A DNA stretch of 64,000 bases from Bacillota bacterium. GTDB lineage: Bacteria; Bacillota_I; Bacilli_A; RF39; UBA660. Under the pieces are notes generated by a model. The model was not told the origin of the DNA. It ran no database searches and saw only the letters and a list, made by a program, of their open reading frames with translations. How positions within the stretch are numbered: position 1 is the stretch's first letter; every line of letters starts with the position of its first letter. The translations under genes were made by a program, and so were the position numbers. Where the stretch lies: contig SVAS01000004.1 in assembly GCA_015059285.1 (NCBI GenBank), positions 28,782 to 92,781 of the forward strand. The letters are read 5' to 3'. Shown here piece by piece: positions 1-64,000 of this stretch.

Positions 1-1
1 A

Positions 2-1474
2 AATTCAAATGCAATCGCTAAATATGTAACTGAAGAAAACATATTAGAACTTGTTAATATTTTAAAAGGTATAAAAGAAGATAAATTATATTCTAGTCAA
101 ATACATGGTCTTTATCATAGTGAAAAAGTACTTTTATTTGCATATTTAATAGCAAAACATCAAAATTTAAATCCTGTTGATTTTCAAATAATTATAGATG
201 CGGCTTTATATCATGATATAAGACGTGAAAATGATTTTGAAGACCCTTTCCATGGGTATGCTAGTGCCTTAAAAATAGGTGAAGTAGTAGACCATGAAAT
301 ATATCAAGATAAAACAAATTTAGAATTACTTAAAGCAATTGTAGATCTTCATTCTCAAGACGATATTAGAGAACGCCAAAATTTTGAACTCTATGAACTA
401 GATGAAAAAGAATATGAAAGATATAAAGTATTAGCTACTATTTTAAAAGATGCTGATGGTTTAGATAGAACTAGATTTAGTGAAAAAAGTATGGCTACTT
501 TAGATCCTAAGTTTTTAAGGTTAGATTTTTCTAAAAATCTAATTTCTTTATCTAAAGAAATTAATTTAATGTATTATGAAGTTATAGAAAATAATATGCA
601 AGAACATATTGTGGATAATTCTAAAGGTGGTTCTTGTTTCCACAGTATTAGTTTTGATTTCTTTAAATTAAATTCTATTTTAACGTATGGTGTTTTATCC
701 GCATCAGAAATAAAAAAACAACATTTAAATGTACCACGTAATTTTGAAGGTGGAAACTCTAATAATTGGATTTCTGTTGTAGATGCATCTCTTATAAAAC
801 ATCAATATACAGGCTTTAAAAATTTTACAAAACATGGAATAAGTTTTTTATGTGAAGTTCCAGAAATGATTTTACCAGTAGAAGGAAGTCATAAAGCTGA
901 AGCTATTCAAAAAGGCTTACCATTTGATAAAAGTGGACATTTAGATGAAAAATATGTTTATTCTAAAATTCCTGTTGAAAATATTCTTTGCACAATTGTA
1001 CCTGAAGAATATATTAATACTGATATAAGAAGTTTAACTTATTTATATAATTCATTAGATTTTGATTTATTTGTTAGTAGAATCAAGTATTATATTGATA
1101 GATTTAATGAAGAAGAAATTGCTTTTTATGATAAAGAAGTATTTACTAAAGATATATTTGATGAGTTATTAGCAAAATATAAAATGGAAATAGATAAATT
1201 TATTGAATCTAAAAAAACTGGTGATGATAGAAAATTAGTAGAAAATAATCTTACAATCCTTTTAAATGAATTAAACAAATATATTCAAAATGCTATGTAT
1301 AAATATTATGCAAAAGTATTAAATAAAACTGGAAATATAAGTGTTTTAGATGTAGTAACACATGAAATGTCTAAAAGTGGTATTGATTATAATTATATAT
1401 GTGGTAATGCCGAAGCTATATTTATGTTTAATTCAATAAATAAAGGTAGTAATGAAAGTGAAAAAACTTTTTAG
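2..1474 (+). CDS. HD-domain protein with C-terminal ADP-ribosyltransferase-like region (5' partial; extends upstream of the ORF-track start at 491)
   Basis: Frame open from base 2: IHGLYHSEKV...AALYHDIRR...HGYASA...LKDADGLDRTRF (HD motifs); later FHSI...SILTYGVLS...DEKYVYSKIP. Confidence 0.7.
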   Translation, partial: NSNAIAKYVTEENILELVNILKGIKEDKLYSSQIHGLYHSEKVLLFAYLIAKHQNLNPVDFQIIIDAALYHDIRRENDFEDPFHGYASALKIGEVVDHEIYQDKTNLELLKAIVDLHSQDDIRERQNFELYELDEKEYERYKVLATILKDADGLDRTRFSEKSMATLDPKFLRLDFSKNLISLSKEINLMYYEVIENNMQEHIVDNSKGGSCFHSISFDFFKLNSILTYGVLSASEIKKQHLNVPRNFEGGNSNNWISVVDASLIKHQYTGFKNFTKHGISFLCEVPEMILPVEGSHKAEAIQKGLPFDKSGHLDEKYVYSKIPVENILCTIVPEEYINTDIRSLTYLYNSLDFDLFVSRIKYYIDRFNEEEIAFYDKEVFTKDIFDELLAKYKMEIDKFIESKKTGDDRKLVENNLTILLNELNKYIQNAMYKYYAKVLNKTGNISVLDVVTHEMSKSGIDYNYICGNAEAIFMFNSINKGSNESEKTF

Positions 1475-1497
1475 CACTCATACTTGACAAGTGCTAA
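1471..1497 (+). promoter_or_regulatory. CIRCE operator (HrcA site) overlapping the sigmaA promoter of clpB
   Basis: TTAGCACTC-N9-AAGTGCTAA (1 mismatch); TTGACA 1484-1489, TGnTATAAT ending 1511. Confidence 0.9.
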
Positions 1498-1563
1498 AAT
1501 AGTGTTATAATTAGAAGTGAATGTTATGCATTCACTTTTTTAAATATATAAGGAGGGATACTT

Positions 1564-3663
1564 ATGAATATGAATGAAGTAAACGAAAATGTTTTAGAAA
1601 AATATGGACGTGATATTACTAAAAATATACGTGATGGTAAAACAGATCCTGTAATTGGAAGAGATGAAGAGATTAGAAGTATCACTCGTATTTTATCTAG
1701 AAAAACTAAAAATAATCCTGTTTTAATCGGTGAACCAGGAGTAGGTAAAACAGCTATTGTAGAAGGTCTTGCTCAAAGAATAATCAAAGGTGATGTTCCA
1801 AATAGTCTAAAAAATAAAACTATTTGGGAATTAGATATGGGTTCTATTGTAGCAGGTGCTAAATTCCGTGGTGAATTAGAAGAAAGGTTGAAAGCAGTAC
1901 TTAAAAAAGTTAAAGAATCAGAGGGGTCTATTATTATGTTTATTGATGAAATTCATATGATAGTAGGTGCAGGGGCAGAAGGGGCAATGGATGTAAGTAA
2001 TATGTTAAAACCAATGCTTGCCCGTGGTGAAGTACATTGTATAGGAGCAACCACTTTAAATGAATATCGTAAATATATTGAAAAAGATGGTGCTTTAGAA
2101 CGAAGATTTCAAAAAGTACTTGTACAAGAACCAACTGTTATGGATACTATTACTATCCTAAGAGGGTTAAAACAAAGATTTGAAGTTTATCATGGAGTAA
2201 ATATTAAAGATAGTGCTTTAGTAGCTGCATCTACCTTATCAGATCGTTATATAACTGATCGTTTTTTACCTGATAAAGCTATTGATTTAATAGATGAAGC
2301 ATGTGCTACTATTAAAGTTCAAATGGATTCTGTTCCTGAAGAATTAGATAAATTAAATCGTGAAATTATGCAACTGCAAATAGAAAAAGAAGCATTAAAA
2401 AAAGAAAAAGACGAAATGTCTAAAAACAGAGTAATTGAACTTGATGAAAAATTAAATAAATTAAAAATTAAACAATCTAAATATCAAAGTGATTGGGAAG
2501 ATGAAAAAGATATAAATGATAAGATAAGTCGTAAAAAAGAAGAAATTGAAAATATTAAGTTTAAATTAGAACAAGCTGAAAATAATTATGATTTAGAAAC
2601 CGCCGCTAAATTAAGACATGGTATTTTACCAAACTTAAATCAAGAATTAGATGTTTTAAATAAACAAAATAAATCAAAAATTTTAAGTGATACTATTGAT
2701 GAAGAAAGTGTTGCCACTATTATTTCTCGTTCTATGAATATTCCTATTACTAAATTAGTTGGTGGAGAACGTGAAAAGTTAATTAATTTAGAAAACAATA
2801 TGAAAAATCGTGTTAAAGGACAAGATAGTGCATTAAAGCTTGTAAGTAATGCTATTATAAGAGCTAGAGCTGGAATAAAAGATCCAACAAAACCAATAGG
2901 CTCATTCATATTTTTAGGGCCAACTGGAGTAGGAAAGACTGAAGTTGCTAAAACACTCGCTTATGAACTTTTTGATGATGAACGCCATATGATAAGAATT
3001 GATATGAGTGAATATATGGAAAGTTTTTCAGTATCTCGTTTAATTGGAGCTCCACCTGGTTATGTAGGTTATGATGAAGGGGGACAATTAACAGAAGCGG
3101 TTCGAAGAAATCCATATAGTATAGTTTTATTTGATGAAATAGAAAAAGCTCATAAAGATGTATTTAATATTTTACTTCAAATATTAGACGATGGTAGAAT
3201 TACAGATTCTCAAGGTAGAACAGTGGATTTTAAAAACACAATTATTATTATGACTTCTAACTTAGGTAGTGAATATATCTTAGAAAATAATAATGATAGT
3301 AAAAATCTTATAATGAATTCTTTAAAGCAAACATTTAAACCAGAATTTATTAATCGTATAGATGAAATTGTTATTTTTAATTCTTTATCTAAAGAAGTAG
3401 TAAATGATATTATTGACAAAATTATTATAGATTTAGAATTAAGATTAAAAGATAAACATTTAAAAATTAAACTTACTGATAAAGCAAAAGATTATATTTT
3501 AGAAAATGCTTATGATGAAGTATATGGAGCTCGTCCAATTAAAAGATTTATTAATCATCATATTGAAACAATGCTAGCAAACGCTATTATAAATGATAAA
3601 ATAAAAATAAATTCTGAAATTATTATTGATGTTAAAGATAATAAATTAATATTAAATATATAA
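1564..3663 (+). CDS. clpB: ClpB chaperone lacking the N-terminal domain
   Basis: Two AAA+ modules ([16 protein letters not shown]), coiled-coil middle domain, CIRCE upstream. Confidence 0.9.
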
Positions 3664-3664
3664 T

Positions 3665-3687
3665 AAAAAAGACTTATAGTCTTTTTT
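3665..3687 (+). terminator. Intrinsic terminator
   Basis: AAAAAAGACT-TAT-AGTCTTTTTT. Confidence 0.7.
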
Positions 3688-3734
3688 CGTTGTGAAAAAA
3701 AGATATTTATAGTAAAATAATAATAGGTGATAAA

Positions 3735-5108
3735 ATGATTAACATTAAATCGGATTCAAGAAAAATAAAACCAGGAGATACATTTATAGCTATTAAATGT
3801 GAAGTTAACGATGGACATAAATATATAGATAAAGCAATTGAAAATGGCGCTACTAAAATAATAGCGGAATACGGAAGTTATAGTGTAGAAACTAAAATAG
3901 TAGATGATACTAGAAAGTATATGAATGAATATTTAAAGGAAAACTATAATAAGTATTTAGAAGAAATGACTATTATTGGTGTAACTGGAACTAATGGAAA
4001 GACTACAACATCTTACCTAATTTATTCCGCACTTAATAAATTAGGTAAAAAATGTGCTTATATTGGAACAATTGGTTATTATTTAGATAAAAAAGTAACA
4101 AATCTTCCAAATACTAATCCAGATATATGTGATATGTATGATTTAATTATTAATGCTTATGATTTAGGATATCGTTATGTTGTATTAGAAGCTAGTAGTC
4201 ATGGACTTTACAATGGTAGGTTAGAAGGTATTACTTTTGATTACACAATATTTACTAATTTAACTAGAGATCATTTAGATTTTCATAAAACAATGGAAAA
4301 TTATGCTCTAGCAAAAACTTTATTATTTAAAAAATTAAAGCCAAATGGGCTTGGTATTGTGAATGTTGATGATAAATATAAAGATTATTTTTTAACTAAT
4401 AAAACTTTAACTTATGGTATAAATTCTAATGAATATAAAATTAATAATTATAAAGAACATAATCAAGGCACATTTATTAGTCTAAATGTAAAAGGAAAAG
4501 AAATAGAAGTGAATTCACCTTTACTTGGAGATTATAATGTTTATAATTTATTATGTTTAATAATTATTTTAGATAATATAGGTATTGATTTTGAAAAAAT
4601 TAATACTTTAATTCCAACTTTATCTTGTCCGCCTGGTAGAATGGATATGGTTAAGTGGAAAACAAATAGTATCGTTATTGATTATGCACATACACCAGAT
4701 GCTATGGAGCAAATTTTAAAAACAGTTAGAAAAACAACAGATGGAAATATATATACAGTTTTTGGTTGTACAGGTGATAGAGATAGAGAAAAAAGACCTA
4801 TGATGATGGATATCGCAACTAATCTTTCTACTAAAGTAATAGTTACGATTGATGATCCTCATAATGAAGATGTTAATCAAATTATTGATGATATGTTAAA
4901 AAATAATACTAAAACTAATTTTGAAATTTGTTTAGATAGAGGTAAGGCTATTGAAAAAGGAATTAATTTATTAAAAGATAAAGATATTTTAGCTATACTT
5001 GGTAAAGGACATGAAGAAGTTATTATTTATAAAGATGAAAGAATTCCTTTTAATGATAAGAAAAAAGTAGAAGAAATAATTAAAAATAAAGAAACAGTAG
5101 AAATTTAG
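3735..5108 (+). CDS. murE: UDP-MurNAc-dipeptide ligase MurE, paralog 1 (DDPH motif)
   Basis: GVTGTNGKTT, FTNLTRDHLDFH, DYAHTPD, GKGHE. Confidence 0.9.
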   Translation: MINIKSDSRKIKPGDTFIAIKCEVNDGHKYIDKAIENGATKIIAEYGSYSVETKIVDDTRKYMNEYLKENYNKYLEEMTIIGVTGTNGKTTTSYLIYSALNKLGKKCAYIGTIGYYLDKKVTNLPNTNPDICDMYDLIINAYDLGYRYVVLEASSHGLYNGRLEGITFDYTIFTNLTRDHLDFHKTMENYALAKTLLFKKLKPNGLGIVNVDDKYKDYFLTNKTLTYGINSNEYKINNYKEHNQGTFISLNVKGKEIEVNSPLLGDYNVYNLLCLIIILDNIGIDFEKINTLIPTLSCPPGRMDMVKWKTNSIVIDYAHTPDAMEQILKTVRKTTDGNIYTVFGCTGDRDREKRPMMMDIATNLSTKVIVTIDDPHNEDVNQIIDDMLKNNTKTNFEICLDRGKAIEKGINLLKDKDILAILGKGHEEVIIYKDERIPFNDKKKVEEIIKNKETVEI

Positions 5109-5159
5109 GTTAAACACACTTCAATATAATTTTCATAAATTATATTGAGGTGTTTTTTT

Positions 5160-6506
5160 ATGAATATAAAAATAGATTCAAGGAAAATAAAACCAGGAGA
5201 TATTTTTGTAGCTTTAAATACTTATAATGATGGACATAAATATATAAACGATGCAATAGATAAAGGAGCAAAAAAAATAATTGCTTCTAAAGGGTGTTAT
5301 AGTGTAGAAACAATAATAGTATCAGATACCAAAGATTATCTTATTAATCATTTAAAAAATAACTATTATAATCAAATAAAAGATTTAAAAATAATTGGAA
5401 TAACTGGTACTAATGGAAAAACGACAACTAGTTATTTAATTTGGCAAACTTTAAATAAATTAGGTAAAAAATGTGCATATATTGGAACAATTGGTTTTTA
5501 TATAAATGAGAAAATAAGAGATTTAAATAATACTACTCCAGAAATATTAGATGTATATGAAATGCTTATAGAATGTAAAGAAAAAGATTGTGAATATGTA
5601 GTTATGGAAGTTAGTAGTCATGCTTTAGAACAAAGAAGAGTAGATGGAATACTTTTTGATTATGCAATATTTACTAATTTAACAGAAGATCATTTAGATT
5701 ATCATAAAACAATGGGAAATTATGCTTTAGCTAAACAAAAGCTTTTTGAAAAATTAAAAGAAAATGGTAAGGCTATTATAAATGTTGATGATAAATATCA
5801 TAACTATTTTTTAAAAAAAGGTGATATTACTTATGGTTTTAATGAAAGTAATATTCAAATTTTAAATTATGATATAAACTTTAAAAGTAATTTTGATTTG
5901 AAAATTAATAATGAAATATATGATTTTGAAACAAATTTACTAGGTAAATATAATATTTATAATATAACTGCTCTAATTAGTGTTTTAGTTAATTTAAATG
6001 TAGATATAAATGTTATAAGATATTTAGTAACTACATTAACAGCACCCGTAGGTCGTATGGAATTTATAAATTATAATACTAACCAAATTATTATTGATTA
6101 TGCACATACACCAGATGCTTTAGAAAATATTTTACTTTCCGTTAGAGAATTTTGTAAAGGAAAAATATATGTGATATTAGGTTGTGGAGGTAACCGTGAT
6201 AAAACTAAAAGACCTATAATGGCTAAAATTGCGACTGATCTTGCTGATTATGCAATATTTACAAGTGATAATCCGAGAGATGAAGATCCGAGTAAAATAA
6301 TAGAAGATATGATAAATGATTTAGAAAATGATAATTATGAGGTTGACGTAAACCGAGAAAAAGCTATTAATAAGGGTATACAAAAACTAGGTAAAAATGA
6401 TATACTATTGTTGCTTGGTAAAGGTCATGAAACATACCAAGTTATAAAAAATGAAAGAATTCATTTTGATGATAAAGAAAAAGTATTAAATTTCATTAGG
6501 AGATGA
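5160..6506 (+). CDS. murE: UDP-MurNAc-dipeptide ligase MurE, paralog 2 (DNPR, meso-DAP-type motif)
   Basis: GITGTNGKTT, MEVSSH, DYAHTPD, TSDNPR, GKGHETYQ. Confidence 0.92.
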   Translation: MNIKIDSRKIKPGDIFVALNTYNDGHKYINDAIDKGAKKIIASKGCYSVETIIVSDTKDYLINHLKNNYYNQIKDLKIIGITGTNGKTTTSYLIWQTLNKLGKKCAYIGTIGFYINEKIRDLNNTTPEILDVYEMLIECKEKDCEYVVMEVSSHALEQRRVDGILFDYAIFTNLTEDHLDYHKTMGNYALAKQKLFEKLKENGKAIINVDDKYHNYFLKKGDITYGFNESNIQILNYDINFKSNFDLKINNEIYDFETNLLGKYNIYNITALISVLVNLNVDINVIRYLVTTLTAPVGRMEFINYNTNQIIIDYAHTPDALENILLSVREFCKGKIYVILGCGGNRDKTKRPIMAKIATDLADYAIFTSDNPRDEDPSKIIEDMINDLENDNYEVDVNREKAINKGIQKLGKNDILLLLGKGHETYQVIKNERIHFDDKEKVLNFIRR

Positions 6507-6510
6507 TTTT

Positions 6511-7503
6511 GTGTTAATTTTGGCAAAAGCTATGCTAGCAATGATGATAGGGTTTATAACAGCAGTTGTATTTGGTCTTATTTTAATTCCTTTTTTAAAA
6601 AAAATAAAAGTAAGACAAAAGGTAAGTTTATATTTAGAAAAAGCTCATAAAAGTAAAGATGGAACACCTACTATGGGGGGCTTAATATTTATTGTACCAA
6701 CTATTATTACAGTAATTATTTTACTTTTTATGAATAAAATAGAATTTTCAGAAAATTTATTTATTATTTTATTTGTATTTATTGCTTATGCATTACTAGG
6801 ATTTTTAGATGATTATTTAAGTCTTAGAAGAAGAAACAATGAAGGTCTAACAGAAATTCAAAAACTTTTTGGTCAATTGGTAATAGCCTTAGTATTTTTC
6901 TACATATTTATGCGTAGTGGTGGAAAACCAACATTAGACATTCATACTTTAGGTTTAGAAATTAATATGGGTTGGTTTTATGGAATATTTTTATTGTTTG
7001 TATTAGTAGCTAGTTCAAATGCTGTTAATTTAACTGATGGATTAGATGGCCTTGCTGGAGGACTTTCAGTTATATCTTTTTTAGCATTCGGACTTATTGC
7101 TTGGAATGCTACTTGGGTTTCTGGTTATCAAGATATAGCAATATTTTGCTTTATCTTAATAGGTTCTCTTTTAGGATTTTTAGTTTATAATACCCATCCA
7201 GCTAAGGTATTTATGGGAGATACTGGTTCTCTTGCACTTGGAGCAACCTTAGCTTCTATAGCAATCATAACTAATCATGAAGTAACTTTAATTGTTGTAG
7301 CAGGAGTTTTTATTATAGAAACTTTAGCTTGTATTATTCAAATGGTAGGACTTATGTGTTTTCATAGAAAAGTATTTTTAATGGCACCACTTCATCACCA
7401 TTTTGAAAAACTTGGATATTCTGAAAGTGATATTGTTAAAGGTTTTTGGGTAGTAGGTTTTATATTAAGTATGTTAGCAGTAGGCTTTGGAGTTTGGATT
7501 TAG
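6511..7503 (+). CDS. mraY: Phospho-MurNAc-pentapeptide transferase
   Basis: TPTMGG, NAVNLTDGLDGLA, FMGDTGS, APLHHHFE. Confidence 0.95.
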   Translation: MLILAKAMLAMMIGFITAVVFGLILIPFLKKIKVRQKVSLYLEKAHKSKDGTPTMGGLIFIVPTIITVIILLFMNKIEFSENLFIILFVFIAYALLGFLDDYLSLRRRNNEGLTEIQKLFGQLVIALVFFYIFMRSGGKPTLDIHTLGLEINMGWFYGIFLLFVLVASSNAVNLTDGLDGLAGGLSVISFLAFGLIAWNATWVSGYQDIAIFCFILIGSLLGFLVYNTHPAKVFMGDTGSLALGATLASIAIITNHEVTLIVVAGVFIIETLACIIQMVGLMCFHRKVFLMAPLHHHFEKLGYSESDIVKGFWVVGFILSMLAVGFGVWI

Positions 7504-7506
7504 TCT

Positions 7507-8265
7507 ATGGAAATTATAAAACTAGATAACGTTATTAATGTAAGAGATATTAGTTACAAAAATATTAAACCTAAAAGACTTTTAAGGGGGTCTGCTTTAG
7601 ATAGTGTAACTGATAGTGATGTAGATGTACTTAAAAATAAGTATAATTTAAAAGCTATAATTGATCTTAGAATTAAAGAAGAAATAGAAAATGAAATTTT
7701 CCATATACCAGGAGTTACTTATTATAATGTTCCGATTGCTAGTAAAGAAGTAGTAGGTATACCATGTGGTAAATCATTTAATCAAGAATTAATTGCTATG
7801 CAAAATGATATTCCAGATATGCAAGCAATTTATAACAACTGTTTGATGCCTGATAAAAAAGATATGTGGGTTAAAATATTTGATATATTATTAAATACTG
7901 AAGAAGGTTCAATATTTTGGCACTGTCAACAAGGAAAAGATAGATGCGGAACAGTTGCTGCAATTATCGAATATGCCCTAGGCCTTGATTATGATACTAT
8001 TTTAGAAGATTATTTATTAACTAATGAAAGTAATAAAGAAAAAGCCAATTATGTATATGAACTCATTTCTTATATTAGTCATGATGATGATCTAGCTAAC
8101 ACGCTAAAAAATGTATTCTTATCACATAAAGAACACTTAGATAATGCTTTTAATTATATTAATCAACAGTATGGTTCAGTAGATAACTTTTTACTGGAAA
8201 TGTGTGATTTAACAGAAGAAAAAATAAATAAATTAAAACAAATGTATTTAGAAACTGCATTTTAA
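7507..8265 (+). CDS. Protein tyrosine phosphatase family protein
   Basis: NVRD, IIDLR, HCQQGKDRCG (CX5R), DYLLTN. Confidence 0.85.
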   Translation: MEIIKLDNVINVRDISYKNIKPKRLLRGSALDSVTDSDVDVLKNKYNLKAIIDLRIKEEIENEIFHIPGVTYYNVPIASKEVVGIPCGKSFNQELIAMQNDIPDMQAIYNNCLMPDKKDMWVKIFDILLNTEEGSIFWHCQQGKDRCGTVAAIIEYALGLDYDTILEDYLLTNESNKEKANYVYELISYISHDDDLANTLKNVFLSHKEHLDNAFNYINQQYGSVDNFLLEMCDLTEEKINKLKQMYLETAF

Positions 8266-8410
8266 AAAATGTGGTTTTTTTATGACATTATAAACAGTTT
8301 TTTTAAAATATTAAAAATATATAATATGTGATATAATTGAAATAGAGCAAATTGAAAACACTTATTTGTTGATGGTTATAAAAGGTGCAATGCAGAAAGT
8401 GAGAGAGTAT

Positions 8411-9160
8411 ATGGATATAAATAAATTAAAAACTGAATTGATAAAACAAAGGGCATCTAAATTTAAAGGGAATATATATCATTACTCGCAAGTTAATTTT
8501 TCATATAATTCTAATAAAATAGAAGGTAGTAGATTAACTATTGATCAAACAGAAGCAATATTTGATACATCTTCTTTTCTTCCTAAAAGTGATGATTTAA
8601 TAAAATTAGATGATTTAATAGAAGTTAAAAATCATTTTAAATTATTTGATTATATGTTAGATAATGTTGATGGACTTCTAACAAAAGAAATGATAATTGA
8701 AATGAATAAGATATTAAAAAGAAATACAAGTGATGAAGACAATCCAAGATATAATGTTGGAGGATTTAAAATTGTTCCTAATATAATTGGAGTAGTGAAT
8801 GTTATTAATACTACGGCACCAGAAGATGTAGAAAGTGAAATTGAAAACTTATTAAGTGAATATAGTTCCAAAAATATAACTTTAGAAGATATAATTGATT
8901 TTCATGTTAGATTTGAGAGAATACATCCTTTTGGAGATGGAAATGGTCGTGTTGGTAGAATTATAATGTTTAAAGAATGCTTAAGAAATAATATAATGCC
9001 TTTTATCATATTAGATGATGATAAATCTTATTATATGAGGGGTTTAAAAGAATATGAAAATGATAAAATGTTTTTGATTGATACCATTAAACATGCACAA
9101 GATTTATATAAAAAAATTTGTGAAGAACTATTAAAATTTGAAATAGAAAAAAATAATTAA
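8411..9160 (+). CDS. Fic family protein
   Basis: SNKIEG and canonical HPFGDGNGRVGR. Confidence 0.9.
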   Translation: MDINKLKTELIKQRASKFKGNIYHYSQVNFSYNSNKIEGSRLTIDQTEAIFDTSSFLPKSDDLIKLDDLIEVKNHFKLFDYMLDNVDGLLTKEMIIEMNKILKRNTSDEDNPRYNVGGFKIVPNIIGVVNVINTTAPEDVESEIENLLSEYSSKNITLEDIIDFHVRFERIHPFGDGNGRVGRIIMFKECLRNNIMPFIILDDDKSYYMRGLKEYENDKMFLIDTIKHAQDLYKKICEELLKFEIEKNN

Positions 9161-9171
9161 ATATTATATAG

Positions 9172-9196
9172 AAATACGCTTATGCGTATTTTTTTA
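9172..9196 (+). terminator. Intrinsic terminator
   Basis: AAATACGC-TTAT-GCGTATTT plus T run. Confidence 0.7.
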
Positions 9197-9236
9197 ATAA
9201 ATAAAAGCTAAATTAATATACTTTAGTGGTGATAAT

Positions 9237-9908
9237 ATGCTAATTGCTCATAGAGCTAATAATAATCATAATTTTTTAGAAAATACTAAAGAAGCAATAA
9301 TAGATTGTTTAACTAAAGATTATATTGATGGAGTTGAAATAGATATTAGAATGACTAAAGATAAAGAGTTTGTACTTATTCATAATATGCTAATAGATAA
9401 AAGTAGTAATGGTACTGGTTTTGTTAAAAATAAAACTTTGAAAGAATTAAAATCTTATGAATTTGGAAGTAATCAAAAAATAAGTACTTTAGAGGAAATT
9501 TTAAAAATTATGAATAACAAACTATTATTAATAGAAATTAAAGTAGAAAAGGATAATTATGAAGAAGTAGTAAATGTTTTTTATAAAAAAATAAAAAAAT
9601 ATTTATATTTAAATATAATGGTATGTAGTTTTAATTATGAATTATTAAAAAGAATAAAAAAGTTAAATCAAAAAATAAAATGTGGTTTAATTATTAATTT
9701 AGTTATTAATGAAGATAAAATATATAATCATCTAGATTATAATTCCTTAAGTATACATAAATTAGATAAAGCTAAAGATTATGATTTTATATGGACAATT
9801 AATAATACTAATGATTTAGAAAAAATAATTAAAACAAATAAAAAGTTGAATATTATAACAGATGTAAGTTATAAATTGTATGAAAAATATAAACGTGCTA
9901 TAATGTAG
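9237..9908 (+). CDS. Glycerophosphodiester phosphodiesterase
   Basis: IAHR, ENT, VEIDIRMTKD, IEIK, WTIN. Confidence 0.85.
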   Translation: MLIAHRANNNHNFLENTKEAIIDCLTKDYIDGVEIDIRMTKDKEFVLIHNMLIDKSSNGTGFVKNKTLKELKSYEFGSNQKISTLEEILKIMNNKLLLIEIKVEKDNYEEVVNVFYKKIKKYLYLNIMVCSFNYELLKRIKKLNQKIKCGLIINLVINEDKIYNHLDYNSLSIHKLDKAKDYDFIWTINNTNDLEKIIKTNKKLNIITDVSYKLYEKYKRAIM

Positions 9909-9916
9909 ATGGAGGA

Positions 9917-11524
9917 ATGATTATGATAAGAAATAAATTTAATATTTTAAATATTATTATTACATTAGTTGTAGGGTTAGTTATGTATTTCTTTTTCTTA
10001 CCACCAATTAATGTAACTAGTATGAGTTTTTGGACATTTATTATTATACTTTTAGGTATTTATATTTTACTTTCTTCTATATCCAAATTAGATATTAGAG
10101 GAAAATTAAGGGGAACTATTAAAGATATTAAAGTACTTGGAATAGTTATTTTTACTATTATAGTAGGAATTATGATTGTGAATTTTATTTTATCACCACT
10201 ATTTAATTCAAAATCATTTTCTAAAAGAATTAATGTAGTGGAAGATACCGAAGAAAGTAATTTTATAACAGAAATAAAACAAGTGGATTTTAATACTTTA
10301 CCACTTTTAGATAAAGATTCTTCTAGTCGTTTAGGTGATAGGGTAATGGGACAACTTCCAGAATTAGTTTCACAATTTTATGTATCTAGTTTATATACAC
10401 AAATTAATTATAATAATGAAATAGTTAGAGTAACACCACTAGAATATAATGGATTATTTAAATATATTTCTAATTATAAAGAAGGTGTTAAAGGATATAT
10501 TACTGTTAATTCAGTAACTGGAGATGCTAAGTTAGTAAAACTAGAAAAAGGAATGAAGTATATGCCTTCTGCGTATCTACTTAAAGATTTAGATCGTCAT
10601 TTAAGATTTCAATATCCAACTAAAATATTTGGAAATAAAAACTTTGAAATTGATAATGAAGGAAATCCTTATTGGATTACTCCAACTTTAAAATATGTAG
10701 GTATAGAACAAAGAGAAGAAGTAGAAGGAGTAATTATTACTAATCCTATTAATGGTAAATCAAAATATTATAAGGTAGGAAATGTTCCTACTTGGGTAGA
10801 TCATGTTTATAGTGCGAATTTAATTATAGAACAAGTAGATGACTGGGGGATGTATCGTAATGGATTTTTAAACTCAATCTTTGGACAGAAGAATGTAGTT
10901 GCGACTACTGATGGTTATAATTATACTGTTATGAATGATGATGTATATTTATATACAGGAATTACTTCAGTATCTAGTGATGAAGCAAATTTAGGTTTTA
11001 TTTTGACAAACCTTAGAACCAAAGAAACAAGATTTTATTCAGTTCCAGGCGCTGAAGAATATTCAGCTATGGCCTCAGCCGTAGGTCAAGTACAGCAAAT
11101 GCGCTATACTTCTACATTCCCACTATTAATTAATTTAAATAATCGTCCTACATATTTAGTTTCTTTAAAAGATGATGCAGGACTAGTTAAAATGTATGGG
11201 TTTATTGATGTTGCTGATTATCAAAAAGTAGTAGTAACAGATTCCGCTAAAGGAATAGAAGCTGCTGCTAGAAATTATTTAAATAATGTAGAATTAGGAA
11301 TTGATAAAGATTTATTAAAAGAAAAGGAAATAACTATTAAATCAATTAATACTGCAAGTATAGATGGAAATACTTATTATTATTTAATTGATAGTAGTAA
11401 TAATAAGTACTATACATCAATTAACATTAATAAAAAATTATTACCTTTCTTAAAAGTTGGCGATAAAATTAAAATAAAAGTTTCTAATGAAACAGATGTA
11501 ACAGAAATAATTGAAATAAATTAA
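9917..11524 (+). CDS. Conserved membrane protein (three N-terminal TM segments, large soluble domain)
   Basis: Long ORF with GGAGG RBS and hydrophobic N-terminus. Confidence 0.6.
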   Translation: MIMIRNKFNILNIIITLVVGLVMYFFFLPPINVTSMSFWTFIIILLGIYILLSSISKLDIRGKLRGTIKDIKVLGIVIFTIIVGIMIVNFILSPLFNSKSFSKRINVVEDTEESNFITEIKQVDFNTLPLLDKDSSSRLGDRVMGQLPELVSQFYVSSLYTQINYNNEIVRVTPLEYNGLFKYISNYKEGVKGYITVNSVTGDAKLVKLEKGMKYMPSAYLLKDLDRHLRFQYPTKIFGNKNFEIDNEGNPYWITPTLKYVGIEQREEVEGVIITNPINGKSKYYKVGNVPTWVDHVYSANLIIEQVDDWGMYRNGFLNSIFGQKNVVATTDGYNYTVMNDDVYLYTGITSVSSDEANLGFILTNLRTKETRFYSVPGAEEYSAMASAVGQVQQMRYTSTFPLLINLNNRPTYLVSLKDDAGLVKMYGFIDVADYQKVVVTDSAKGIEAAARNYLNNVELGIDKDLLKEKEITIKSINTASIDGNTYYYLIDSSNNKYYTSININKKLLPFLKVGDKIKIKVSNETDVTEIIEIN

Positions 11525-11615
11525 TACTAAAAGCAAATCAAAAAAGATTTGCTTTTTAAAATAAAAAATATTTAAATTTAAAATAGTTGTGATATAATTA
11601 ATAGTAGGTGATAGT

Positions 11616-11942
11616 ATGGAAAAGGAATTTGAAGATGTAATTAAAGCAAACCCTTTTGATAATTTATCAGAAGCAGATTTAATATTTTTATTAGAACATA
11701 ATAAAGATAAATTGTCAGAAGCACAAATTTTAGATGTTCAATCAAGAATTAGTAGATTTCAAAATAGTCGTCAAGACATGGATTATACTCATACACATGA
11801 ACCAGTTAAAACAATGATGTTAACTCCTCAAAATAAAAAAAGAGCAGGATATGTAGACATTACTATTTTAATGCTTTCTGTATGGGCAATGGGGATTTTA
11901 TGTATGGCTTATGTTTATACTAAAATAGGTATTATGTTTTAA
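11616..11942 (+). CDS. Hypothetical protein with C-terminal TM helix
   Basis: ORF with AGGTG RBS and TATAAT upstream. Confidence 0.55.
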   Translation: MEKEFEDVIKANPFDNLSEADLIFLLEHNKDKLSEAQILDVQSRISRFQNSRQDMDYTHTHEPVKTMMLTPQNKKRAGYVDITILMLSVWAMGILCMAYVYTKIGIMF

Positions 11943-12441
11943 AACCACCTTTCAAGGTAGTTGCATATTCACTTATAATCATAGCACTAGAATCTATTGA
12001 ACTAATTAAACTAACGCAGTCATGCGTTTTTTTTCTTGGTGTCATAACCATTAAAATACTCTTTAAATTATCTTTTCCATTACCTATAAAACTTGTTACA
12101 GCATATTTTTCTTTTCTTAATTCTTTAGAAATAACTTCACCTAAATTAAACTCTACAATAGACATAATTAAATTATTACCTAAAGCCATCTTTTCTTCCA
12201 TAACGCTACCTAAATATGAACCAAATGTAGAACCTAAACAAAAAAATAATATTTTAATTGGGTCTTTAGTAACATCTATTAGTACCATACTAGTACCAAT
12301 TACCCATATAATAGAAATAATACCATTTAAAATAGCTCCTACCCATTTTTTACCATTGGATACTACAATCACTCTTAAAGTACCTAAAGAATTTTCAATT
12401 ATTTTAGTTATAAAAATTATTACATATAATTTATAATTCAT
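11932..12441 (-). CDS. DUF2179/DUF5698-like membrane protein
   Basis: LGTLRVI..NGKK, TM helices, AVTSFIGNGKD PII-like tail. Confidence 0.75.
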   Translation of the reverse strand: MNYKLYVIIFITKIIENSLGTLRVIVVSNGKKWVGAILNGIISIIWVIGTSMVLIDVTKDPIKILFFCLGSTFGSYLGSVMEEKMALGNNLIMSIVEFNLGEVISKELRKEKYAVTSFIGNGKDNLKSILMVMTPRKKTHDCVSLISSIDSSAMIISEYATTLKGGFKT

Positions 12442-12502
12442 AATCTCACCTATATTATTATGATTACAAACTGATATTTTAAATCAAATAATTAAAAAAT
12501 GA

Positions 12503-12720
12503 ATTTATGTTATAGAAACCATTTCTAATATAGTTTTATATATAATAAAAGTGTCAATATCAAAAAATAAAACGAAATGTTATTGACAGCGAAATATTTA
12601 TGTTATAAAATAATTCTAGAACAATACGTTATACAAAGTAAACAAATGTATAAAAGAATAAAAAATTGTTCAAGATAAGAAAGAAGGAGCGGAAAGAGAA
12701 TGAAATCAAAAAGAAGAGGT
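12503..12720 (+). repeat. Upstream region duplicated at 47283-47508; includes sigmaA promoter and RBS of pilin 1
   Basis: Near-identical ~200 bp; TTGACA 12583-12588, 17 bp, TAAAAT 12606-12611. Confidence 0.9.
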
Positions 12721-13752
12721 TTTACCTTAATCGAGTTACTAGCAGTAATAGTAATACTAGCCATAATAGCACTAATAGCAGTACCAGTAATAATGAATAT
12801 AATAACAAGTGCAAGAAAGAGTGCATTTGAAGATACTGCATATGGATTAATAAGTGCTGGGGAAATGTATTATGCTCAGGCTCTATTAGAAAATGGAATG
12901 ACTAGTGATGTAGAGTTCACAATAACAGATGGAGAATTTGTTGGAACAAATAAACTAGAGGTAAAAGGAGCATTACCATCAAGTGGTAGTATTAAAGTTA
13001 CACGAGATGGTAAAGTAGCACTAGCTATTTCAAATGGAGCGATGTGTATCACAAAAGGATACGATGATAGTAAAATTGATCCAGAAGCAGATGTAGATAA
13101 TTGTGTACTACCAGCTGAACCTGCAAAAACACTAAGTGAATTAGCAAAAACAAATGACTTTGCTACAAGTGTAGATGCATGTGCAACAACAGGTACATGT
13201 GCAGTAGGAACAAAGTTTGCAATCGAAGTAGCCCCAGGAAATATCCAAAACTTCTATGTAGTAAGTGATGCTAGTAATAAAGTTACGTTAATCATGGATA
13301 AAAATGTTGATGAAAACACAGTAGCATGGATAACAAAAACAGATTATTTAGCAGCAGGAGGAACAGAAGCAGAATGGGATACAGAATGTGATGAATGTGG
13401 GAACAATAATAAAGGTCCAATAACAGCGTTAAATTACTTAGAAAGTCAAACGTCTAGTTGGACATATATAGCACCACAGGACTATACATTAACAGACAGT
13501 AAATATGGAACGATGACAAGAACAAATGCGCGCGCTAGAATGTTAACAGAAACAGAAGTAAATGCAATAATTAGTAATGATTGGTCATATGGAAATTTAG
13601 CAATGCCACCATATGGATACTGGACAAGCTCTGCTTATGCGGACATTGCTATCAGCGCTTGGCGCGTGTACCGCGTCGGTCGCGTTGACATCGGCGACGT
13701 CATCATTGACGACAGCTACGGTGTGCGCCCAGTTATCGAAATCTCAAAATAA
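12700..13752 (+). CDS. Type IV pilin-like protein with C-terminal CLec-like domain; putative DGR target (pilin 1)
   Basis: Class III signal peptide RRG/FTLIELLAVIVIL; C-terminal YWTSSA...YGVRPVIEISK. Confidence 0.88.
   Translation: MKSKRRGFTLIELLAVIVILAIIALIAVPVIMNIITSARKSAFEDTAYGLISAGEMYYAQALLENGMTSDVEFTITDGEFVGTNKLEVKGALPSSGSIKVTRDGKVALAISNGAMCITKGYDDSKIDPEADVDNCVLPAEPAKTLSELAKTNDFATSVDACATTGTCAVGTKFAIEVAPGNIQNFYVVSDASNKVTLIMDKNVDENTVAWITKTDYLAAGGTEAEWDTECDECGNNNKGPITALNYLESQTSSWTYIAPQDYTLTDSKYGTMTRTNARARMLTETEVNAIISNDWSYGNLAMPPYGYWTSSAYADIAISAWRVYRVGRVDIGDVIIDDSYGVRPVIEISK
13621..13752 (+). repeat. DGR variable repeat VR1
   Basis: Ungapped match to 48421-48552 with 17 differences, all at codon positions 1/2 of NNC/NNT codons; GC-rich in an AT-rich genome. 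Confidence 0.88.
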
Positions 13753-13882
13753 TCATCTAAACTTGGATATTTGTAGTAATGTAATACGAAGTTAGAAATA
13801 AGGTTTTGAAAAGAATGATAATAAGAGCACATGTGTAAGAAATCTAAGATTACTTTAAAAATACGCGATAGCGTATTTTTTT
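13753..13882 (+). repeat. Conserved post-VR region and hairpin/terminator (copy at 48553-48682)
   Basis: Near-identical ~90 bp, then AAAAATACGC-GATA-GCGTATTTTT. Confidence 0.85.
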
Positions 13883-13906
13883 CGGTTTTAGGTAAAAAAA
13901 CATTTT

Positions 13907-13979
13907 TTAGCACTCATATATTGACAATGCTAACATATAATAGTATAATGAAGTAGCAGTCAATAAAAAAGAGTGCTAA
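13907..13979 (+). promoter_or_regulatory. Two CIRCE-like operators flanking the sigmaA promoter of the hrcA-dnaK operon
   Basis: TTAGCACTC-N9-CAATGCTAA (13907-13933), GTAGCAGTC-N9-GAGTGCTAA (13953-13979); TTGACA-17-TATAAT. Confidence 0.88.
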
Positions 13980-13992
13980 AAGAGGTGGTTAA

Positions 13993-14982
13993 ATGCTTAA
14001 TAATCGTCAAAGTGAATTACTTAAGTTAATTGTTGAAGATTATATTAAAACAGCTCGTCCAGTAGGTTCTAAAGCTTTATGTGATATTTTAAATTGTTCT
14101 AGTGCAACAATTAGAAATGAAATGGCATTGTTAGAAGAAAATGGCTATTTAGAAAAAACACATATTTCATCAGGTAGAGTTCCTAGTGAAAAAGGTTATA
14201 GATATTATGTTGATAATATTATGAAACCTAAAGAGTTAACAGGTGAAGATATGTTGAAATTGCAAACAATTTTCAATAATAATTCTTTAATGTTAGAAGA
14301 TTATATTACTAAGAGTATGGAAATTATATCTGAGATGACTAATTTAACGGCTGTTGTTTTGGGTAAATCATCTAAAGAAAATTGTGTTAGTAAAATTGAA
14401 GTTGTTCCGATTAACGATCAAAGTTTAATTGCAATTGTTATAACTGATAAAGGTCATGTTGAACATAGAAATATAGTTGTTAGTGAAAATGTATCTTTAA
14501 CTGATGTTAAACAAACAGTTGATTTAATTAATAAGATGATTATAGGAACACCTATTGATGAAGTTAGTATGAAATTAGAATATGAAGTAAAACCTATTAT
14601 AGCAAGATATGTAAAACAACATGAGGTTTTATATAATGCTTTCTATAGTGCGTTTAGTGATTTTACTAATAACTCTAACATAACATTAAAGGGAACTAAA
14701 AATATTTTGATGCAACCAGAGTTTAATGATACTGAAAAGATTAGACAAATTATTAGTAAGTTTGAAGATAGAGAAATGGTTAGTAGTATTGAATCAGAAG
14801 AAAATGGAGTTAACATTTATATTGGTAGTGAAAATGATTTTGATGATAATGTTACTATTATTAAAGCAAAATATAATTCTAATGGAGAAGAAGGAACTAT
14901 TGCTTTAATAGGACCTAAGAGAATGGAATATGATCGTGTTATATCTTTACTTAATTATATAATGAAAAATATTGGTGCATAG
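13993..14982 (+). CDS. hrcA: Heat-inducible transcription repressor
   Basis: PVGSK, SSATIRNEM, HISSGRVPSEKGYRYYVD, GPKRMEY. Confidence 0.95.
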   Translation: MLNNRQSELLKLIVEDYIKTARPVGSKALCDILNCSSATIRNEMALLEENGYLEKTHISSGRVPSEKGYRYYVDNIMKPKELTGEDMLKLQTIFNNNSLMLEDYITKSMEIISEMTNLTAVVLGKSSKENCVSKIEVVPINDQSLIAIVITDKGHVEHRNIVVSENVSLTDVKQTVDLINKMIIGTPIDEVSMKLEYEVKPIIARYVKQHEVLYNAFYSAFSDFTNNSNITLKGTKNILMQPEFNDTEKIRQIISKFEDREMVSSIESEENGVNIYIGSENDFDDNVTIIKAKYNSNGEEGTIALIGPKRMEYDRVISLLNYIMKNIGA

Positions 14983-14990
14983 GAGGTATT

Positions 14991-15569
14991 ATGAGCGAAG
15001 AAAAAAAATGCAGGTGTCATGAAGGGGAAACTTGTTCATGCGAAGAAGAAACTTGTGAATGTATAAAAGAAGAAAAAAAGGAACAAAACAAAAAGAAAGT
15101 AAAAAAGGATAAACATCTTGATAAATTAAATGAGGCATTTAATAAAATAAGTGAACTAGAAGATAGTTTACTTAGAAGTAAAGCTGATTTTATAAACTAT
15201 CGTAAACGTTTAGAAGATGAACAGGTAAGATTATTTAAATATTGTAATGAAGATTTAGTTAAAGAAATGTTACCTATTATTGATAGTTTAGAAAGATGTA
15301 TAAGTATGGATGATAATAATTTAGATGATGAGGTTTCTAAATATTTATCAGGAGTTAAAATGATATATTGTAATTTAACATCTATTTTAAATAAATATGG
15401 TGTTAAAGATATAGATGGTGTTAATAAACCATTTGATCCAGCATTCCATCAAGCAGTGATGACTGAAAAATGTGATATGGAATCTGGTATGGTAATAGAA
15501 GTGTTACAAAAAGGATATTTACTTAAAGATAAAGTAATTAGACCAGCAATGGTTAAGGTTAGTGAATAG
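14991..15569 (+). CDS. grpE: Nucleotide exchange factor GrpE
   Basis: ADFINYRKR, FDPAFHQAV, QKGYLLKDKVIRPAMVKV. Confidence 0.95.
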   Translation: MSEEKKCRCHEGETCSCEEETCECIKEEKKEQNKKKVKKDKHLDKLNEAFNKISELEDSLLRSKADFINYRKRLEDEQVRLFKYCNEDLVKEMLPIIDSLERCISMDDNNLDDEVSKYLSGVKMIYCNLTSILNKYGVKDIDGVNKPFDPAFHQAVMTEKCDMESGMVIEVLQKGYLLKDKVIRPAMVKVSE

Positions 15570-15584
15570 GAAAGGTGATTATAT

Positions 15585-17408
15585 ATGAGTAAAACAATTG
15601 GTATTGATTTAGGTACAACAAATAGTTGTGTATCTGTATATGAAGGTGGAGAAGCAAAAGTTATTGCTAATCCAGAAGGAAATAGAACTACTCCTTCAGT
15701 AGTAGCGTTTTCTAAAGATGGAGAAATTATTGTAGGGTTAAAAGCTAAAAATCAAATGATTACTAACCCAAATGTAGTTTATTCTATTAAAAGAGATATG
15801 GGAACTGATAAAAAAGTAGAAATTCAAGGTAAAAAATATACTGCTGAAGAAATTTCTGCTATGATTTTAGGAGATTTAAAGAAAACTGCAGAAGCTTATT
15901 TAGGTGAAAAAGTTACTAAAGCAGTTATTACTGTTCCAGCATACTTTAATGATGCTCAAAGACAAGCAACTAAAAATGCTGGTAAGATTGCTGGATTGGA
16001 AGTTGAAAGAATTATTAATGAACCAACTGCTGCAGCTTTAGCATACGGTCTTGATAAACAAGATAAAAATGAAAAAGTATTAGTTTATGACCTTGGTGGA
16101 GGTACTTTTGACGTATCTATTTTAGAACTTGGAGATGGTGTGTTTGAAGTATTATCTACTAGTGGTAATAACCATTTAGGTGGGGATGACTTTGATGAAA
16201 GAGTAATGGACTATTTAGTAGATGAATTTAAACGTGAAAATGCTATTGATTTATCTAAAGATAAAATGGCTATGCAAAGAATTAAAGATGCCGCTGAAAA
16301 AGCTAAAAAAGATTTAAGTGGTATGACTTCAACTGAAGTATCTATTCCATTTATTACTCAAGGTGAAGATGGCCCACTACATTTAAATTTAAATTTAACT
16401 AGAGCTAAGTTTGAAGATTTAGTAGGAGACTTGATTGATTCTACTTTAACTCCTGTTAGAAATGCTTTAAAAGATGCAAAATTAAGTGCTAGTGATATTG
16501 ATAAAGTATTATTAGTAGGTGGATCTACTCGTATTCCTAAAGTTCAAGAAATTATTGAAAAAGAATTAGGAAAAGAACCATCTAAAGGAGTAAATCCTGA
16601 TGAAGTAGTTGCTATGGGTGCTGCTATTCAAGGGGGAGTTTTAACAGGAGAAGTTGATGATATTGTTTTATTAGACGTAACACCACTTTCACTTGGTATT
16701 GAAACTTTAGGTGGTGTAATGACTAAATTAATTGATAGAAATACAACTATTCCAACAAGTAAATCACAAGTATTCTCAACTGCTGCTGATAATCAACCTG
16801 CTGTAGATATTCATGTTTTACAAGGTGAAAGAAGTATGGCAGCTGATAATAAAACTTTAGGACGTTTCCAACTTACAGATATCCCACCAGCACCTAGAGG
16901 AGTACCTCAAATTGAAGTTACTTTTGATATAGATGCTAATGGTATTGTTAATGTTAAAGCTAAAGATTTAGGAACTAATAAAGAACAAGCTATAACTATT
17001 ACTTCTAATACTAGCTTAACTGATGAAGAAATAGAAAAAATGGTAAAAGAAGCTGAAGCTAATAAAGAAGCCGATGAAAAACGTAAAGAAGAAGCTGATG
17101 TTCGAAATGAAGCTGAACAAATGATTTTTACAACTGAAAAATCAATTAAAGATTTAGAAGGTAAAATAGATAGTAAAGATAAAGAAAAAGCAGAAAATCA
17201 AATTAAAGAATTAAAAGAAGCTTTAGAAAAAAATGATATTGAAGATATTAAGAAGAAAAAAGAAGCTTTAACAGAAACTGCTATGGCTATGGCTACTAAA
17301 GTTTATGAAGAGGCTGCAAAACAATCTCAAACTGAACAAACAGATGCTAAATCAGAAGAAACAGATAAAAAAGATGATGTAATTGATGCTGAATATGAAG
17401 AAAAATAA
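15585..17408 (+). CDS. dnaK: Chaperone DnaK
   Basis: [31 protein letters not shown]. Confidence 0.98.
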
Positions 17409-17459
17409 TTAAAAAAGAGGTTCTAGTTATCTAGAACTTTCTTTAAAGAAAGGTTAATT

Positions 17460-19256
17460 ATGGGGAACGTACAAAAAAGAAGAGAAGAAGTAGAAGAGAA
17501 ATATAAATGGGATCTTACCTTAATTTATAAATCTGATGAAAAGTGGTATGAGGATTTAAATATTGTAGATAAAGAAACTGAAAAAATATCTAATTTTAGA
17601 GGGAATATTGTAAATAGCGCTAAAAATTTATTAGATTATATAGAGTTTTCATTAAATTTAGAAAGAAAACTTTATAAGCTATATTATTATGCTCACTTAA
17701 ATTTTGATTCCGATACTACTAATAATAATTATCAAGAAATGAAGGGGAAAGTAGATAATTTATTGTTAAAATATAATGAATTAGATTCATTTTCTACCCC
17801 TGAAATGATGAGTGTTGATTATGATGTTATTAAAAATTTTATAAAACAAGAACACAAATTAGAACAATATGCCTTTTTATTAGAACAAATATATCGTAAT
17901 AAAGAGCATGTTTTATCTAAAGAAGAAGAAAAAATAATATCATCTTTTTCTAATTTGTTAGGTAGTCCAGAAGATGTGTTTGACTCTTTAACTGATTCTG
18001 ACTTGAAGTTTGGAACAATAAAAAATGAAAATGGCGAAGATATTGAACTTACTGAAAGTAATTATACTAAGTTTATTGAATCTGATAATAGAGAAATAAG
18101 AAAAAATGCTTTTGAAAAGTTATTAGGTACTTATTCTAATTATAAAAATACAATTGCTAAAACTTTTTCTTCAAATGTTGAAGTGTTAACTGTTTTGGCT
18201 AAGTTAAGACATTATAATAGTAGTTTAGAAGCATCACTTTTTGATGATAATGTAGATGTTAAGATTTACAATAACTTAATTGATACAATTTCTAATAATT
18301 TAAGTGTTTTATATAAGTATTTTGATTTGAGAAAAGAGGTTTTAAAATTAGATGAATTTCATTTGTATGATCAATATAATGCTTTAGTTCCTAGTTGTAC
18401 GAAAAAATATTCTTTTGAAGAGGCTCGTAAAATTATTATATCCGCATTAAGTGTACTAGGAGAGGATTATGTTGAAATCTTAAATAAAGCTTTTGATGAA
18501 AGATGGATTGATGTTTATAATAATGTAGGAAAAAGAACTGGTGCTTATTCAAGTGGATTTTATGATACTAAACCATATATACTTTTAAATTATGAAGAAA
18601 CTTTCAATAGTGTTTCTACATTAGCTCATGAATTAGGTCATTCTTTGCACACTTATTATTCTTGTAAAAATAATCCATATCAATATTCCCGTTATAAAAT
18701 ATTTGTAGCAGAAGTCGCATCTACTGTAAATGAATTATTATTAGATTTTTATATTTTAAATAATAGTAATGATAATGACGAAAAAAAATATATTATTAGT
18801 GACTTGATGAATTCGTTTAAATCAACAATTTATCGTCAGGTAATGTTTGCTGAATTTGAACGCGATATGCATGCTTTAAAAGAAGAAGGCGGAGTTTTAA
18901 CTAATGAAACTATATCTAATCATTATTATAAACTTAACCAAAAATATTTTGGACCTAACGTGGTAGTTGATGAGTTAATAAAATTTGAATGGGAAAGAAT
19001 ACCTCATTTCTATTATGATTTTTATGTATATAAATATGCAATTGGATTATCTTGTGCATGCTTTATTGTAAGTAATATTTTGAATGGTAAAGAAAATGCT
19101 TTAGAAGATTATAAAAAGTTTTTGAGTAGTGGTGGTAGTGATTATCCGATAAATGAACTTCTAATTGCAAATGTTGATATAACAAGTAGTGAAGTTATTG
19201 AAAGTGCTATAAAAATGTTTGATGATTTAATTAAACAATTTAAAACTTTAAATTAG
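17460..19256 (+). CDS. pepF: Oligoendopeptidase F (M3B)
   Basis: KWDL, GAYSSG, TLAHELGHSLH, FVAEVAST, IPHFY. Confidence 0.92.
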   Translation: MGNVQKRREEVEEKYKWDLTLIYKSDEKWYEDLNIVDKETEKISNFRGNIVNSAKNLLDYIEFSLNLERKLYKLYYYAHLNFDSDTTNNNYQEMKGKVDNLLLKYNELDSFSTPEMMSVDYDVIKNFIKQEHKLEQYAFLLEQIYRNKEHVLSKEEEKIISSFSNLLGSPEDVFDSLTDSDLKFGTIKNENGEDIELTESNYTKFIESDNREIRKNAFEKLLGTYSNYKNTIAKTFSSNVEVLTVLAKLRHYNSSLEASLFDDNVDVKIYNNLIDTISNNLSVLYKYFDLRKEVLKLDEFHLYDQYNALVPSCTKKYSFEEARKIIISALSVLGEDYVEILNKAFDERWIDVYNNVGKRTGAYSSGFYDTKPYILLNYEETFNSVSTLAHELGHSLHTYYSCKNNPYQYSRYKIFVAEVASTVNELLLDFYILNNSNDNDEKKYIISDLMNSFKSTIYRQVMFAEFERDMHALKEEGGVLTNETISNHYYKLNQKYFGPNVVVDELIKFEWERIPHFYYDFYVYKYAIGLSCACFIVSNILNGKENALEDYKKFLSSGGSDYPINELLIANVDITSSEVIESAIKMFDDLIKQFKTLN

Positions 19257-19268
19257 GTGGTGTAGTAT

Positions 19269-20378
19269 ATGAACAAAAGAGATTATTATGAAATATTAGG
19301 CGTTAATAAAAATGCGAGTGAATCTGAAATAAAATCCGCATTTAGAAAACTTGCTAAAAAATATCACCCTGATGTTTCTAAAGAACCTGATGCAGCTGAA
19401 AAATTTAAAGAAGCTCAAGAAGCTTACGCAGTTTTATCAGATGATAATAAAAGAAAACAATACGATCAATTTGGTCATGCTGCATTTTCAAATGGCGCAG
19501 GTGGAGCTGGGTATGATTTTTCTGGTTTTGACTTTTCAGATATATTTGATGGATTATTTGGAGATGGCTTTGGTTTTTCTAACTTTGGATCATTTGGTGG
19601 AAATGCTTCTAAAGCTAGAAAAGGAAGAGATTCTTTATTACGTGTAAATTTAAGTTTTGAAGAAGCTATTAATGGTTGTAAGAAATCTATTAACGTGGAT
19701 GTTATGGATAGTTGTAAAGAATGTAATGGTAAAGGTGGTTTTGATGAGACTACTTGTTCTACTTGTCATGGTAGTGGGTCTGTTACAAGTGAGCAAAGAA
19801 CTATTTTTGGTTCATTTATGACAAAAACTACCTGTCCTAGTTGTAATGGTAAAGGTAAAACTTACGCTAAAACATGTTCCAAATGTCATGGAGCAGGTAA
19901 GGTTAAAACTAATAAAGATTTAGAGGTTAAAGTACCTGCTGGAATTGATACAGGAAATCAACTGCGTCTTGCTGGTAAGGGAGAACCTGGTATAAATGGT
20001 GGACCTAACGGAGATATTTATTTAGAATTTAAAGTTGATAAACATCCAATATTTGTAAGAGATGACATAGATATTTATTTAGAACTTCCAATTACTATTA
20101 CTGAAGCTATTTTAGGATGTAAAAAAGACATTCCAACTTTAACAGGAACTGTTAAATTAACTATACCAGCTGGTAGTCAAAGTGGTGAAAAACATCGCTT
20201 AAGAGGAAAGGGTATTCAAAATGTTAATGGATTTGGTAAAGGGGATATGTATATTATTATTAATGTAGTTATTCCTACTAAATTAACTCGTGATCAAAAG
20301 AAATTAATTGAAACGTTAAGTAAAACTGATTTAGAAACAGAAGAAGTATTTAAAAAATATAAAAAACATACAAAATAA
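19269..20378 (+). CDS. dnaJ: Chaperone DnaJ
   Basis: J domain HPD, G/F region, four CxxCxGxG repeats. Confidence 0.97.
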
Positions 20379-20401
20379 AACTATTGATTTCAATAGTTTT
20401 T

Positions 20402-20614
20402 TTAATTATTATTTAAACCTAGTTGTATATTTTTGATAATAACTTCTTTTAAATCTATATCTGAATTTTTCCACAATATTTCAAAAAAAACTCCTAAACC
20501 AGGTAAAGTTATTTCTTGACTTTCTTCAATAGAAGATTCAATAGAAGCTTTAATTTCACTTATATCCGCATCATTAAAATTGTCTTTAATGCTTTTTCTG
20601 ATATCTATATTCAT
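20402..20614 (-). CDS. sspI: Small acid-soluble spore protein SspI
   Basis: MNIDIRKSI...LPGLGVFFEILWK. Confidence 0.8.
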   Translation of the reverse strand: MNIDIRKSIKDNFNDADISEIKASIESSIEESQEITLPGLGVFFEILWKNSDIDLKEVIIKNIQLGLNNN

Positions 20615-20722
20615 AATTTCTCCTTTCATAATTATAATGTTTTAAATAATAGATTTTTATACAAAACTATTTTCTTTTTTGATAATTTATTATATAATTA
20701 AGATAATAAAGGAGGAATTAAA

Positions 20723-21277
20723 ATGGTACCAGTATTAATTATAATAGGTGCAATTATATTATTACTTATCTTTTATGTAATTGGTGTATATAATGGATTA
20801 GTAAATTTAAGAAATATGGTAAAAGATCAATGGGCTCAAATAGAAGTACTTTTAAAAAGAAGAGCTGATTTAATACCAAATATTGTGGAAACAGTAAAAG
20901 GTTATGCATCTCATGAAAAAGAAACTTTAGAGAATGTAATAAGTGCAAGAAATAAAGCGGTGAGTGCTAATACTTTAGAAAGTGAAATGCAAGCTAATGG
21001 AGAATTAACAAAGGCTTTAGGAAGATTGTTTGCTTTAGCAGAAGCTTATCCTGATTTAAAGGCTAATACTAATTTTATGCAATTACAAGATGAACTTAAG
21101 AATACAGAAGATAAAATTGCTTATGCAAGACAATTTTATAATGATGCTGTATTAAAATATAAAAATAAACTTGAAATGTTTCCATCAAATATAATTGCCA
21201 ATATGTTTGGATTTAAACCAGAACCATTCTTTGAAGCTAATGAAGTGGATAAAGAAGTACCACAAGTTAAATTTTAA
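20723..21277 (+). CDS. lemA: LemA family protein
   Basis: LKRRADLIPN, EAYPDLKAN, ARQFYND, FPSNIIA. Confidence 0.92.
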   Translation: MVPVLIIIGAIILLLIFYVIGVYNGLVNLRNMVKDQWAQIEVLLKRRADLIPNIVETVKGYASHEKETLENVISARNKAVSANTLESEMQANGELTKALGRLFALAEAYPDLKANTNFMQLQDELKNTEDKIAYARQFYNDAVLKYKNKLEMFPSNIIANMFGFKPEPFFEANEVDKEVPQVKF

Positions 21278-21337
21278 AAAGACAGAAATGTCTTTTTTTC
21301 TTTTTTATTTAATGATATTATAATAGTAGGTGATAAT

Positions 21338-23266
21338 ATGAAACGTTTATTTTATTTTCTTTGTATATCTTTTTTAGCGATATTACCAATAAAAGTTGGT
21401 GCGAAAGAAGGAATACCAAATTATTATATTTTCGCGACCGTTTTAAGTAATGGAGATGTAAATGTAAGAGAAATATTTAATATGAGTGGCGAATTTAATG
21501 GCATGGAACGCATTATTAATCATATTGGTTCTAGAGAAATTTTTGATGGAAGTATTGATTCTTTTAAAGGTTCAAGTATTTATAATGGTGATAGTATTGT
21601 TATAAATGAAATAAAAGGAATTCCTTATTCAAATTCTATTTCTTTAAATCAAATAAATAAAATGGGAGAAGTTTTTAAGGAAGTAGACTATGCTTCTAAA
21701 GGAGATTATGGAGTATATACTAAAACAAATACTATGAGTGGCATTAATTTATTAATATACAATCCAAATTCTTATAAAAGGGCTTTTTATATTGATTATA
21801 CAATTACCAATATGGCAATTGTTCATAAGGATGTATCAGAACTAGGTTTTAATATTTTTACTGAACTTAATGAATATGTAGAAAACTTGGAAATGTATAT
21901 TTCTATTCCAAATAATGAAAAATTACTTAAAGTTTGGGCACATGGACCTTTATGGGGGGAAAGTGAAATTATTGATAATCAAACTATTAAAGTGTCTATA
22001 CAAAAGTTAGAAGCTAATACTAATTTAGATGTGAGATTAGTTTTTGATAAAGAAGTTTTAAATGAAAGTCATAAATATTCTTTTACGGAAGCTTTAGGCA
22101 AAATAGTTACTCTTGAAACAAAGCAAGCACAAATTGCAAATCAAAAAAGACAAGAACTTATAAAAAAGCAGGAGCATAAATTAATGATAGATGAGGTGTT
22201 AAATGTATCTAAAGTGATTTGGGTATTATTATTAGGATTAATTTTTTATAAAGTTTATAAATATCATGATAAAGAATATAAAAGTGAATTCAATGGCAAA
22301 TATTTTAGAGATTTTCCAAGTGATAACCCTCCAGCATCCATAGGTTATTTGATAAATAAAAAAATAAAAGAAGATGAGTTATCCGCAAGTATTTTAATGC
22401 TTATAAATAATAAATTTTTATCTTTTGAAAAGATGAATACCAAATCAAAAGATTATGTTTTAACTTATCACAAATCAGATAATATAGGTGTAAACGATCA
22501 AAGATTATTAGAGTTTTTATTTTTAAAATCTTTTGAAGCGATAGAACCAGGTGAAAGTGTTACTTTATCCGAGTTAAAGAAAAAAGCTACTAGCAAATAT
22601 GGCAAATTTTTAGGTTTATATACATCTTGGAATTTACTTGTAACCAAAGAAGCAGAAAATAAAAATTTTTTTGAAACAAATTATAAACATAAAATTTTAC
22701 CTAGTATTTATAGTGTTTTAGGAATTATAATTAGTTTTTATAGTTTTATTTATGTAAGTAGTTTTAAATCTAGTATTTTAAGCATTTTAATGCTTGTACT
22801 TGCTATTATATCTTTAATATATTTTTTAACTTTTACTAAAAGGACTAAAGAGGCAAACCATGAATATCATAAGTGGATGGGCTTAAAAAAATTTATGGAA
22901 GACTTTGGTACTATGGATAAAAAAGATTTGCCAGACATAGTGTTATGGGAAAAATATTTAGTTTATGCCTTAGTTTTAGGATGTGCAGAAAAGTTATCTA
23001 AAGATATGAAAATTAGAGTTAAAGAGTTTGATGATTTTGCGAGTCATGAACATAATTTTGATATATATCGTTTTAATACTTTTATTAGTTTTAATCATAG
23101 TGTTAATTCAACTATTCATAGTTCAATTAAAAGAGCAAACGAAAGAAGAATAGCTAGTTCTACATCTTCATCAGGTAGTGGTTCTGGCGGTGGTTTTTCA
23201 TCTGGCTTTTCATCAGGTGGAGGCGGAGGTTCCTTCGGTGGTGGAGGCGGTGGAGGTCGTTTCTAG
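21338..23266 (+). CDS. DUF2207-family membrane protein
   Basis: WAHGP, WEKYLVYA, Ser/Gly-rich GGGGGGGRF tail; follows lemA. Confidence 0.85.
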   Translation: MKRLFYFLCISFLAILPIKVGAKEGIPNYYIFATVLSNGDVNVREIFNMSGEFNGMERIINHIGSREIFDGSIDSFKGSSIYNGDSIVINEIKGIPYSNSISLNQINKMGEVFKEVDYASKGDYGVYTKTNTMSGINLLIYNPNSYKRAFYIDYTITNMAIVHKDVSELGFNIFTELNEYVENLEMYISIPNNEKLLKVWAHGPLWGESEIIDNQTIKVSIQKLEANTNLDVRLVFDKEVLNESHKYSFTEALGKIVTLETKQAQIANQKRQELIKKQEHKLMIDEVLNVSKVIWVLLLGLIFYKVYKYHDKEYKSEFNGKYFRDFPSDNPPASIGYLINKKIKEDELSASILMLINNKFLSFEKMNTKSKDYVLTYHKSDNIGVNDQRLLEFLFLKSFEAIEPGESVTLSELKKKATSKYGKFLGLYTSWNLLVTKEAENKNFFETNYKHKILPSIYSVLGIIISFYSFIYVSSFKSSILSILMLVLAIISLIYFLTFTKRTKEANHEYHKWMGLKKFMEDFGTMDKKDLPDIVLWEKYLVYALVLGCAEKLSKDMKIRVKEFDDFASHEHNFDIYRFNTFISFNHSVNSTIHSSIKRANERRIASSTSSSGSGSGGGFSSGFSSGGGGGSFGGGGGGGRF

Positions 23267-23299
23267 TAAAAAAATGTTATGAATTTCATAACATTTTTC

Positions 23300-23614
23300 T
23301 TATACCATATAATAATTAGATTCATTATATTTTGGTGTGTTATTAGAACTTACCATATTTTCTAAACGAGATACTCTTCTTTCTAAATTACTAACTTGAT
23401 TACTTAGTGCTGAAACTTGTGAATCAATACCACCTATGTTTTGACCCATGATATTTGTATTAGGTACAGTAGGCATCATAATATTATTAGGCATTCCCAT
23501 ATTCATACCCATCATTTGATTAGGCATCATCCCTTGGTTCATAATAGGCATAGTCCCTGGATAAGTAGGGTATACAGGATAAGAATTCATATTACAATTA
23601 CGATCTTTTTTCAA
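23300..23614 (-). CDS. Hypothetical Met/Asn/Pro-rich protein with short coiled coil (possibly spore-associated)
   Basis: ORF with AAGGAG RBS; low-complexity MMPNQMMGMNMG; LERRVSRLE. Confidence 0.55.
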   Translation of the reverse strand: MKKDRNCNMNSYPVYPTYPGTMPIMNQGMMPNQMMGMNMGMPNNIMMPTVPNTNIMGQNIGGIDSQVSALSNQVSNLERRVSRLENMVSSNNTPKYNESNYYMV

Positions 23615-23702
23615 AAAAACACTCTCCTTTATTGTTCTAATTAATTATATGCTTTTGTTTATTTTTGGTGCTTACTGTGATATAATTTAAAAAGGTGATA
23701 AA

Positions 23703-24335
23703 ATGAGACTTAAAAATGTTAGAGGCGCTAAAGAAATAATTAATGCTTCACAGTATATAGTAGAAGATCCTTTTGTTTATTTAGGTAAATATCAACAATT
23801 ATTTAATAACAATAATCCTATAGAAATAGAAATAGGTATGGGTAAGGGAGATTTTATAATAGGTAAAGCTTTAAAAAATCCTAATATTAATTATATTGGT
23901 ATAGAAAAGTTTGATAGTGTTATTGTGAGAGCTATTCAAAAATTAGAAAGCCTAGATTTAAAAAATTTAAAATTAATTAGAATGGATGCTTTAGATATTG
24001 ATAAAGTTTTTAATAAAGAAATAGATACCCTTTATCTTAACTTTTCTGATCCTTGGCCTAAAAATAGACATGAAATGCGTAGATTAACAAGTAAAATATT
24101 TTTAAAAAAATATGAAAATTTATTTAAAGATAAACCTTGTATTATTCAGAAAACTGATAATAGAAAACTGTTTGAATTTTCTATTATCAGTTATGTAGAA
24201 AATGGATATAAAATAGATGAAATATCTTTAGATTTATATAAAGATGATACTAAAGATAATATAGCTACTGAATATGAAAAAAGATTTGTTTCTTTAGGAC
24301 AAACCATTTTTATGGTAAAAGTGAGTAGACACTAG
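23703..24335 (+). CDS. trmB: tRNA (guanine-N7)-methyltransferase
   Basis: EIGMGKG, NFSDPWPK, KTDN, TEYE. Confidence 0.95.
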   Translation: MRLKNVRGAKEIINASQYIVEDPFVYLGKYQQLFNNNNPIEIEIGMGKGDFIIGKALKNPNINYIGIEKFDSVIVRAIQKLESLDLKNLKLIRMDALDIDKVFNKEIDTLYLNFSDPWPKNRHEMRRLTSKIFLKKYENLFKDKPCIIQKTDNRKLFEFSIISYVENGYKIDEISLDLYKDDTKDNIATEYEKRFVSLGQTIFMVKVSRH

Positions 24336-24407
24336 CTTTACGTATAAAATTATAAAAAATTATTCAAAAAACTTAAAGTTTGGTATAATATGGTTAGAAG
24401 GTGTTAT

Positions 24408-25016
24408 ATGAAGAAAATAGTTATAACTTTAATGCTTGTTTTCTTAGTAACTGGATGTACTGTTGTTAGGATAGATACCGATAGTATAGATAATACCATC
24501 AATGTTATATTATCAAAGAATAATGATTTATATAATACTGTTGGTAAAGGTTATAAATATTATAAACCTCGTGGAGTTACTTATATTGATACTAATGAAT
24601 ATAATGAAAAGTTATATTCAAATGGAAATTATTATTATTTATATGTAGATATTAATAGCTATTATTATAAAAAAGAATTTACTTATGAAGAAAATAATAA
24701 TGCATATTATTCTAGGAAGATAGATATTAATAATAAATTAGGGTATTTAGAGATAAATAAGTATAAAGACAAATATTTAATTGAATTTATGTATAATTAT
24801 GCGAAAATTGAAGCATTAGTAGATGAGAAAGATATAAATGATGTTGTTTTGAATTCTTCTTATATATTATCTACAATTAAGTTTAATAGTAAAGTTATTA
24901 AAATAATGCTTAATGATAATTATTTTATTAACAAAGAAGAAAGATATGATGTATTTACACCTAAAGAAGAGACAATGGAATTATATGATTATGATGAAAG
25001 TAATGAAGGTGATTAG
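24408..25016 (+). CDS. Putative lipoprotein
   Basis: MKKIV...LVTGC lipobox. Confidence 0.7.
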   Translation: MKKIVITLMLVFLVTGCTVVRIDTDSIDNTINVILSKNNDLYNTVGKGYKYYKPRGVTYIDTNEYNEKLYSNGNYYYLYVDINSYYYKKEFTYEENNNAYYSRKIDINNKLGYLEINKYKDKYLIEFMYNYAKIEALVDEKDINDVVLNSSYILSTIKFNSKVIKIMLNDNYFINKEERYDVFTPKEETMELYDYDESNEGD

Positions 25017-25790
25017 ATGGGATTTTTAGATAAAGTAAAAAATATGTTTATTGAAGAGATTGAAGAAGATGAACCAATTAAAAAAGAAGTTATTCAAGTA
25101 GAAATACCTTCACCAAAAGTAGAAGAACCTATTAAGGAAGAAGAGCCCGCTTTAAAAAGAGAAGAAAAATTTGTTTTTCCTGTTTATTTTGATGATAAAG
25201 ATTTTGAAAAAATAGAACAAGAAGAACGTAAACCAGAAATTAAACCGGTAGAAAAACCTATAAAAAGAGAAGCTTATGGGATTAAAAAAGAGGAAAAGGT
25301 TGAAAAGAAAGTGTTTAAACCAACTCCTATTATTTCTCCTGTTTATGGTGTTTTGGATAAAAACTATAAAAAAGATGAAATAACTCATAAGAAGAAAACT
25401 TCTACAATAAGTTATAGAACGAATGAAGCTGTTGATATTGATGATGTTCGTAAAAAAGCATATGGTACTTTAGAAGATGAATTAGAAAATAATTTATTTG
25501 AAAAAACTTCTATTTTATTTAATAACGAAGTTGATAATCAAGAAGTAGATAGCAATAACTTAATTGATGTATTTGAAGAACCAAGACATGAACAAAAAGA
25601 AGGAGCTTTAGAAGTAGTAAACGATGAAGTTGAATTAGATGATTTTGAAGAAACTGATAATTTAATAGAAGATGAATTAAATAGAAATTATGATGAAGAA
25701 GAAGTTACTAATAGTTATGTTGAAGAGTTAAATGATAGTGATTTATTTAATTTGATTGATTCTATGTATGAAAAGAAGGATGATGAATAA
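25017..25790 (+). CDS. Acidic hypothetical protein
   Basis: Operon-coupled ORF; FKPTPIISPVYG motif. Confidence 0.6.
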   Translation: MGFLDKVKNMFIEEIEEDEPIKKEVIQVEIPSPKVEEPIKEEEPALKREEKFVFPVYFDDKDFEKIEQEERKPEIKPVEKPIKREAYGIKKEEKVEKKVFKPTPIISPVYGVLDKNYKKDEITHKKKTSTISYRTNEAVDIDDVRKKAYGTLEDELENNLFEKTSILFNNEVDNQEVDSNNLIDVFEEPRHEQKEGALEVVNDEVELDDFEETDNLIEDELNRNYDEEEVTNSYVEELNDSDLFNLIDSMYEKKDDE

Positions 25791-26083
25791 TGATATATTT
25801 AAATGATTTATTTCCTGTAATATTATATATTTTATTGATTATACTAGTAGTAGTACTTATTATATTTTTTATTAAAATGATTTCTACATTAAAAAAAGTA
25901 GATCAAGTTGTGGAAGATGTTAATCAAAAAGTAAATAAATTAAACGGACTTTTTAATATGGTTGATATGGCTGCTGATACTTTATCTATTATGAGTGATC
26001 GCATTGTTTCAATCATTTCAAATGGTGTTAGTAAACTATTTACTAAAAAAAGCAAAAAAAGAGAGGAAGATGAAGATGAGTAA
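25790..26083 (+). CDS. DUF948/YtxG-like membrane protein
   Basis: N-terminal TM plus coiled coil, upstream of YtxH-like gene. Confidence 0.6.
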   Translation: MIYLNDLFPVILYILLIILVVVLIIFFIKMISTLKKVDQVVEDVNQKVNKLNGLFNMVDMAADTLSIMSDRIVSIISNGVSKLFTKKSKKREEDEDE

Positions 26084-26489
26084 GAAAAAAGGTGGCTTAG
26101 GTAAGTTTTTGTTAGGCGCTGGAATTGGTGCTGGATTAGGTATTTTATTTGCACCTAGAGCAGGTAGTGAAACAAGAAAAGAATTAAAAGTAAAATTAGA
26201 TGATATGTTAAAAAAAGTAAAAGAAATAGATGTAGATGAAGTAAAAGAAGAGTTTGAAGCTAAATTATATGAAATTAAAAATGAATTAGCAGAACTAGAT
26301 AAAGAAAAAGTTTTAAAAATTGCTAAGAAAAAAGCTAAAGAAATAAAAGAAAAAACAGAAAAGCTAGTTGAATATGCTATAGAAAAAGGAACACCTATTT
26401 TAGAAGATGCTGCTGATGCTATTCGTGAAAAAGCAGTAGAAGTTACAAAAGAAGTTTTAAATAAATTAGAAAAAACAGAAGAAAAATAA
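26076..26489 (+). CDS. YtxH domain protein
   Basis: FLLGAGIGAGLGILFAPRAGSETRK. Confidence 0.85.
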   Translation: MSKKKGGLGKFLLGAGIGAGLGILFAPRAGSETRKELKVKLDDMLKKVKEIDVDEVKEEFEAKLYEIKNELAELDKEKVLKIAKKKAKEIKEKTEKLVEYAIEKGTPILEDAADAIREKAVEVTKEVLNKLEKTEEK

Positions 26490-26567
26490 AAAATACTTTT
26501 TAGTATTTTTTTTGTGTTTGATAATTTATAACATTTATAGTATAATTATAGTGACTGAGGTGGAGAT

Positions 26568-27023
26568 ATGGATTTTATGAAAAGACATAAAATTAAATTA
26601 GTCTTATTAGGAGTATTTATATTAGTTTTTATTGCTTCGTTAATTGCCCTTGTTAGCATGTTATATCCAGATTCTAAAAAAGATGTATATGGAAATCGTT
26701 TAGAAGGTATTAAGGATGTAAAAATATCTAATCAAGTTATAACAGAAATAAAGGATAAAATTTTATCTTCTGATTTTGTTGATGATACTGATTATGTATT
26801 AAAGGGTAAATTAATAACTTTTAAAATAGAAGTGAAAGCTGATACCAAAGTAACTAGTGCTAAAAAATTAGTTAGTAATATAACAGAATGTCTAAGTGAA
26901 AAAATACAAGCTTTTTATGATATTCAAGTTATAATTATTGAAGATAAAGAAGAAAGTACAAATTATCCTGTGTTTGCATATAAACATAAAACAAGCAAAA
27001 ATTTTGTTTGGACAAATAATTAG
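26568..27023 (+). CDS. Hypothetical membrane-anchored protein
   Basis: N-terminal TM; YGNRLEGI. Confidence 0.6.
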   Translation: MDFMKRHKIKLVLLGVFILVFIASLIALVSMLYPDSKKDVYGNRLEGIKDVKISNQVITEIKDKILSSDFVDDTDYVLKGKLITFKIEVKADTKVTSAKKLVSNITECLSEKIQAFYDIQVIIIEDKEESTNYPVFAYKHKTSKNFVWTNN

Positions 27024-27041
27024 TAAGGTGGTACAAAAAAT

Positions 27042-29075
27042 ATGAAAAATAAAAAATGGTTAATAACGATTATTGTTGCCATAGTAGTAGTTTTATCGGG
27101 AATATTAGTTTTAGTTTTAAAAAATCAAGATAATGAAACAACTTTAACAATTTTAGAAAAAAGATGGATTGAAAATAATAAAAATACTGTTATAGATTTT
27201 GGCATTTTAAATGATGTTTCTATTCTAAATTATGAAGGTGAAGGAGTTTTCTTTGATTTTTTACAATCTTTAGAACAAACTACTGAGTTAGAATTTAATA
27301 AAGTTTCTTATAGTTATGGTGATGAAATAGAAAACGATTATGCCTTTAAAGTAACTAAAGAAATTGGTAAAAAAGATATATTAGTATATAGTGATAATTA
27401 TGTAGTTTTAAGTAAAAATAATTTAAAATATAATAAATTATCTGATATTAATAATCTAACTTTAGGGGTTTTAGAAACTAATATTGAAGAAGTAAATAAT
27501 TACATTAATAATAGTGAATTATTATTTAAATCTTTTGAAACAATTGATAGTTTAATTGAAGAAATAGATAAAGAAGAATCTAGTATAGATGCTATTGTTT
27601 TACCTAAGTTAGTTTTCTTAAATAAAGAGTTAGAAAATAAACTATATATAAATTATAATATTATTGAAATGCAAGATAATTATGTTATATCTTTAGGTTC
27701 AATAGATAAATTAAATGACATTATAACTAAATATTATAATAAATGGAAAAAAGAAGAGTATGACACTTCATATTCAAAATATTTTACTAGTACTTACTTT
27801 GCTACAAATGAAGTGGATGAACAATCTAAAGCTAAGTTTAGAAGTAAAAGATATGTTTATGGATTTGTTAGTAATCCACCATTTGATAAACCAATTGACA
27901 ATAAGTTATTAGGTACAAATAGTAGTATTATTTCGTCATTTTCACAACTTTCTAATGTAGAAATTATATATAAAGAATATAGTTCATTTAGTAAAATGTT
28001 AGAAGATTTTAATGCTAATAAAATAGATTTTTATTTTGATATGTATCAACCTAGCGAATATAAAATGGATGTATATAAAACAGTATCTGCTTATGATGAA
28101 CAAATAGTAGTTATTACGGGTATTAGTAATAATAATATTATTAATTCTACAAGTTCATTAAAAGGAAAAAAAGTATCTACTCTAAATTATACAAAAACAT
28201 TTGAATTTTTAAAGAAAATCGGCGCTAATGTTCAAGGATTTAATACAATTGATGAGCTTATTAAAGGTAGTCGCGAAGAAACTTTAATTGCTATAGATCA
28301 ACTTACATATAATTATTATTCTAAAGATGAATTAAAAAATCATAAAGTAGATTATCAATTTTCGTTAGATACAGAATATAATTATGTAATTAGAGATATT
28401 AAAGAAAATGAAATACTTATGAATTTTTTGGATTTTTATTTAGCTTTTACTAATGAAAAAACTTTAATTAATACTGGTTATTATAATACAGTTAGAAGAA
28501 ATGTAAATTTAGATTTACTTAAAAATACTTTAATTTTAATTGGTACAATAACTATAATTGGTATTGGTTATGCATTTATTAAAAAGAATAAAGATAAAAA
28601 ATCTAATACAATGAAAAAAGAAGATAAATTACGTTATGTAGATATGCTTACATCTTTAAAAAATCGAAATTATTTAAATGATAATATTGAAATATGGGAT
28701 GAAAGTGAAATTTATCCACAAACTATTATTATAGTAGATTTAAATAATATTGCTTATATTAATGATAATTATGGACATCAAGAAGGAGATAATATCATTA
28801 AAGAAGCAGCTAATATACTTATTACAGATCAAATGGAAAACAGTGATATTATTAGAACAAATGGTAATGAATTCTTAATTTACTTAGTAGAATATGATGA
28901 AAAGCAAATTGTTTCATATATTCGTAAATTAAATAAAGATTTTAAAGAATTATCTTATGGCTTTGGTGCTGCTATTGGTTATAGTATGATTACAGATGCT
29001 ATTAAAACTATAGATGATGCTATTAATGAAGCAACACTTGATATGAGAAATAATAAAGAGGAACTAAATAATTAA
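27042..29075 (+). CDS. Membrane sensor with extracellular solute-binding-like region and degenerate GGDEF domain
   Basis: Two TMs; DMLTSLKNR, DLNNIAYINDNYGHQEGD, RTNGNEF. Confidence 0.8.
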   Translation: MKNKKWLITIIVAIVVVLSGILVLVLKNQDNETTLTILEKRWIENNKNTVIDFGILNDVSILNYEGEGVFFDFLQSLEQTTELEFNKVSYSYGDEIENDYAFKVTKEIGKKDILVYSDNYVVLSKNNLKYNKLSDINNLTLGVLETNIEEVNNYINNSELLFKSFETIDSLIEEIDKEESSIDAIVLPKLVFLNKELENKLYINYNIIEMQDNYVISLGSIDKLNDIITKYYNKWKKEEYDTSYSKYFTSTYFATNEVDEQSKAKFRSKRYVYGFVSNPPFDKPIDNKLLGTNSSIISSFSQLSNVEIIYKEYSSFSKMLEDFNANKIDFYFDMYQPSEYKMDVYKTVSAYDEQIVVITGISNNNIINSTSSLKGKKVSTLNYTKTFEFLKKIGANVQGFNTIDELIKGSREETLIAIDQLTYNYYSKDELKNHKVDYQFSLDTEYNYVIRDIKENEILMNFLDFYLAFTNEKTLINTGYYNTVRRNVNLDLLKNTLILIGTITIIGIGYAFIKKNKDKKSNTMKKEDKLRYVDMLTSLKNRNYLNDNIEIWDESEIYPQTIIIVDLNNIAYINDNYGHQEGDNIIKEAANILITDQMENSDIIRTNGNEFLIYLVEYDEKQIVSYIRKLNKDFKELSYGFGAAIGYSMITDAIKTIDDAINEATLDMRNNKEELNN

Positions 29076-29106
29076 GCAAGTTTAACTTGCTTTTTTAGGA
29101 GGTAAT

Positions 29107-29934
29107 ATGAAAAGATTAAAAAGATATATAAAAAGACTTATTAATATACTAAAAAGACCAGAAGTTAGAATTCTTCCAGGACAGATTGCTTACTTTGTTG
29201 TATTATCCGCAGTTCCTTTAATTGCTTTAATTGGATGTTTATGTTCTTTATTTTCTGTTTCATTAAATGGTGTTTTAAATATTTTTGTTGAAAATATTCC
29301 AGAAGCTGTAATAAATATATTAAAACCAGCATTTACAAATCCTGGATTTACAGCTGGATTTTCTATTATTGTTGGTTTTATAGTAGCATCAAATGGAACT
29401 CATTCAATTATAGTAGCTACTAATTTATTATTTAAAATTGAAACAAAAGATTATATTAAAAGAAGAATAAAAGCCTTTTTTATGTTAATAGTATTAGTAC
29501 TACTTTTCTTTTTTATAGTTGTAGTACTCGGGTTTGGTAATGTTATTTTAAAAATGATATTATCATTAAAAGTATTAGCAAATGTTTCTGAATATATATA
29601 TACTATATTTATACTATTAAAATGGCCTATAGCTATAGTTTTAATTTTCTTTATGGTAACGTTACTTTATACAATGGCACTTGATAAACGTATTCCAAGT
29701 AGATATATGAATAAAGGTGCTGTTTTTACAACTTGTTGTTGGTTATTAGTTACAGCAGTATATTCTTATTATGCTAGTAATTTTGCAAATTATAGCTTAT
29801 TTTATGGTAATTTAGCAAACTTAGTAGTTCTTATGATTTGGGTTTATATCCTAGCTTATATTTTTGTAATTGGTATAGCTATTAATAGTGATAATTATAA
29901 TGTGGAAAAAAATGTTATTAATAAAAAGGATTAA
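29107..29934 (+). CDS. YihY/BrkB family membrane protein
   Basis: AYFVVLSAVP, YSLFYGNLA..VVLMIWVY. Confidence 0.85.
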   Translation: MKRLKRYIKRLINILKRPEVRILPGQIAYFVVLSAVPLIALIGCLCSLFSVSLNGVLNIFVENIPEAVINILKPAFTNPGFTAGFSIIVGFIVASNGTHSIIVATNLLFKIETKDYIKRRIKAFFMLIVLVLLFFFIVVVLGFGNVILKMILSLKVLANVSEYIYTIFILLKWPIAIVLIFFMVTLLYTMALDKRIPSRYMNKGAVFTTCCWLLVTAVYSYYASNFANYSLFYGNLANLVVLMIWVYILAYIFVIGIAINSDNYNVEKNVINKKD

Positions 29935-30065
29935 ATAAGTAAATATTATTAGTGAATACATATCAATTACCAGTATGTATTTATTTACAGACTACACTAG
30001 TACCGATGTAGTTTTACTGTGAACTAATAAGTATTAATTCTTATATGGTAATATATCTCCTTTTT
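29923..30065. other. Candidate structured non-coding RNA (nested inverted repeats)
   Basis: AAAAAGGA/TCCTTTTT, TTATTAGT/ACTAATAA, AATACATA/TATGTATT, ACTACA/TGTAGT. Confidence 0.35.
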
Positions 30066-30088
30066 AATAACAGCTATTAATAAATAGT

Positions 30089-30112
30089 AAAACGGTTTAT
30101 AGCCGTTTTTTT
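30089..30112 (+). terminator. Intrinsic terminator
   Basis: AAAACGGTT-TAT-AGCCGTTTT plus T run. Confidence 0.65.
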
Positions 30113-30189
30113 GTTTAAATTTATGTTATAGTCCTGTTCTGAAAGCTAAAAAAATATATAATAAAGCTTGTTAGAATAGGAGTGAGTTT

Positions 30190-31188
30190 ATGAAGAAAAA
30201 AGGGTTTACGTTAATTGAGTTACTAGCCGTAATAGTAATACTAGCAATAATAGCACTAATCGCAGTACCAGTTATTATAAATATTATAAGTAGTGCAAGA
30301 GAAAGTGCGTTTGAGGATACTGCATATGGACTAATAAGTGCTGGGGAAATGTATTATGCACAAGAATTATTAGAAAATGGAATGACAAGTGATGTAGAAT
30401 TCACAATTGAAGATGGAAAGTTTGTAGGAGAAAACAAATTGGAAGTTAAAGGCGCGTTACCAACAAATGGTAAAATCAAAGTTACCCGTGATGGAAAAGT
30501 AGCACTAGCGATATCAAATGGAACAATGTGTATAACAAAGGGATACAATGATGGTAAAATTGATCTAGAAGAAGATGTGGATAATTGTGTATTACCAACA
30601 GGAGAACCACAACTAGGCACTTTAGTATATTTAGTAAAAACAAATGATTTTGCCACCACAATTAATGCATGTGCAACAAATGGTAATGAATGTGCACCAG
30701 GAACACCATTTGCGATAGAAGTAGCCCCAGGAGAAGTTAAAAACTTCTATGTAGTAAGTGATGTCGATAATAAAGTCACATTGATTATGGATAGAAACAT
30801 TGGTAATGCAGTAGAGTGGAATACATCAGGAAATAATGCAGACGGTCCAATCACAGTGTTAAATTATTTAGAAAGTCAAACAAGTAATTGGACAAATATA
30901 GCAGCGAAGGACTATACATTAACAGATAGTGTATATGGAACAATCACAAGAGCCAATGCGCGTGCAAGAATGTTAACAGAAACAGAAGCAAATGCAATAA
31001 TTGGCTATGATTGGTCATATGAGAATTTAGATGAAGATGTAGGCCCTTGGGGTTACTGGCTAAGCTCTGCCCATACGAAACTTGCTAGCGATGCTTTGAG
31101 TGTGGGTGTTTACGGTGACATTGACTGCGGTGGCATCGACGCTGGCAACTTTGGTGTGCGTCCAGTAATAGAGATTTCAAAAAAATAA
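30190..31188 (+). CDS. Type IV pilin-like protein with CLec-like C-terminus (pilin 2)
   Basis: KKG/FTLIELLAVIVIL; YWLSSA...FGVRPVIEISKK; NNC/NNT-rich 3' end. Confidence 0.88.
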   Translation: MKKKGFTLIELLAVIVILAIIALIAVPVIINIISSARESAFEDTAYGLISAGEMYYAQELLENGMTSDVEFTIEDGKFVGENKLEVKGALPTNGKIKVTRDGKVALAISNGTMCITKGYNDGKIDLEEDVDNCVLPTGEPQLGTLVYLVKTNDFATTINACATNGNECAPGTPFAIEVAPGEVKNFYVVSDVDNKVTLIMDRNIGNAVEWNTSGNNADGPITVLNYLESQTSNWTNIAAKDYTLTDSVYGTITRANARARMLTETEANAIIGYDWSYENLDEDVGPWGYWLSSAHTKLASDALSVGVYGDIDCGGIDAGNFGVRPVIEISKK

Positions 31189-31221
31189 AACAAAAAACTA
31201 ATAACTTAATTATCAAAGTTA

Positions 31222-32157
31222 TTAGTTTTTTTGTAATTTTATTCCTTGATAAGAATTTCTTTTAACCAATTCTTTATCTATTTCGTTTAAAACTCCAAAT
31301 TTTTTAATTAACCAAGTTGGCTCAATTAGATCATCTACTTTAGGATCCCCTGTAATTCTATTAATAACTATTTCTGGTCTTAATAGTTCTAGTTGATCAC
31401 AAGTAATACCTACATATTCTTCTTTAGTTAATACATGAAATGGTTTTTCTTTATATAATTTGGCTAGTTCTGTATTTTTTAGAATATGAAGCATATGAAT
31501 TTTGATTCCTTGAATATCTAGTTTATTTAGATATTTAACTGTATCAAGCATCATTTCTTTTGTTTCATAGGGTAGACCATTAATAATGTGAACAACGACA
31601 TTAATATTTCTTTCTCTTAATTTTTTTACCATTTGTTCAAAACATTCTAATGTATGACATCTATTAATTAAGATAGATGTTTTTTCATGTATTGTTTGCA
31701 AACCTAATTCAATAGTTAAATAAGTTCTTTTGTTTAACTGCTCTAAATAATCCAAACATTCACTAGTTATAGCATCACACCTAGTAGCTATTGATAAACC
31801 AATAACATTTTCTTGTTTTAAAATAAGTTCATATTTTTCTTTTAATATATTTATATCAGCGTATGTATTAGTATGTGCTTGAAAGTAACCTATATATTTT
31901 CCGTCTGGCCATTTTTTATGCATAATATTTTTTATTTCATTAAATTGTGTAACTAAATCTTGATTTTTATTTCCGGCATATTCGCCACTTCCTAAATTAG
32001 AACAATAAATACAACCTTTAGTACCAACTTTGCCATCTATATTAGGACATGTGAATCCGGCATTTAAACTTATTTTAAAAACTTTAGAGTTAAATTTATG
32101 TTTATAAAAATAATCCAAAGTATGGTATCTTTTATTTGTATCGCTGTATTTAAACAT
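31222..32157 (-). CDS. Radical SAM protein, YhcC/TIGR01212 family
   Basis: GFTCPNIDG..GCIYC, YFQAHTNTY, ELGLQT, GIKIHMLH. Confidence 0.88.
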   Translation of the reverse strand: MFKYSDTNKRYHTLDYFYKHKFNSKVFKISLNAGFTCPNIDGKVGTKGCIYCSNLGSGEYAGNKNQDLVTQFNEIKNIMHKKWPDGKYIGYFQAHTNTYADINILKEKYELILKQENVIGLSIATRCDAITSECLDYLEQLNKRTYLTIELGLQTIHEKTSILINRCHTLECFEQMVKKLRERNINVVVHIINGLPYETKEMMLDTVKYLNKLDIQGIKIHMLHILKNTELAKLYKEKPFHVLTKEEYVGITCDQLELLRPEIVINRITGDPKVDDLIEPTWLIKKFGVLNEIDKELVKRNSYQGIKLQKN

Positions 32158-32251
32158 AATCTCACTTCTTTTCTTATAATATTTTATCATAAAATGTAAA
32201 AAAACTTTATAAAAACAATAAAGTTTGATATAATTAAATAGGAGGTAAAAT

Positions 32252-33670
32252 ATGAAAAAGTATGGTTTATTAAAGGCAATAGGAATATGTTTTTTAATAT
32301 TTGTTGTTCTTAGTTGGATAATTCCAACGGGTAGTTATAGTACAGGTGAATATGTTAAGGCTTTAACTTCTCCTGTAGGACTTACAGATTTATTCTATTA
32401 TCCTGTTATTACATTTGGAACATTTATTCAATATGGATTATTATTTTTAATTCTAGGTGGATTCTATGGTGTAATGAATAAAACTGGAGTTTACAAAAAA
32501 TGGGTAGATGGGATTGCTAAAAGATTTAAGGGTAAAGAAAAAAGATTTTTAATTCTTACAATTTCAATTTTAACAATCTTATCAGCACTAACAGGTTTAC
32601 AACTTGCATTATTTGTTTTAGTACCATTATTAGTGGCTGTTATTTTAACTTTAGGTTACGATAAAATTGTTGCTTTTGTATCTACAGTAGGTGCCATATT
32701 AGTTGGTGGTATGGGTTCATTATATGGAGTAAATAGTGGACATATTAATGCGGCTTTAAGCCTTGATATGCATAATAATATTATTGCTAGAATAATATTA
32801 TTAGCAGTACTTACTTTCTTACTTATTATGTTTGTTATTAAAAAATCTAATTTAAAAGATAGTAAGAAAAAGACAAAAGAAGAAACTCTTTTAGAAATTC
32901 CATTATTAGATACTAAAGAAACTAGTAAAAAAAGCGTTACACCATTAGTTATTATTTTCAGTTTAGTAATGCTTGTATTATTAGTAAGTATGTATAGTTG
33001 GAATTATACATTAGGTATTACTTTATTTGATAATGTATATGAAACTTTAATGGGAATTACTATTAAAGATTATCCAATATTTCAAAATTTAATTGGTGAC
33101 ATTTCACCATTTGGTTATTGGGATACATATGAAATGTGTTTTGTTTTAATAGCTGGATCTTTATTATTAGGATGGATTTATAGTATTAAATTATCTGATA
33201 CTATTAAAGCTTTTTTTGAAGGCGCTAAAAAAATGTTAAAAGTTGCTTTCTATGTAACTTTAGCAAATATTGTTTTCACACTTATGATTTCAGCTTCTGA
33301 TAGTTCAATATTAAATACAATTAATCATTATTTATTATCAATGTCTGAAGGATTTAATATAGTAGTAGTATCATTACTTTCATTAGTAGGTTCTTTCTTC
33401 TATAATAATTTTTATTATTTAGCTAACATGACTTTAACTTCAGCTACTACAGTGTATACTGATACAACGATGTATGGCGTATTTGGTATTTTATTCCAAA
33501 GTTTATATAGCTTTGCTATGTTTATTTTACCAACAAGTTTTATTTTAATAGCTGGACTTAGTATGTTGGATATTTCTTGGAAAGAATGGTTTAAATATAT
33601 TTGGAAATACTTAATCCAAGCATTTATTATTATTCTTATAGCCTCAGTTATAGTATTTATACTTATATAA
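32252..33670 (+). CDS. YfcC/DcuC-like membrane transporter
   Basis: Many TMs; LSWIIPTG, FLILGGFYGVMNKTG, WKEWFKYIW. Confidence 0.7.
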   Translation: MKKYGLLKAIGICFLIFVVLSWIIPTGSYSTGEYVKALTSPVGLTDLFYYPVITFGTFIQYGLLFLILGGFYGVMNKTGVYKKWVDGIAKRFKGKEKRFLILTISILTILSALTGLQLALFVLVPLLVAVILTLGYDKIVAFVSTVGAILVGGMGSLYGVNSGHINAALSLDMHNNIIARIILLAVLTFLLIMFVIKKSNLKDSKKKTKEETLLEIPLLDTKETSKKSVTPLVIIFSLVMLVLLVSMYSWNYTLGITLFDNVYETLMGITIKDYPIFQNLIGDISPFGYWDTYEMCFVLIAGSLLLGWIYSIKLSDTIKAFFEGAKKMLKVAFYVTLANIVFTLMISASDSSILNTINHYLLSMSEGFNIVVVSLLSLVGSFFYNNFYYLANMTLTSATTVYTDTTMYGVFGILFQSLYSFAMFILPTSFILIAGLSMLDISWKEWFKYIWKYLIQAFIIILIASVIVFILI

Positions 33671-33747
33671 GAGATGATTACATCTCTTTTTTTCTTTCTT
33701 TTCTTTTAATTCTATGATAAAATATTAATAGAAAGTAGGGCTTTTAT

Positions 33748-34632
33748 ATGGATAAGTATTATGGTATTTATTATTTCATATGTATTATTTGGTGTTTAGC
33801 ATTTATTGGTATGACTTTATATTTATATTTTAATAATAGCAGACCTTATGTCGCAAAATTTAAAGAACGATTTTATCCAAGAATTCCTTCTAATTTAAAT
33901 CCAGGAGAATTAAGTAATTTAATGTATAAAAAAGTTTTTCCAGAGGTTTTTACAGCAACCATCATGGTTTTAGTAAAAAAAGATATATTAATACTTAAAA
34001 GACATAAAAAAGAATATACTTTGTCATTAAATAAACTTGATGCTAAACTTTCACCTAGTCAAAAATTAGTTTTAAATATTTTAATTAATGATATTGGTAA
34101 TGGCGAAAAAGTAACTTTTAAACAAATAGAAGATTATTGTAAAAGCCCACGTAATTGTTCAGAGTTTTTACTTAATTATCAATTATGGTCTAAAATGATT
34201 ACTAAAGAATCTAATAAAAAAAGATTTTATGAAGATAAAACTCAATATAATCAAGTAAAATCTATGCGTATGATTGGAATAATTTTGTTTTTAATAAATA
34301 TTATATTTAATTATCATAGTTTAATTGGTTATGCAATTATTGTTCCTGCTTGTTTTATAGTTTTATATTTTTATAAAATTTATAAAAGAACAGAAAGTGC
34401 GAATGAAGAATATAGTAAGTGGCTTGCTTTTAAACGTTATTTAGTACATATTGATGATTTTGTTTATCAAAAAGATGATATTGCAAGTTATATTATTTAT
34501 GGGTTAGTATTAAAAATGCCAGATTTAGAAAAAAAATTAACTGATTTTCATTGTGTTGAAAAACTAAATAATTTAATAACTCATAATGTAGTTATGGCGA
34601 ATTTAAAAGGTAGTAGGAGTTTTCATCGTTAA
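33748..34632 (+). CDS. DUF2207-related membrane protein (C-terminal part)
   Basis: Similar to 21338 C-terminus: KRTE.ANEEY.KWLAFKRYL. Confidence 0.6.
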   Translation: MDKYYGIYYFICIIWCLAFIGMTLYLYFNNSRPYVAKFKERFYPRIPSNLNPGELSNLMYKKVFPEVFTATIMVLVKKDILILKRHKKEYTLSLNKLDAKLSPSQKLVLNILINDIGNGEKVTFKQIEDYCKSPRNCSEFLLNYQLWSKMITKESNKKRFYEDKTQYNQVKSMRMIGIILFLINIIFNYHSLIGYAIIVPACFIVLYFYKIYKRTESANEEYSKWLAFKRYLVHIDDFVYQKDDIASYIIYGLVLKMPDLEKKLTDFHCVEKLNNLITHNVVMANLKGSRSFHR

Positions 34633-35267
34633 TGAAATATATAATTAATAATGAGGAATATGAAGTTGTTATAGAAAAAAAGAATAATAAAAATACATAT
34701 ATTAGAGTAAAAGAAGATTTGAAAATATATGTTACTACTAATTATTTTGTATCTAAATCGTATATTAAAAGTCTTTTAGATAATAATATAGATTATTTAG
34801 AAAATATGCTAAATAAGCGTAAACAACAACTTGAAAGAAATGCATGCTTTTATTATTTAGGTAATAAATATGATATAATATTAGTATCTAGTTTTGATAG
34901 TTTAGAAGTACTAGGCAATAAAATATACGCTAAAGATAATAAGATGGTTGAAAAATGGTATAAAAAACAAATGGAGAGTTTATTTAAAGAACGTTTGCTT
35001 TTAAACTATAACCAATTTGAAGAAGATATTCCTTTTCCTAATTTAAAAATTAGAAATATGAAAACTAGATGGGGAGTATGTAATAAAAAAAGTAAGACAA
35101 TTACTTTAAATTCTAATTTGATGAAATATGATATAACTAAGTTAGATTATGTTATAATTCATGAACTTTCCCATTTTATATATTTTGATCATTCTAGTAA
35201 TTTTTGGAATTTAGTTGCCAAATATTGTAAGAATTATAAAAAAGTTCGTAAAGAATTACGTGATTAG
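34632..35267 (+). CDS. YgjP/DUF45 metallopeptidase-like protein
   Basis: MKTRWGVCN, DYVIIHELSH, HSSNFW. Confidence 0.88.
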   Translation: MKYIINNEEYEVVIEKKNNKNTYIRVKEDLKIYVTTNYFVSKSYIKSLLDNNIDYLENMLNKRKQQLERNACFYYLGNKYDIILVSSFDSLEVLGNKIYAKDNKMVEKWYKKQMESLFKERLLLNYNQFEEDIPFPNLKIRNMKTRWGVCNKKSKTITLNSNLMKYDITKLDYVIIHELSHFIYFDHSSNFWNLVAKYCKNYKKVRKELRD

Positions 35268-35276
35268 AGGTGAAGT

Positions 35277-36518
35277 ATGAAAAAGGTTTTTAATATAGTT
35301 TTAATAGGTTTAATTATGATACCGTTTTTAACAGTACCTTTAAGTAAGGTTGAAGCAGAAACACTTAGAGAATTAAAAGAAAAATTAGAAAAGACAAAGC
35401 AAGAGTTAAAAAATCAACAAGAGCAGGAAAAATTAACTCAAGCAGAAATTGATAAAATAAATGCTAATATTTCTAATATTAATGCAACAATTAAACAGAT
35501 TGGCGAAGATATGATTAAGCTTAATGAAGAAATAGAAAAAGCTAAAGTAGAAATAGCTGAAAAGGATGAACAAATTAAAGAAGTTATTAATTTTTTACAA
35601 GTTTCTAGTGGAGAGTCTGAATATATGGAATATATATTTGGTGCTCAAAATTTTACAGATTTTATTTATCGTGTATCTATAACAGAACAAATGACTGAAT
35701 ATAATAACCATTTAATAGATGAAGCTAATGCTTTAATAGAAAGCAATAAAAAAAGGCAAGTAGAACTTACTAATAAGGAGAAAGAACTTGAACAAAAGCA
35801 AGTAGCTTTAGCTGCAGAACTAAAAAAAGTAAAAGCAGATTTATCAAAAATATATGATATTTTTGTTGATTTAGAAGAATCGATTAAAGTTCAAGAATCA
35901 ACTGTTAAAATGTATGAACAAGATTTAAATTGTGGATTAGATGAAGATACAGATGCTTGTCTTCAAAGAGTTTTACGCGAAAATTTAGAGATTGCTTTAT
36001 CTAGTGCAATATTTACAAGACCAACAACATCAGGTTATATTTCAAGTAATTTTGGTCCTAGAGGTTTTTGGCTAAATGGTAGATGGACAGAAGATTATCA
36101 TACTGGTATTGATATAGCTAATCCACTGGGAACGCCAGTATATTCAACAAGTGTTGGGGTTGTTTCAGCTATAACTTGGAAATATTCTTGTGGTGGTAAT
36201 ATGGTATTTATTCACCACTGGATAAATGGAAGAACTTATACAAGTTTATATATGCACTTATATCAAGTTAATGTAAAAGTTGGGGATGTTGTAACTGGTA
36301 ATACGGTTATTGGTACAGTTGGAGGAGATCCTGGTGTTACTTGGTGGGATGGATGTTCAACTGGTTCGCATTTACACTTCACGTTATTAAATGGTCTGGT
36401 TGGAGATGATTATTATGCTTGGGGTGATATGTTCTATGCAAGTTTAATTGATCCAAGAACAAAAGTTACATTCCCACCATATGGCGGATCATTCTATGAT
36501 CGTACTAGTAAATATTAA
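35277..36518 (+). CDS. Secreted coiled-coil M23 peptidoglycan endopeptidase
   Basis: Signal peptide, coiled coil, HTGIDI, STGSHLHF. Confidence 0.88.
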   Translation: MKKVFNIVLIGLIMIPFLTVPLSKVEAETLRELKEKLEKTKQELKNQQEQEKLTQAEIDKINANISNINATIKQIGEDMIKLNEEIEKAKVEIAEKDEQIKEVINFLQVSSGESEYMEYIFGAQNFTDFIYRVSITEQMTEYNNHLIDEANALIESNKKRQVELTNKEKELEQKQVALAAELKKVKADLSKIYDIFVDLEESIKVQESTVKMYEQDLNCGLDEDTDACLQRVLRENLEIALSSAIFTRPTTSGYISSNFGPRGFWLNGRWTEDYHTGIDIANPLGTPVYSTSVGVVSAITWKYSCGGNMVFIHHWINGRTYTSLYMHLYQVNVKVGDVVTGNTVIGTVGGDPGVTWWDGCSTGSHLHFTLLNGLVGDDYYAWGDMFYASLIDPRTKVTFPPYGGSFYDRTSKY

Positions 36519-36566
36519 ACGACAAAAAAATTAATACTTTTGTATTATAGTAATGTTGGTGATAAT

Positions 36567-36737
36567 ATGAAAGTTAAAATATTTGATGAAAATCATGAAA
36601 AGGATTTAGAACAATCTATAAATGAATTTTTAGCTGAAAATGAAAGAGAAATTATTGATATTAAATTTGAAACAGCAATTAGTGTTTTTTCAGAGGAACA
36701 AATATATTGTTTTTCAGCTATGATTATATACAAATAA
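36567..36737 (+). CDS. Sporulation protein Cse60-like
   Basis: MKVKIFDENHEKDLE...FSAMIIYK. Confidence 0.75.
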   Translation: MKVKIFDENHEKDLEQSINEFLAENEREIIDIKFETAISVFSEEQIYCFSAMIIYK

Positions 36738-36772
36738 AAGAGATTTTATCTCTTTTTCATTAGAGGTGAATT

Positions 36773-38410
36773 ATGAAAAAAAATAATTTTTTAGAAGGGG
36801 CAATGATAGCGACTATTGGAATAATTATGTGTAAAATAATAGGAGTATTATATGTTATTCCATTTTATAAAATAATAGGTACTAAAGGAGGTACTTTATA
36901 TAGTTATGCTTATTCTATATATGCAGTATTTTTAACACTTTCTTCAACAGGAATACCACTTGCTATTAGTAAAATGGTCAGTGAATATAATAGTTTAGAG
37001 TATTATCATACAAAAGAAAGAGTTTATAAACTAGGTCGTATTATTATTGTAGGCATTGGTTTTGTTTCTTTCTTAGCGTTAATCATTTTAGCTCCTAGTA
37101 TTGCTAAGATGATTATTGGTGATATGCAAGGTGGAAATACTATAGAAAGTATTACTATGGTAATTCGTGTCATATCTTCTGCTTTACTTATTGTTCCTTT
37201 ACTTAGTGTTACTAAAGGTTATTTACAAGGACATAAATTTATAACACCTAGTAGTATGTCTCAAGTAATTGAACAAATAATCCGTGTACTAGTTATTATA
37301 GTCGGTAGTTATACAGCTATTAAAGTATTTGATTTAAGTGTTGATACTGCTGTTGGTATAGCTGTTTTTGGAGCCACTATAGGAGCATTAGTCGCATACA
37401 TTTATTTAGTATCTAAAATTTCTAAAAATAAAAATAATTTAAATAAAAATATGCCTATAACTCGTGAAGAAGCAAAAATAACCAATAAAGATTTAATTAA
37501 AAAAATAATTGTATATGCTTTACCATTTATTGTTATTGATTTAGTTAAATCCGCATACTCATTAGTTGATACAATGACTGTTGTTAGGACTTTAGATTTG
37601 TTAGGAAAAAGCGCTAATTATGCTGAAACAACTTTAGGGGTAATTACAACCTGGGGAACTAAATTAAATATGATTGTTATATCTATTTCCTTGGGTATTG
37701 TTGTAAGTTTAATTCCAAATATTGCAAGTAGTTATATCAAAAAAGATATGAAAGATGTTAATAAAAAAGTAAATCAATCTATACAAGCATTACTTTTGAT
37801 TACTTTACCAATGGTAGTAGGAATTGCTTTTTTAGCAACGCCTATTTGGAATGTTTTTTATGGATTTGATGCTTTAAGTATAAACATTTTTAGAGCATTT
37901 ATATTTCAAGCTCTTTCATTTTCAATATTTACCGTATTAATTAATATTATGCAGACACTAAATAATACTAAAGTAACTTTTATTGCTTTACTAGCAAGTT
38001 TCATATTTAAAGTGATTTTAAATATACCATTTATGCATTTGTGTAAAATAATTAATATACCTTTATATTTAGGACCAATAATTGTTACTTTAATTACCCA
38101 ATTTTTAGCAATCTTCTACATCATTTATGTGCTAAAAAGAACTTATAAAATTAATTTTAAAGAAACAAGAGAAGTATCTATAAAAATTATTTTAACAACT
38201 GGAATTATGCTAATGGTATTAATGATCTTAAACTTATTTATTGATATTAATATAACAAGTAGAATGTTATCAATATTATATATTATGTTATATACATTCA
38301 TAGGAGTTTTAGTATATGGAATAATAATGTTTAAAACGAAAACTTTAGAAAATGTGTTAGGTAGTAACTTGATTAATTCTATTTTAACTAAATTACATCT
38401 AAAAAAATAA
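36773..38410 (+). CDS. MOP-family flippase (MurJ/YtgP-like)
   Basis: KIIGVLYVIPF, GIPLAISK, GYLQG, SQVIEQIIRV; many TMs. Confidence 0.85.
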   Translation: MKKNNFLEGAMIATIGIIMCKIIGVLYVIPFYKIIGTKGGTLYSYAYSIYAVFLTLSSTGIPLAISKMVSEYNSLEYYHTKERVYKLGRIIIVGIGFVSFLALIILAPSIAKMIIGDMQGGNTIESITMVIRVISSALLIVPLLSVTKGYLQGHKFITPSSMSQVIEQIIRVLVIIVGSYTAIKVFDLSVDTAVGIAVFGATIGALVAYIYLVSKISKNKNNLNKNMPITREEAKITNKDLIKKIIVYALPFIVIDLVKSAYSLVDTMTVVRTLDLLGKSANYAETTLGVITTWGTKLNMIVISISLGIVVSLIPNIASSYIKKDMKDVNKKVNQSIQALLLITLPMVVGIAFLATPIWNVFYGFDALSINIFRAFIFQALSFSIFTVLINIMQTLNNTKVTFIALLASFIFKVILNIPFMHLCKIINIPLYLGPIIVTLITQFLAIFYIIYVLKRTYKINFKETREVSIKIILTTGIMLMVLMILNLFIDINITSRMLSILYIMLYTFIGVLVYGIIMFKTKTLENVLGSNLINSILTKLHLKK

Positions 38411-38501
38411 TTCAACGAAAGTTGAATTTTTTTTGTTATCCTGTTTAAAAAGACAAAATATTCATCATTATAATCATAGAATAGAAATGGGAGATGATAA
38501 T

Positions 38502-40814
38502 ATGTTTGGTAATTTCACAGAAGAAGCAAGAAAAATATTAGTGAATGCAAAATTAGAAATGTTTAATTTAAAACACCCTTATGTTGGTAGTGAACACTTG
38601 GTTTTAGCTATTTTAAAACAAGATAATAATATATCTAAAAAATTAAAAAAATATAATTTAAATTATGATAAATTTAAGCAAGAAATAATAAATATTATTG
38701 GAATTGGTAGTAAAGAAAGTGAATGGTTTTTATATACACCATTACTTAAAAGAATTATTGAAACATCTATTATAAATAGTAAAGAAAATAATAATGGTGA
38801 TGTTACCGTTGAACACCTTTTCCAAGGACTTCTTGAAGAAGGTGAAGGTGTAGCGATTAGAATAATGCTTGGTATGAATATTGATTTAGATAGTCTTTAT
38901 AATGAATTTACAACTAAATTAGTAAGTACTAAAAAGAAAAAGAATAAAAAATTAATATTAGAAGAATTAGGGGTAGATCTAACTAAAAAAGCATCTAACG
39001 GAGAATTAGATCCGGTTGTTGGAAGAGATAAAGAAATTTCTAGAGTATTGGAAATATTATCTAGAAGAACTAAAAACAATCCTTTACTAATTGGGGATGC
39101 AGGAGTAGGAAAAACTGCAATTGTAGAAGAACTTAGTAGAAAAATAGCAAGTGGTGATGTACCACTCAGTTTAAAAAATAAACGTATTATTAGCTTAGAT
39201 ATGGCAACTACAGTAGCAGGAACTAAATACCGTGGAGAATTTGAAGAAAGAATGCGTAAAATACTAAAAGAAATAGAAGAAAATGATGATATTATTTTAT
39301 TTATAGATGAAATACATACTTTAGTTGGTGCAGGTGGTGCAGAAGGAGCAATTGATGCTTCTAACATTTTTAAACCTGCTTTAGCTCGTAATAAACTTAG
39401 ATGTATTGGCGCTACTACTACAGATGAATATAAGAAATTTATAGAACAAGATGGTGCATTAGAAAGAAGATTTCAAAAAGTATATATAGAAACTCCAAAG
39501 TTAGAAACTATCAAAGATATATTAATGAAATTAAAACCAATATATGAAGAGTATCACTTAGTTAATATTGAAGAAAATATGATTGACTTAATAATATCTT
39601 TATCAGAAAAATATGTTTATGATAGAAATCAACCCGATAAATCAATAGATATATTAGATGAAGTATGCGCGAAAGTAAGCCTGCAAGAAAGTAAAGATAT
39701 AAAAGAATATAATAAATTATTAAAAAGTTTGAATGACATTAGAAATAAAAAGAATGATGCTATTATTAATGGTGAATTTAAAGAGGCATCAAAATATAAA
39801 GAGGAAGAAAATAAATTAGAAAATAAAGTTAATAATTTAGAACTTTCTTTATATTCTAAAAATAAAATTAAAACAGTAACTAAAGAAGATGTGGCAGAAG
39901 TAATCCACATTAAAACTAAAATACCTATTTATGAACTTATTAACGATAATAATAAAATAATAGAAAAAATTGAAAATAAAATGCAAAATCAAATTATTGG
40001 CCAAGAAGAAGCAATCAATCAAATTATTAATATTACTAAAAGAATAAAGTTAGGGTTCAAAGATGATAATAAATGCTATTCCATTATGTTTGTAGGTCCT
40101 ACCGGAGTAGGAAAAACTAAGTTAAGTAAAATATTTGCATCAGAATTAGTTGGTAAAAATAATATTATCAAGTTAGATATGAGTGAATTTAGTGAATCTC
40201 ATAGTATTAGTAAAATAGTAGGCGCATCTCCTGGGTATGTTGGATATGCGGATAATAAAAATGTTTTAGAGGAAATAAGAAATAAACCATATTCTGTTTT
40301 AATATTAGACGAAATAGAAAAAGCTCATCCTGATATAATTAATTTATTATTTCAAATATTAGATGAAAGTAAAATTAAAGACGCTAAAGGAAATACAGTT
40401 AGATTTGATAACGTAACAATCATTATGACTTCTAATATTGGATTTAATAATAGTTCAATTGGTTTTAGTGAAAACAAAAGTAAGGTACTTACAAACTTAA
40501 AAGAAACATTCTCACTACCTTTTATTAATAGAATTGATAATATTTTAGTATTTAATAGGCTTTCTAAAGATAATTTAAAAGAAATTATTAATAAAGAAAT
40601 AAAAACATTAGAAGAAAAATATAAACAAAAAAACATAAAAATTAAAATAAGTAAAAAAGTAATAGAAGAAATTATTGATAAGTGTGATTATAAAGAGTTT
40701 GGTGCTAGAAAAGTTAGTAAAGTCATCAAATCAGATTTAGATAATATCATAATAGAACAAATTTTAAATGGTAGTACCAACATCAATATCAAAACATTAA
40801 AACAATTAGTATAG
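38502..40814 (+). CDS. clpC: ATP-dependent Clp protease ATP-binding subunit ClpC
   Basis: Clp N-domain (HPYVGSEHL), two AAA+ modules, UVR-like linker. Confidence 0.88.
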   Translation: MFGNFTEEARKILVNAKLEMFNLKHPYVGSEHLVLAILKQDNNISKKLKKYNLNYDKFKQEIINIIGIGSKESEWFLYTPLLKRIIETSIINSKENNNGDVTVEHLFQGLLEEGEGVAIRIMLGMNIDLDSLYNEFTTKLVSTKKKKNKKLILEELGVDLTKKASNGELDPVVGRDKEISRVLEILSRRTKNNPLLIGDAGVGKTAIVEELSRKIASGDVPLSLKNKRIISLDMATTVAGTKYRGEFEERMRKILKEIEENDDIILFIDEIHTLVGAGGAEGAIDASNIFKPALARNKLRCIGATTTDEYKKFIEQDGALERRFQKVYIETPKLETIKDILMKLKPIYEEYHLVNIEENMIDLIISLSEKYVYDRNQPDKSIDILDEVCAKVSLQESKDIKEYNKLLKSLNDIRNKKNDAIINGEFKEASKYKEEENKLENKVNNLELSLYSKNKIKTVTKEDVAEVIHIKTKIPIYELINDNNKIIEKIENKMQNQIIGQEEAINQIINITKRIKLGFKDDNKCYSIMFVGPTGVGKTKLSKIFASELVGKNNIIKLDMSEFSESHSISKIVGASPGYVGYADNKNVLEEIRNKPYSVLILDEIEKAHPDIINLLFQILDESKIKDAKGNTVRFDNVTIIMTSNIGFNNSSIGFSENKSKVLTNLKETFSLPFINRIDNILVFNRLSKDNLKEIINKEIKTLEEKYKQKNIKIKISKKVIEEIIDKCDYKEFGARKVSKVIKSDLDNIIIEQILNGSTNINIKTLKQLV

Positions 40815-40825
40815 AGAGGAATAAT

Positions 40826-41188
40826 ATGAATAGAAACGAATTATTTAATGATAATTTCTTTAGAAGAAATGATTTATTTAAAGCAGATATTTATGAAAAA
40901 GATAACTTATATAAAATAATATTAGATTTGCCAGGATTTAAAAAAGAAAACATAAGCGTTGAATATAGTAATGGTTATTTAAATATTATTGCTATTCAAG
41001 ATAATAAAATAAATGATGATACTAATTTTATCCACAGAGAAAGATTTTATGGTGAATATAAAAGAACTTTTTATGTGGGATGTATTAATGAAAATAAAGT
41101 TAATGCTAAATATCAAGATGGCACTTTAATTATTGATTTAGAAAAACAAAATGAAAATAATCGTATTAAACAAATAGATATAAAATAG
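40826..41188 (+). CDS. Small heat shock protein Hsp20
   Basis: DLPGFKKENI, RERFYGEYKRTF, AKYQDGTL. Confidence 0.9.
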   Translation: MNRNELFNDNFFRRNDLFKADIYEKDNLYKIILDLPGFKKENISVEYSNGYLNIIAIQDNKINDDTNFIHRERFYGEYKRTFYVGCINENKVNAKYQDGTLIIDLEKQNENNRIKQIDIK

Positions 41189-41288
41189 CCACTTTTAAAT
41201 AAGTGGTTTTTATTTGCATTTATGTTGTACTTCTGTTCTAAATAATAAAAGTATGTATAATAAAACTTGTTAGAATAGGAGTGAGTTT

Positions 41289-42296
41289 ATGAAGAGAAAA
41301 GGATTTACCTTAATTGAATTGTTAGCAGTAATAGTAATACTGGCAATAATAGCGCTAATTGCAGTACCAGTGATAATGAATATAATAAGCAGTGCAAGAA
41401 AGAGTGCATTTGAGGATACTGCGTATGGATTAATAAGTGCAGGAGAGATGTATTATGCAAATGCATTATTAAATGATGGAATGACAGAAGATGCTGAATT
41501 TACATTTAATAATGGAGAATTTGTAGGAGAAAACAAATTAGAAGTAAAAGGTTCATTACCAGAAAATGGTAAAGTAAAGGTTACAAAAGATGGTAAAGTA
41601 ATTGTAGCAGTCAACAATGGTTCTATGTGTGCTAAAAAAAGAGTAGATGATACAAAAGTAAAATTAGAAGAAACATTAGAATATTGTACATTAGAACCAA
41701 CGTTAAAAGAGTTGGCAAAAACAAATGACTTTGCTACAAGTGTAGATGCATGTGCTACAGCAGGAACAACATGTTCAACAGGGACACCATTTGCAATAGA
41801 AGTAGCGCTAGGAGACATCAAAAATTTCTATGTAGTAAGTGATGTAAATAATACTGTAACACTAATCATGGATAGGAATATTGGTGATATGGTAGCATGG
41901 GGAACTTCGCAAGCAAGTGGGCCAATCACCGCTTTAAATTATTTAGAAAGCCAAACAGCAGGATGGACAAATATAGTAGCAAAGAATTATACATTAGCAG
42001 ATGATAATGTTATAAAAGGCTATAATGATATTGTTACGACAAATGTAAGGGCTAGAATGATAACAAAGAGTGAAGCTTTAGGTTTAAAGAAAAATACTTG
42101 GTTATATAGTAATTTGATTCCTGGTACCCCACCATATGGGTATTGGACAAGCACTGCTTATGTGGATTATATTGATGATGCTTATGCTTGGACAGTGGAT
42201 CCGAATATGGATGTAGATCTGAGTGGATGTTCTATTGGAACTAGTGATTGTTATGGTGTCCGTCCAGTAATAGAAATTTCAAAAAAAGATAACTAA
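41289..42296 (+). CDS. Type IV pilin-like protein with CLec-like C-terminus (pilin 3)
   Basis: RKG/FTLIELLAVIVIL; YWTSTA...YGVRPVIEISKK. Confidence 0.88.
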   Translation: MKRKGFTLIELLAVIVILAIIALIAVPVIMNIISSARKSAFEDTAYGLISAGEMYYANALLNDGMTEDAEFTFNNGEFVGENKLEVKGSLPENGKVKVTKDGKVIVAVNNGSMCAKKRVDDTKVKLEETLEYCTLEPTLKELAKTNDFATSVDACATAGTTCSTGTPFAIEVALGDIKNFYVVSDVNNTVTLIMDRNIGDMVAWGTSQASGPITALNYLESQTAGWTNIVAKNYTLADDNVIKGYNDIVTTNVRARMITKSEALGLKKNTWLYSNLIPGTPPYGYWTSTAYVDYIDDAYAWTVDPNMDVDLSGCSIGTSDCYGVRPVIEISKKDN

Positions 42297-42370
42297 TTAA
42301 GTTATCTTTTTTTGAAATTTTAAAAGGGATTTTAATAATGAGTATTGTATATTTTTGTAGGAGGAAATAT

Positions 42371-43816
42371 ATGAGAAAGTTATTTTTATTTTTAATTATT
42401 TTATTTAGCTTTATAAAAGTAGAAGCTAAAGTATATTATAGTGAGTATTCTGATTATGAAGAAGTTTTAGAAAAAGTTGAAGAAACAGATTTATTAAAAA
42501 CTAAAACAGAAGAAAAATATTTGATTTATAAAGAAGATATTACGGAAACATTTTATCCTAGTTACACAGAAGTTACTGATATGATTAAAACAGACGAAAC
42601 AAAAATAGTATCTAGTGAATGGCTAGATAGTGAACCAAGTCAATTACCTGATAGAAATATAATTAAACAACAGTTATATGAATATGAAAGTATGAAAAGT
42701 ATTAGATATATTAAACTTAGTAGTTTAATTAATACTAAATCTACTTTTGATTTATCAGAAATTAGAATCTTAAAAAAAGGTAAGCTAATAGATTTTGATG
42801 TGATTGGTGATAAGGATTATGATATTTTAAAAGATAAAAATTATAATAATTTTATTAGTTTTAATAAGGATGAAGAAATTATTATTGATTTAAAACAAAA
42901 CATTAAAATAGAAGATTTAATGATGACATATCATATTCATATTAAAGATACATCAGATATTTATTTTACTCTTAGTCTTATGGGAGAAGAAAAAGAAAAT
43001 ATATATGCTAGTGCTACTATTTATTCTATTTTGGATACTATCAATGGTAATGATTTTTCTTACCTTATATTTAAAGATCATTTTGATTTAGTTAATCCTT
43101 TATATGATGAAGCTAAACTTAGTGAAGAAAAAGTTTTAGGAACTGAGTTTAATAAAGTTAGATTAGTTACTAAATATAAAACGGAAGATTTATATATTAA
43201 ATATTATAGAGTAGATAGAACATATTTAGATGAATATTATTTAAAACCTCTTGATGGATATTTAATAGATTACGATACTAAAAAAGAGTTTTATTATATT
43301 AAGACAAGAGATAAAGTAGAGATAAAAGAACGTTTAATTATAGATAATTATAATATTAAATTAGAGGATTTTATTTTGAATACAACTGTTGATAATATTA
43401 AAATTACAAGTAATATTAATTATTATAAAAATGGTGAATATGATATTAATTTTATTTTGCCTTTTAAAGTAGTCAAAACAAAAGTCATTGTAGATATCAA
43501 AGAAAATTATTTAAAAATTTTAAAAAAGCAGAATAAGTATTTAAAAGCCTTAGAAGAAGAAAATAGAAAATTATTTATTCAAAATAATGAACTTAATGTA
43601 AAGTTAAAAGAAGTTCTTAAAGATAAAGATGAGGCTATTAATGAAGTAAATGAAAAATTAATCAAATATCAGTACGAAAATAAAAGTTTAAAATCAGATA
43701 AAAAAGAATTGGATGAAGATTTTGAAGAAAAAAGTAATAATAAATTTTTAGTAATTATCCTTTCTATAGTTAGTGCACTTTTTATAACAATTATTTTAAG
43801 AAAAAAGTCGCATTAA
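42371..43816 (+). CDS. Hypothetical exported protein with coiled coil and C-terminal TM anchor
   Basis: AGGAGG RBS, signal peptide, terminal hydrophobic helix plus RKK. Confidence 0.6.
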   Translation: MRKLFLFLIILFSFIKVEAKVYYSEYSDYEEVLEKVEETDLLKTKTEEKYLIYKEDITETFYPSYTEVTDMIKTDETKIVSSEWLDSEPSQLPDRNIIKQQLYEYESMKSIRYIKLSSLINTKSTFDLSEIRILKKGKLIDFDVIGDKDYDILKDKNYNNFISFNKDEEIIIDLKQNIKIEDLMMTYHIHIKDTSDIYFTLSLMGEEKENIYASATIYSILDTINGNDFSYLIFKDHFDLVNPLYDEAKLSEEKVLGTEFNKVRLVTKYKTEDLYIKYYRVDRTYLDEYYLKPLDGYLIDYDTKKEFYYIKTRDKVEIKERLIIDNYNIKLEDFILNTTVDNIKITSNINYYKNGEYDINFILPFKVVKTKVIVDIKENYLKILKKQNKYLKALEEENRKLFIQNNELNVKLKEVLKDKDEAINEVNEKLIKYQYENKSLKSDKKELDEDFEEKSNNKFLVIILSIVSALFITIILRKKSH

Positions 43817-43831
43817 AATAATAACTAGTTT

Positions 43832-43838
43832 TGTCGAA
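43832..43838 (+). promoter_or_regulatory. Putative Spo0A box upstream of spoIIAA
   Basis: Exact TGTCGAA ~50 bp before spoIIAA, a known Spo0A-regulated operon. Confidence 0.55.
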
Positions 43839-43889
43839 TATGAATAATTATTTATTTATGTGTGCTAAATTATATAGGAAGGTGATTAT

Positions 43890-44237
43890 ATGCTAGATAT
43901 TAATATGGAATTTAGAAAGGGTATTTTGTTTATTCGTTTGATTGGTGTGTTAAATGAAAAGACAATTTCTAAACTAGAAGAGGAAGTAACAGAATTGGTT
44001 TCTGAAAATGGAATTAGAAATTTAGTTTTTAATTTAGAAGAAGTTACTAGTATTGATGTTAAAGGTATTAATGCATTACTTAAAAATTATAAAATATGCA
44101 AAAAAAATGATGGTAAGACTTTAGTTTGTAATTTAGATAATTCTTTAGTAAAACATAGAATTTATAATAGCAGATTACTTAAGTATATGTATGAAGCAAG
44201 TGATGAAATAAGTGCTATTAATGTACTTAATTTATAG
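43890..44237 (+). CDS. spoIIAA: STAS anti-anti-sigma factor SpoIIAA-like
   Basis: ILFIRLIGVL..LVFNLEEVTSIDVKGI; precedes sporulation sigma factor. Confidence 0.7.
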   Translation: MLDINMEFRKGILFIRLIGVLNEKTISKLEEEVTELVSENGIRNLVFNLEEVTSIDVKGINALLKNYKICKKNDGKTLVCNLDNSLVKHRIYNSRLLKYMYEASDEISAINVLNL

Positions 44238-44244
44238 GAGGAAT

Positions 44245-44913
44245 ATGACAAAGTTAGATAATCTTGTTTTAGAACATCAAAATTATATATATGGATTAAC
44301 TAAATATTTTGATAATTATTCAAGTAAAGAGGATTTATTTCAAGCAGGGGCTATTGGTCTTATTAATGCTTATGAAAAATTTGATCCAAGTTTAGGAGTA
44401 AAATTTACGACTTATGCTTTTTCTTATATTATTGGTGAGATGAAAAAGTGTGTTAGACAAGAAAGAGATATTAAAGTAGGTAGAAAAATAACTAAAATGA
44501 ATTTGCAAATAGAAAAAGCAAGTATTATACTGTCTCAAAAACTTATGAGAGAACCCAAAACAGAAGAAATTGCTAGTTTTTTAGAAGTTCCAGAATATAT
44601 AGTTTTAGAAGCGCTAAAAACTAAATATAAAATTCAAAGTATTGATGAACCAATTTATAGTGATAGTAAACCAATGTCCTTACATGAAACTATATCATCT
44701 AAATGTGTAGATATAAACACCTTAATTGCATTAAAACAAGAATTGCTTTCTTTAGAAGAACCTGAAAAAAGTATTATGGAGCAAAGATACTTCAATGATT
44801 TAACACAAGCAGAAACTGCTAGTTTACTTGGTCTTAGTCAAGTGCAAGTTTCTAGAAAAGAACAAAAGGTTCTAACATATCTAAGAAATAATTTAATGGA
44901 TAAGGCAAGTTAA
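44245..44913 (+). CDS. sigF: Sporulation sigma factor, SigF/SigG family
   Basis: EDLFQAGAIGL, KFTTYAFSYIIGE, TQAETASLLGLSQVQVSR; spoIIAA/spoVA context. Confidence 0.75.
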   Translation: MTKLDNLVLEHQNYIYGLTKYFDNYSSKEDLFQAGAIGLINAYEKFDPSLGVKFTTYAFSYIIGEMKKCVRQERDIKVGRKITKMNLQIEKASIILSQKLMREPKTEEIASFLEVPEYIVLEALKTKYKIQSIDEPIYSDSKPMSLHETISSKCVDINTLIALKQELLSLEEPEKSIMEQRYFNDLTQAETASLLGLSQVQVSRKEQKVLTYLRNNLMDKAS

Positions 44914-44968
44914 ATATATTTTAACTTGCTTTTATGCTATAATAAATATAGAGAAAAGTAGGTGTTTT

Positions 44969-45388
44969 ATGGATAAAAATTATGCTTTAGAATATTTAAA
45001 TGAAAACGAATTTAGAAAAACCGAAAGAGCTATCAAAAAATATAATATGCTCGCATATAAGAAACTTTTATTTGATTATTATCCGGCTTTAAAAGATGGT
45101 GACTTTAAAGGAGCAGTTGTAAGTAAAAATGAAAAAGAAAAAATTACACAATATGAATTAAAATTACCAACTGATTTAAGTTTTTCTAAAGTTCATGGAG
45201 ATATCACTTTACATTATACTGTTTATGAAAAACAAGGAATAATAATATTAGATAAACTGTCACCTGAAGACATTCTTAAAGAAGGTTCACATAAAGAGCT
45301 TACAACTTATAAAGGTGTTATGGTTTCTAAAAGTCATGCTGAAAAAGATATGTTTAAAATTAATTTATTAAATATGTTAGAAAAGTAA
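44969..45388 (+). CDS. Hypothetical protein
   Basis: ORF with its own TGCTATAAT, RBS and terminator. Confidence 0.6.
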   Translation: MDKNYALEYLNENEFRKTERAIKKYNMLAYKKLLFDYYPALKDGDFKGAVVSKNEKEKITQYELKLPTDLSFSKVHGDITLHYTVYEKQGIIILDKLSPEDILKEGSHKELTTYKGVMVSKSHAEKDMFKINLLNMLEK

Positions 45389-45463
45389 AAAGAATAAAAG
45401 ATTTTTATTCTTTTTTTGTATATAAAAAACAATTTGTCCCATAATAATTCTAGGAGGAAAATT

Positions 45464-45904
45464 ATGGAGAAAAATAAATATAAAGATATAGTTAATCGTC
45501 ATACTCCTAAAGAGAATGTTTTATATAACACAATGATTGCTTTTTTTACAGGGGGATTAATGGGCGTATTAGGACAATTATTAATAGATGCTTATACCTA
45601 TTATTTTAGCATTCCAACTAGTCAAGCTTCGGTATTTATGATTGTTACTTTAATTTTTGTTGGATGTTTACTTACTTGTTTAGGTTTTTTTGATAAATGG
45701 GTTAATTTTTGTAAATGTGGGCTTATAATACCAATTACAGGATTTGCTCATGCTATGATGAGTGCTGCTTTAGAATATCGTAAAGAAGGTTTGGTTACAG
45801 GAATAGGAGCAAACATGTTTAAACTTGCTGGTTCAGTTATCATTTTTGGAGTAGTTAGTGCCTATGTATTTGGATTACTTAGACTTATTTTATTTGGGTG
45901 CTAA
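45464..45904 (+). CDS. spoVAC: Stage V sporulation protein AC
   Basis: AFFTGG, IPITGFA, ALEYRKEG..GIGANMFKLAGSVI. Confidence 0.9.
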   Translation: MEKNKYKDIVNRHTPKENVLYNTMIAFFTGGLMGVLGQLLIDAYTYYFSIPTSQASVFMIVTLIFVGCLLTCLGFFDKWVNFCKCGLIIPITGFAHAMMSAALEYRKEGLVTGIGANMFKLAGSVIIFGVVSAYVFGLLRLILFGC

Positions 45905-46894
45905 ATGACTTTTAAATATAATAATGTATATATAAATGATACTGGAACCGTAACTGGACCCAATGAAGCAAAAGGACCTTTGAGTAAATATTTTGACAAA
46001 AGTTATCAAGACTTTTATTTTGAACTTCCTACTTGGGAACAAGCTGAAAGTAAGATGATACAAGATTGTGTAGATATTGTTTTAAATAAAGTAGATAGAA
46101 CTAAATTTGATATTGATTTATTTATATCAGGGGATTTATTAAATCAAATTTCTGCTTCTAATTTTGCTGCCTCTAGTTTAAATATTTCTTATTTAGGAAT
46201 TTACAATGCATGTGCTACAAGTGTAGAAGGCTTGATTTTAGCTTCTAATATGATTGAAGCAAAACAAATTAAAAACTGTATAACATGTGCTTCTTCACAT
46301 ACAAACGCTGCTGAAAAACAATTTAGATATCCTGTTGAATATGGTGGACCTAAACCAAAAACAACAACATTTACTACTACTGGAGCAGCTTCTGCCTATT
46401 TATCTTACAACAAAAAAGGAATTAAAGTAGAAAGCGCAACTTTAGGCAGTGTTGTTGATGCGGAAGTTAAAGATGCATTCCATATGGGGGCTGTTATGGC
46501 ACCTGCCGCAGCGCAAACAATTTATAAACATCTTTTAGAAACAAAAAGAGAAGCTGATTATTATGATTTAATTTTAACAGGAGATTTAGGAAGATATGGT
46601 AAAAATATTTTAAGAGAATGCATTCAAACTGAATATGGTATTACTTTAAAAAATTATGATGATACAGCATGTATGATTTTTGATTTAGAAAAACAACCTG
46701 TATATGCAGGAGCTAGTGGACCTGCTTGTGCCCCACTAGTTACATATGGTTATATTTTTGATTTGATGAAGAAGAAAGATTTAAAAAGAGTATTACTAGT
46801 TGCTACAGGTGCTTTACATAGTCAAACTACAGTAAACCAAAAACTTACTATTCCTAGTATTGCTCATGCTATTAGTTTGGAGGCGATAGAATGA
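45905..46894 (+). CDS. spoVAD: Stage V sporulation protein AD
   Basis: GDLLNQ, AEKQFRYPVEYG, MGAVMAPAA, TGDLG, IPSIAHAI. Confidence 0.93.
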   Translation: MTFKYNNVYINDTGTVTGPNEAKGPLSKYFDKSYQDFYFELPTWEQAESKMIQDCVDIVLNKVDRTKFDIDLFISGDLLNQISASNFAASSLNISYLGIYNACATSVEGLILASNMIEAKQIKNCITCASSHTNAAEKQFRYPVEYGGPKPKTTTFTTTGAASAYLSYNKKGIKVESATLGSVVDAEVKDAFHMGAVMAPAAAQTIYKHLLETKREADYYDLILTGDLGRYGKNILRECIQTEYGITLKNYDDTACMIFDLEKQPVYAGASGPACAPLVTYGYIFDLMKKKDLKRVLLVATGALHSQTTVNQKLTIPSIAHAISLEAIE

Positions 46895-47241
46895 TATATT
46901 TAAATGCGTTTTTATTTGCTGGTATAGTATGTGCAATTGGACAATTAATTTTAGATAATACTAAACTAACACCGGGACATATTACTACAATATTTGTTGT
47001 AGTAGGAGCTTTTCTAGATATATTTAATTTATATGATAAGTTTATTTTATGGGCAGGTGGAGGAGCATTAGTTCCAATTACTAGTTTTGGTCACTTATTA
47101 ATTCACGGTGCTATGGAAAGTGCTGGTAGTTATGGGATTATGGGACTTGTTATGGGTATGTTTAATTTAACTGCTTCTGGAATTTGTTCTGCGATTATTT
47201 TTTCTTTCTTTTTATCTTTAATATTTAAACCTAGAAGCTGA
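46891..47241 (+). CDS. spoVAE: Stage V sporulation protein AE (AEb type)
   Basis: ICAIGQ-like VCAIGQLILD..LTPGHI, GALVPITSFG, FKP. Confidence 0.9.
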   Translation: MIYLNAFLFAGIVCAIGQLILDNTKLTPGHITTIFVVVGAFLDIFNLYDKFILWAGGGALVPITSFGHLLIHGAMESAGSYGIMGLVMGMFNLTASGICSAIIFSFFLSLIFKPRS

Positions 47242-47282
47242 AACAAGAATAAAAGTATTCTTGTTTTTTAGATAATTAATGT

Positions 47283-47508
47283 ATTTATGTTATAGAAACC
47301 ATTTCTAATATAGTTTTATATATAATAAAAGTGTCAATATCAAAAAATAAAAAGAAATGTTATTGACAGTAAAATATTTATGTTATAAAATAATTCTAGA
47401 ACAATACGTTATACAAAGTAAATAAAAGTATAAAAGTATAAAAGAATAAAAAATTGTTCAAGATAAGAAAGAAGGAGTGGAAAGAGAATGAAATCAAAAA
47501 GAAGAGGG
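47283..47508 (+). repeat. Copy of the pilin upstream/promoter region at 12503-12720
   Basis: Near-identical, with an extra GTATAAAA unit. Confidence 0.9.
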
Positions 47509-48552
47509 TTTACATTGATCGAGTTACTAGCAGTAATAGTAATACTAGCAATAATAGCCCTAATCGCAGTACCAGTAATAATGAATATAATAAGTAGTGC
47601 AAGAGAAAATGCTTTTAAAGATACTATGTATGGAGTAATAAAAGCAGGGGAATTATATTATGCAGAACAATTATTAACAGCAGATGGGATGACAGAAGAT
47701 GTGACATTTACATTTAGTGAAGATGGAGTAAGTCCATCAGGATTAAGCATAAAAGGAAGTCTGCCAACAAGTGGAACAATGACAATAACAAAAGATGGTA
47801 AAATACTCTTAAATGCAACAGATGGAACATATACAGCAACAAAAGATGAAATTAGTACAGAAATAAATGTAGTTAAGGGTGGAGAATTAGAAGAAACACC
47901 AACTACACCTGAAACACCTGCAGTAAAAACATTAAGTGAATTAGCAAGAACCAATGACTTTGCTACAAGTGTAGATGCATGTGCAACAAGCGGCACATGT
48001 GTGGCAGGAACCAAATTTGCGATAGAAGTAGCGCCTGGAGATATCCAAAATTTCTATGTAGTAAGTGATGCTAGTAATAAAGTTACGCTAATCATGGATA
48101 AAAATGTTGATGAAAACACAGTAGCCTGGATAACAAAATCAGACTACTTAACAGCAGGAGGAACAGAAGCAGAATGGGATACAGAATGTGATGAATGTGG
48201 AAACAATAATAAAGGACCAATCACAGCATTAAACTATTTAGAAAGTCAAACAAGTGGATGGACAAATATAGCACCACAGGACTATACATTAACAGATAGT
48301 AAATATGGGACAATAACAAGAACAAATGCGCGTGCTAGAATGTTAACAGAAACAGAAGCAAATGCAATAAGTAGTAACGATTGGTCATATGGAAATTTAG
48401 CAATGCCACCATATGGCTATTGGACAAGCTCTGCTGTTGCGGGCATTGCTGGCAGCGCTTGGTTCGTGTACGGCGTCGGTAGCGTTGACTCCGGCAGCGT
48501 CGACATTGACGGCGGCTACGGTGTGCGCCCAGTTATCGAAATCTCAAAATAA
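47488..48552 (+). CDS. Type IV pilin-like protein with C-terminal CLec-like domain; putative DGR target (pilin 4)
   Basis: RRG/FTLIELL; C-terminal half near-identical to pilin 1; YWTSSA...YGVRPVIEISK. Confidence 0.88.
   Translation: MKSKRRGFTLIELLAVIVILAIIALIAVPVIMNIISSARENAFKDTMYGVIKAGELYYAEQLLTADGMTEDVTFTFSEDGVSPSGLSIKGSLPTSGTMTITKDGKILLNATDGTYTATKDEISTEINVVKGGELEETPTTPETPAVKTLSELARTNDFATSVDACATSGTCVAGTKFAIEVAPGDIQNFYVVSDASNKVTLIMDKNVDENTVAWITKSDYLTAGGTEAEWDTECDECGNNNKGPITALNYLESQTSGWTNIAPQDYTLTDSKYGTITRTNARARMLTETEANAISSNDWSYGNLAMPPYGYWTSSAVAGIAGSAWFVYGVGSVDSGSVDIDGGYGVRPVIEISK
48421..48552 (+). repeat. DGR variable repeat VR2
   Basis: Counterpart of 13621-13752 (offset 34800). Confidence 0.88.
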
Positions 48553-48682
48553 TCATCTAAACTTGGATATTTGTAGTAATATAGTAAGAAGTTAGAAATA
48601 AGGTTTTGAAAAGAATGATAATAAGAGCACATGTGTAAGAAATCTTTGATTTCTTGTAAAAATACGCGAAAGCGTATTTTTT
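48553..48682 (+). repeat. Conserved post-VR region and hairpin/terminator
   Basis: Copy of 13753-13882; AAAAATACGC-GAAA-GCGTATTTTT. Confidence 0.85.
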
Positions 48683-48808
48683 GTTTTTGATTAAAGAAAA
48701 AAGTAGTGAATAGGTTATTAAATGTGGTTTGTTGAAAATAAAAAACAATATAATTTATTTTGAAAACTACTTATAGTTTAATGGAATGTATGTTATAATA
48801 AACCATAG

Positions 48809-49318
48809 GTGATTTATTTGGAAATCATAGGGTATAAGTGTTTTAATGAAGGTTTAATAAATAATCATAATATTAAATTTGAAGTAGGTAAAAAATATGT
48901 TATAAAACCACCAATTAAATTTGGAACTAAAGGTAATGGTTTTCATTTGTGTAAAAGAATGGAAGATACATTGAGATATTTTAATGCTTTAGAAGAAAAT
49001 ATTGATATGTGCTTAGTTAGAGGTAGTGGACAAATTGATAAGCAATATGATGAGTATTATGGTTATTATGATATGTATGCTGTAGAAGAGTTGGAAATAT
49101 TAAAACAGTTAAGCCGTGATGAAATTATAGATATAGCTTTAAACTTAAATGATTTGAGAGTGTGTAGATTTATACAGTCTTTTAAATTAAACGCAAGCGA
49201 AATAGAATTATTTAAGCGTAAATTTCAAAATTATGAAAGTGTATTAAATCATATCAAATATTATCAAGAAAAAGAAACTGGGGTTTTTGTCAAAAAAAGA
49301 GGTGGATTATATGGATGA
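48809..49318 (+). CDS. Hypothetical protein resembling a phage-associated family
   Basis: GYKCFN...FEVGKKY...GFHLC...LRYF motif pattern. Confidence 0.55.
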
Positions 49319-52124
49319 AATAATTATTAAAGGTGCTAGAGAAAACAATTTAAAAAATATAAATATAACTTTACCTAAAAATAAACTTATTGTTATGACA
49401 GGGGTAAGCGGAAGTGGAAAAAGTAGTTTAGCTTTTGATACTATTTATGCAGAAGGCCAAAGAAGATATGTAGAATCTTTAAGTGCTTATGCAAGACAAT
49501 TTTTAGGCGGTTCTGAAAAACCTAATGTTGATAGTATAGAAGGTTTATCACCTGCTATTAGTATTGATCAAAAAACCACTAATAAAAATCCTCGTTCAAC
49601 AGTTGGAACAGTAACCGAAATATATGATTACTTAAGATTACTTTATGCTAGAGTAGGAATTCCTTATTGTCCTATTCATCATACCCCTATATCTAGTCAA
49701 AGTATAGAAGAGATGACTAATCAAATTTTGAAATTAGAAGAAAACACTAAAATAAAAGTTCTAAGTCCTATTATTTATGGTGAAAAAGGAACTCATGTAG
49801 ATACTTTGAATGATTTAAAAAAAGATGGTTTTGTTCGCGTCATAGTTGATGATAATGAATATGATTTAAGTGAAGAAATCGTTTTAGAAAAAAATAAAAA
49901 ACACAATATTGAAGTTGTAGTTGATCGCTTAATTATTAAAGAAGGAATTAGAAGCAGATTGTATGAGGCTATTGAAACATCATCTAAACTTTCTAGTGGA
50001 AAAGTAGTAATAGATGTAATAGGCTCATCTAAAATTATAATGAGTGAAAAATATGCATGTCCAGATTGTGATTTCAGTTTGCCAGAATTAGAACCTCGTA
50101 TGTTTTCATTTAATGCCCCTTATGGAGCATGTTCAGATTGTAAGGGTCTTGGAATAAAACTAAAAATAGATGAAGATTTAATTATTCCAAATAAAGAACT
50201 TAGTTTAAATGAAGGTGCTATTGTAGCTGTTAATGTAAGTGATACTAATAATATTACTTATACACAGTTAGATACTGTTTGTAATTACTATAATATTGAT
50301 ATGAATAAAAAAGTTAAAGATTTAACACGAACTGAATTAAATATTATTTTATATGGTTCTAAAGATATTTTAGAGTTTAATTATGTTTCAAAAACAGGAA
50401 ATACTAGAAAAACTAAAGATTTTTTTGAAGGTATCATAACAAATTTAGAACGTAGATATATGGAAACAAAAAGTACTTGGATTAGAGAATGGATTGAACA
50501 ATATATGTTAGAAACAGAGTGCCCAACTTGTAATGGTTCAAGACTAGATGCTTCTATCTTATCAGTTTTAATAGGCGGTAAAAATATTTATGAAGTAACC
50601 TTAATGAGTATTAAGGATTTATATAAATTTATAAATAATTTAAAACTAACAAAAGAACAAACTGAGATAGCTAATTTAATAATTAAAGAAATATCAGAAA
50701 GATTAAATTTCTTAATTAATGTAGGTTTAGAATATTTGACACTTGCTCGTACAGCTTCTACACTATCAGGAGGAGAAGCTCAACGTATTCGTCTTGCTAC
50801 TCAAATTGGTTCACGTTTGACAGGGGTACTTTATGTACTGGATGAACCTAGTATTGGCCTTCACCAAAGAGATAATGAAAGATTAATCAATTCTATGTTA
50901 GAAATGCGTGATTTAGGTAATACTTTAATTGTTGTTGAACATGATACAGATACAATGTTAAAAGCTGATTACTTAGTTGATATTGGACCTAAAGCAGGTA
51001 TGCATGGTGGAGAGATTGTAGCTGAAGGTACACCAGAAGAAGTTATGAAAAATAAAAATAGTTTAACAGGCCGTTATTTAAGCGGAATAGAAAAAATAGA
51101 AATCCCTTCTAAACGTAGAGTTGGTAATAAAAGATATCTTGAAATCAAGGGTGCTAAAGAAAATAATTTGAAAAACATTAATGTAAAATTTCCTCTTGGT
51201 ACATTTACTTGTGTAACTGGAGTGAGTGGAAGTGGAAAAAGTAGTTTGATTAATGAAATATTATATAAAGTAGTAGCGTCTAATCTTTATAAAACAAAAG
51301 TAAAACCTGGTAAATATAAAAGTATTAAGGGATTAGAACACATTGATAAAGTAATTGATATTTCTCAAACGCCAATCGGAAGAACTCCAAGAAGTAATCC
51401 TGCTACTTATACAGGTGTATTTGATGATATTAGAGATGTGTTTGCTGAGACTAAAGAAGCCAAAATTAGAGGTTATGATAAAGGTAGATTTTCTTTTAAT
51501 GTTAAAGGTGGAAGATGTGAAGCTTGTTGGGGAGATGGCGTTAAAAAAATTGAAATGCATTTCTTACCAGATGTATATGTTCCTTGTGAAGTTTGTGGTG
51601 GTACTCGTTATAATACAGAAACTTTACAAATAAAATATAAAGGTAAAAGTATCTATGATGTTTTAGAAATGCGTGTAGAAGAAGCTTTAGAGTTTTTTGA
51701 AAACCATCCTAAAATTAAAAATAAACTTCAAATGCTTATGGATGTTGGGCTTTCTTATGTTAAACTTGGACAAAGTGCACCAACTTTATCAGGAGGAGAA
51801 GCAGCGCGTGTAAAACTTGCTAAAGAACTTCAAAAAAAACCAACAGGTAAAAGTTTATTTATTTTAGATGAACCAACAACCGGATTACACACAGATGACA
51901 TTAAAAAATTATTAATAATTTTAAATCGTATCGTTGATAATGGTGATACTGTTATTGTTATTGAACATAATTTAGATGTAATCAAAGTAGCTGATTATAT
52001 TATTGATTTAGGTCCTGAAGGTGGAGACGGTGGTGGAGCGATTGTTGCTACTGGTACTCCAGAAGAAATAATTAAAGTAGATAATAGTTATACAGGAAAA
52101 TTTTTAAAAAAAATTATAGAATAA
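49311..52124 (+). CDS. uvrA: Excinuclease ABC subunit A
   Basis: Two ABC domains [17 protein letters not shown], Zn fingers. Confidence 0.98.
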
Positions 52125-52258
52125 AACAATGGTACTACCATTGCTTTTATTTTTATATCTAGGTATAATTATATTGGTAATAATATATATTTTAATGATT
52201 ATTTAATAAAAAGGTAATTATTAAAAAATAATGGTTATAATAAAAAGGAGGAATTAGT

Positions 52259-52981
52259 GTGACACCACATATTGAAGCTAAATTAGAAGATATTGCAAAA
52301 ATAGTAATAATGCCGGGAGACCCTAAAAGGGCTACTTTTATTGCTGAAAACTATTTAAAAGATTATAAGCTAGTTAATGAAGTAAGAGGCATGTATGCTT
52401 ATACAGGTTATTATAATGATACTCAAGTTACAGTTATGGCATCTGGAATGGGTATTCCTAGCATGGGAATATATGCTTACGAATTATTTAAATATTATGA
52501 AGTAGAAAAAATTATTAGAATTGGTTCTTGTGGAGCTTATTTAGAAGAATTAAACTTGTTTGATATTATACTAGCTGAACAAGTATATAACGAAGGAAAT
52601 TTCGCACTAACTTTAAATAATGATCGTTGTCATTTAATTAGTGCATCAAAAGATTTAAATAATAAAATTAAAGAGACTGCCCAAGCTAATAATATTAATT
52701 TATATGTTGGGGATACTGTGTGTACTGAAGTTTTTGATTTATATATGACAGATATAGAAGAGTTTTTAAAAAGAATTCCAAGTGGTTTAAATATAGTAGC
52801 TGCTGAAATGGAAGCTTTTGCCCTTTTCTATATTGCTAAAATGTTTAATAAAGAGGCTGCTTGTTTAATGACTGTAGTAGATTCTAAATATATAAAACAA
52901 GTAGTAACACCAGAAGAAAGAGAAACACATTTAAAAACAATGATTGAACTTTCCTTAAAATCAATTGAAGAAGGTGAATAA
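52259..52981 (+). CDS. deoD: Purine nucleoside phosphorylase DeoD
   Basis: TPHI, PGDPKRA, GMGIPSMGIY, RIGSCG, EMEA. Confidence 0.92.
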   Translation: MTPHIEAKLEDIAKIVIMPGDPKRATFIAENYLKDYKLVNEVRGMYAYTGYYNDTQVTVMASGMGIPSMGIYAYELFKYYEVEKIIRIGSCGAYLEELNLFDIILAEQVYNEGNFALTLNNDRCHLISASKDLNNKIKETAQANNINLYVGDTVCTEVFDLYMTDIEEFLKRIPSGLNIVAAEMEAFALFYIAKMFNKEAACLMTVVDSKYIKQVVTPEERETHLKTMIELSLKSIEEGE

Positions 52982-54241
52982 ATGAATTATGAAAAAGTAA
53001 ATACTATTGCTTATAATTTGCACTTAATAAAAACTAACAAGTTTAAAAACATTAAAATTAAAATTAATTTTAAAAGAAAAATGGTAAAAGAAGAAATCGT
53101 ATATAGAAATATGCTAGTTAATTTGCTTATGGAATCAACTAAAAATTATCCTAATGCAAGATTAATAGAAATTGCAAGTGAAGATATGTATAATGTAGGC
53201 TTTGGATCTAATAGTAGTAGTTCTGGAAACTTTCACATTATGAGTTTTGAATGTAATTTTTTAAATGAAAAATATACTGAAGAAGGAATGAATGAAAAAT
53301 CACTACAATTTTTCTTGGATTTTATATTTAATCCAAACGTGGATGATGAAGGTTTTAATGAAAAAGCTTTTAATATATCTAAAAGTATTTTAAGAGATGA
53401 CATTGTATCTTATGATGATTCGCCAGGACGTTATAGTAATACAAAATTGCTTGAGTTAATGGTTCCAAAGACTCCACTATCATATAACTCATTTGGATAT
53501 ATAGAAGATTTAGAAAAAGTAAACTCTAAAAATTTATATGAATATTATCAAAATGTGTTAAAGAAGGATTTAATTGATATTTTTGTTATAGGTGATATAG
53601 ATAAAAATGAAATTAAAAAATTAATAAAAGATAATTTTAAAATTAAAACTTTAAAGAAAGAAAATTCTAACCATTTCTTAGAAAATAAAAAGTATAAATC
53701 AAGGTTTCATGTAGTTAAAGAAACAAAAGAATTAGAGCAAAGTATTTTACTTATGGGATATAAATTAGAACAAATGACCAAAAAAGAAAAAATGTATGTT
53801 TCATATATGTATTCATACATTTTAGGTGGAGGTCCAGATTCTAAACTATTTAAAATAGTTAGAGAAAAAAATTCACTATGTTATAGTATAAGTGCTAGTA
53901 TTTATGGTGTAAGTGATCTAATGATAATTAGATCAGGAATTAATGCTAAAGATGCCAATAAAGCTATTAAGTTAATTAAACAACAAGTTAAAAAGATGCA
54001 AAAAGGGGAATTTGATTTAGAAGATATAGAAAAGGCAAGAACTACCTATTTATCTTCTTTAAAAGGATTAGAAGATTATCCATCATCTATTTTAAATATG
54101 TATGTATCTAAAGAGTATCTTGATTATGACGTAGCAACTGAAAGATTAAAAGAAATAGAAAAAGTAACAAAAGAAGATATTATAAATCTTGCTAAAAAAA
54201 TTCATCCAGATACTATATTTATATTAGAAGGGAGTAAATAA
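52982..54241 (+). CDS. M16 peptidase-like inactive subunit (YmfF-like)
   Basis: ILGGGPDSKLFKIVREKNSLCYSI; paired with next gene. Confidence 0.85.
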   Translation: MNYEKVNTIAYNLHLIKTNKFKNIKIKINFKRKMVKEEIVYRNMLVNLLMESTKNYPNARLIEIASEDMYNVGFGSNSSSSGNFHIMSFECNFLNEKYTEEGMNEKSLQFFLDFIFNPNVDDEGFNEKAFNISKSILRDDIVSYDDSPGRYSNTKLLELMVPKTPLSYNSFGYIEDLEKVNSKNLYEYYQNVLKKDLIDIFVIGDIDKNEIKKLIKDNFKIKTLKKENSNHFLENKKYKSRFHVVKETKELEQSILLMGYKLEQMTKKEKMYVSYMYSYILGGGPDSKLFKIVREKNSLCYSISASIYGVSDLMIIRSGINAKDANKAIKLIKQQVKKMQKGEFDLEDIEKARTTYLSSLKGLEDYPSSILNMYVSKEYLDYDVATERLKEIEKVTKEDIINLAKKIHPDTIFILEGSK

Positions 54242-54242
54242 A

Positions 54243-55523
54243 ATGAAAAAGATACCCTTATCTAAAGTTGATGTTGATGTTTTTTATGAGAAACTAGATA
54301 ATGGTTTAGAAGTTTATATTTCTCCTAAAAATAATGTAAATAATATATATGTTACTTATTCTACTAAATACGGTTCTAATCAAAATGATTTTGTTCCAAT
54401 AGGCAAAAACAAAATGATTACAGTACCTCTTGGTATAGCTCATTTTCTAGAACATCAATTATTTAATCAAGAAGATGGTACTGATGTTATGACTTTCTTT
54501 AGTGAAAGAGGAACAGATGTAAATGCTAATACTAATAAAATAAAAACAACATACTTATTTTCGGGTCCTGATTTTTTTGAAGAAAATTTAAAATTTTTAT
54601 TAGAATATGTGGAAAAACCTTATTTTACAGATGATAGCGTTCAAAAAGAAAAAGGTATTATAGAACAAGAAATTAAAATGTATCAAGACAAACCTTTTAC
54701 ACGTTTATATGAAGGCATTACTTATAATGCATTTCATAAACATCCAATAAAATATCCTGTTATTGGAACTATTGAAAGCATAAATAAAATAACAAAAGAA
54801 GATTTATATACTTGTTATAATACTTTCTATCACCCATCTAATATGGTTTTAGTAATCACTGGAAATGTTGACTGTGAAAAAACTATTGAAATCATTAAAG
54901 AACATGAAAATAAAAGAAATTTAGAAAAAGCAAAACCAATCAAATTAGAAACATATAACGAAGAAGATACAGTAGCTAAAAAATCAGAAGAAATAAATCT
55001 TAATGTTACTATTCCTAAAGTCGCAATCGCTTTTAAAATAAATGTTGAAAAATTAAAAAAAGTTCCTAAAACAGAAATTACAACATATCTCCAAATGTTA
55101 TTTTCTTTAAAGCTAGGTGTTACTAGTGAATTTGGTGAAAAACTTAAAGAAGAAAGAATAATTACAACTTCTATTGATAGTTATGTTTTGGATGCTGATA
55201 AACACGCTTTAGTAATAGTAGCAACAGAATCTAAAGAGCCTAAAGAGTTTATTAAAAGAGTAAAAAAATACTTAGTAGATTTAACTATCACAGAAGAAGA
55301 GTTAGAAAGAAGAAAAAAAGCTTATATTTCAGAAGCTTTATTTGCAAGTGATCGTATTATAAGAATAAATCATAAAATTATGAATAATGTTGTAAAATAT
55401 AATAAATTATTTACTAACGATATTGAAATTATAGAGAGCTATAATATTGATAAAATGAATTATATAATAAAAAATATTAATTTGGATAATTATACAAATT
55501 ATATAGTAAATCCATTAAAATAA
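54243..55523 (+). CDS. M16 zinc peptidase (YmfH-like)
   Basis: GIAHFLEHQLF, KEKGIIEQEI, FYHPSNM. Confidence 0.9.
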   Translation: MKKIPLSKVDVDVFYEKLDNGLEVYISPKNNVNNIYVTYSTKYGSNQNDFVPIGKNKMITVPLGIAHFLEHQLFNQEDGTDVMTFFSERGTDVNANTNKIKTTYLFSGPDFFEENLKFLLEYVEKPYFTDDSVQKEKGIIEQEIKMYQDKPFTRLYEGITYNAFHKHPIKYPVIGTIESINKITKEDLYTCYNTFYHPSNMVLVITGNVDCEKTIEIIKEHENKRNLEKAKPIKLETYNEEDTVAKKSEEINLNVTIPKVAIAFKINVEKLKKVPKTEITTYLQMLFSLKLGVTSEFGEKLKEERIITTSIDSYVLDADKHALVIVATESKEPKEFIKRVKKYLVDLTITEEELERRKKAYISEALFASDRIIRINHKIMNNVVKYNKLFTNDIEIIESYNIDKMNYIIKNINLDNYTNYIVNPLK

Positions 55524-55562
55524 ATCACTTGAAAACAAGAATGGTTTATGATAAAATGTATA

Positions 55563-55677
55563 TAGATGAAGTTATCTTCATAAAATAAAAAGGAACATTC
55601 AATATTTGCACGTTGAGTGTTGCCATAAATATGGTGTTCACCTAATTCAATGCTGAGTTAGGTGATTTTCTTTTCAT
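55563..55677 (+). ncRNA. Putative antisense antitoxin RNA
   Basis: TTGAAA-17-TAAAAT promoter (55529-55557), no ORF, terminator TCACCTAATTCA..TGAGTTAGGTGA-TTTTCTTTT; convergent with small toxin ORF. Confidence 0.55.
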
Positions 55678-55757
55678 ATCAAAACTATAAATAGTAATAA
55701 TACTAGTAGGAAGATAAGTATGATTAATGAAAAGATTAATAAATCCTTCTTAAACAT
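55674..55757 (-). CDS. 27-aa hydrophobic peptide, putative type I toxin (MFKKDLLIFSLIILIFLLVLLLFIVLI)
   Basis: AGGAGG RBS 7 nt before ATG; TTGTCA-16-TATAAT promoter (55846-55819); below the ORF-track size cutoff. Confidence 0.7.
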   Translation of the reverse strand: MFKKDLLIFSLIILIFLLVLLLFIVLI

Positions 55758-55951
55758 AATATCGCCTCCTTCCTTTTTGGAATTTGGCAATCACCCAACT
55801 ATTAAATGTTCCTATATGATTATAGCAAACATTTGTCTTGTGACAAGGTGTTTTTAAACTTTTTAATGTTTAAAACTAAAATAGTAATTAATAAATATTG
55901 ATTTCATTAGTAAAATGTAGTAAACTATTAATAGTCAAAAGGAGGAAACTC

Positions 55952-56164
55952 ATGCAAACATTATTAATAATTGTATCAATTTTGTTAATAGCTATTGTTT
56001 TATTACAAAGTGGAAAAGCTGAAAGTGCTTCAAATGTTATAAGTGGTGGAAATGATAGTTTATTTGCTAATCGTAAAGAAAGAGGCGGAGAATTAGTTAT
56101 TACTCGTTTAACAATTCTTTTAGGAGCAGTTTTCTTTATTATTTGTTTAGTAATTGGTTTCTAG
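55952..56164 (+). CDS. secG: Preprotein translocase subunit SecG
   Basis: VLLQSGK...LFANRKERG.E..ITRLT. Confidence 0.9.
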   Translation: MQTLLIIVSILLIAIVLLQSGKAESASNVISGGNDSLFANRKERGGELVITRLTILLGAVFFIICLVIGF

Positions 56165-56262
56165 ACATTTACTAAACACTTTTTATAAAAATGACTTAAA
56201 TAATAGATATAATTCTATTATTTTTTCTTTTATTTTGATATAATTAAGAGTAGGGTGGAAGT

Positions 56263-57288
56263 ATGAAAAGTATTTATAATATTACATTAGAAAATTTAGA
56301 AAAAATTCTTGTAGAAAATGGTTATAAAAAATTTAATGCGTCACAAATATATGATTGGTTATATAAAAAACGTGTTAAAAGTTTTGATGAAATGTTAAAT
56401 ATTAAAAATGCGCTAAAAGAATTTTTAAAAGAAAACTATACTTTAAATACTATAAAATTAATTGATAAACAAATAGATATAGATGTTTGTAAATATTTAT
56501 TTGAACTTAATTGTGAAAATAAAATAGAAGCTGTATATATGAAACATAACTATGGACATAGTTTATGTATTTCAACTCAAGTTGGTTGTAATATGAGTTG
56601 TGCTTTTTGTGAAAGTGGTAGACTTAAAAAGGTACGTAATTTAGAAAGTTTTGAAATGGTTGAACAAATCTTAAAAATAGAAGAAGATTTAAATTTAAGA
56701 CTTACTCATTTAGTTTTAATGGGAATTGGTGAACCATTTGATAATTATGATAATGTTATTAATTTTATTGATATTATAAATAATCCTAAGGGAATAGAAC
56801 TTGGTTCTAGACATATTACTATTTCTACTTGTGGATTAGTTCCTAAAATAGAAGAATTCATGAACTATGATAAACAAGTTAATTTAGCTATTTCATTGCA
56901 TGCACCAAATAATGAAATTAGAAATAAGATTATGCCAATAAATAAAGCTTATCCTGTTGAAGTTTTAATAGAAGCAATAAATAAGTATATTAATAAAACT
57001 AATAGGAGAGTAACTTTTGAATATATTATGTTAAAAGGTATTAATGATAGTGAAAAGTGTGCCTTAGAACTTTCTAAACTTTTAAAAGGAATAAATTGCT
57101 ATGTTAATTTAATACCATATAATGAAACAAGTCATATTGATTTACAAAAAAGTTCCAAAGAACAAATTCTTAAATTTTATGATATACTAAAGAAAAATAA
57201 GATAAACGTAACAATCAGAAAAGAATTTGGTTCTAAAGTTAGTGCAGCATGTGGTCAATTAAGATCAATACACGAGGAGGGAAAATAA
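56263..57288 (+). CDS. rlmN: 23S rRNA/tRNA methyltransferase RlmN
   Basis: CISTQVGCNMSCAFC, MGIGEP, SLHA, AACGQL. Confidence 0.95.
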   Translation: MKSIYNITLENLEKILVENGYKKFNASQIYDWLYKKRVKSFDEMLNIKNALKEFLKENYTLNTIKLIDKQIDIDVCKYLFELNCENKIEAVYMKHNYGHSLCISTQVGCNMSCAFCESGRLKKVRNLESFEMVEQILKIEEDLNLRLTHLVLMGIGEPFDNYDNVINFIDIINNPKGIELGSRHITISTCGLVPKIEEFMNYDKQVNLAISLHAPNNEIRNKIMPINKAYPVEVLIEAINKYINKTNRRVTFEYIMLKGINDSEKCALELSKLLKGINCYVNLIPYNETSHIDLQKSSKEQILKFYDILKKNKINVTIRKEFGSKVSAACGQLRSIHEEGK

Positions 57289-58025
57289 TGGAATATGGTT
57301 ATTTAACAGATCCTGGGAAAGTGAGATCTCATAATGAAGACAGTGTAACTATAGTAAAAAACATAAATGATGAAATACTTTTAGCAGTAGCTGATGGTAT
57401 GGGTGGTCATAGAGGCGGAGAAATTGCTTCTAGTATTGCCATTAATAATATTGCTAAAAGATTTTCTGAAATAAGTAGTGTTGGCAATAAAGAAGATGCT
57501 ATTGCTTGGATTAAAGATATTGTAAGTGAAGCAAATGCTTCTTTATATAAATATACAAATGAGTTTCCAGAAAGCCAAGGAATGGGAACAACCTTAGTTT
57601 TAGCAATCTTAACTAAAGAGTTTTTATTATTTGGAAATATTGGTGATAGTAGTGGTTATGTTATTAAAAATAAAAAGTTACATAAAATAACTACAGATCA
57701 TACTTTAGTTAATTTACTAGTTAAATCTGGAGAACTATCTTTAGAAGCCGCAAAAGAGCATCCACGTAAAAATGTATTAATGAAAGCTTTAGGTGCTACT
57801 ACAAGTGTTGAAATGGATGTTTTTGATGTAGAGACAGATATAGAAGGAATTTTGCTTTGCAGTGATGGTTTAACTAACATGTTAGACGATGAACAAATTA
57901 TGAAAGTTTTAAATGAAGATCATACTGTTCAAGATAAATTAGCAAAGTTAATATTAAAGAGTAATAATAGGGGTGGAACTGATAATATTTCCATCGCATA
58001 TTTAATAAAAGGTGGTGTCAAATGA
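57288..58025 (+). CDS. prpC: PP2C Ser/Thr phosphatase
   Basis: NED, VADGMGGH, MGTT, CSDGL, GGTDNI. Confidence 0.9.
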   Translation: MEYGYLTDPGKVRSHNEDSVTIVKNINDEILLAVADGMGGHRGGEIASSIAINNIAKRFSEISSVGNKEDAIAWIKDIVSEANASLYKYTNEFPESQGMGTTLVLAILTKEFLLFGNIGDSSGYVIKNKKLHKITTDHTLVNLLVKSGELSLEAAKEHPRKNVLMKALGATTSVEMDVFDVETDIEGILLCSDGLTNMLDDEQIMKVLNEDHTVQDKLAKLILKSNNRGGTDNISIAYLIKGGVK

Positions 58026-59773
58026 TAATTAGAGGACAAAAAATTAATGATCGTTATCAAATTATTAGAACTATTGGCGAAGGTGGAATGGCTAATGTAT
58101 ATTTAGCTTATGATACTATTTTAAACAGGAATGTTGCTGTTAAAATTTTACGTGGAGATTTAGCAGGCGATGAAAAATTTGTACGTAGATTTAAAAGAGA
58201 AGCCATATCTGCTTCATCATTAACTCATCCTAATATTGTAGAAATGTATGATGTTGGTGAAGATGATGGCAATAATTTCATAGTTATGGAATATATTGAT
58301 GGAAAAACTTTAAAAAGTTTAATTAAAAAACGTGGAAGTTTAACTTTACCAGAAGTAATTGATATCATGTTACAACTTACATCAGCAATCGCATGTGCTC
58401 ATGAAAGTTATATTATTCACCGTGATATTAAACCACAAAATGTTATGATTTTAGATGATGGACGTGTAAAAATAACTGATTTTGGTATTGCTATTGCATC
58501 TAATGCAGCAGATTTAACTCAAACTAATTCAGTTATGGGTTCAGTTCATTATCTTCCACCAGAACAAGCAAATGGTGAAGGAGCAACTATTAAAAGTGAT
58601 ATTTATTCTTTGGGAATTTTAATGTATGAATTGTTAACAGGTAAAGTTCCATTTAAAGGTGAAAATGCTGTTGAAATTGCTTTAAAACAAATGAAAGAAG
58701 AAATACCTAGTGTATGTGAAATTAATCCTGAAATACCACAGGCAATTGAAAATGTTGTATTAAGAGCTTGTGCTAAAAACCCTAAAAATAGATATGATAG
58801 TGTATCAGAAATGCATGAAGATATTAAAACCTCATTATCTAGTGAAAGAACAGATGAACTTAGAATATCTTATAAATATCCAGAACACGATTTAGATGAA
58901 ACAAAAATCATTCCAGATCTTACTCGTTCAAAAAGAAATGAAGCTGTTGAAAAAGAATTACAAGAAATAGAAAAGAAAGATAAAAAAATTAATATAGCTC
59001 TTTGGATTACAGGTGGAGCTTGTGCTCTTTTAGCATTCTTAATTTGTTTATTTGTAATAATTATTCCAATGTTTAATAATGTTAAAGAAGTAAAAATTCC
59101 TGATGTATCAGAAATGAGTGTTGCTGATGCCGAAGCAGAACTTAAAAAACTTGGTTTAGAAGTTGAAAAAGAACTTAAAGAAAAAAATAGTGATGAAATA
59201 GAAGAAGATTTAGTTATTGGTACTAGCCCTTCTAAAGATAGAACTGTTAAAAAAGGAACAAAAATTCAACTTATTGTTTCAATTGGTACAAGTAAGATAC
59301 TAATTGAAGATTATAAAGGTAAAAACTATTATGAAATAAAAGGTATGTTAGAAGAAAAGGGATTAATAGTAGAGATTACTAAAAAAGAAGTAGAAGAAAA
59401 AGAAGGGGAAAAAGTAAAAGAGGATATTATTTTAGAACAAAGTCCTGCAGCTTTAGAAAAATTAGAAAAAGGAGATACTGTAGTTTTAACTATTCCAGAT
59501 ATATATACTAAATATCCTGATTTTGTTAAAGAAAAATATACAGTAGATGCTGCTCAAGCTTTCTGTGATAAACATGGTGTGACTTTAGTCGTTGAAACTT
59601 TATCAACAACAGATTATAGTCCAGGCAGTATTATTTCTCAAGATAGAGCTGCTGGTAGTCGTGTAACTAGTCCTACAACATTAAAAATCATAGTGGCGAA
59701 AGCCCCAGCAACTGATTCTATTCCAATCAATCCTACAACACCAGATGAAACTACAGATGGAGAAACTAATTAA
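58022..59773 (+). CDS. prkC: PASTA-domain Ser/Thr kinase
   Basis: GEGGMANVY, HRDIKPQN, DFGIA, TM, PASTA repeats. Confidence 0.93.
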   Translation: MIIRGQKINDRYQIIRTIGEGGMANVYLAYDTILNRNVAVKILRGDLAGDEKFVRRFKREAISASSLTHPNIVEMYDVGEDDGNNFIVMEYIDGKTLKSLIKKRGSLTLPEVIDIMLQLTSAIACAHESYIIHRDIKPQNVMILDDGRVKITDFGIAIASNAADLTQTNSVMGSVHYLPPEQANGEGATIKSDIYSLGILMYELLTGKVPFKGENAVEIALKQMKEEIPSVCEINPEIPQAIENVVLRACAKNPKNRYDSVSEMHEDIKTSLSSERTDELRISYKYPEHDLDETKIIPDLTRSKRNEAVEKELQEIEKKDKKINIALWITGGACALLAFLICLFVIIIPMFNNVKEVKIPDVSEMSVADAEAELKKLGLEVEKELKEKNSDEIEEDLVIGTSPSKDRTVKKGTKIQLIVSIGTSKILIEDYKGKNYYEIKGMLEEKGLIVEITKKEVEEKEGEKVKEDIILEQSPAALEKLEKGDTVVLTIPDIYTKYPDFVKEKYTVDAAQAFCDKHGVTLVVETLSTTDYSPGSIISQDRAAGSRVTSPTTLKIIVAKAPATDSIPINPTTPDETTDGETN

Positions 59774-60603
59774 TGCAAGGTCAAATTATTAAAAATGTAA
59801 GTAATGATTATACTGTTTTATCAAATGAACAAAAATATGTGTGTAAAGCTAGAGGAAAATTTAGAAAACTAAATTTAACTCCTCTAGTTGGAGACCAAGT
59901 ATTATTTGATGAAAAGAATAATTACATCTTAGAAATATTACCTAGAAAAAATAGTTTAGTAAGACCCCCTGTAAGTAATATTGATCAAGTTATTATTGTA
60001 ACTAGTGTAAAAAGACCTGATTTTGATACAAATTTACTTGATAAAATGCTTAGTATTGTAGAATTTAATAATATTAAACCTATTATTTGTCTTACTAAAT
60101 TAGATTTATTAAACTCTAGTGAATTAGAAGAAATTAATGAAATAATTAATTACTATAAAAGTATAGGTTATAATGTTGTATTAAATACTGAATTAGATAA
60201 AATAAAAACTTTAATTAGTGAAAAAATAAATGTATTTACAGGCCAAAGTGGTGCTGGTAAAAGTACTTTGTTAAATAAATTAGATAGTAATTTAAATCTT
60301 AAAACAGATGAAATATCACTTGCTTTAAACCGTGGAAAACATACAACTAGACATACAGAATTAATTAATACATGTAATGCTTGGATTGCGGATACACCTG
60401 GATTTTCAGCGTTAGAATTTATTGATATGCAACCAAGTGATATTAGAGATAACTTTATTGAATTTAATACTTATAAAGATAAATGTAAGTATAAAGATTG
60501 TATGCATAATTTAGAAGATGTTTGTGAAGTTAAAAATAAAGTAAATGATAATACTATCTTAAAAAGTAGATATGAAAACTATTTGAAATTTATAAGAAGG
60601 TGA
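59773..60603 (+). CDS. rsgA: Ribosome small subunit-dependent GTPase
   Basis: TKLD, GQSGAGKS, RGKHTTR, DTPGF, Zn site. Confidence 0.95.
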   Translation: MQGQIIKNVSNDYTVLSNEQKYVCKARGKFRKLNLTPLVGDQVLFDEKNNYILEILPRKNSLVRPPVSNIDQVIIVTSVKRPDFDTNLLDKMLSIVEFNNIKPIICLTKLDLLNSSELEEINEIINYYKSIGYNVVLNTELDKIKTLISEKINVFTGQSGAGKSTLLNKLDSNLNLKTDEISLALNRGKHTTRHTELINTCNAWIADTPGFSALEFIDMQPSDIRDNFIEFNTYKDKCKYKDCMHNLEDVCEVKNKVNDNTILKSRYENYLKFIRR

Positions 60604-60606
60604 AAT

Positions 60607-61239
60607 ATGAAAATATCCGCATCGTTTCTTTCAATAAAAGAAGATATACAAAATAAAATAAAAAAATTAGATGATAGTAATATTGATTATATTCATTTAG
60701 ATATTATGGATAATATCTTTGTGCCAAATATTACATTTAATTTTAATGAAATGAATGAATTATTAAAAGATACAAAACATATGAAAGATGTTCATTTAAT
60801 GGTTAAAGATGTTAAAAGTTATATTAATGATTATAAGAATTTAAATCCAGAATTTATTACTTTTCACCTAGAAGCAGTAGATAACGTAAAAGAGATTATT
60901 GATTATATTAAAAGTTTTAATATAAAAGTAGGAATTTCTATTAAACCAAATACCAAGGTAGAAGAGTTATTAGAATATTTACCATTAATTGATTTAGTAC
61001 TTGTTATGAGTGTTGAACCAGGTTTTGGTGGACAAAAATTTATGGCAAATTCTATTGAAAAATTAGAAAAGTTATATGATATTAAAAAAGAAAATAATTA
61101 TCATTATTTAATTGAAGTAGATGGTGGAATAAATAGTGATAACGTTAAGTTTTTAAATAAAGCTGATATATTAGTAGTTGGTAGTTATATTACAAATAGT
61201 GATAATTATGAAGAGGCTATTAATAATTTAAGATGGTGA
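60607..61239 (+). CDS. rpe: Ribulose-phosphate 3-epimerase
   Basis: HLDIMD, DVHLMV, MSVEPGFGGQKF, EVDGGI. Confidence 0.95.
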   Translation: MKISASFLSIKEDIQNKIKKLDDSNIDYIHLDIMDNIFVPNITFNFNEMNELLKDTKHMKDVHLMVKDVKSYINDYKNLNPEFITFHLEAVDNVKEIIDYIKSFNIKVGISIKPNTKVEELLEYLPLIDLVLVMSVEPGFGGQKFMANSIEKLEKLYDIKKENNYHYLIEVDGGINSDNVKFLNKADILVVGSYITNSDNYEEAINNLRW

Positions 61240-61243
61240 TAAT

Positions 61244-61960
61244 ATGAAATTAACTATTATTGGCACTGGTGGTATGGCAACTAAATATAATAGTGCAAAT
61301 TATTTAATTGATGATAATATATTAATTGATATACCTAATGGAAGTTGTAAAGCTCTAAGAAGAATGGATAAAGATATTCAAAATATAGAACATGTTTTGA
61401 TAACTCATTTTCATGGAGATCATTATTTTGATTTACCTTTCTATTTACTTGCTAAAAACAAAAAAGAAAAATCAATAGCAAATATTTACACATGTAAAAA
61501 GGGTATAAAAAAGTCTAAAAAAATATTTAAATTAGCATTTCCAAATAGTGTTAAAAAAGTAAATAAAAATATGACTATTAATTATATTACTGATTTATCT
61601 TTTAAAATAGGTAATTATTTTATTGAAAAAATATTAGTTGATCATGGGAATTTAAAACCAGCTTATGGATATATTATAAGTGATAATAATTTTAAAGTAG
61701 GTTTTACTGGCGATACAAGTTATACTGATAGTATAAAAATGATGGCTGAAAAATGTGACTACTTAGTTTGTGATTGCAGTTTTAAAGTTGGAAATGATAA
61801 ACATATGGGAATTGATAATATTGTAGAAATGGCAAATCATTATCCAAACCACAAGTTTGTAGTTAGTCATTTATCTGATGCTTCTAAACTAGCGCTTAAA
61901 GATATAAAGTTAGAAAACATTATTGTTCCAGAAGATGGGAATATTATATTTGATAATTAA
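61244..61960 (+). CDS. MBL-fold metallohydrolase (RNase Z-like)
   Basis: THFHGDH, GDT, H motifs. Confidence 0.8.
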   Translation: MKLTIIGTGGMATKYNSANYLIDDNILIDIPNGSCKALRRMDKDIQNIEHVLITHFHGDHYFDLPFYLLAKNKKEKSIANIYTCKKGIKKSKKIFKLAFPNSVKKVNKNMTINYITDLSFKIGNYFIEKILVDHGNLKPAYGYIISDNNFKVGFTGDTSYTDSIKMMAEKCDYLVCDCSFKVGNDKHMGIDNIVEMANHYPNHKFVVSHLSDASKLALKDIKLENIIVPEDGNIIFDN

Positions 61961-62046
61961 ACTCTATTAAATTTAATAGAGTTTTTATATTTTCCTTTTG
62001 ATAGTGATTTTTTAATGCTATAATATTATTAGATAGGAGAGATTAT

Positions 62047-64000
62047 ATGAAACAAATAAAAACAATTGATGGTAATGAAGCTTGTGCAAATACTGCTTAT
62101 ATGTTTACAGAAGTCGCAGGAATTTATCCTATAACTCCTTCTAGTCCAATGGCAGAATTAGCTGATGAATGGAGTAATAATGATAGGTTTAATCTTTTTA
62201 ATGATAAAGTAAAAGTAGTTGAAATGCAATCGGAAGCAGGTGCTAGTGGTATGGTACATGGTTCGCTTCAAGCTGGATGCTTAACAACAACATTTACAGC
62301 AAGTCAAGGACTACTTTTAATGATACCTAATATGTATAAAATAGCTGGTGAAATGCTTCCTGGAGTTATTCATGTAGCTGCTCGTAGTTTATCTACTCAT
62401 GCATTAAGTATTTTTGGAGATCATCAAGATATTTATGCCACAAGACAAACAGGTTTTTGTATGTTAGCGTCTTCTTCTGTTCAAGATGCAGCTTTACTTT
62501 CAGGAGTAGCGCATCTTGCAAGTATTAAATCATCTCTTCCTTTTATGCATTTTTTTGATGGATTTAGAACTAGTCATGAAATAAATAAAATAGAAGTCTT
62601 AGAAGAAGATGATTATAAAAAATTAATAGATTATAAAGCATTACAAAGATTTAGAAATAAAGCTTTAAATCCATTAAAACCTACAATTAAAGGAACTGCT
62701 CAAAATGATGATATTTATTTTCAAGTAACGGAAACTAGAAATAAATTTTATAGTGACGCTATAAAAATAGTTGATGAATATATGCAAAAAATCAATAAAA
62801 TAGCAGGTACTAATTATCATCCTTTTAACTATTATGGAAGTTTTAAAGCTAAAGAAATTATTATAGCAATGGGATCTGTTAATGAAACTATTAAAGAAGT
62901 AATAGATGTATTAAATAATGATGGTTATGAGGTAGGTTTAATTGAAGTTCATTTATATCGTCCTTTTTCTAAAGAACATTTAATTAATTCTATACCACCC
63001 AGTGTTAAAAAAATAGCTGTACTAGATAGAACTAAAGAAATAGGTAGTGGTGGGGAACCTTTATATTTAGATGTAGTAGAAGCTTTAAAAGATAAAGACA
63101 TAAAAATAGTTGGTGGAAGATATGGGTTATCTAGTAAAAATACAAACCCAGCATGTATTAAAGCTATTTATGATATGCTTAAAACTAATTTAAAAAATAA
63201 TTTTACAGTTGGTATAAATGATGATATTACTAATTTAAGTTTAGATTTAGATTCTAATTTTAAAATTGAAAATGCTTTAGAATTTTTGATTTATGGTTAT
63301 GGCAGTGATGGTATGGTTAGTGCATCTAAATCCATTATTAAAATGATTGGTAATGATACCGATAAGTTTGTACAAGGTTATTTTGAATATGATTCTAAAA
63401 AATCAGGTGGTGTTACAGTATCGCATTTAAGATTTTCTAAAGATAAAATTAGATCTACTTATTATGTAGAAAATCCTAGTTTAGTAGTAGTTACAAAAGA
63501 TAGTTATTTAGAAAATTTTGATGTCTTAGAAAAAATTAAAGAAAACGGAATATTTATTTTAAATACAGATAAAGAAGGTGTCGAACTAAATCAAATTTTA
63601 GGGTCCAAAAATACACAAATACTTAAAAGCCGTAATATCAGTTTTTATACTATAGATGCATATAAGCTTGCTGATATTGTGGGACTTGGACGCAAAATCA
63701 GTACCATTATGCAAAGCGCAATTCTTTATCTTACAAATATAGTTGATTATGAAAAGGCTAAAGAAGATATGAAATTATATGCTAAAAAAAGATATTATAA
63801 ACATGGTGAAAAAGTAATTAAAGCAAATTATGATGCTATTGATAAAAGTGTTGATTTCCTTAATAAAATAGCGGACATTGAAGTACCTCAAGAAGATATG
63901 AAAGAATTAAAAAAAGATTTATATCATGAAATTAATACAAGAAAAGGAAATCTTCTTTCAACTAGTGATTTATTGGAAATAGCTGATGGAACATTTAAAG
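62047..64000 (+). CDS. nifJ: Pyruvate:ferredoxin/flavodoxin oxidoreductase (3' partial; absent from the ORF track)
   Basis: MKQIKTIDGNEA...IYPITPSSPMAE...EMQSEAGA...TFTASQGLLLMIPNMYKIAGE. Confidence 0.92.
   Translation, partial: MKQIKTIDGNEACANTAYMFTEVAGIYPITPSSPMAELADEWSNNDRFNLFNDKVKVVEMQSEAGASGMVHGSLQAGCLTTTFTASQGLLLMIPNMYKIAGEMLPGVIHVAARSLSTHALSIFGDHQDIYATRQTGFCMLASSSVQDAALLSGVAHLASIKSSLPFMHFFDGFRTSHEINKIEVLEEDDYKKLIDYKALQRFRNKALNPLKPTIKGTAQNDDIYFQVTETRNKFYSDAIKIVDEYMQKINKIAGTNYHPFNYYGSFKAKEIIIAMGSVNETIKEVIDVLNNDGYEVGLIEVHLYRPFSKEHLINSIPPSVKKIAVLDRTKEIGSGGEPLYLDVVEALKDKDIKIVGGRYGLSSKNTNPACIKAIYDMLKTNLKNNFTVGINDDITNLSLDLDSNFKIENALEFLIYGYGSDGMVSASKSIIKMIGNDTDKFVQGYFEYDSKKSGGVTVSHLRFSKDKIRSTYYVENPSLVVVTKDSYLENFDVLEKIKENGIFILNTDKEGVELNQILGSKNTQILKSRNISFYTIDAYKLADIVGLGRKISTIMQSAILYLTNIVDYEKAKEDMKLYAKKRYYKHGEKVIKANYDAIDKSVDFLNKIADIEVPQEDMKELKKDLYHEINTRKGNLLSTSDLLEIADGTFK

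Follow-up and report, generated by a model that had tools for sequence, protein, structure and literature searches.

What process has made the 3' ends of two paralogous genes differ only where the encoded protein changes? The question is raised by positions 13621-13752 and 48421-48552 of the window, that is, the whole 64,000-nucleotide stretch of DNA analysed here. The two segments align without gaps and are separated by 17 nt in 11 codons (on the side of the first segment, positions 13636, 13637, 13643, 13651, 13652, 13663, 13664, 13672, 13681, 13690, 13691, 13696, 13697, 13702, 13703, 13712 and 13714), and all 17 differences fall at codon position 1 or 2 and are non-synonymous. In the 493 nt directly upstream, 40 codons differ between the same two genes, 28 synonymously and 12 non-synonymously. 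The GC content of the segments is 0.61 and 0.66, whereas the preceding 300 nt have ~0.36 and the genome has 0.26. A preliminary description of this DNA had recorded the ungapped pair with its exclusively non-synonymous changes, the ordinary synonymous change in front of it and the high GC content in an AT-rich genome, and our recount reproduced each of these points. It had interpreted the segments as variable regions (VR1 and VR2) of a DGR and, seeing no TR, RT or Avd in the 64 kb, had proposed that one distant DGR diversifies scattered pilin-like genes in trans.

The genome (1.04 Mb, G000) of this uncultured organism contains a single DGR, which lies on contig C1, not on the contig of the window. 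Its cassette (G000:C1:24.2-27.8 kb, minus strand) has the order MutS-like ORF, Avd, RT, TR and cis target, and the RT, Avd and MutS-like (MSL) ORFs are all intact. The RT, an ORF of 400 aa, gives the genome's one RVT_1 match, at 66 bits (cut-off 29.6), and shows the motifs IGNMSSQ and YMDD, which we take to be diagnostic of a DGR-type RT. Identity as a group II maturase was considered and rejected, the group II intron RT model giving 99 bits against a cut-off of 300. The Avd ORF matched Pfam bAvd (PF22296) with 49.7 bits, above the cut-off of 40, and NCBIfam DivGenRetAVD with 58 bits, under the cut-off of 80. The ORF upstream of it carries a MutS_I domain (30 bits against a cut-off of 20.6) and corresponds to the MSL accessory class in the consulted text of Wu et al. 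2018 (PMC5758913).

The TR is a non-coding sequence of 105 nt (G000:C1:25729-25625, minus strand) that starts 83 nt past the RT stop, and it is the only TR-like match in the genome. A template previously deduced from the VRs agrees with it nearly base for base, except at its first 7 nt, which fall beyond the region homologous to the TR. The genome search yielded a non-coding TR adjoining RT and avd with A at every variable site of VR1 and of VR2. The TR has 37 A and 68 non-A positions, and all 17 differences between the two VRs fall on the adenines (hypergeometric p = 9.7e-10). Its codons include 16 AAY, 3 GAC and 1 TAC, giving ~1.7e21 possible peptides per target. The only RT and the only TR-like match are both on C1, leaving the window without either and without Avd, and because the DGR sits on a different contig the window genes are both targeted remotely (in trans). 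The proposal of a distant DGR acting in trans on pilin-like genes was largely borne out, although remote targeting as such is no novelty, having been established already (Wu et al. 2018, PMC5758913).

The two genes belong to a family of 37 pilin-like paralogs, which occupies 3.7% of the genome. When 39 paralogs were compared with the TR and mismatches counted as non-A/A, VR1 (13628..13732, plus strand) had 0/21, with 0 of the 68 non-A positions changed (p = 2e-12), and VR2 (48428..48532, plus strand) had 0/26 (p = 2.9e-16). The values were 0/21 for the VR of C3+42810, 0/24 for that of C3+131808, 1/21 for the C4 copy, 2/19 for the cis target, 3/24 for C3+305832 and 5/26 for C3+64357, and the remaining 31 of the 39 paralogs had 9-36 non-A mismatches. 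Only 6-7 paralogs match the TR, and the DGR has at least six targets on four contigs (the cis target and at least five remote ones, two of them inside the window). Two further paralogs in the window are non-targets, C5+59946 (30190..31188, plus strand) with 15 non-A mismatches and C5+71048 (41289..42296, plus strand) with 26-27. The non-A mismatches in the cis target and the C4 copy, and a 6-nt gap in the alignment of C3+131808 to the TR, stand as counterpoints to a DGR reading. The C4 copy and the cis target also share a 5' leader that is 99% identical over 207 nt while their middle parts differ; since the paralogs are clearly mosaic in this way, recombination among copies is frequent. Two relatives, G001 and G002, have the same cassette together with a prepilin-type target, and 14 of 15 TR/VR mismatches in G001 are at A.

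We hold with high confidence that the two segments are genuine VRs diversified in trans by the one DGR of this genome, and that the targets are prepilins with a probable C-type-lectin-like part, probably displayed on pili. In the mechanism we propose, TR RNA would be reverse-transcribed with random misincorporation opposite adenines, and the cDNA would replace the VR at the 3' end of each target, both the one in cis and the five or more remote paralogs, including the two in the window.

What, then, could single out a paralog as a target? A 13-nt GC-rich block is common to the TR and all good VRs, and divergence starts right after it (IMH vs IMH*); in VR1 this IMH-like end lies at 13720..13745 (plus strand), where 13720-13732 is identical to the TR and the next 13 nt diverge. 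Six of the 39 paralogs match the 14-nt flank in full. This flank is followed in the 3' UTR of target 1 by a non-coding element (13753..13855, plus strand), which together with 13733-13752 makes up a unit of ~125 nt; the second copy, including the IMH flank, is at 48533..48656 (plus strand) and is 95% identical to the first. A terminator-like hairpin and a T run come after target 1 at 13861..13881 (plus strand; helix 148-174 of the consensus fold). Folding predictions for the AT-rich element give a long imperfect hairpin that takes in the IMH. The genome has seven copies, each directly 3' of one of the seven best TR-matched VRs, C3+305832 excepted, and none of the other 32 paralogs, including the two non-targets in the window, has one. 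We regard it as a candidate target-recognition tag, and a paralog would enter or leave DGR control by keeping or losing the IMH and this element.

The element may instead have nothing to do with DGR targeting, being a passenger of recent duplication or gene conversion between the youngest paralogs or an ordinary 3' UTR or terminator-proximal regulatory element, and we consider the matter evenly balanced. The recombination among mosaic copies would allow such a passenger, and among 40 relatives no copy was found, the sole match outside G000 being a weak 40-nt hit in G018 (E 4.5e-4), with none in G001 of the same genus. The predicted hairpin exceeds shuffled sequences only modestly (DNA z = -0.57, -0.51, -3.16, -2.33 and -1.45), one copy folds differently, and there is 1 compensatory pair among 49. 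C3+305832, whose protein is 88% identical to target 1, lacks the element and yet has only 3 non-A mismatches; against this, its VR looks frozen in natural variants, the two full-length ones examined having 0 and 1 VR differences out of 12-16 in total. The tag reading is favoured by the co-occurrence with the best TR matches and by the conservation of the element: its copies agree at 87-98% across two protein subgroups, although the coding DNA of these subgroups just before the VR agrees at only 33-60%. The BPP-1 DGR, according to the consulted text of Guo et al. 2011 (PMC3240598), needs a cis element beyond the TR/VR homology.

The proteins themselves bear on where the variation is displayed. 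Target 1 (12700..13752, plus strand; 350 aa) combines a prepilin-type N-terminus with a pilin-like module and ends in a probable C-type-lectin-like head, and target 2 (47488..48552, plus strand; 354 aa) has the same architecture, being 76% identical overall and, apart from the VR, nearly identical in its last 200 aa. The N-terminus matched PF07963 (N_methyl, 35.8 bits against a cut-off of 21.2) and TIGR02532 (IV_pilin_GFxxxE, 33.6 bits against 16.3), which upholds the earlier designation of these genes as pilin-like. The cleavage/methylation motif G/FTLIE and a hydrophobic alpha1-N helix are present, and the prepilin motif was found in all 66 homologs scanned. Profile matches to the type IV pilins MshA, PilE1 and PilA in the PDB cover residues 1-77, the N-terminal helix only. 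An AlphaFold model of target 1 (pLDDT 90.7) has a helix at 10-64, a 55-residue alpha1, followed by a small beta domain. The head, whose last ~34 residues are the VR, was predicted alone with a pLDDT of 96.1. The best Foldseek hit of the full-length model was 9qa6 (E 4e-4, prob 1.0), a match not assigned to a particular domain of 9qa6; the N-terminal domain of that protein is C-type-lectin-like and resembles Legionella Lcl-C in the consulted text of PMC12237041. Hits to the C-type lectins 6puv, 4ezm, 1egg, 4j6q and 3bdw were weak (prob ~0.1), Pfam DUF6273 and Lcl_C matched 22 and 8 of the 66 homologs, all under the curated cut-offs, and the ESM Atlas grouped the head with DUF6273 clusters at 0.96. 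From one moderate Foldseek hit and these sub-threshold profiles, the head is probably C-type-lectin-like, of the Lcl_C/DUF1566/DUF6273 kind, and it may bind ligands.

The genome encodes a prepilin peptidase (Peptidase_A24, C3:315422-315748), T2SSE ATPases of the PilB type (C3:316124-317260, C3:288655-289485 and C4:72546-73076) and T2SSF platform proteins of the PilC type (C3:314077-315060 and C3:290735-291911). The peptidase would cleave the target proteins, and type IV pili would then carry them, whether at the tip or elsewhere, as variable adhesins. Another reading accepts the DGR but holds that the proteins are not pilus subunits, the prepilin N-terminus serving only to export or anchor pseudopilin-like or membrane-anchored surface lectins, so that the DGR would maintain a variable surface-lectin repertoire rather than diversify a pilus tip. 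We consider this the less likely reading. It would account for target genes that are solitary among housekeeping genes (HrcA, GrpE, SpoVA, sigma factor, UvrA) and lie outside the pilus operon at C3:314-317 kb, and for 37 paralogs, far above the usual number of minor pilins; moreover, the DGR target of the relative G019 has the same type of C-terminus behind an ordinary signal or TM N-terminus, and therefore the head can be used with other anchors. Packing in one filament core, on the other hand, fits the first 30 residues, which are near-invariant in 10 aligned paralogs and the 66 homologs. The modelled long alpha1 with its small beta domain, together with a weak Foldseek hit of the full-length model to PilW, a minor pilin of C. 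difficile (prob 0.69), and the retention of a complete pilus machinery in a strongly reduced genome also speak for pili.

If the pilus reading and the tag reading both hold, a wider picture can be drawn, which we offer tentatively. Type IV pilus variation would then have two tiers, with a "germ-line" repertoire of ~37 interchangeable, modular, lectin-headed pilins, a shifting subset of which is hypermutated in trans by the DGR under license of a new ~125-nt hairpin tag starting in the IMH, and the gain and loss of the tag would leave a decay series of fossil VRs.

Whether diversification took place in nature was judged from database proteins of other assemblies within 90%-identity clusters. 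Seven further proteins (P0006, P0126, P0127, P0131, P0048, P0141 and P0145) have other VR peptides on near-identical scaffolds, with no VR change at a non-A codon; of the 21 differences between P0131 and target 2, for example, 19 fall in the VR region, which takes up the final 48 columns of the alignment. Non-target paralogs behaved otherwise: P0146 differs from that at 30190..31188 at one position, and P0147 and P0148 from that at 41289..42296 at five and one, with none in the C-terminus. As new VRs are altered only at TR-adenine codons and the non-targets are invariant there, diversification has occurred in nature. In P0129, P0130, P0143 and P0144, from related strains, the VR1 or C3+42810 VR is unchanged beside 11-19 substitutions elsewhere, so that the diversification seen between samples is episodic and may lie in the past. 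That the DGR is inactive, a relic, or that recombination and positive selection among pilin paralogs made the pattern while the TR likeness stems from a dead element, is highly improbable: the decayed, non-A-diverged VR equivalents in 31 of the 39 paralogs, the identical VRs kept in some strains and the lack of usable within-sample variation in public assembled contigs agree with it, but four VRs have 0/68 non-A against 21-26/37 A changes (p ~1e-12 or less for VR1 and VR2), point selection or recombination being rejected as the source because the changes are confined to TR adenines, and the intact ORFs, the seven variant proteins and a sister species that repeats the pattern with its own TR all contradict it.

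Several parts of this system are already known, namely remote targets, MSL accessories and VRs of the CLec/DUF1566 type. A literature search for DGR targeting of type IV pilin-like proteins found no description. Streptococcus sanguinis has modular type IV pilins, PilB with a vWA module and PilC with a lectin module, and resembles our case in that a monoderm joins a type IV pilin to a C-terminal adhesive or lectin module. To our knowledge each of these genes occurs once, within the pil locus, and neither is hypermutated, whereas here 37 paralogs are dispersed and some are controlled by a DGR.

Among DGRs, that of Legionella pneumophila (LdtA) is similar in having a MutS-like ORF alongside Avd and RT, a VR at the C-terminus of a DUF1566/Lcl_C-like domain, in our case probably of C-type-lectin type, with a GVRP-type ending, and a chromosomal rather than phage-borne location; the consulted text of Wu et al. 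2018 (PMC5758913) classes it as "Architecture D", having MSL and avd, and its targets as "category d" (DUF1566/CLec2). The same text (PMC5758913) describes LdtA as a surface lipoprotein, while our targets have a prepilin-type N-terminus and a pilin module, number at least six on four contigs within a 37-member family, and belong to a cassette of the order MSL-Avd-RT-TR-target. The Treponema denticola DGR (TvpA) also serves several non-adjacent chromosomal targets in trans, seven according to Wu et al., who count 10 DGRs with 29 targets >100 kb away (PMC5758913); its accessory is HRDC (Architecture C, PMC5758913) instead of MSL, and its targets are not pilin-like as those here are. The type V pilus tip adhesin DGRs of Bacteroides (bioRxiv 10.1101/2024.11.15.621889) resemble our case in the gut host, in the numerous pilin paralogs of each genome and, probably, in C-type-lectin heads attached to pilin modules; neither "type IV" nor "remote" occurs in the consulted text of that preprint. 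Type V and type IV pili are unrelated, the former being built in Bacteroidota from lipoprotein precursors by strand exchange, in contrast to the class III signal/type IV pilin system and trans targets of this reduced-genome Bacilli. With the BPP-1 phage DGR our system shares a GC-rich IMH start identical in TR and VR before VR-specific sequence (PMC3240598), and cis sequence beyond the homology that accompanies functional targets. In BPP-1 only 24 bp downstream are needed, with an 8-bp GC-rich stem and a GRNA loop 4-34 bp from the VR (PMC3240598), whereas the conserved unit here is ~125 nt, AT-rich and predicted to fold into a long imperfect hairpin including the IMH, with a putative role in targeting. 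A known kind of system is applied here to an unusual, very large family of pilin-like proteins in a small gut bacterium.

The studied genome (G000; 1,037,214 bp in five contigs, C1 to C5, 26% G+C, 95.6% completeness) contains the window at C5:28782-92781 and encodes exactly one RT, located with the Pfam RT model at C1:26085-26801 on the minus strand. On this strand, a 146-aa MutS-like ORF (MSL) with a match to MutS domain I is followed by bAvd (121 aa), the RT (400 aa) and, 83 nt past the RT, a non-coding, AAC-rich template repeat (TR) of 105 nt at C1:25729-25625. A non-coding spacer of ~350 nt with a terminator-like hairpin at its end then leads to the last member of the cassette, the cis target (C1:24232), a gene for a 357-aa protein that belongs to the family of the window genes. 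The TR holds 37 A among its 105 nt, and its codons are counted as 16 AAY, 3 GAC and 1 TAC. The preliminary description had predicted a remote DGR from the window alone and had deduced its template from two VRs; the DGR is indeed present in the same genome, and the deduced template is nearly identical to the actual TR.

The two window segments, 13621-13752 and 48421-48552, are the 3' ends of plus-strand ORFs, target gene 1 (12700-13752, 350 aa) and target gene 2 (47488-48552, 354 aa), and contain VR1 (13628-13732) and VR2 (48428-48532), respectively. As had been read from the sequence, they align without gaps and differ at 17 nt in 11 codons, with 17 of 17 differences at codon position 1 or 2 and all 17 non-synonymous. 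The ordinary variation described upstream was also recovered, the 493 nt 5' of the segments differing between the two genes by 28 synonymous and 12 non-synonymous codons. A check of the genome for a TR with A at the variable sites beside an RT and avd, which had been proposed at the same time, was run, and both VR1 and VR2 differ from the TR at A only.

We aligned the TR to the 39 sites in the genome that code for a GxRPxIE C-terminus; 68 TR positions are non-A. Zero non-A mismatches, together with 21 to 26 A mismatches, were found for VR1, VR2 and two paralogs on C3, named by coordinate as C3+42810 and C3+131808. The chance of every mismatch falling on A sites is 2e-12 for VR1 and 2.9e-16 for VR2. 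The VR of C3+131808 (G000:C3:131704-131808, locus L007/L129) shows a 6-nt gap relative to the TR despite its lack of non-A mismatches, which may be an indel that arose during or after homing. Non-A mismatches number 1 in the C4 copy, 2 in the cis target, 3 in C3+305832 and 5 in C3+64357, and the other 31 sites have 9 to 36. The cis target beside the TR thus carries 2 non-A mismatches against none in four remote targets, so that the adjoining copy is not the best-maintained one. The less a VR equivalent resembles the TR, the lower is its G+C content (rho -0.89). As G and C prevail at the non-A positions of the TR, this correlation is in part circular, and we give it as an illustration only. The DGR lies on another contig than the window, at least ~66 kb from VR1 and ~43 kb from VR2 as reckoned from the contig ends, and further targets are found on C3 and C4; the targets are therefore addressed in trans. 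The system is a genuine DGR, rightly diagnosed from the raw sequence.

To follow the VRs among strains, we compared the proteins of G000 with members of their 90%-identity clusters from other assemblies. Of the 21 positions at which protein P0131 departs from the VR2 protein, 19 are within the last 48 alignment columns, and so are 16 of the 19 that separate P0048 from the C3+41775 protein. Seven further proteins (P0006, P0126, P0127, P0131, P0048, P0141 and P0145) carry other VR peptides with 0 changes at non-A codons. These comparisons are evidence that VR diversification happens in nature. Variants of the two window paralogs that are not targets (P0146, P0147 and P0148) show 1 to 5 differences, with 0 in the C-terminus. 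VR1 is unchanged in P0129 and P0130 although these differ at 11-12 positions elsewhere, and the VR of C3+42810 shows 0-1 differences in P0143 and P0144 against 11-19 elsewhere, both of which count against continuous activity. Parts of the window occur in 24 public runs from animal gut or faeces (habitat by record) in 15 studies. In four runs compared over window positions 12000-14600, the apparent variant letters in VR1 equal the letters of VR2, and these are short assembled contigs on which ~40 paralogs cross-map. In run X2 (window 13579-13821), the sole contig over VR1 has VR2-like letters and a different flank past the stop codon; it could come from a strain in which another paralog carries a VR2-like VR.

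The targets had been called pilin-like, and both Pfam and NCBIfam do recognise their prepilin cleavage/methylation motif, which is present in 66 of 66 homologs scanned; the two databases recognised nothing beyond it. A profile search against the PDB matched type IV pilins (MshA, PilE1, PilA, geopilin) over residues 1-77 only, and gave no match to the head at E <= 1. In the AlphaFold model (pLDDT 90.7), an N-terminal helix of 55 residues precedes a small beta domain (residues 71-129), and residues 146-350 form an alpha/beta head; modelled alone, the head reached pLDDT 96.1 and pTM 0.92. With the full model, the only Foldseek match below E 0.001 was the IgA peptidase of Thomasclavelia ramosa (9qa6), with weak matches for animal C-type lectins and for the minor pilin PilW of C. 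difficile. The N-terminal domain of 9qa6 is described by its authors as C-type-lectin-like, resembling the C-terminal domain of Legionella Lcl (PMC12237041). Matches to Lcl_C (formerly DUF1566; 8/66) and DUF6273 (22/66) were seen among the homologs, all below the curated cut-offs, and in the ESM Atlas the head neighbours DUF6273 clusters. Taken together, these results and the CLec2 class to which DUF1566-type VRs belong lead us to interpret the target as a type IV pilin of modular build whose head is probably of the CLec type, a fold assignment that is suggestive rather than conclusive.

Such proteins form a large family in this genome: 45 ORFs have the prepilin motif, 39 have a GxRPx C-terminus and 37 have both, and these 37, four of which lie in the window, make up 3.69% of the genome. 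In the 10 paralogs aligned, hardly any of the first 30 residues varies. The genome also encodes a prepilin peptidase, three T2SSE-type ATPases and two PilC-type platform proteins. In public data, the homologs fall into more than 4,765 clusters, of which 0 are named. Both window targets are solitary among housekeeping genes, target 1 being followed by HrcA and GrpE, and target 2 being preceded by SpoVAD, SpoVAC and a sigma factor and followed by UvrA. The sporulation genes (SpoVAD and SpoVAC/SpoVAEB, window 45905-47241, Pfam E 7e-120 and 3e-30) and the nearby sigma-70-family factor (44212-44913) stand in a reduced genome of 1.04 Mb, and the lineage may, judging from these genes, be spore-forming. 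Directly after target 2, a 169-aa DUF7666 protein (48809-49318) overlaps the start of uvrA. Contigs C2 and C4 start (G000:C2:1-190 and C4:1-190) inside near-identical prepilin N-termini, so that assembly breaks fall in this repeated family, and further paralogs may have been left unassembled. The leader of the C4 target (207 nt including the start, C4:108340-108134) is 99% identical to that of the cis target (C1:25466-25261), while in its middle part the C4 gene is of the other protein subgroup, which shows that the paralogs are recombination mosaics.

Past a shared GC-rich 13-mer, the VRs run on unlike the TR flank, as in the IMH versus IMH* situation, where IMH is the GC-rich 3' end of the VR and IMH* its TR counterpart. 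Beyond the stop codon ~105 non-coding bases are conserved, making a unit of ~125 nt from the IMH flank. A genome search with window 13733-13860 found exactly 7 copies of this element, each directly after a paralog, these seven paralogs having 0, 0, 0, 0, 1, 2 and 5 non-A mismatches. The targets belong to two protein subgroups of ~62% identity, between which the element keeps 87-98% identity, against 33-60% in the coding DNA that directly precedes the VR. Paralog C3+305832, whose protein is 88% identical to target 1 and whose VR has 3 non-A mismatches, is without the element, and its VR is frozen in two full-length natural variants. BPP-1 retrohoming depends on a cis element that lies 3' of the VR (Guo et al. 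2011, PMC3240598), which makes a recognition role plausible, and by this analogy we regard the element as a candidate for target recognition. Its restriction to these paralogs might equally reflect gene conversion in which the element is a hitch-hiker, a reading to which we give even chances. The terminator hairpins past the element (window 13861-13881 and 48661-48681) were considered as recognition cruciforms of the BPP-1 kind and rejected: although their 4-nt loops (GATA, GAAA) agree with the GRNA consensus for cruciforms of phage DGRs (Guo et al. 2011, PMC3240598), some 130 nt separate the hairpins from the VR, and they are missing from the C4 and cis copies.

For the candidate recognition element, RNAalifold and single-sequence folds predict a long imperfect hairpin in which the start of the IMH pairs with a site ~105 nt downstream; with z between -0.5 and -3.3 and 1 of 49 pairs compensatory, its significance is modest, and we offer it as a proposed fold rather than claim it. 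Window 13500-14000 gave only a chance-level isrK match in Rfam (14.9 bits against 50), so that no known RNA family covers the element. A search of 40 relatives yielded no convincing copy, the sole match outside G000 being a weak one of 40 nt in G018 (E 4.5e-4). With close paralogs that have or lack the element, and active-looking versus frozen VRs, this genome is a natural experiment on target recognition, and the contrast could define what makes a trans DGR target, which would be useful for engineered targeted diversification.

Among the relatives searched, 13 of 24 genomes of the same family and 2 of 16 less closely related genomes contain RT homologs. In G001, of the same genus, MSL, Avd and RT are followed by a prepilin-type target with 14 of 15 TR/VR mismatches at A, and the TR lies in frame at the 3' end of the RT ORF (L137, G001:C8 5965-7143, minus strand), whose tail is N-rich and contains GVRP. 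G002 has a prepilin-type target of 670 aa upstream of MSL-Avd-RT, the target in G019 has an ordinary signal or TM N-terminus, and in G016 and G007 MSL-Avd-RT lies at contig ends. The DGR theme is thus lineage-wide. A search of G001 for remote targets matched the cis VR alone well (86%), plus two weak matches (71-72%), and the state with many remote targets was seen only in G000.

DGRs are, to our knowledge, the only prokaryotic system of targeted protein hypermutation, and what they diversify reveals the interactions under the fastest selection. In this genome of ~1 Mb, 3.7% is given over to pilin-like paralogs with probable lectin heads, and a DGR is retained for rewriting six or seven of these. 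This suggests that attachment by pili is the adaptive problem that matters most to this uncultured gut lineage, with host glycans, other microbes or surfaces exposed to phages as possible partners.

Remote targets, multiple targets, MSL accessories, DUF1566/CLec2 VRs and the IMH have all been described (PMC5758913). DUF1566-type VRs are 'category d / CLec2' of Wu et al., exemplified by the Legionella DGR, which has an MSL accessory like that of G000 (PMC5758913). New here are the type IV pilin-like nature of the targets, a family of 37 members in which former VRs form a decay series, and the conserved element downstream. The literature searched held no work on DGRs in RF39 and no relevant DGR work on Tenericutes. 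Nor were type IV pilin-like proteins described there as DGR targets, except that a GspG-type pilin domain is mentioned in passing among rare VR-holding domains (PMC11661182); supplementary tables of surveys may, however, list some. The words pilin, pilus and pili do not occur in the main text of Roux et al. 2021 (PMC8144416). DGR-diversified pilus adhesins are known for the type V pili of Bacteroides (bioRxiv 10.1101/2024.11.15.621889), whereas the targets in G000 are type IV-like and belong to monoderm Bacilli, and DGR-diversified pili would thereby be extended from type V to type IV-like systems.
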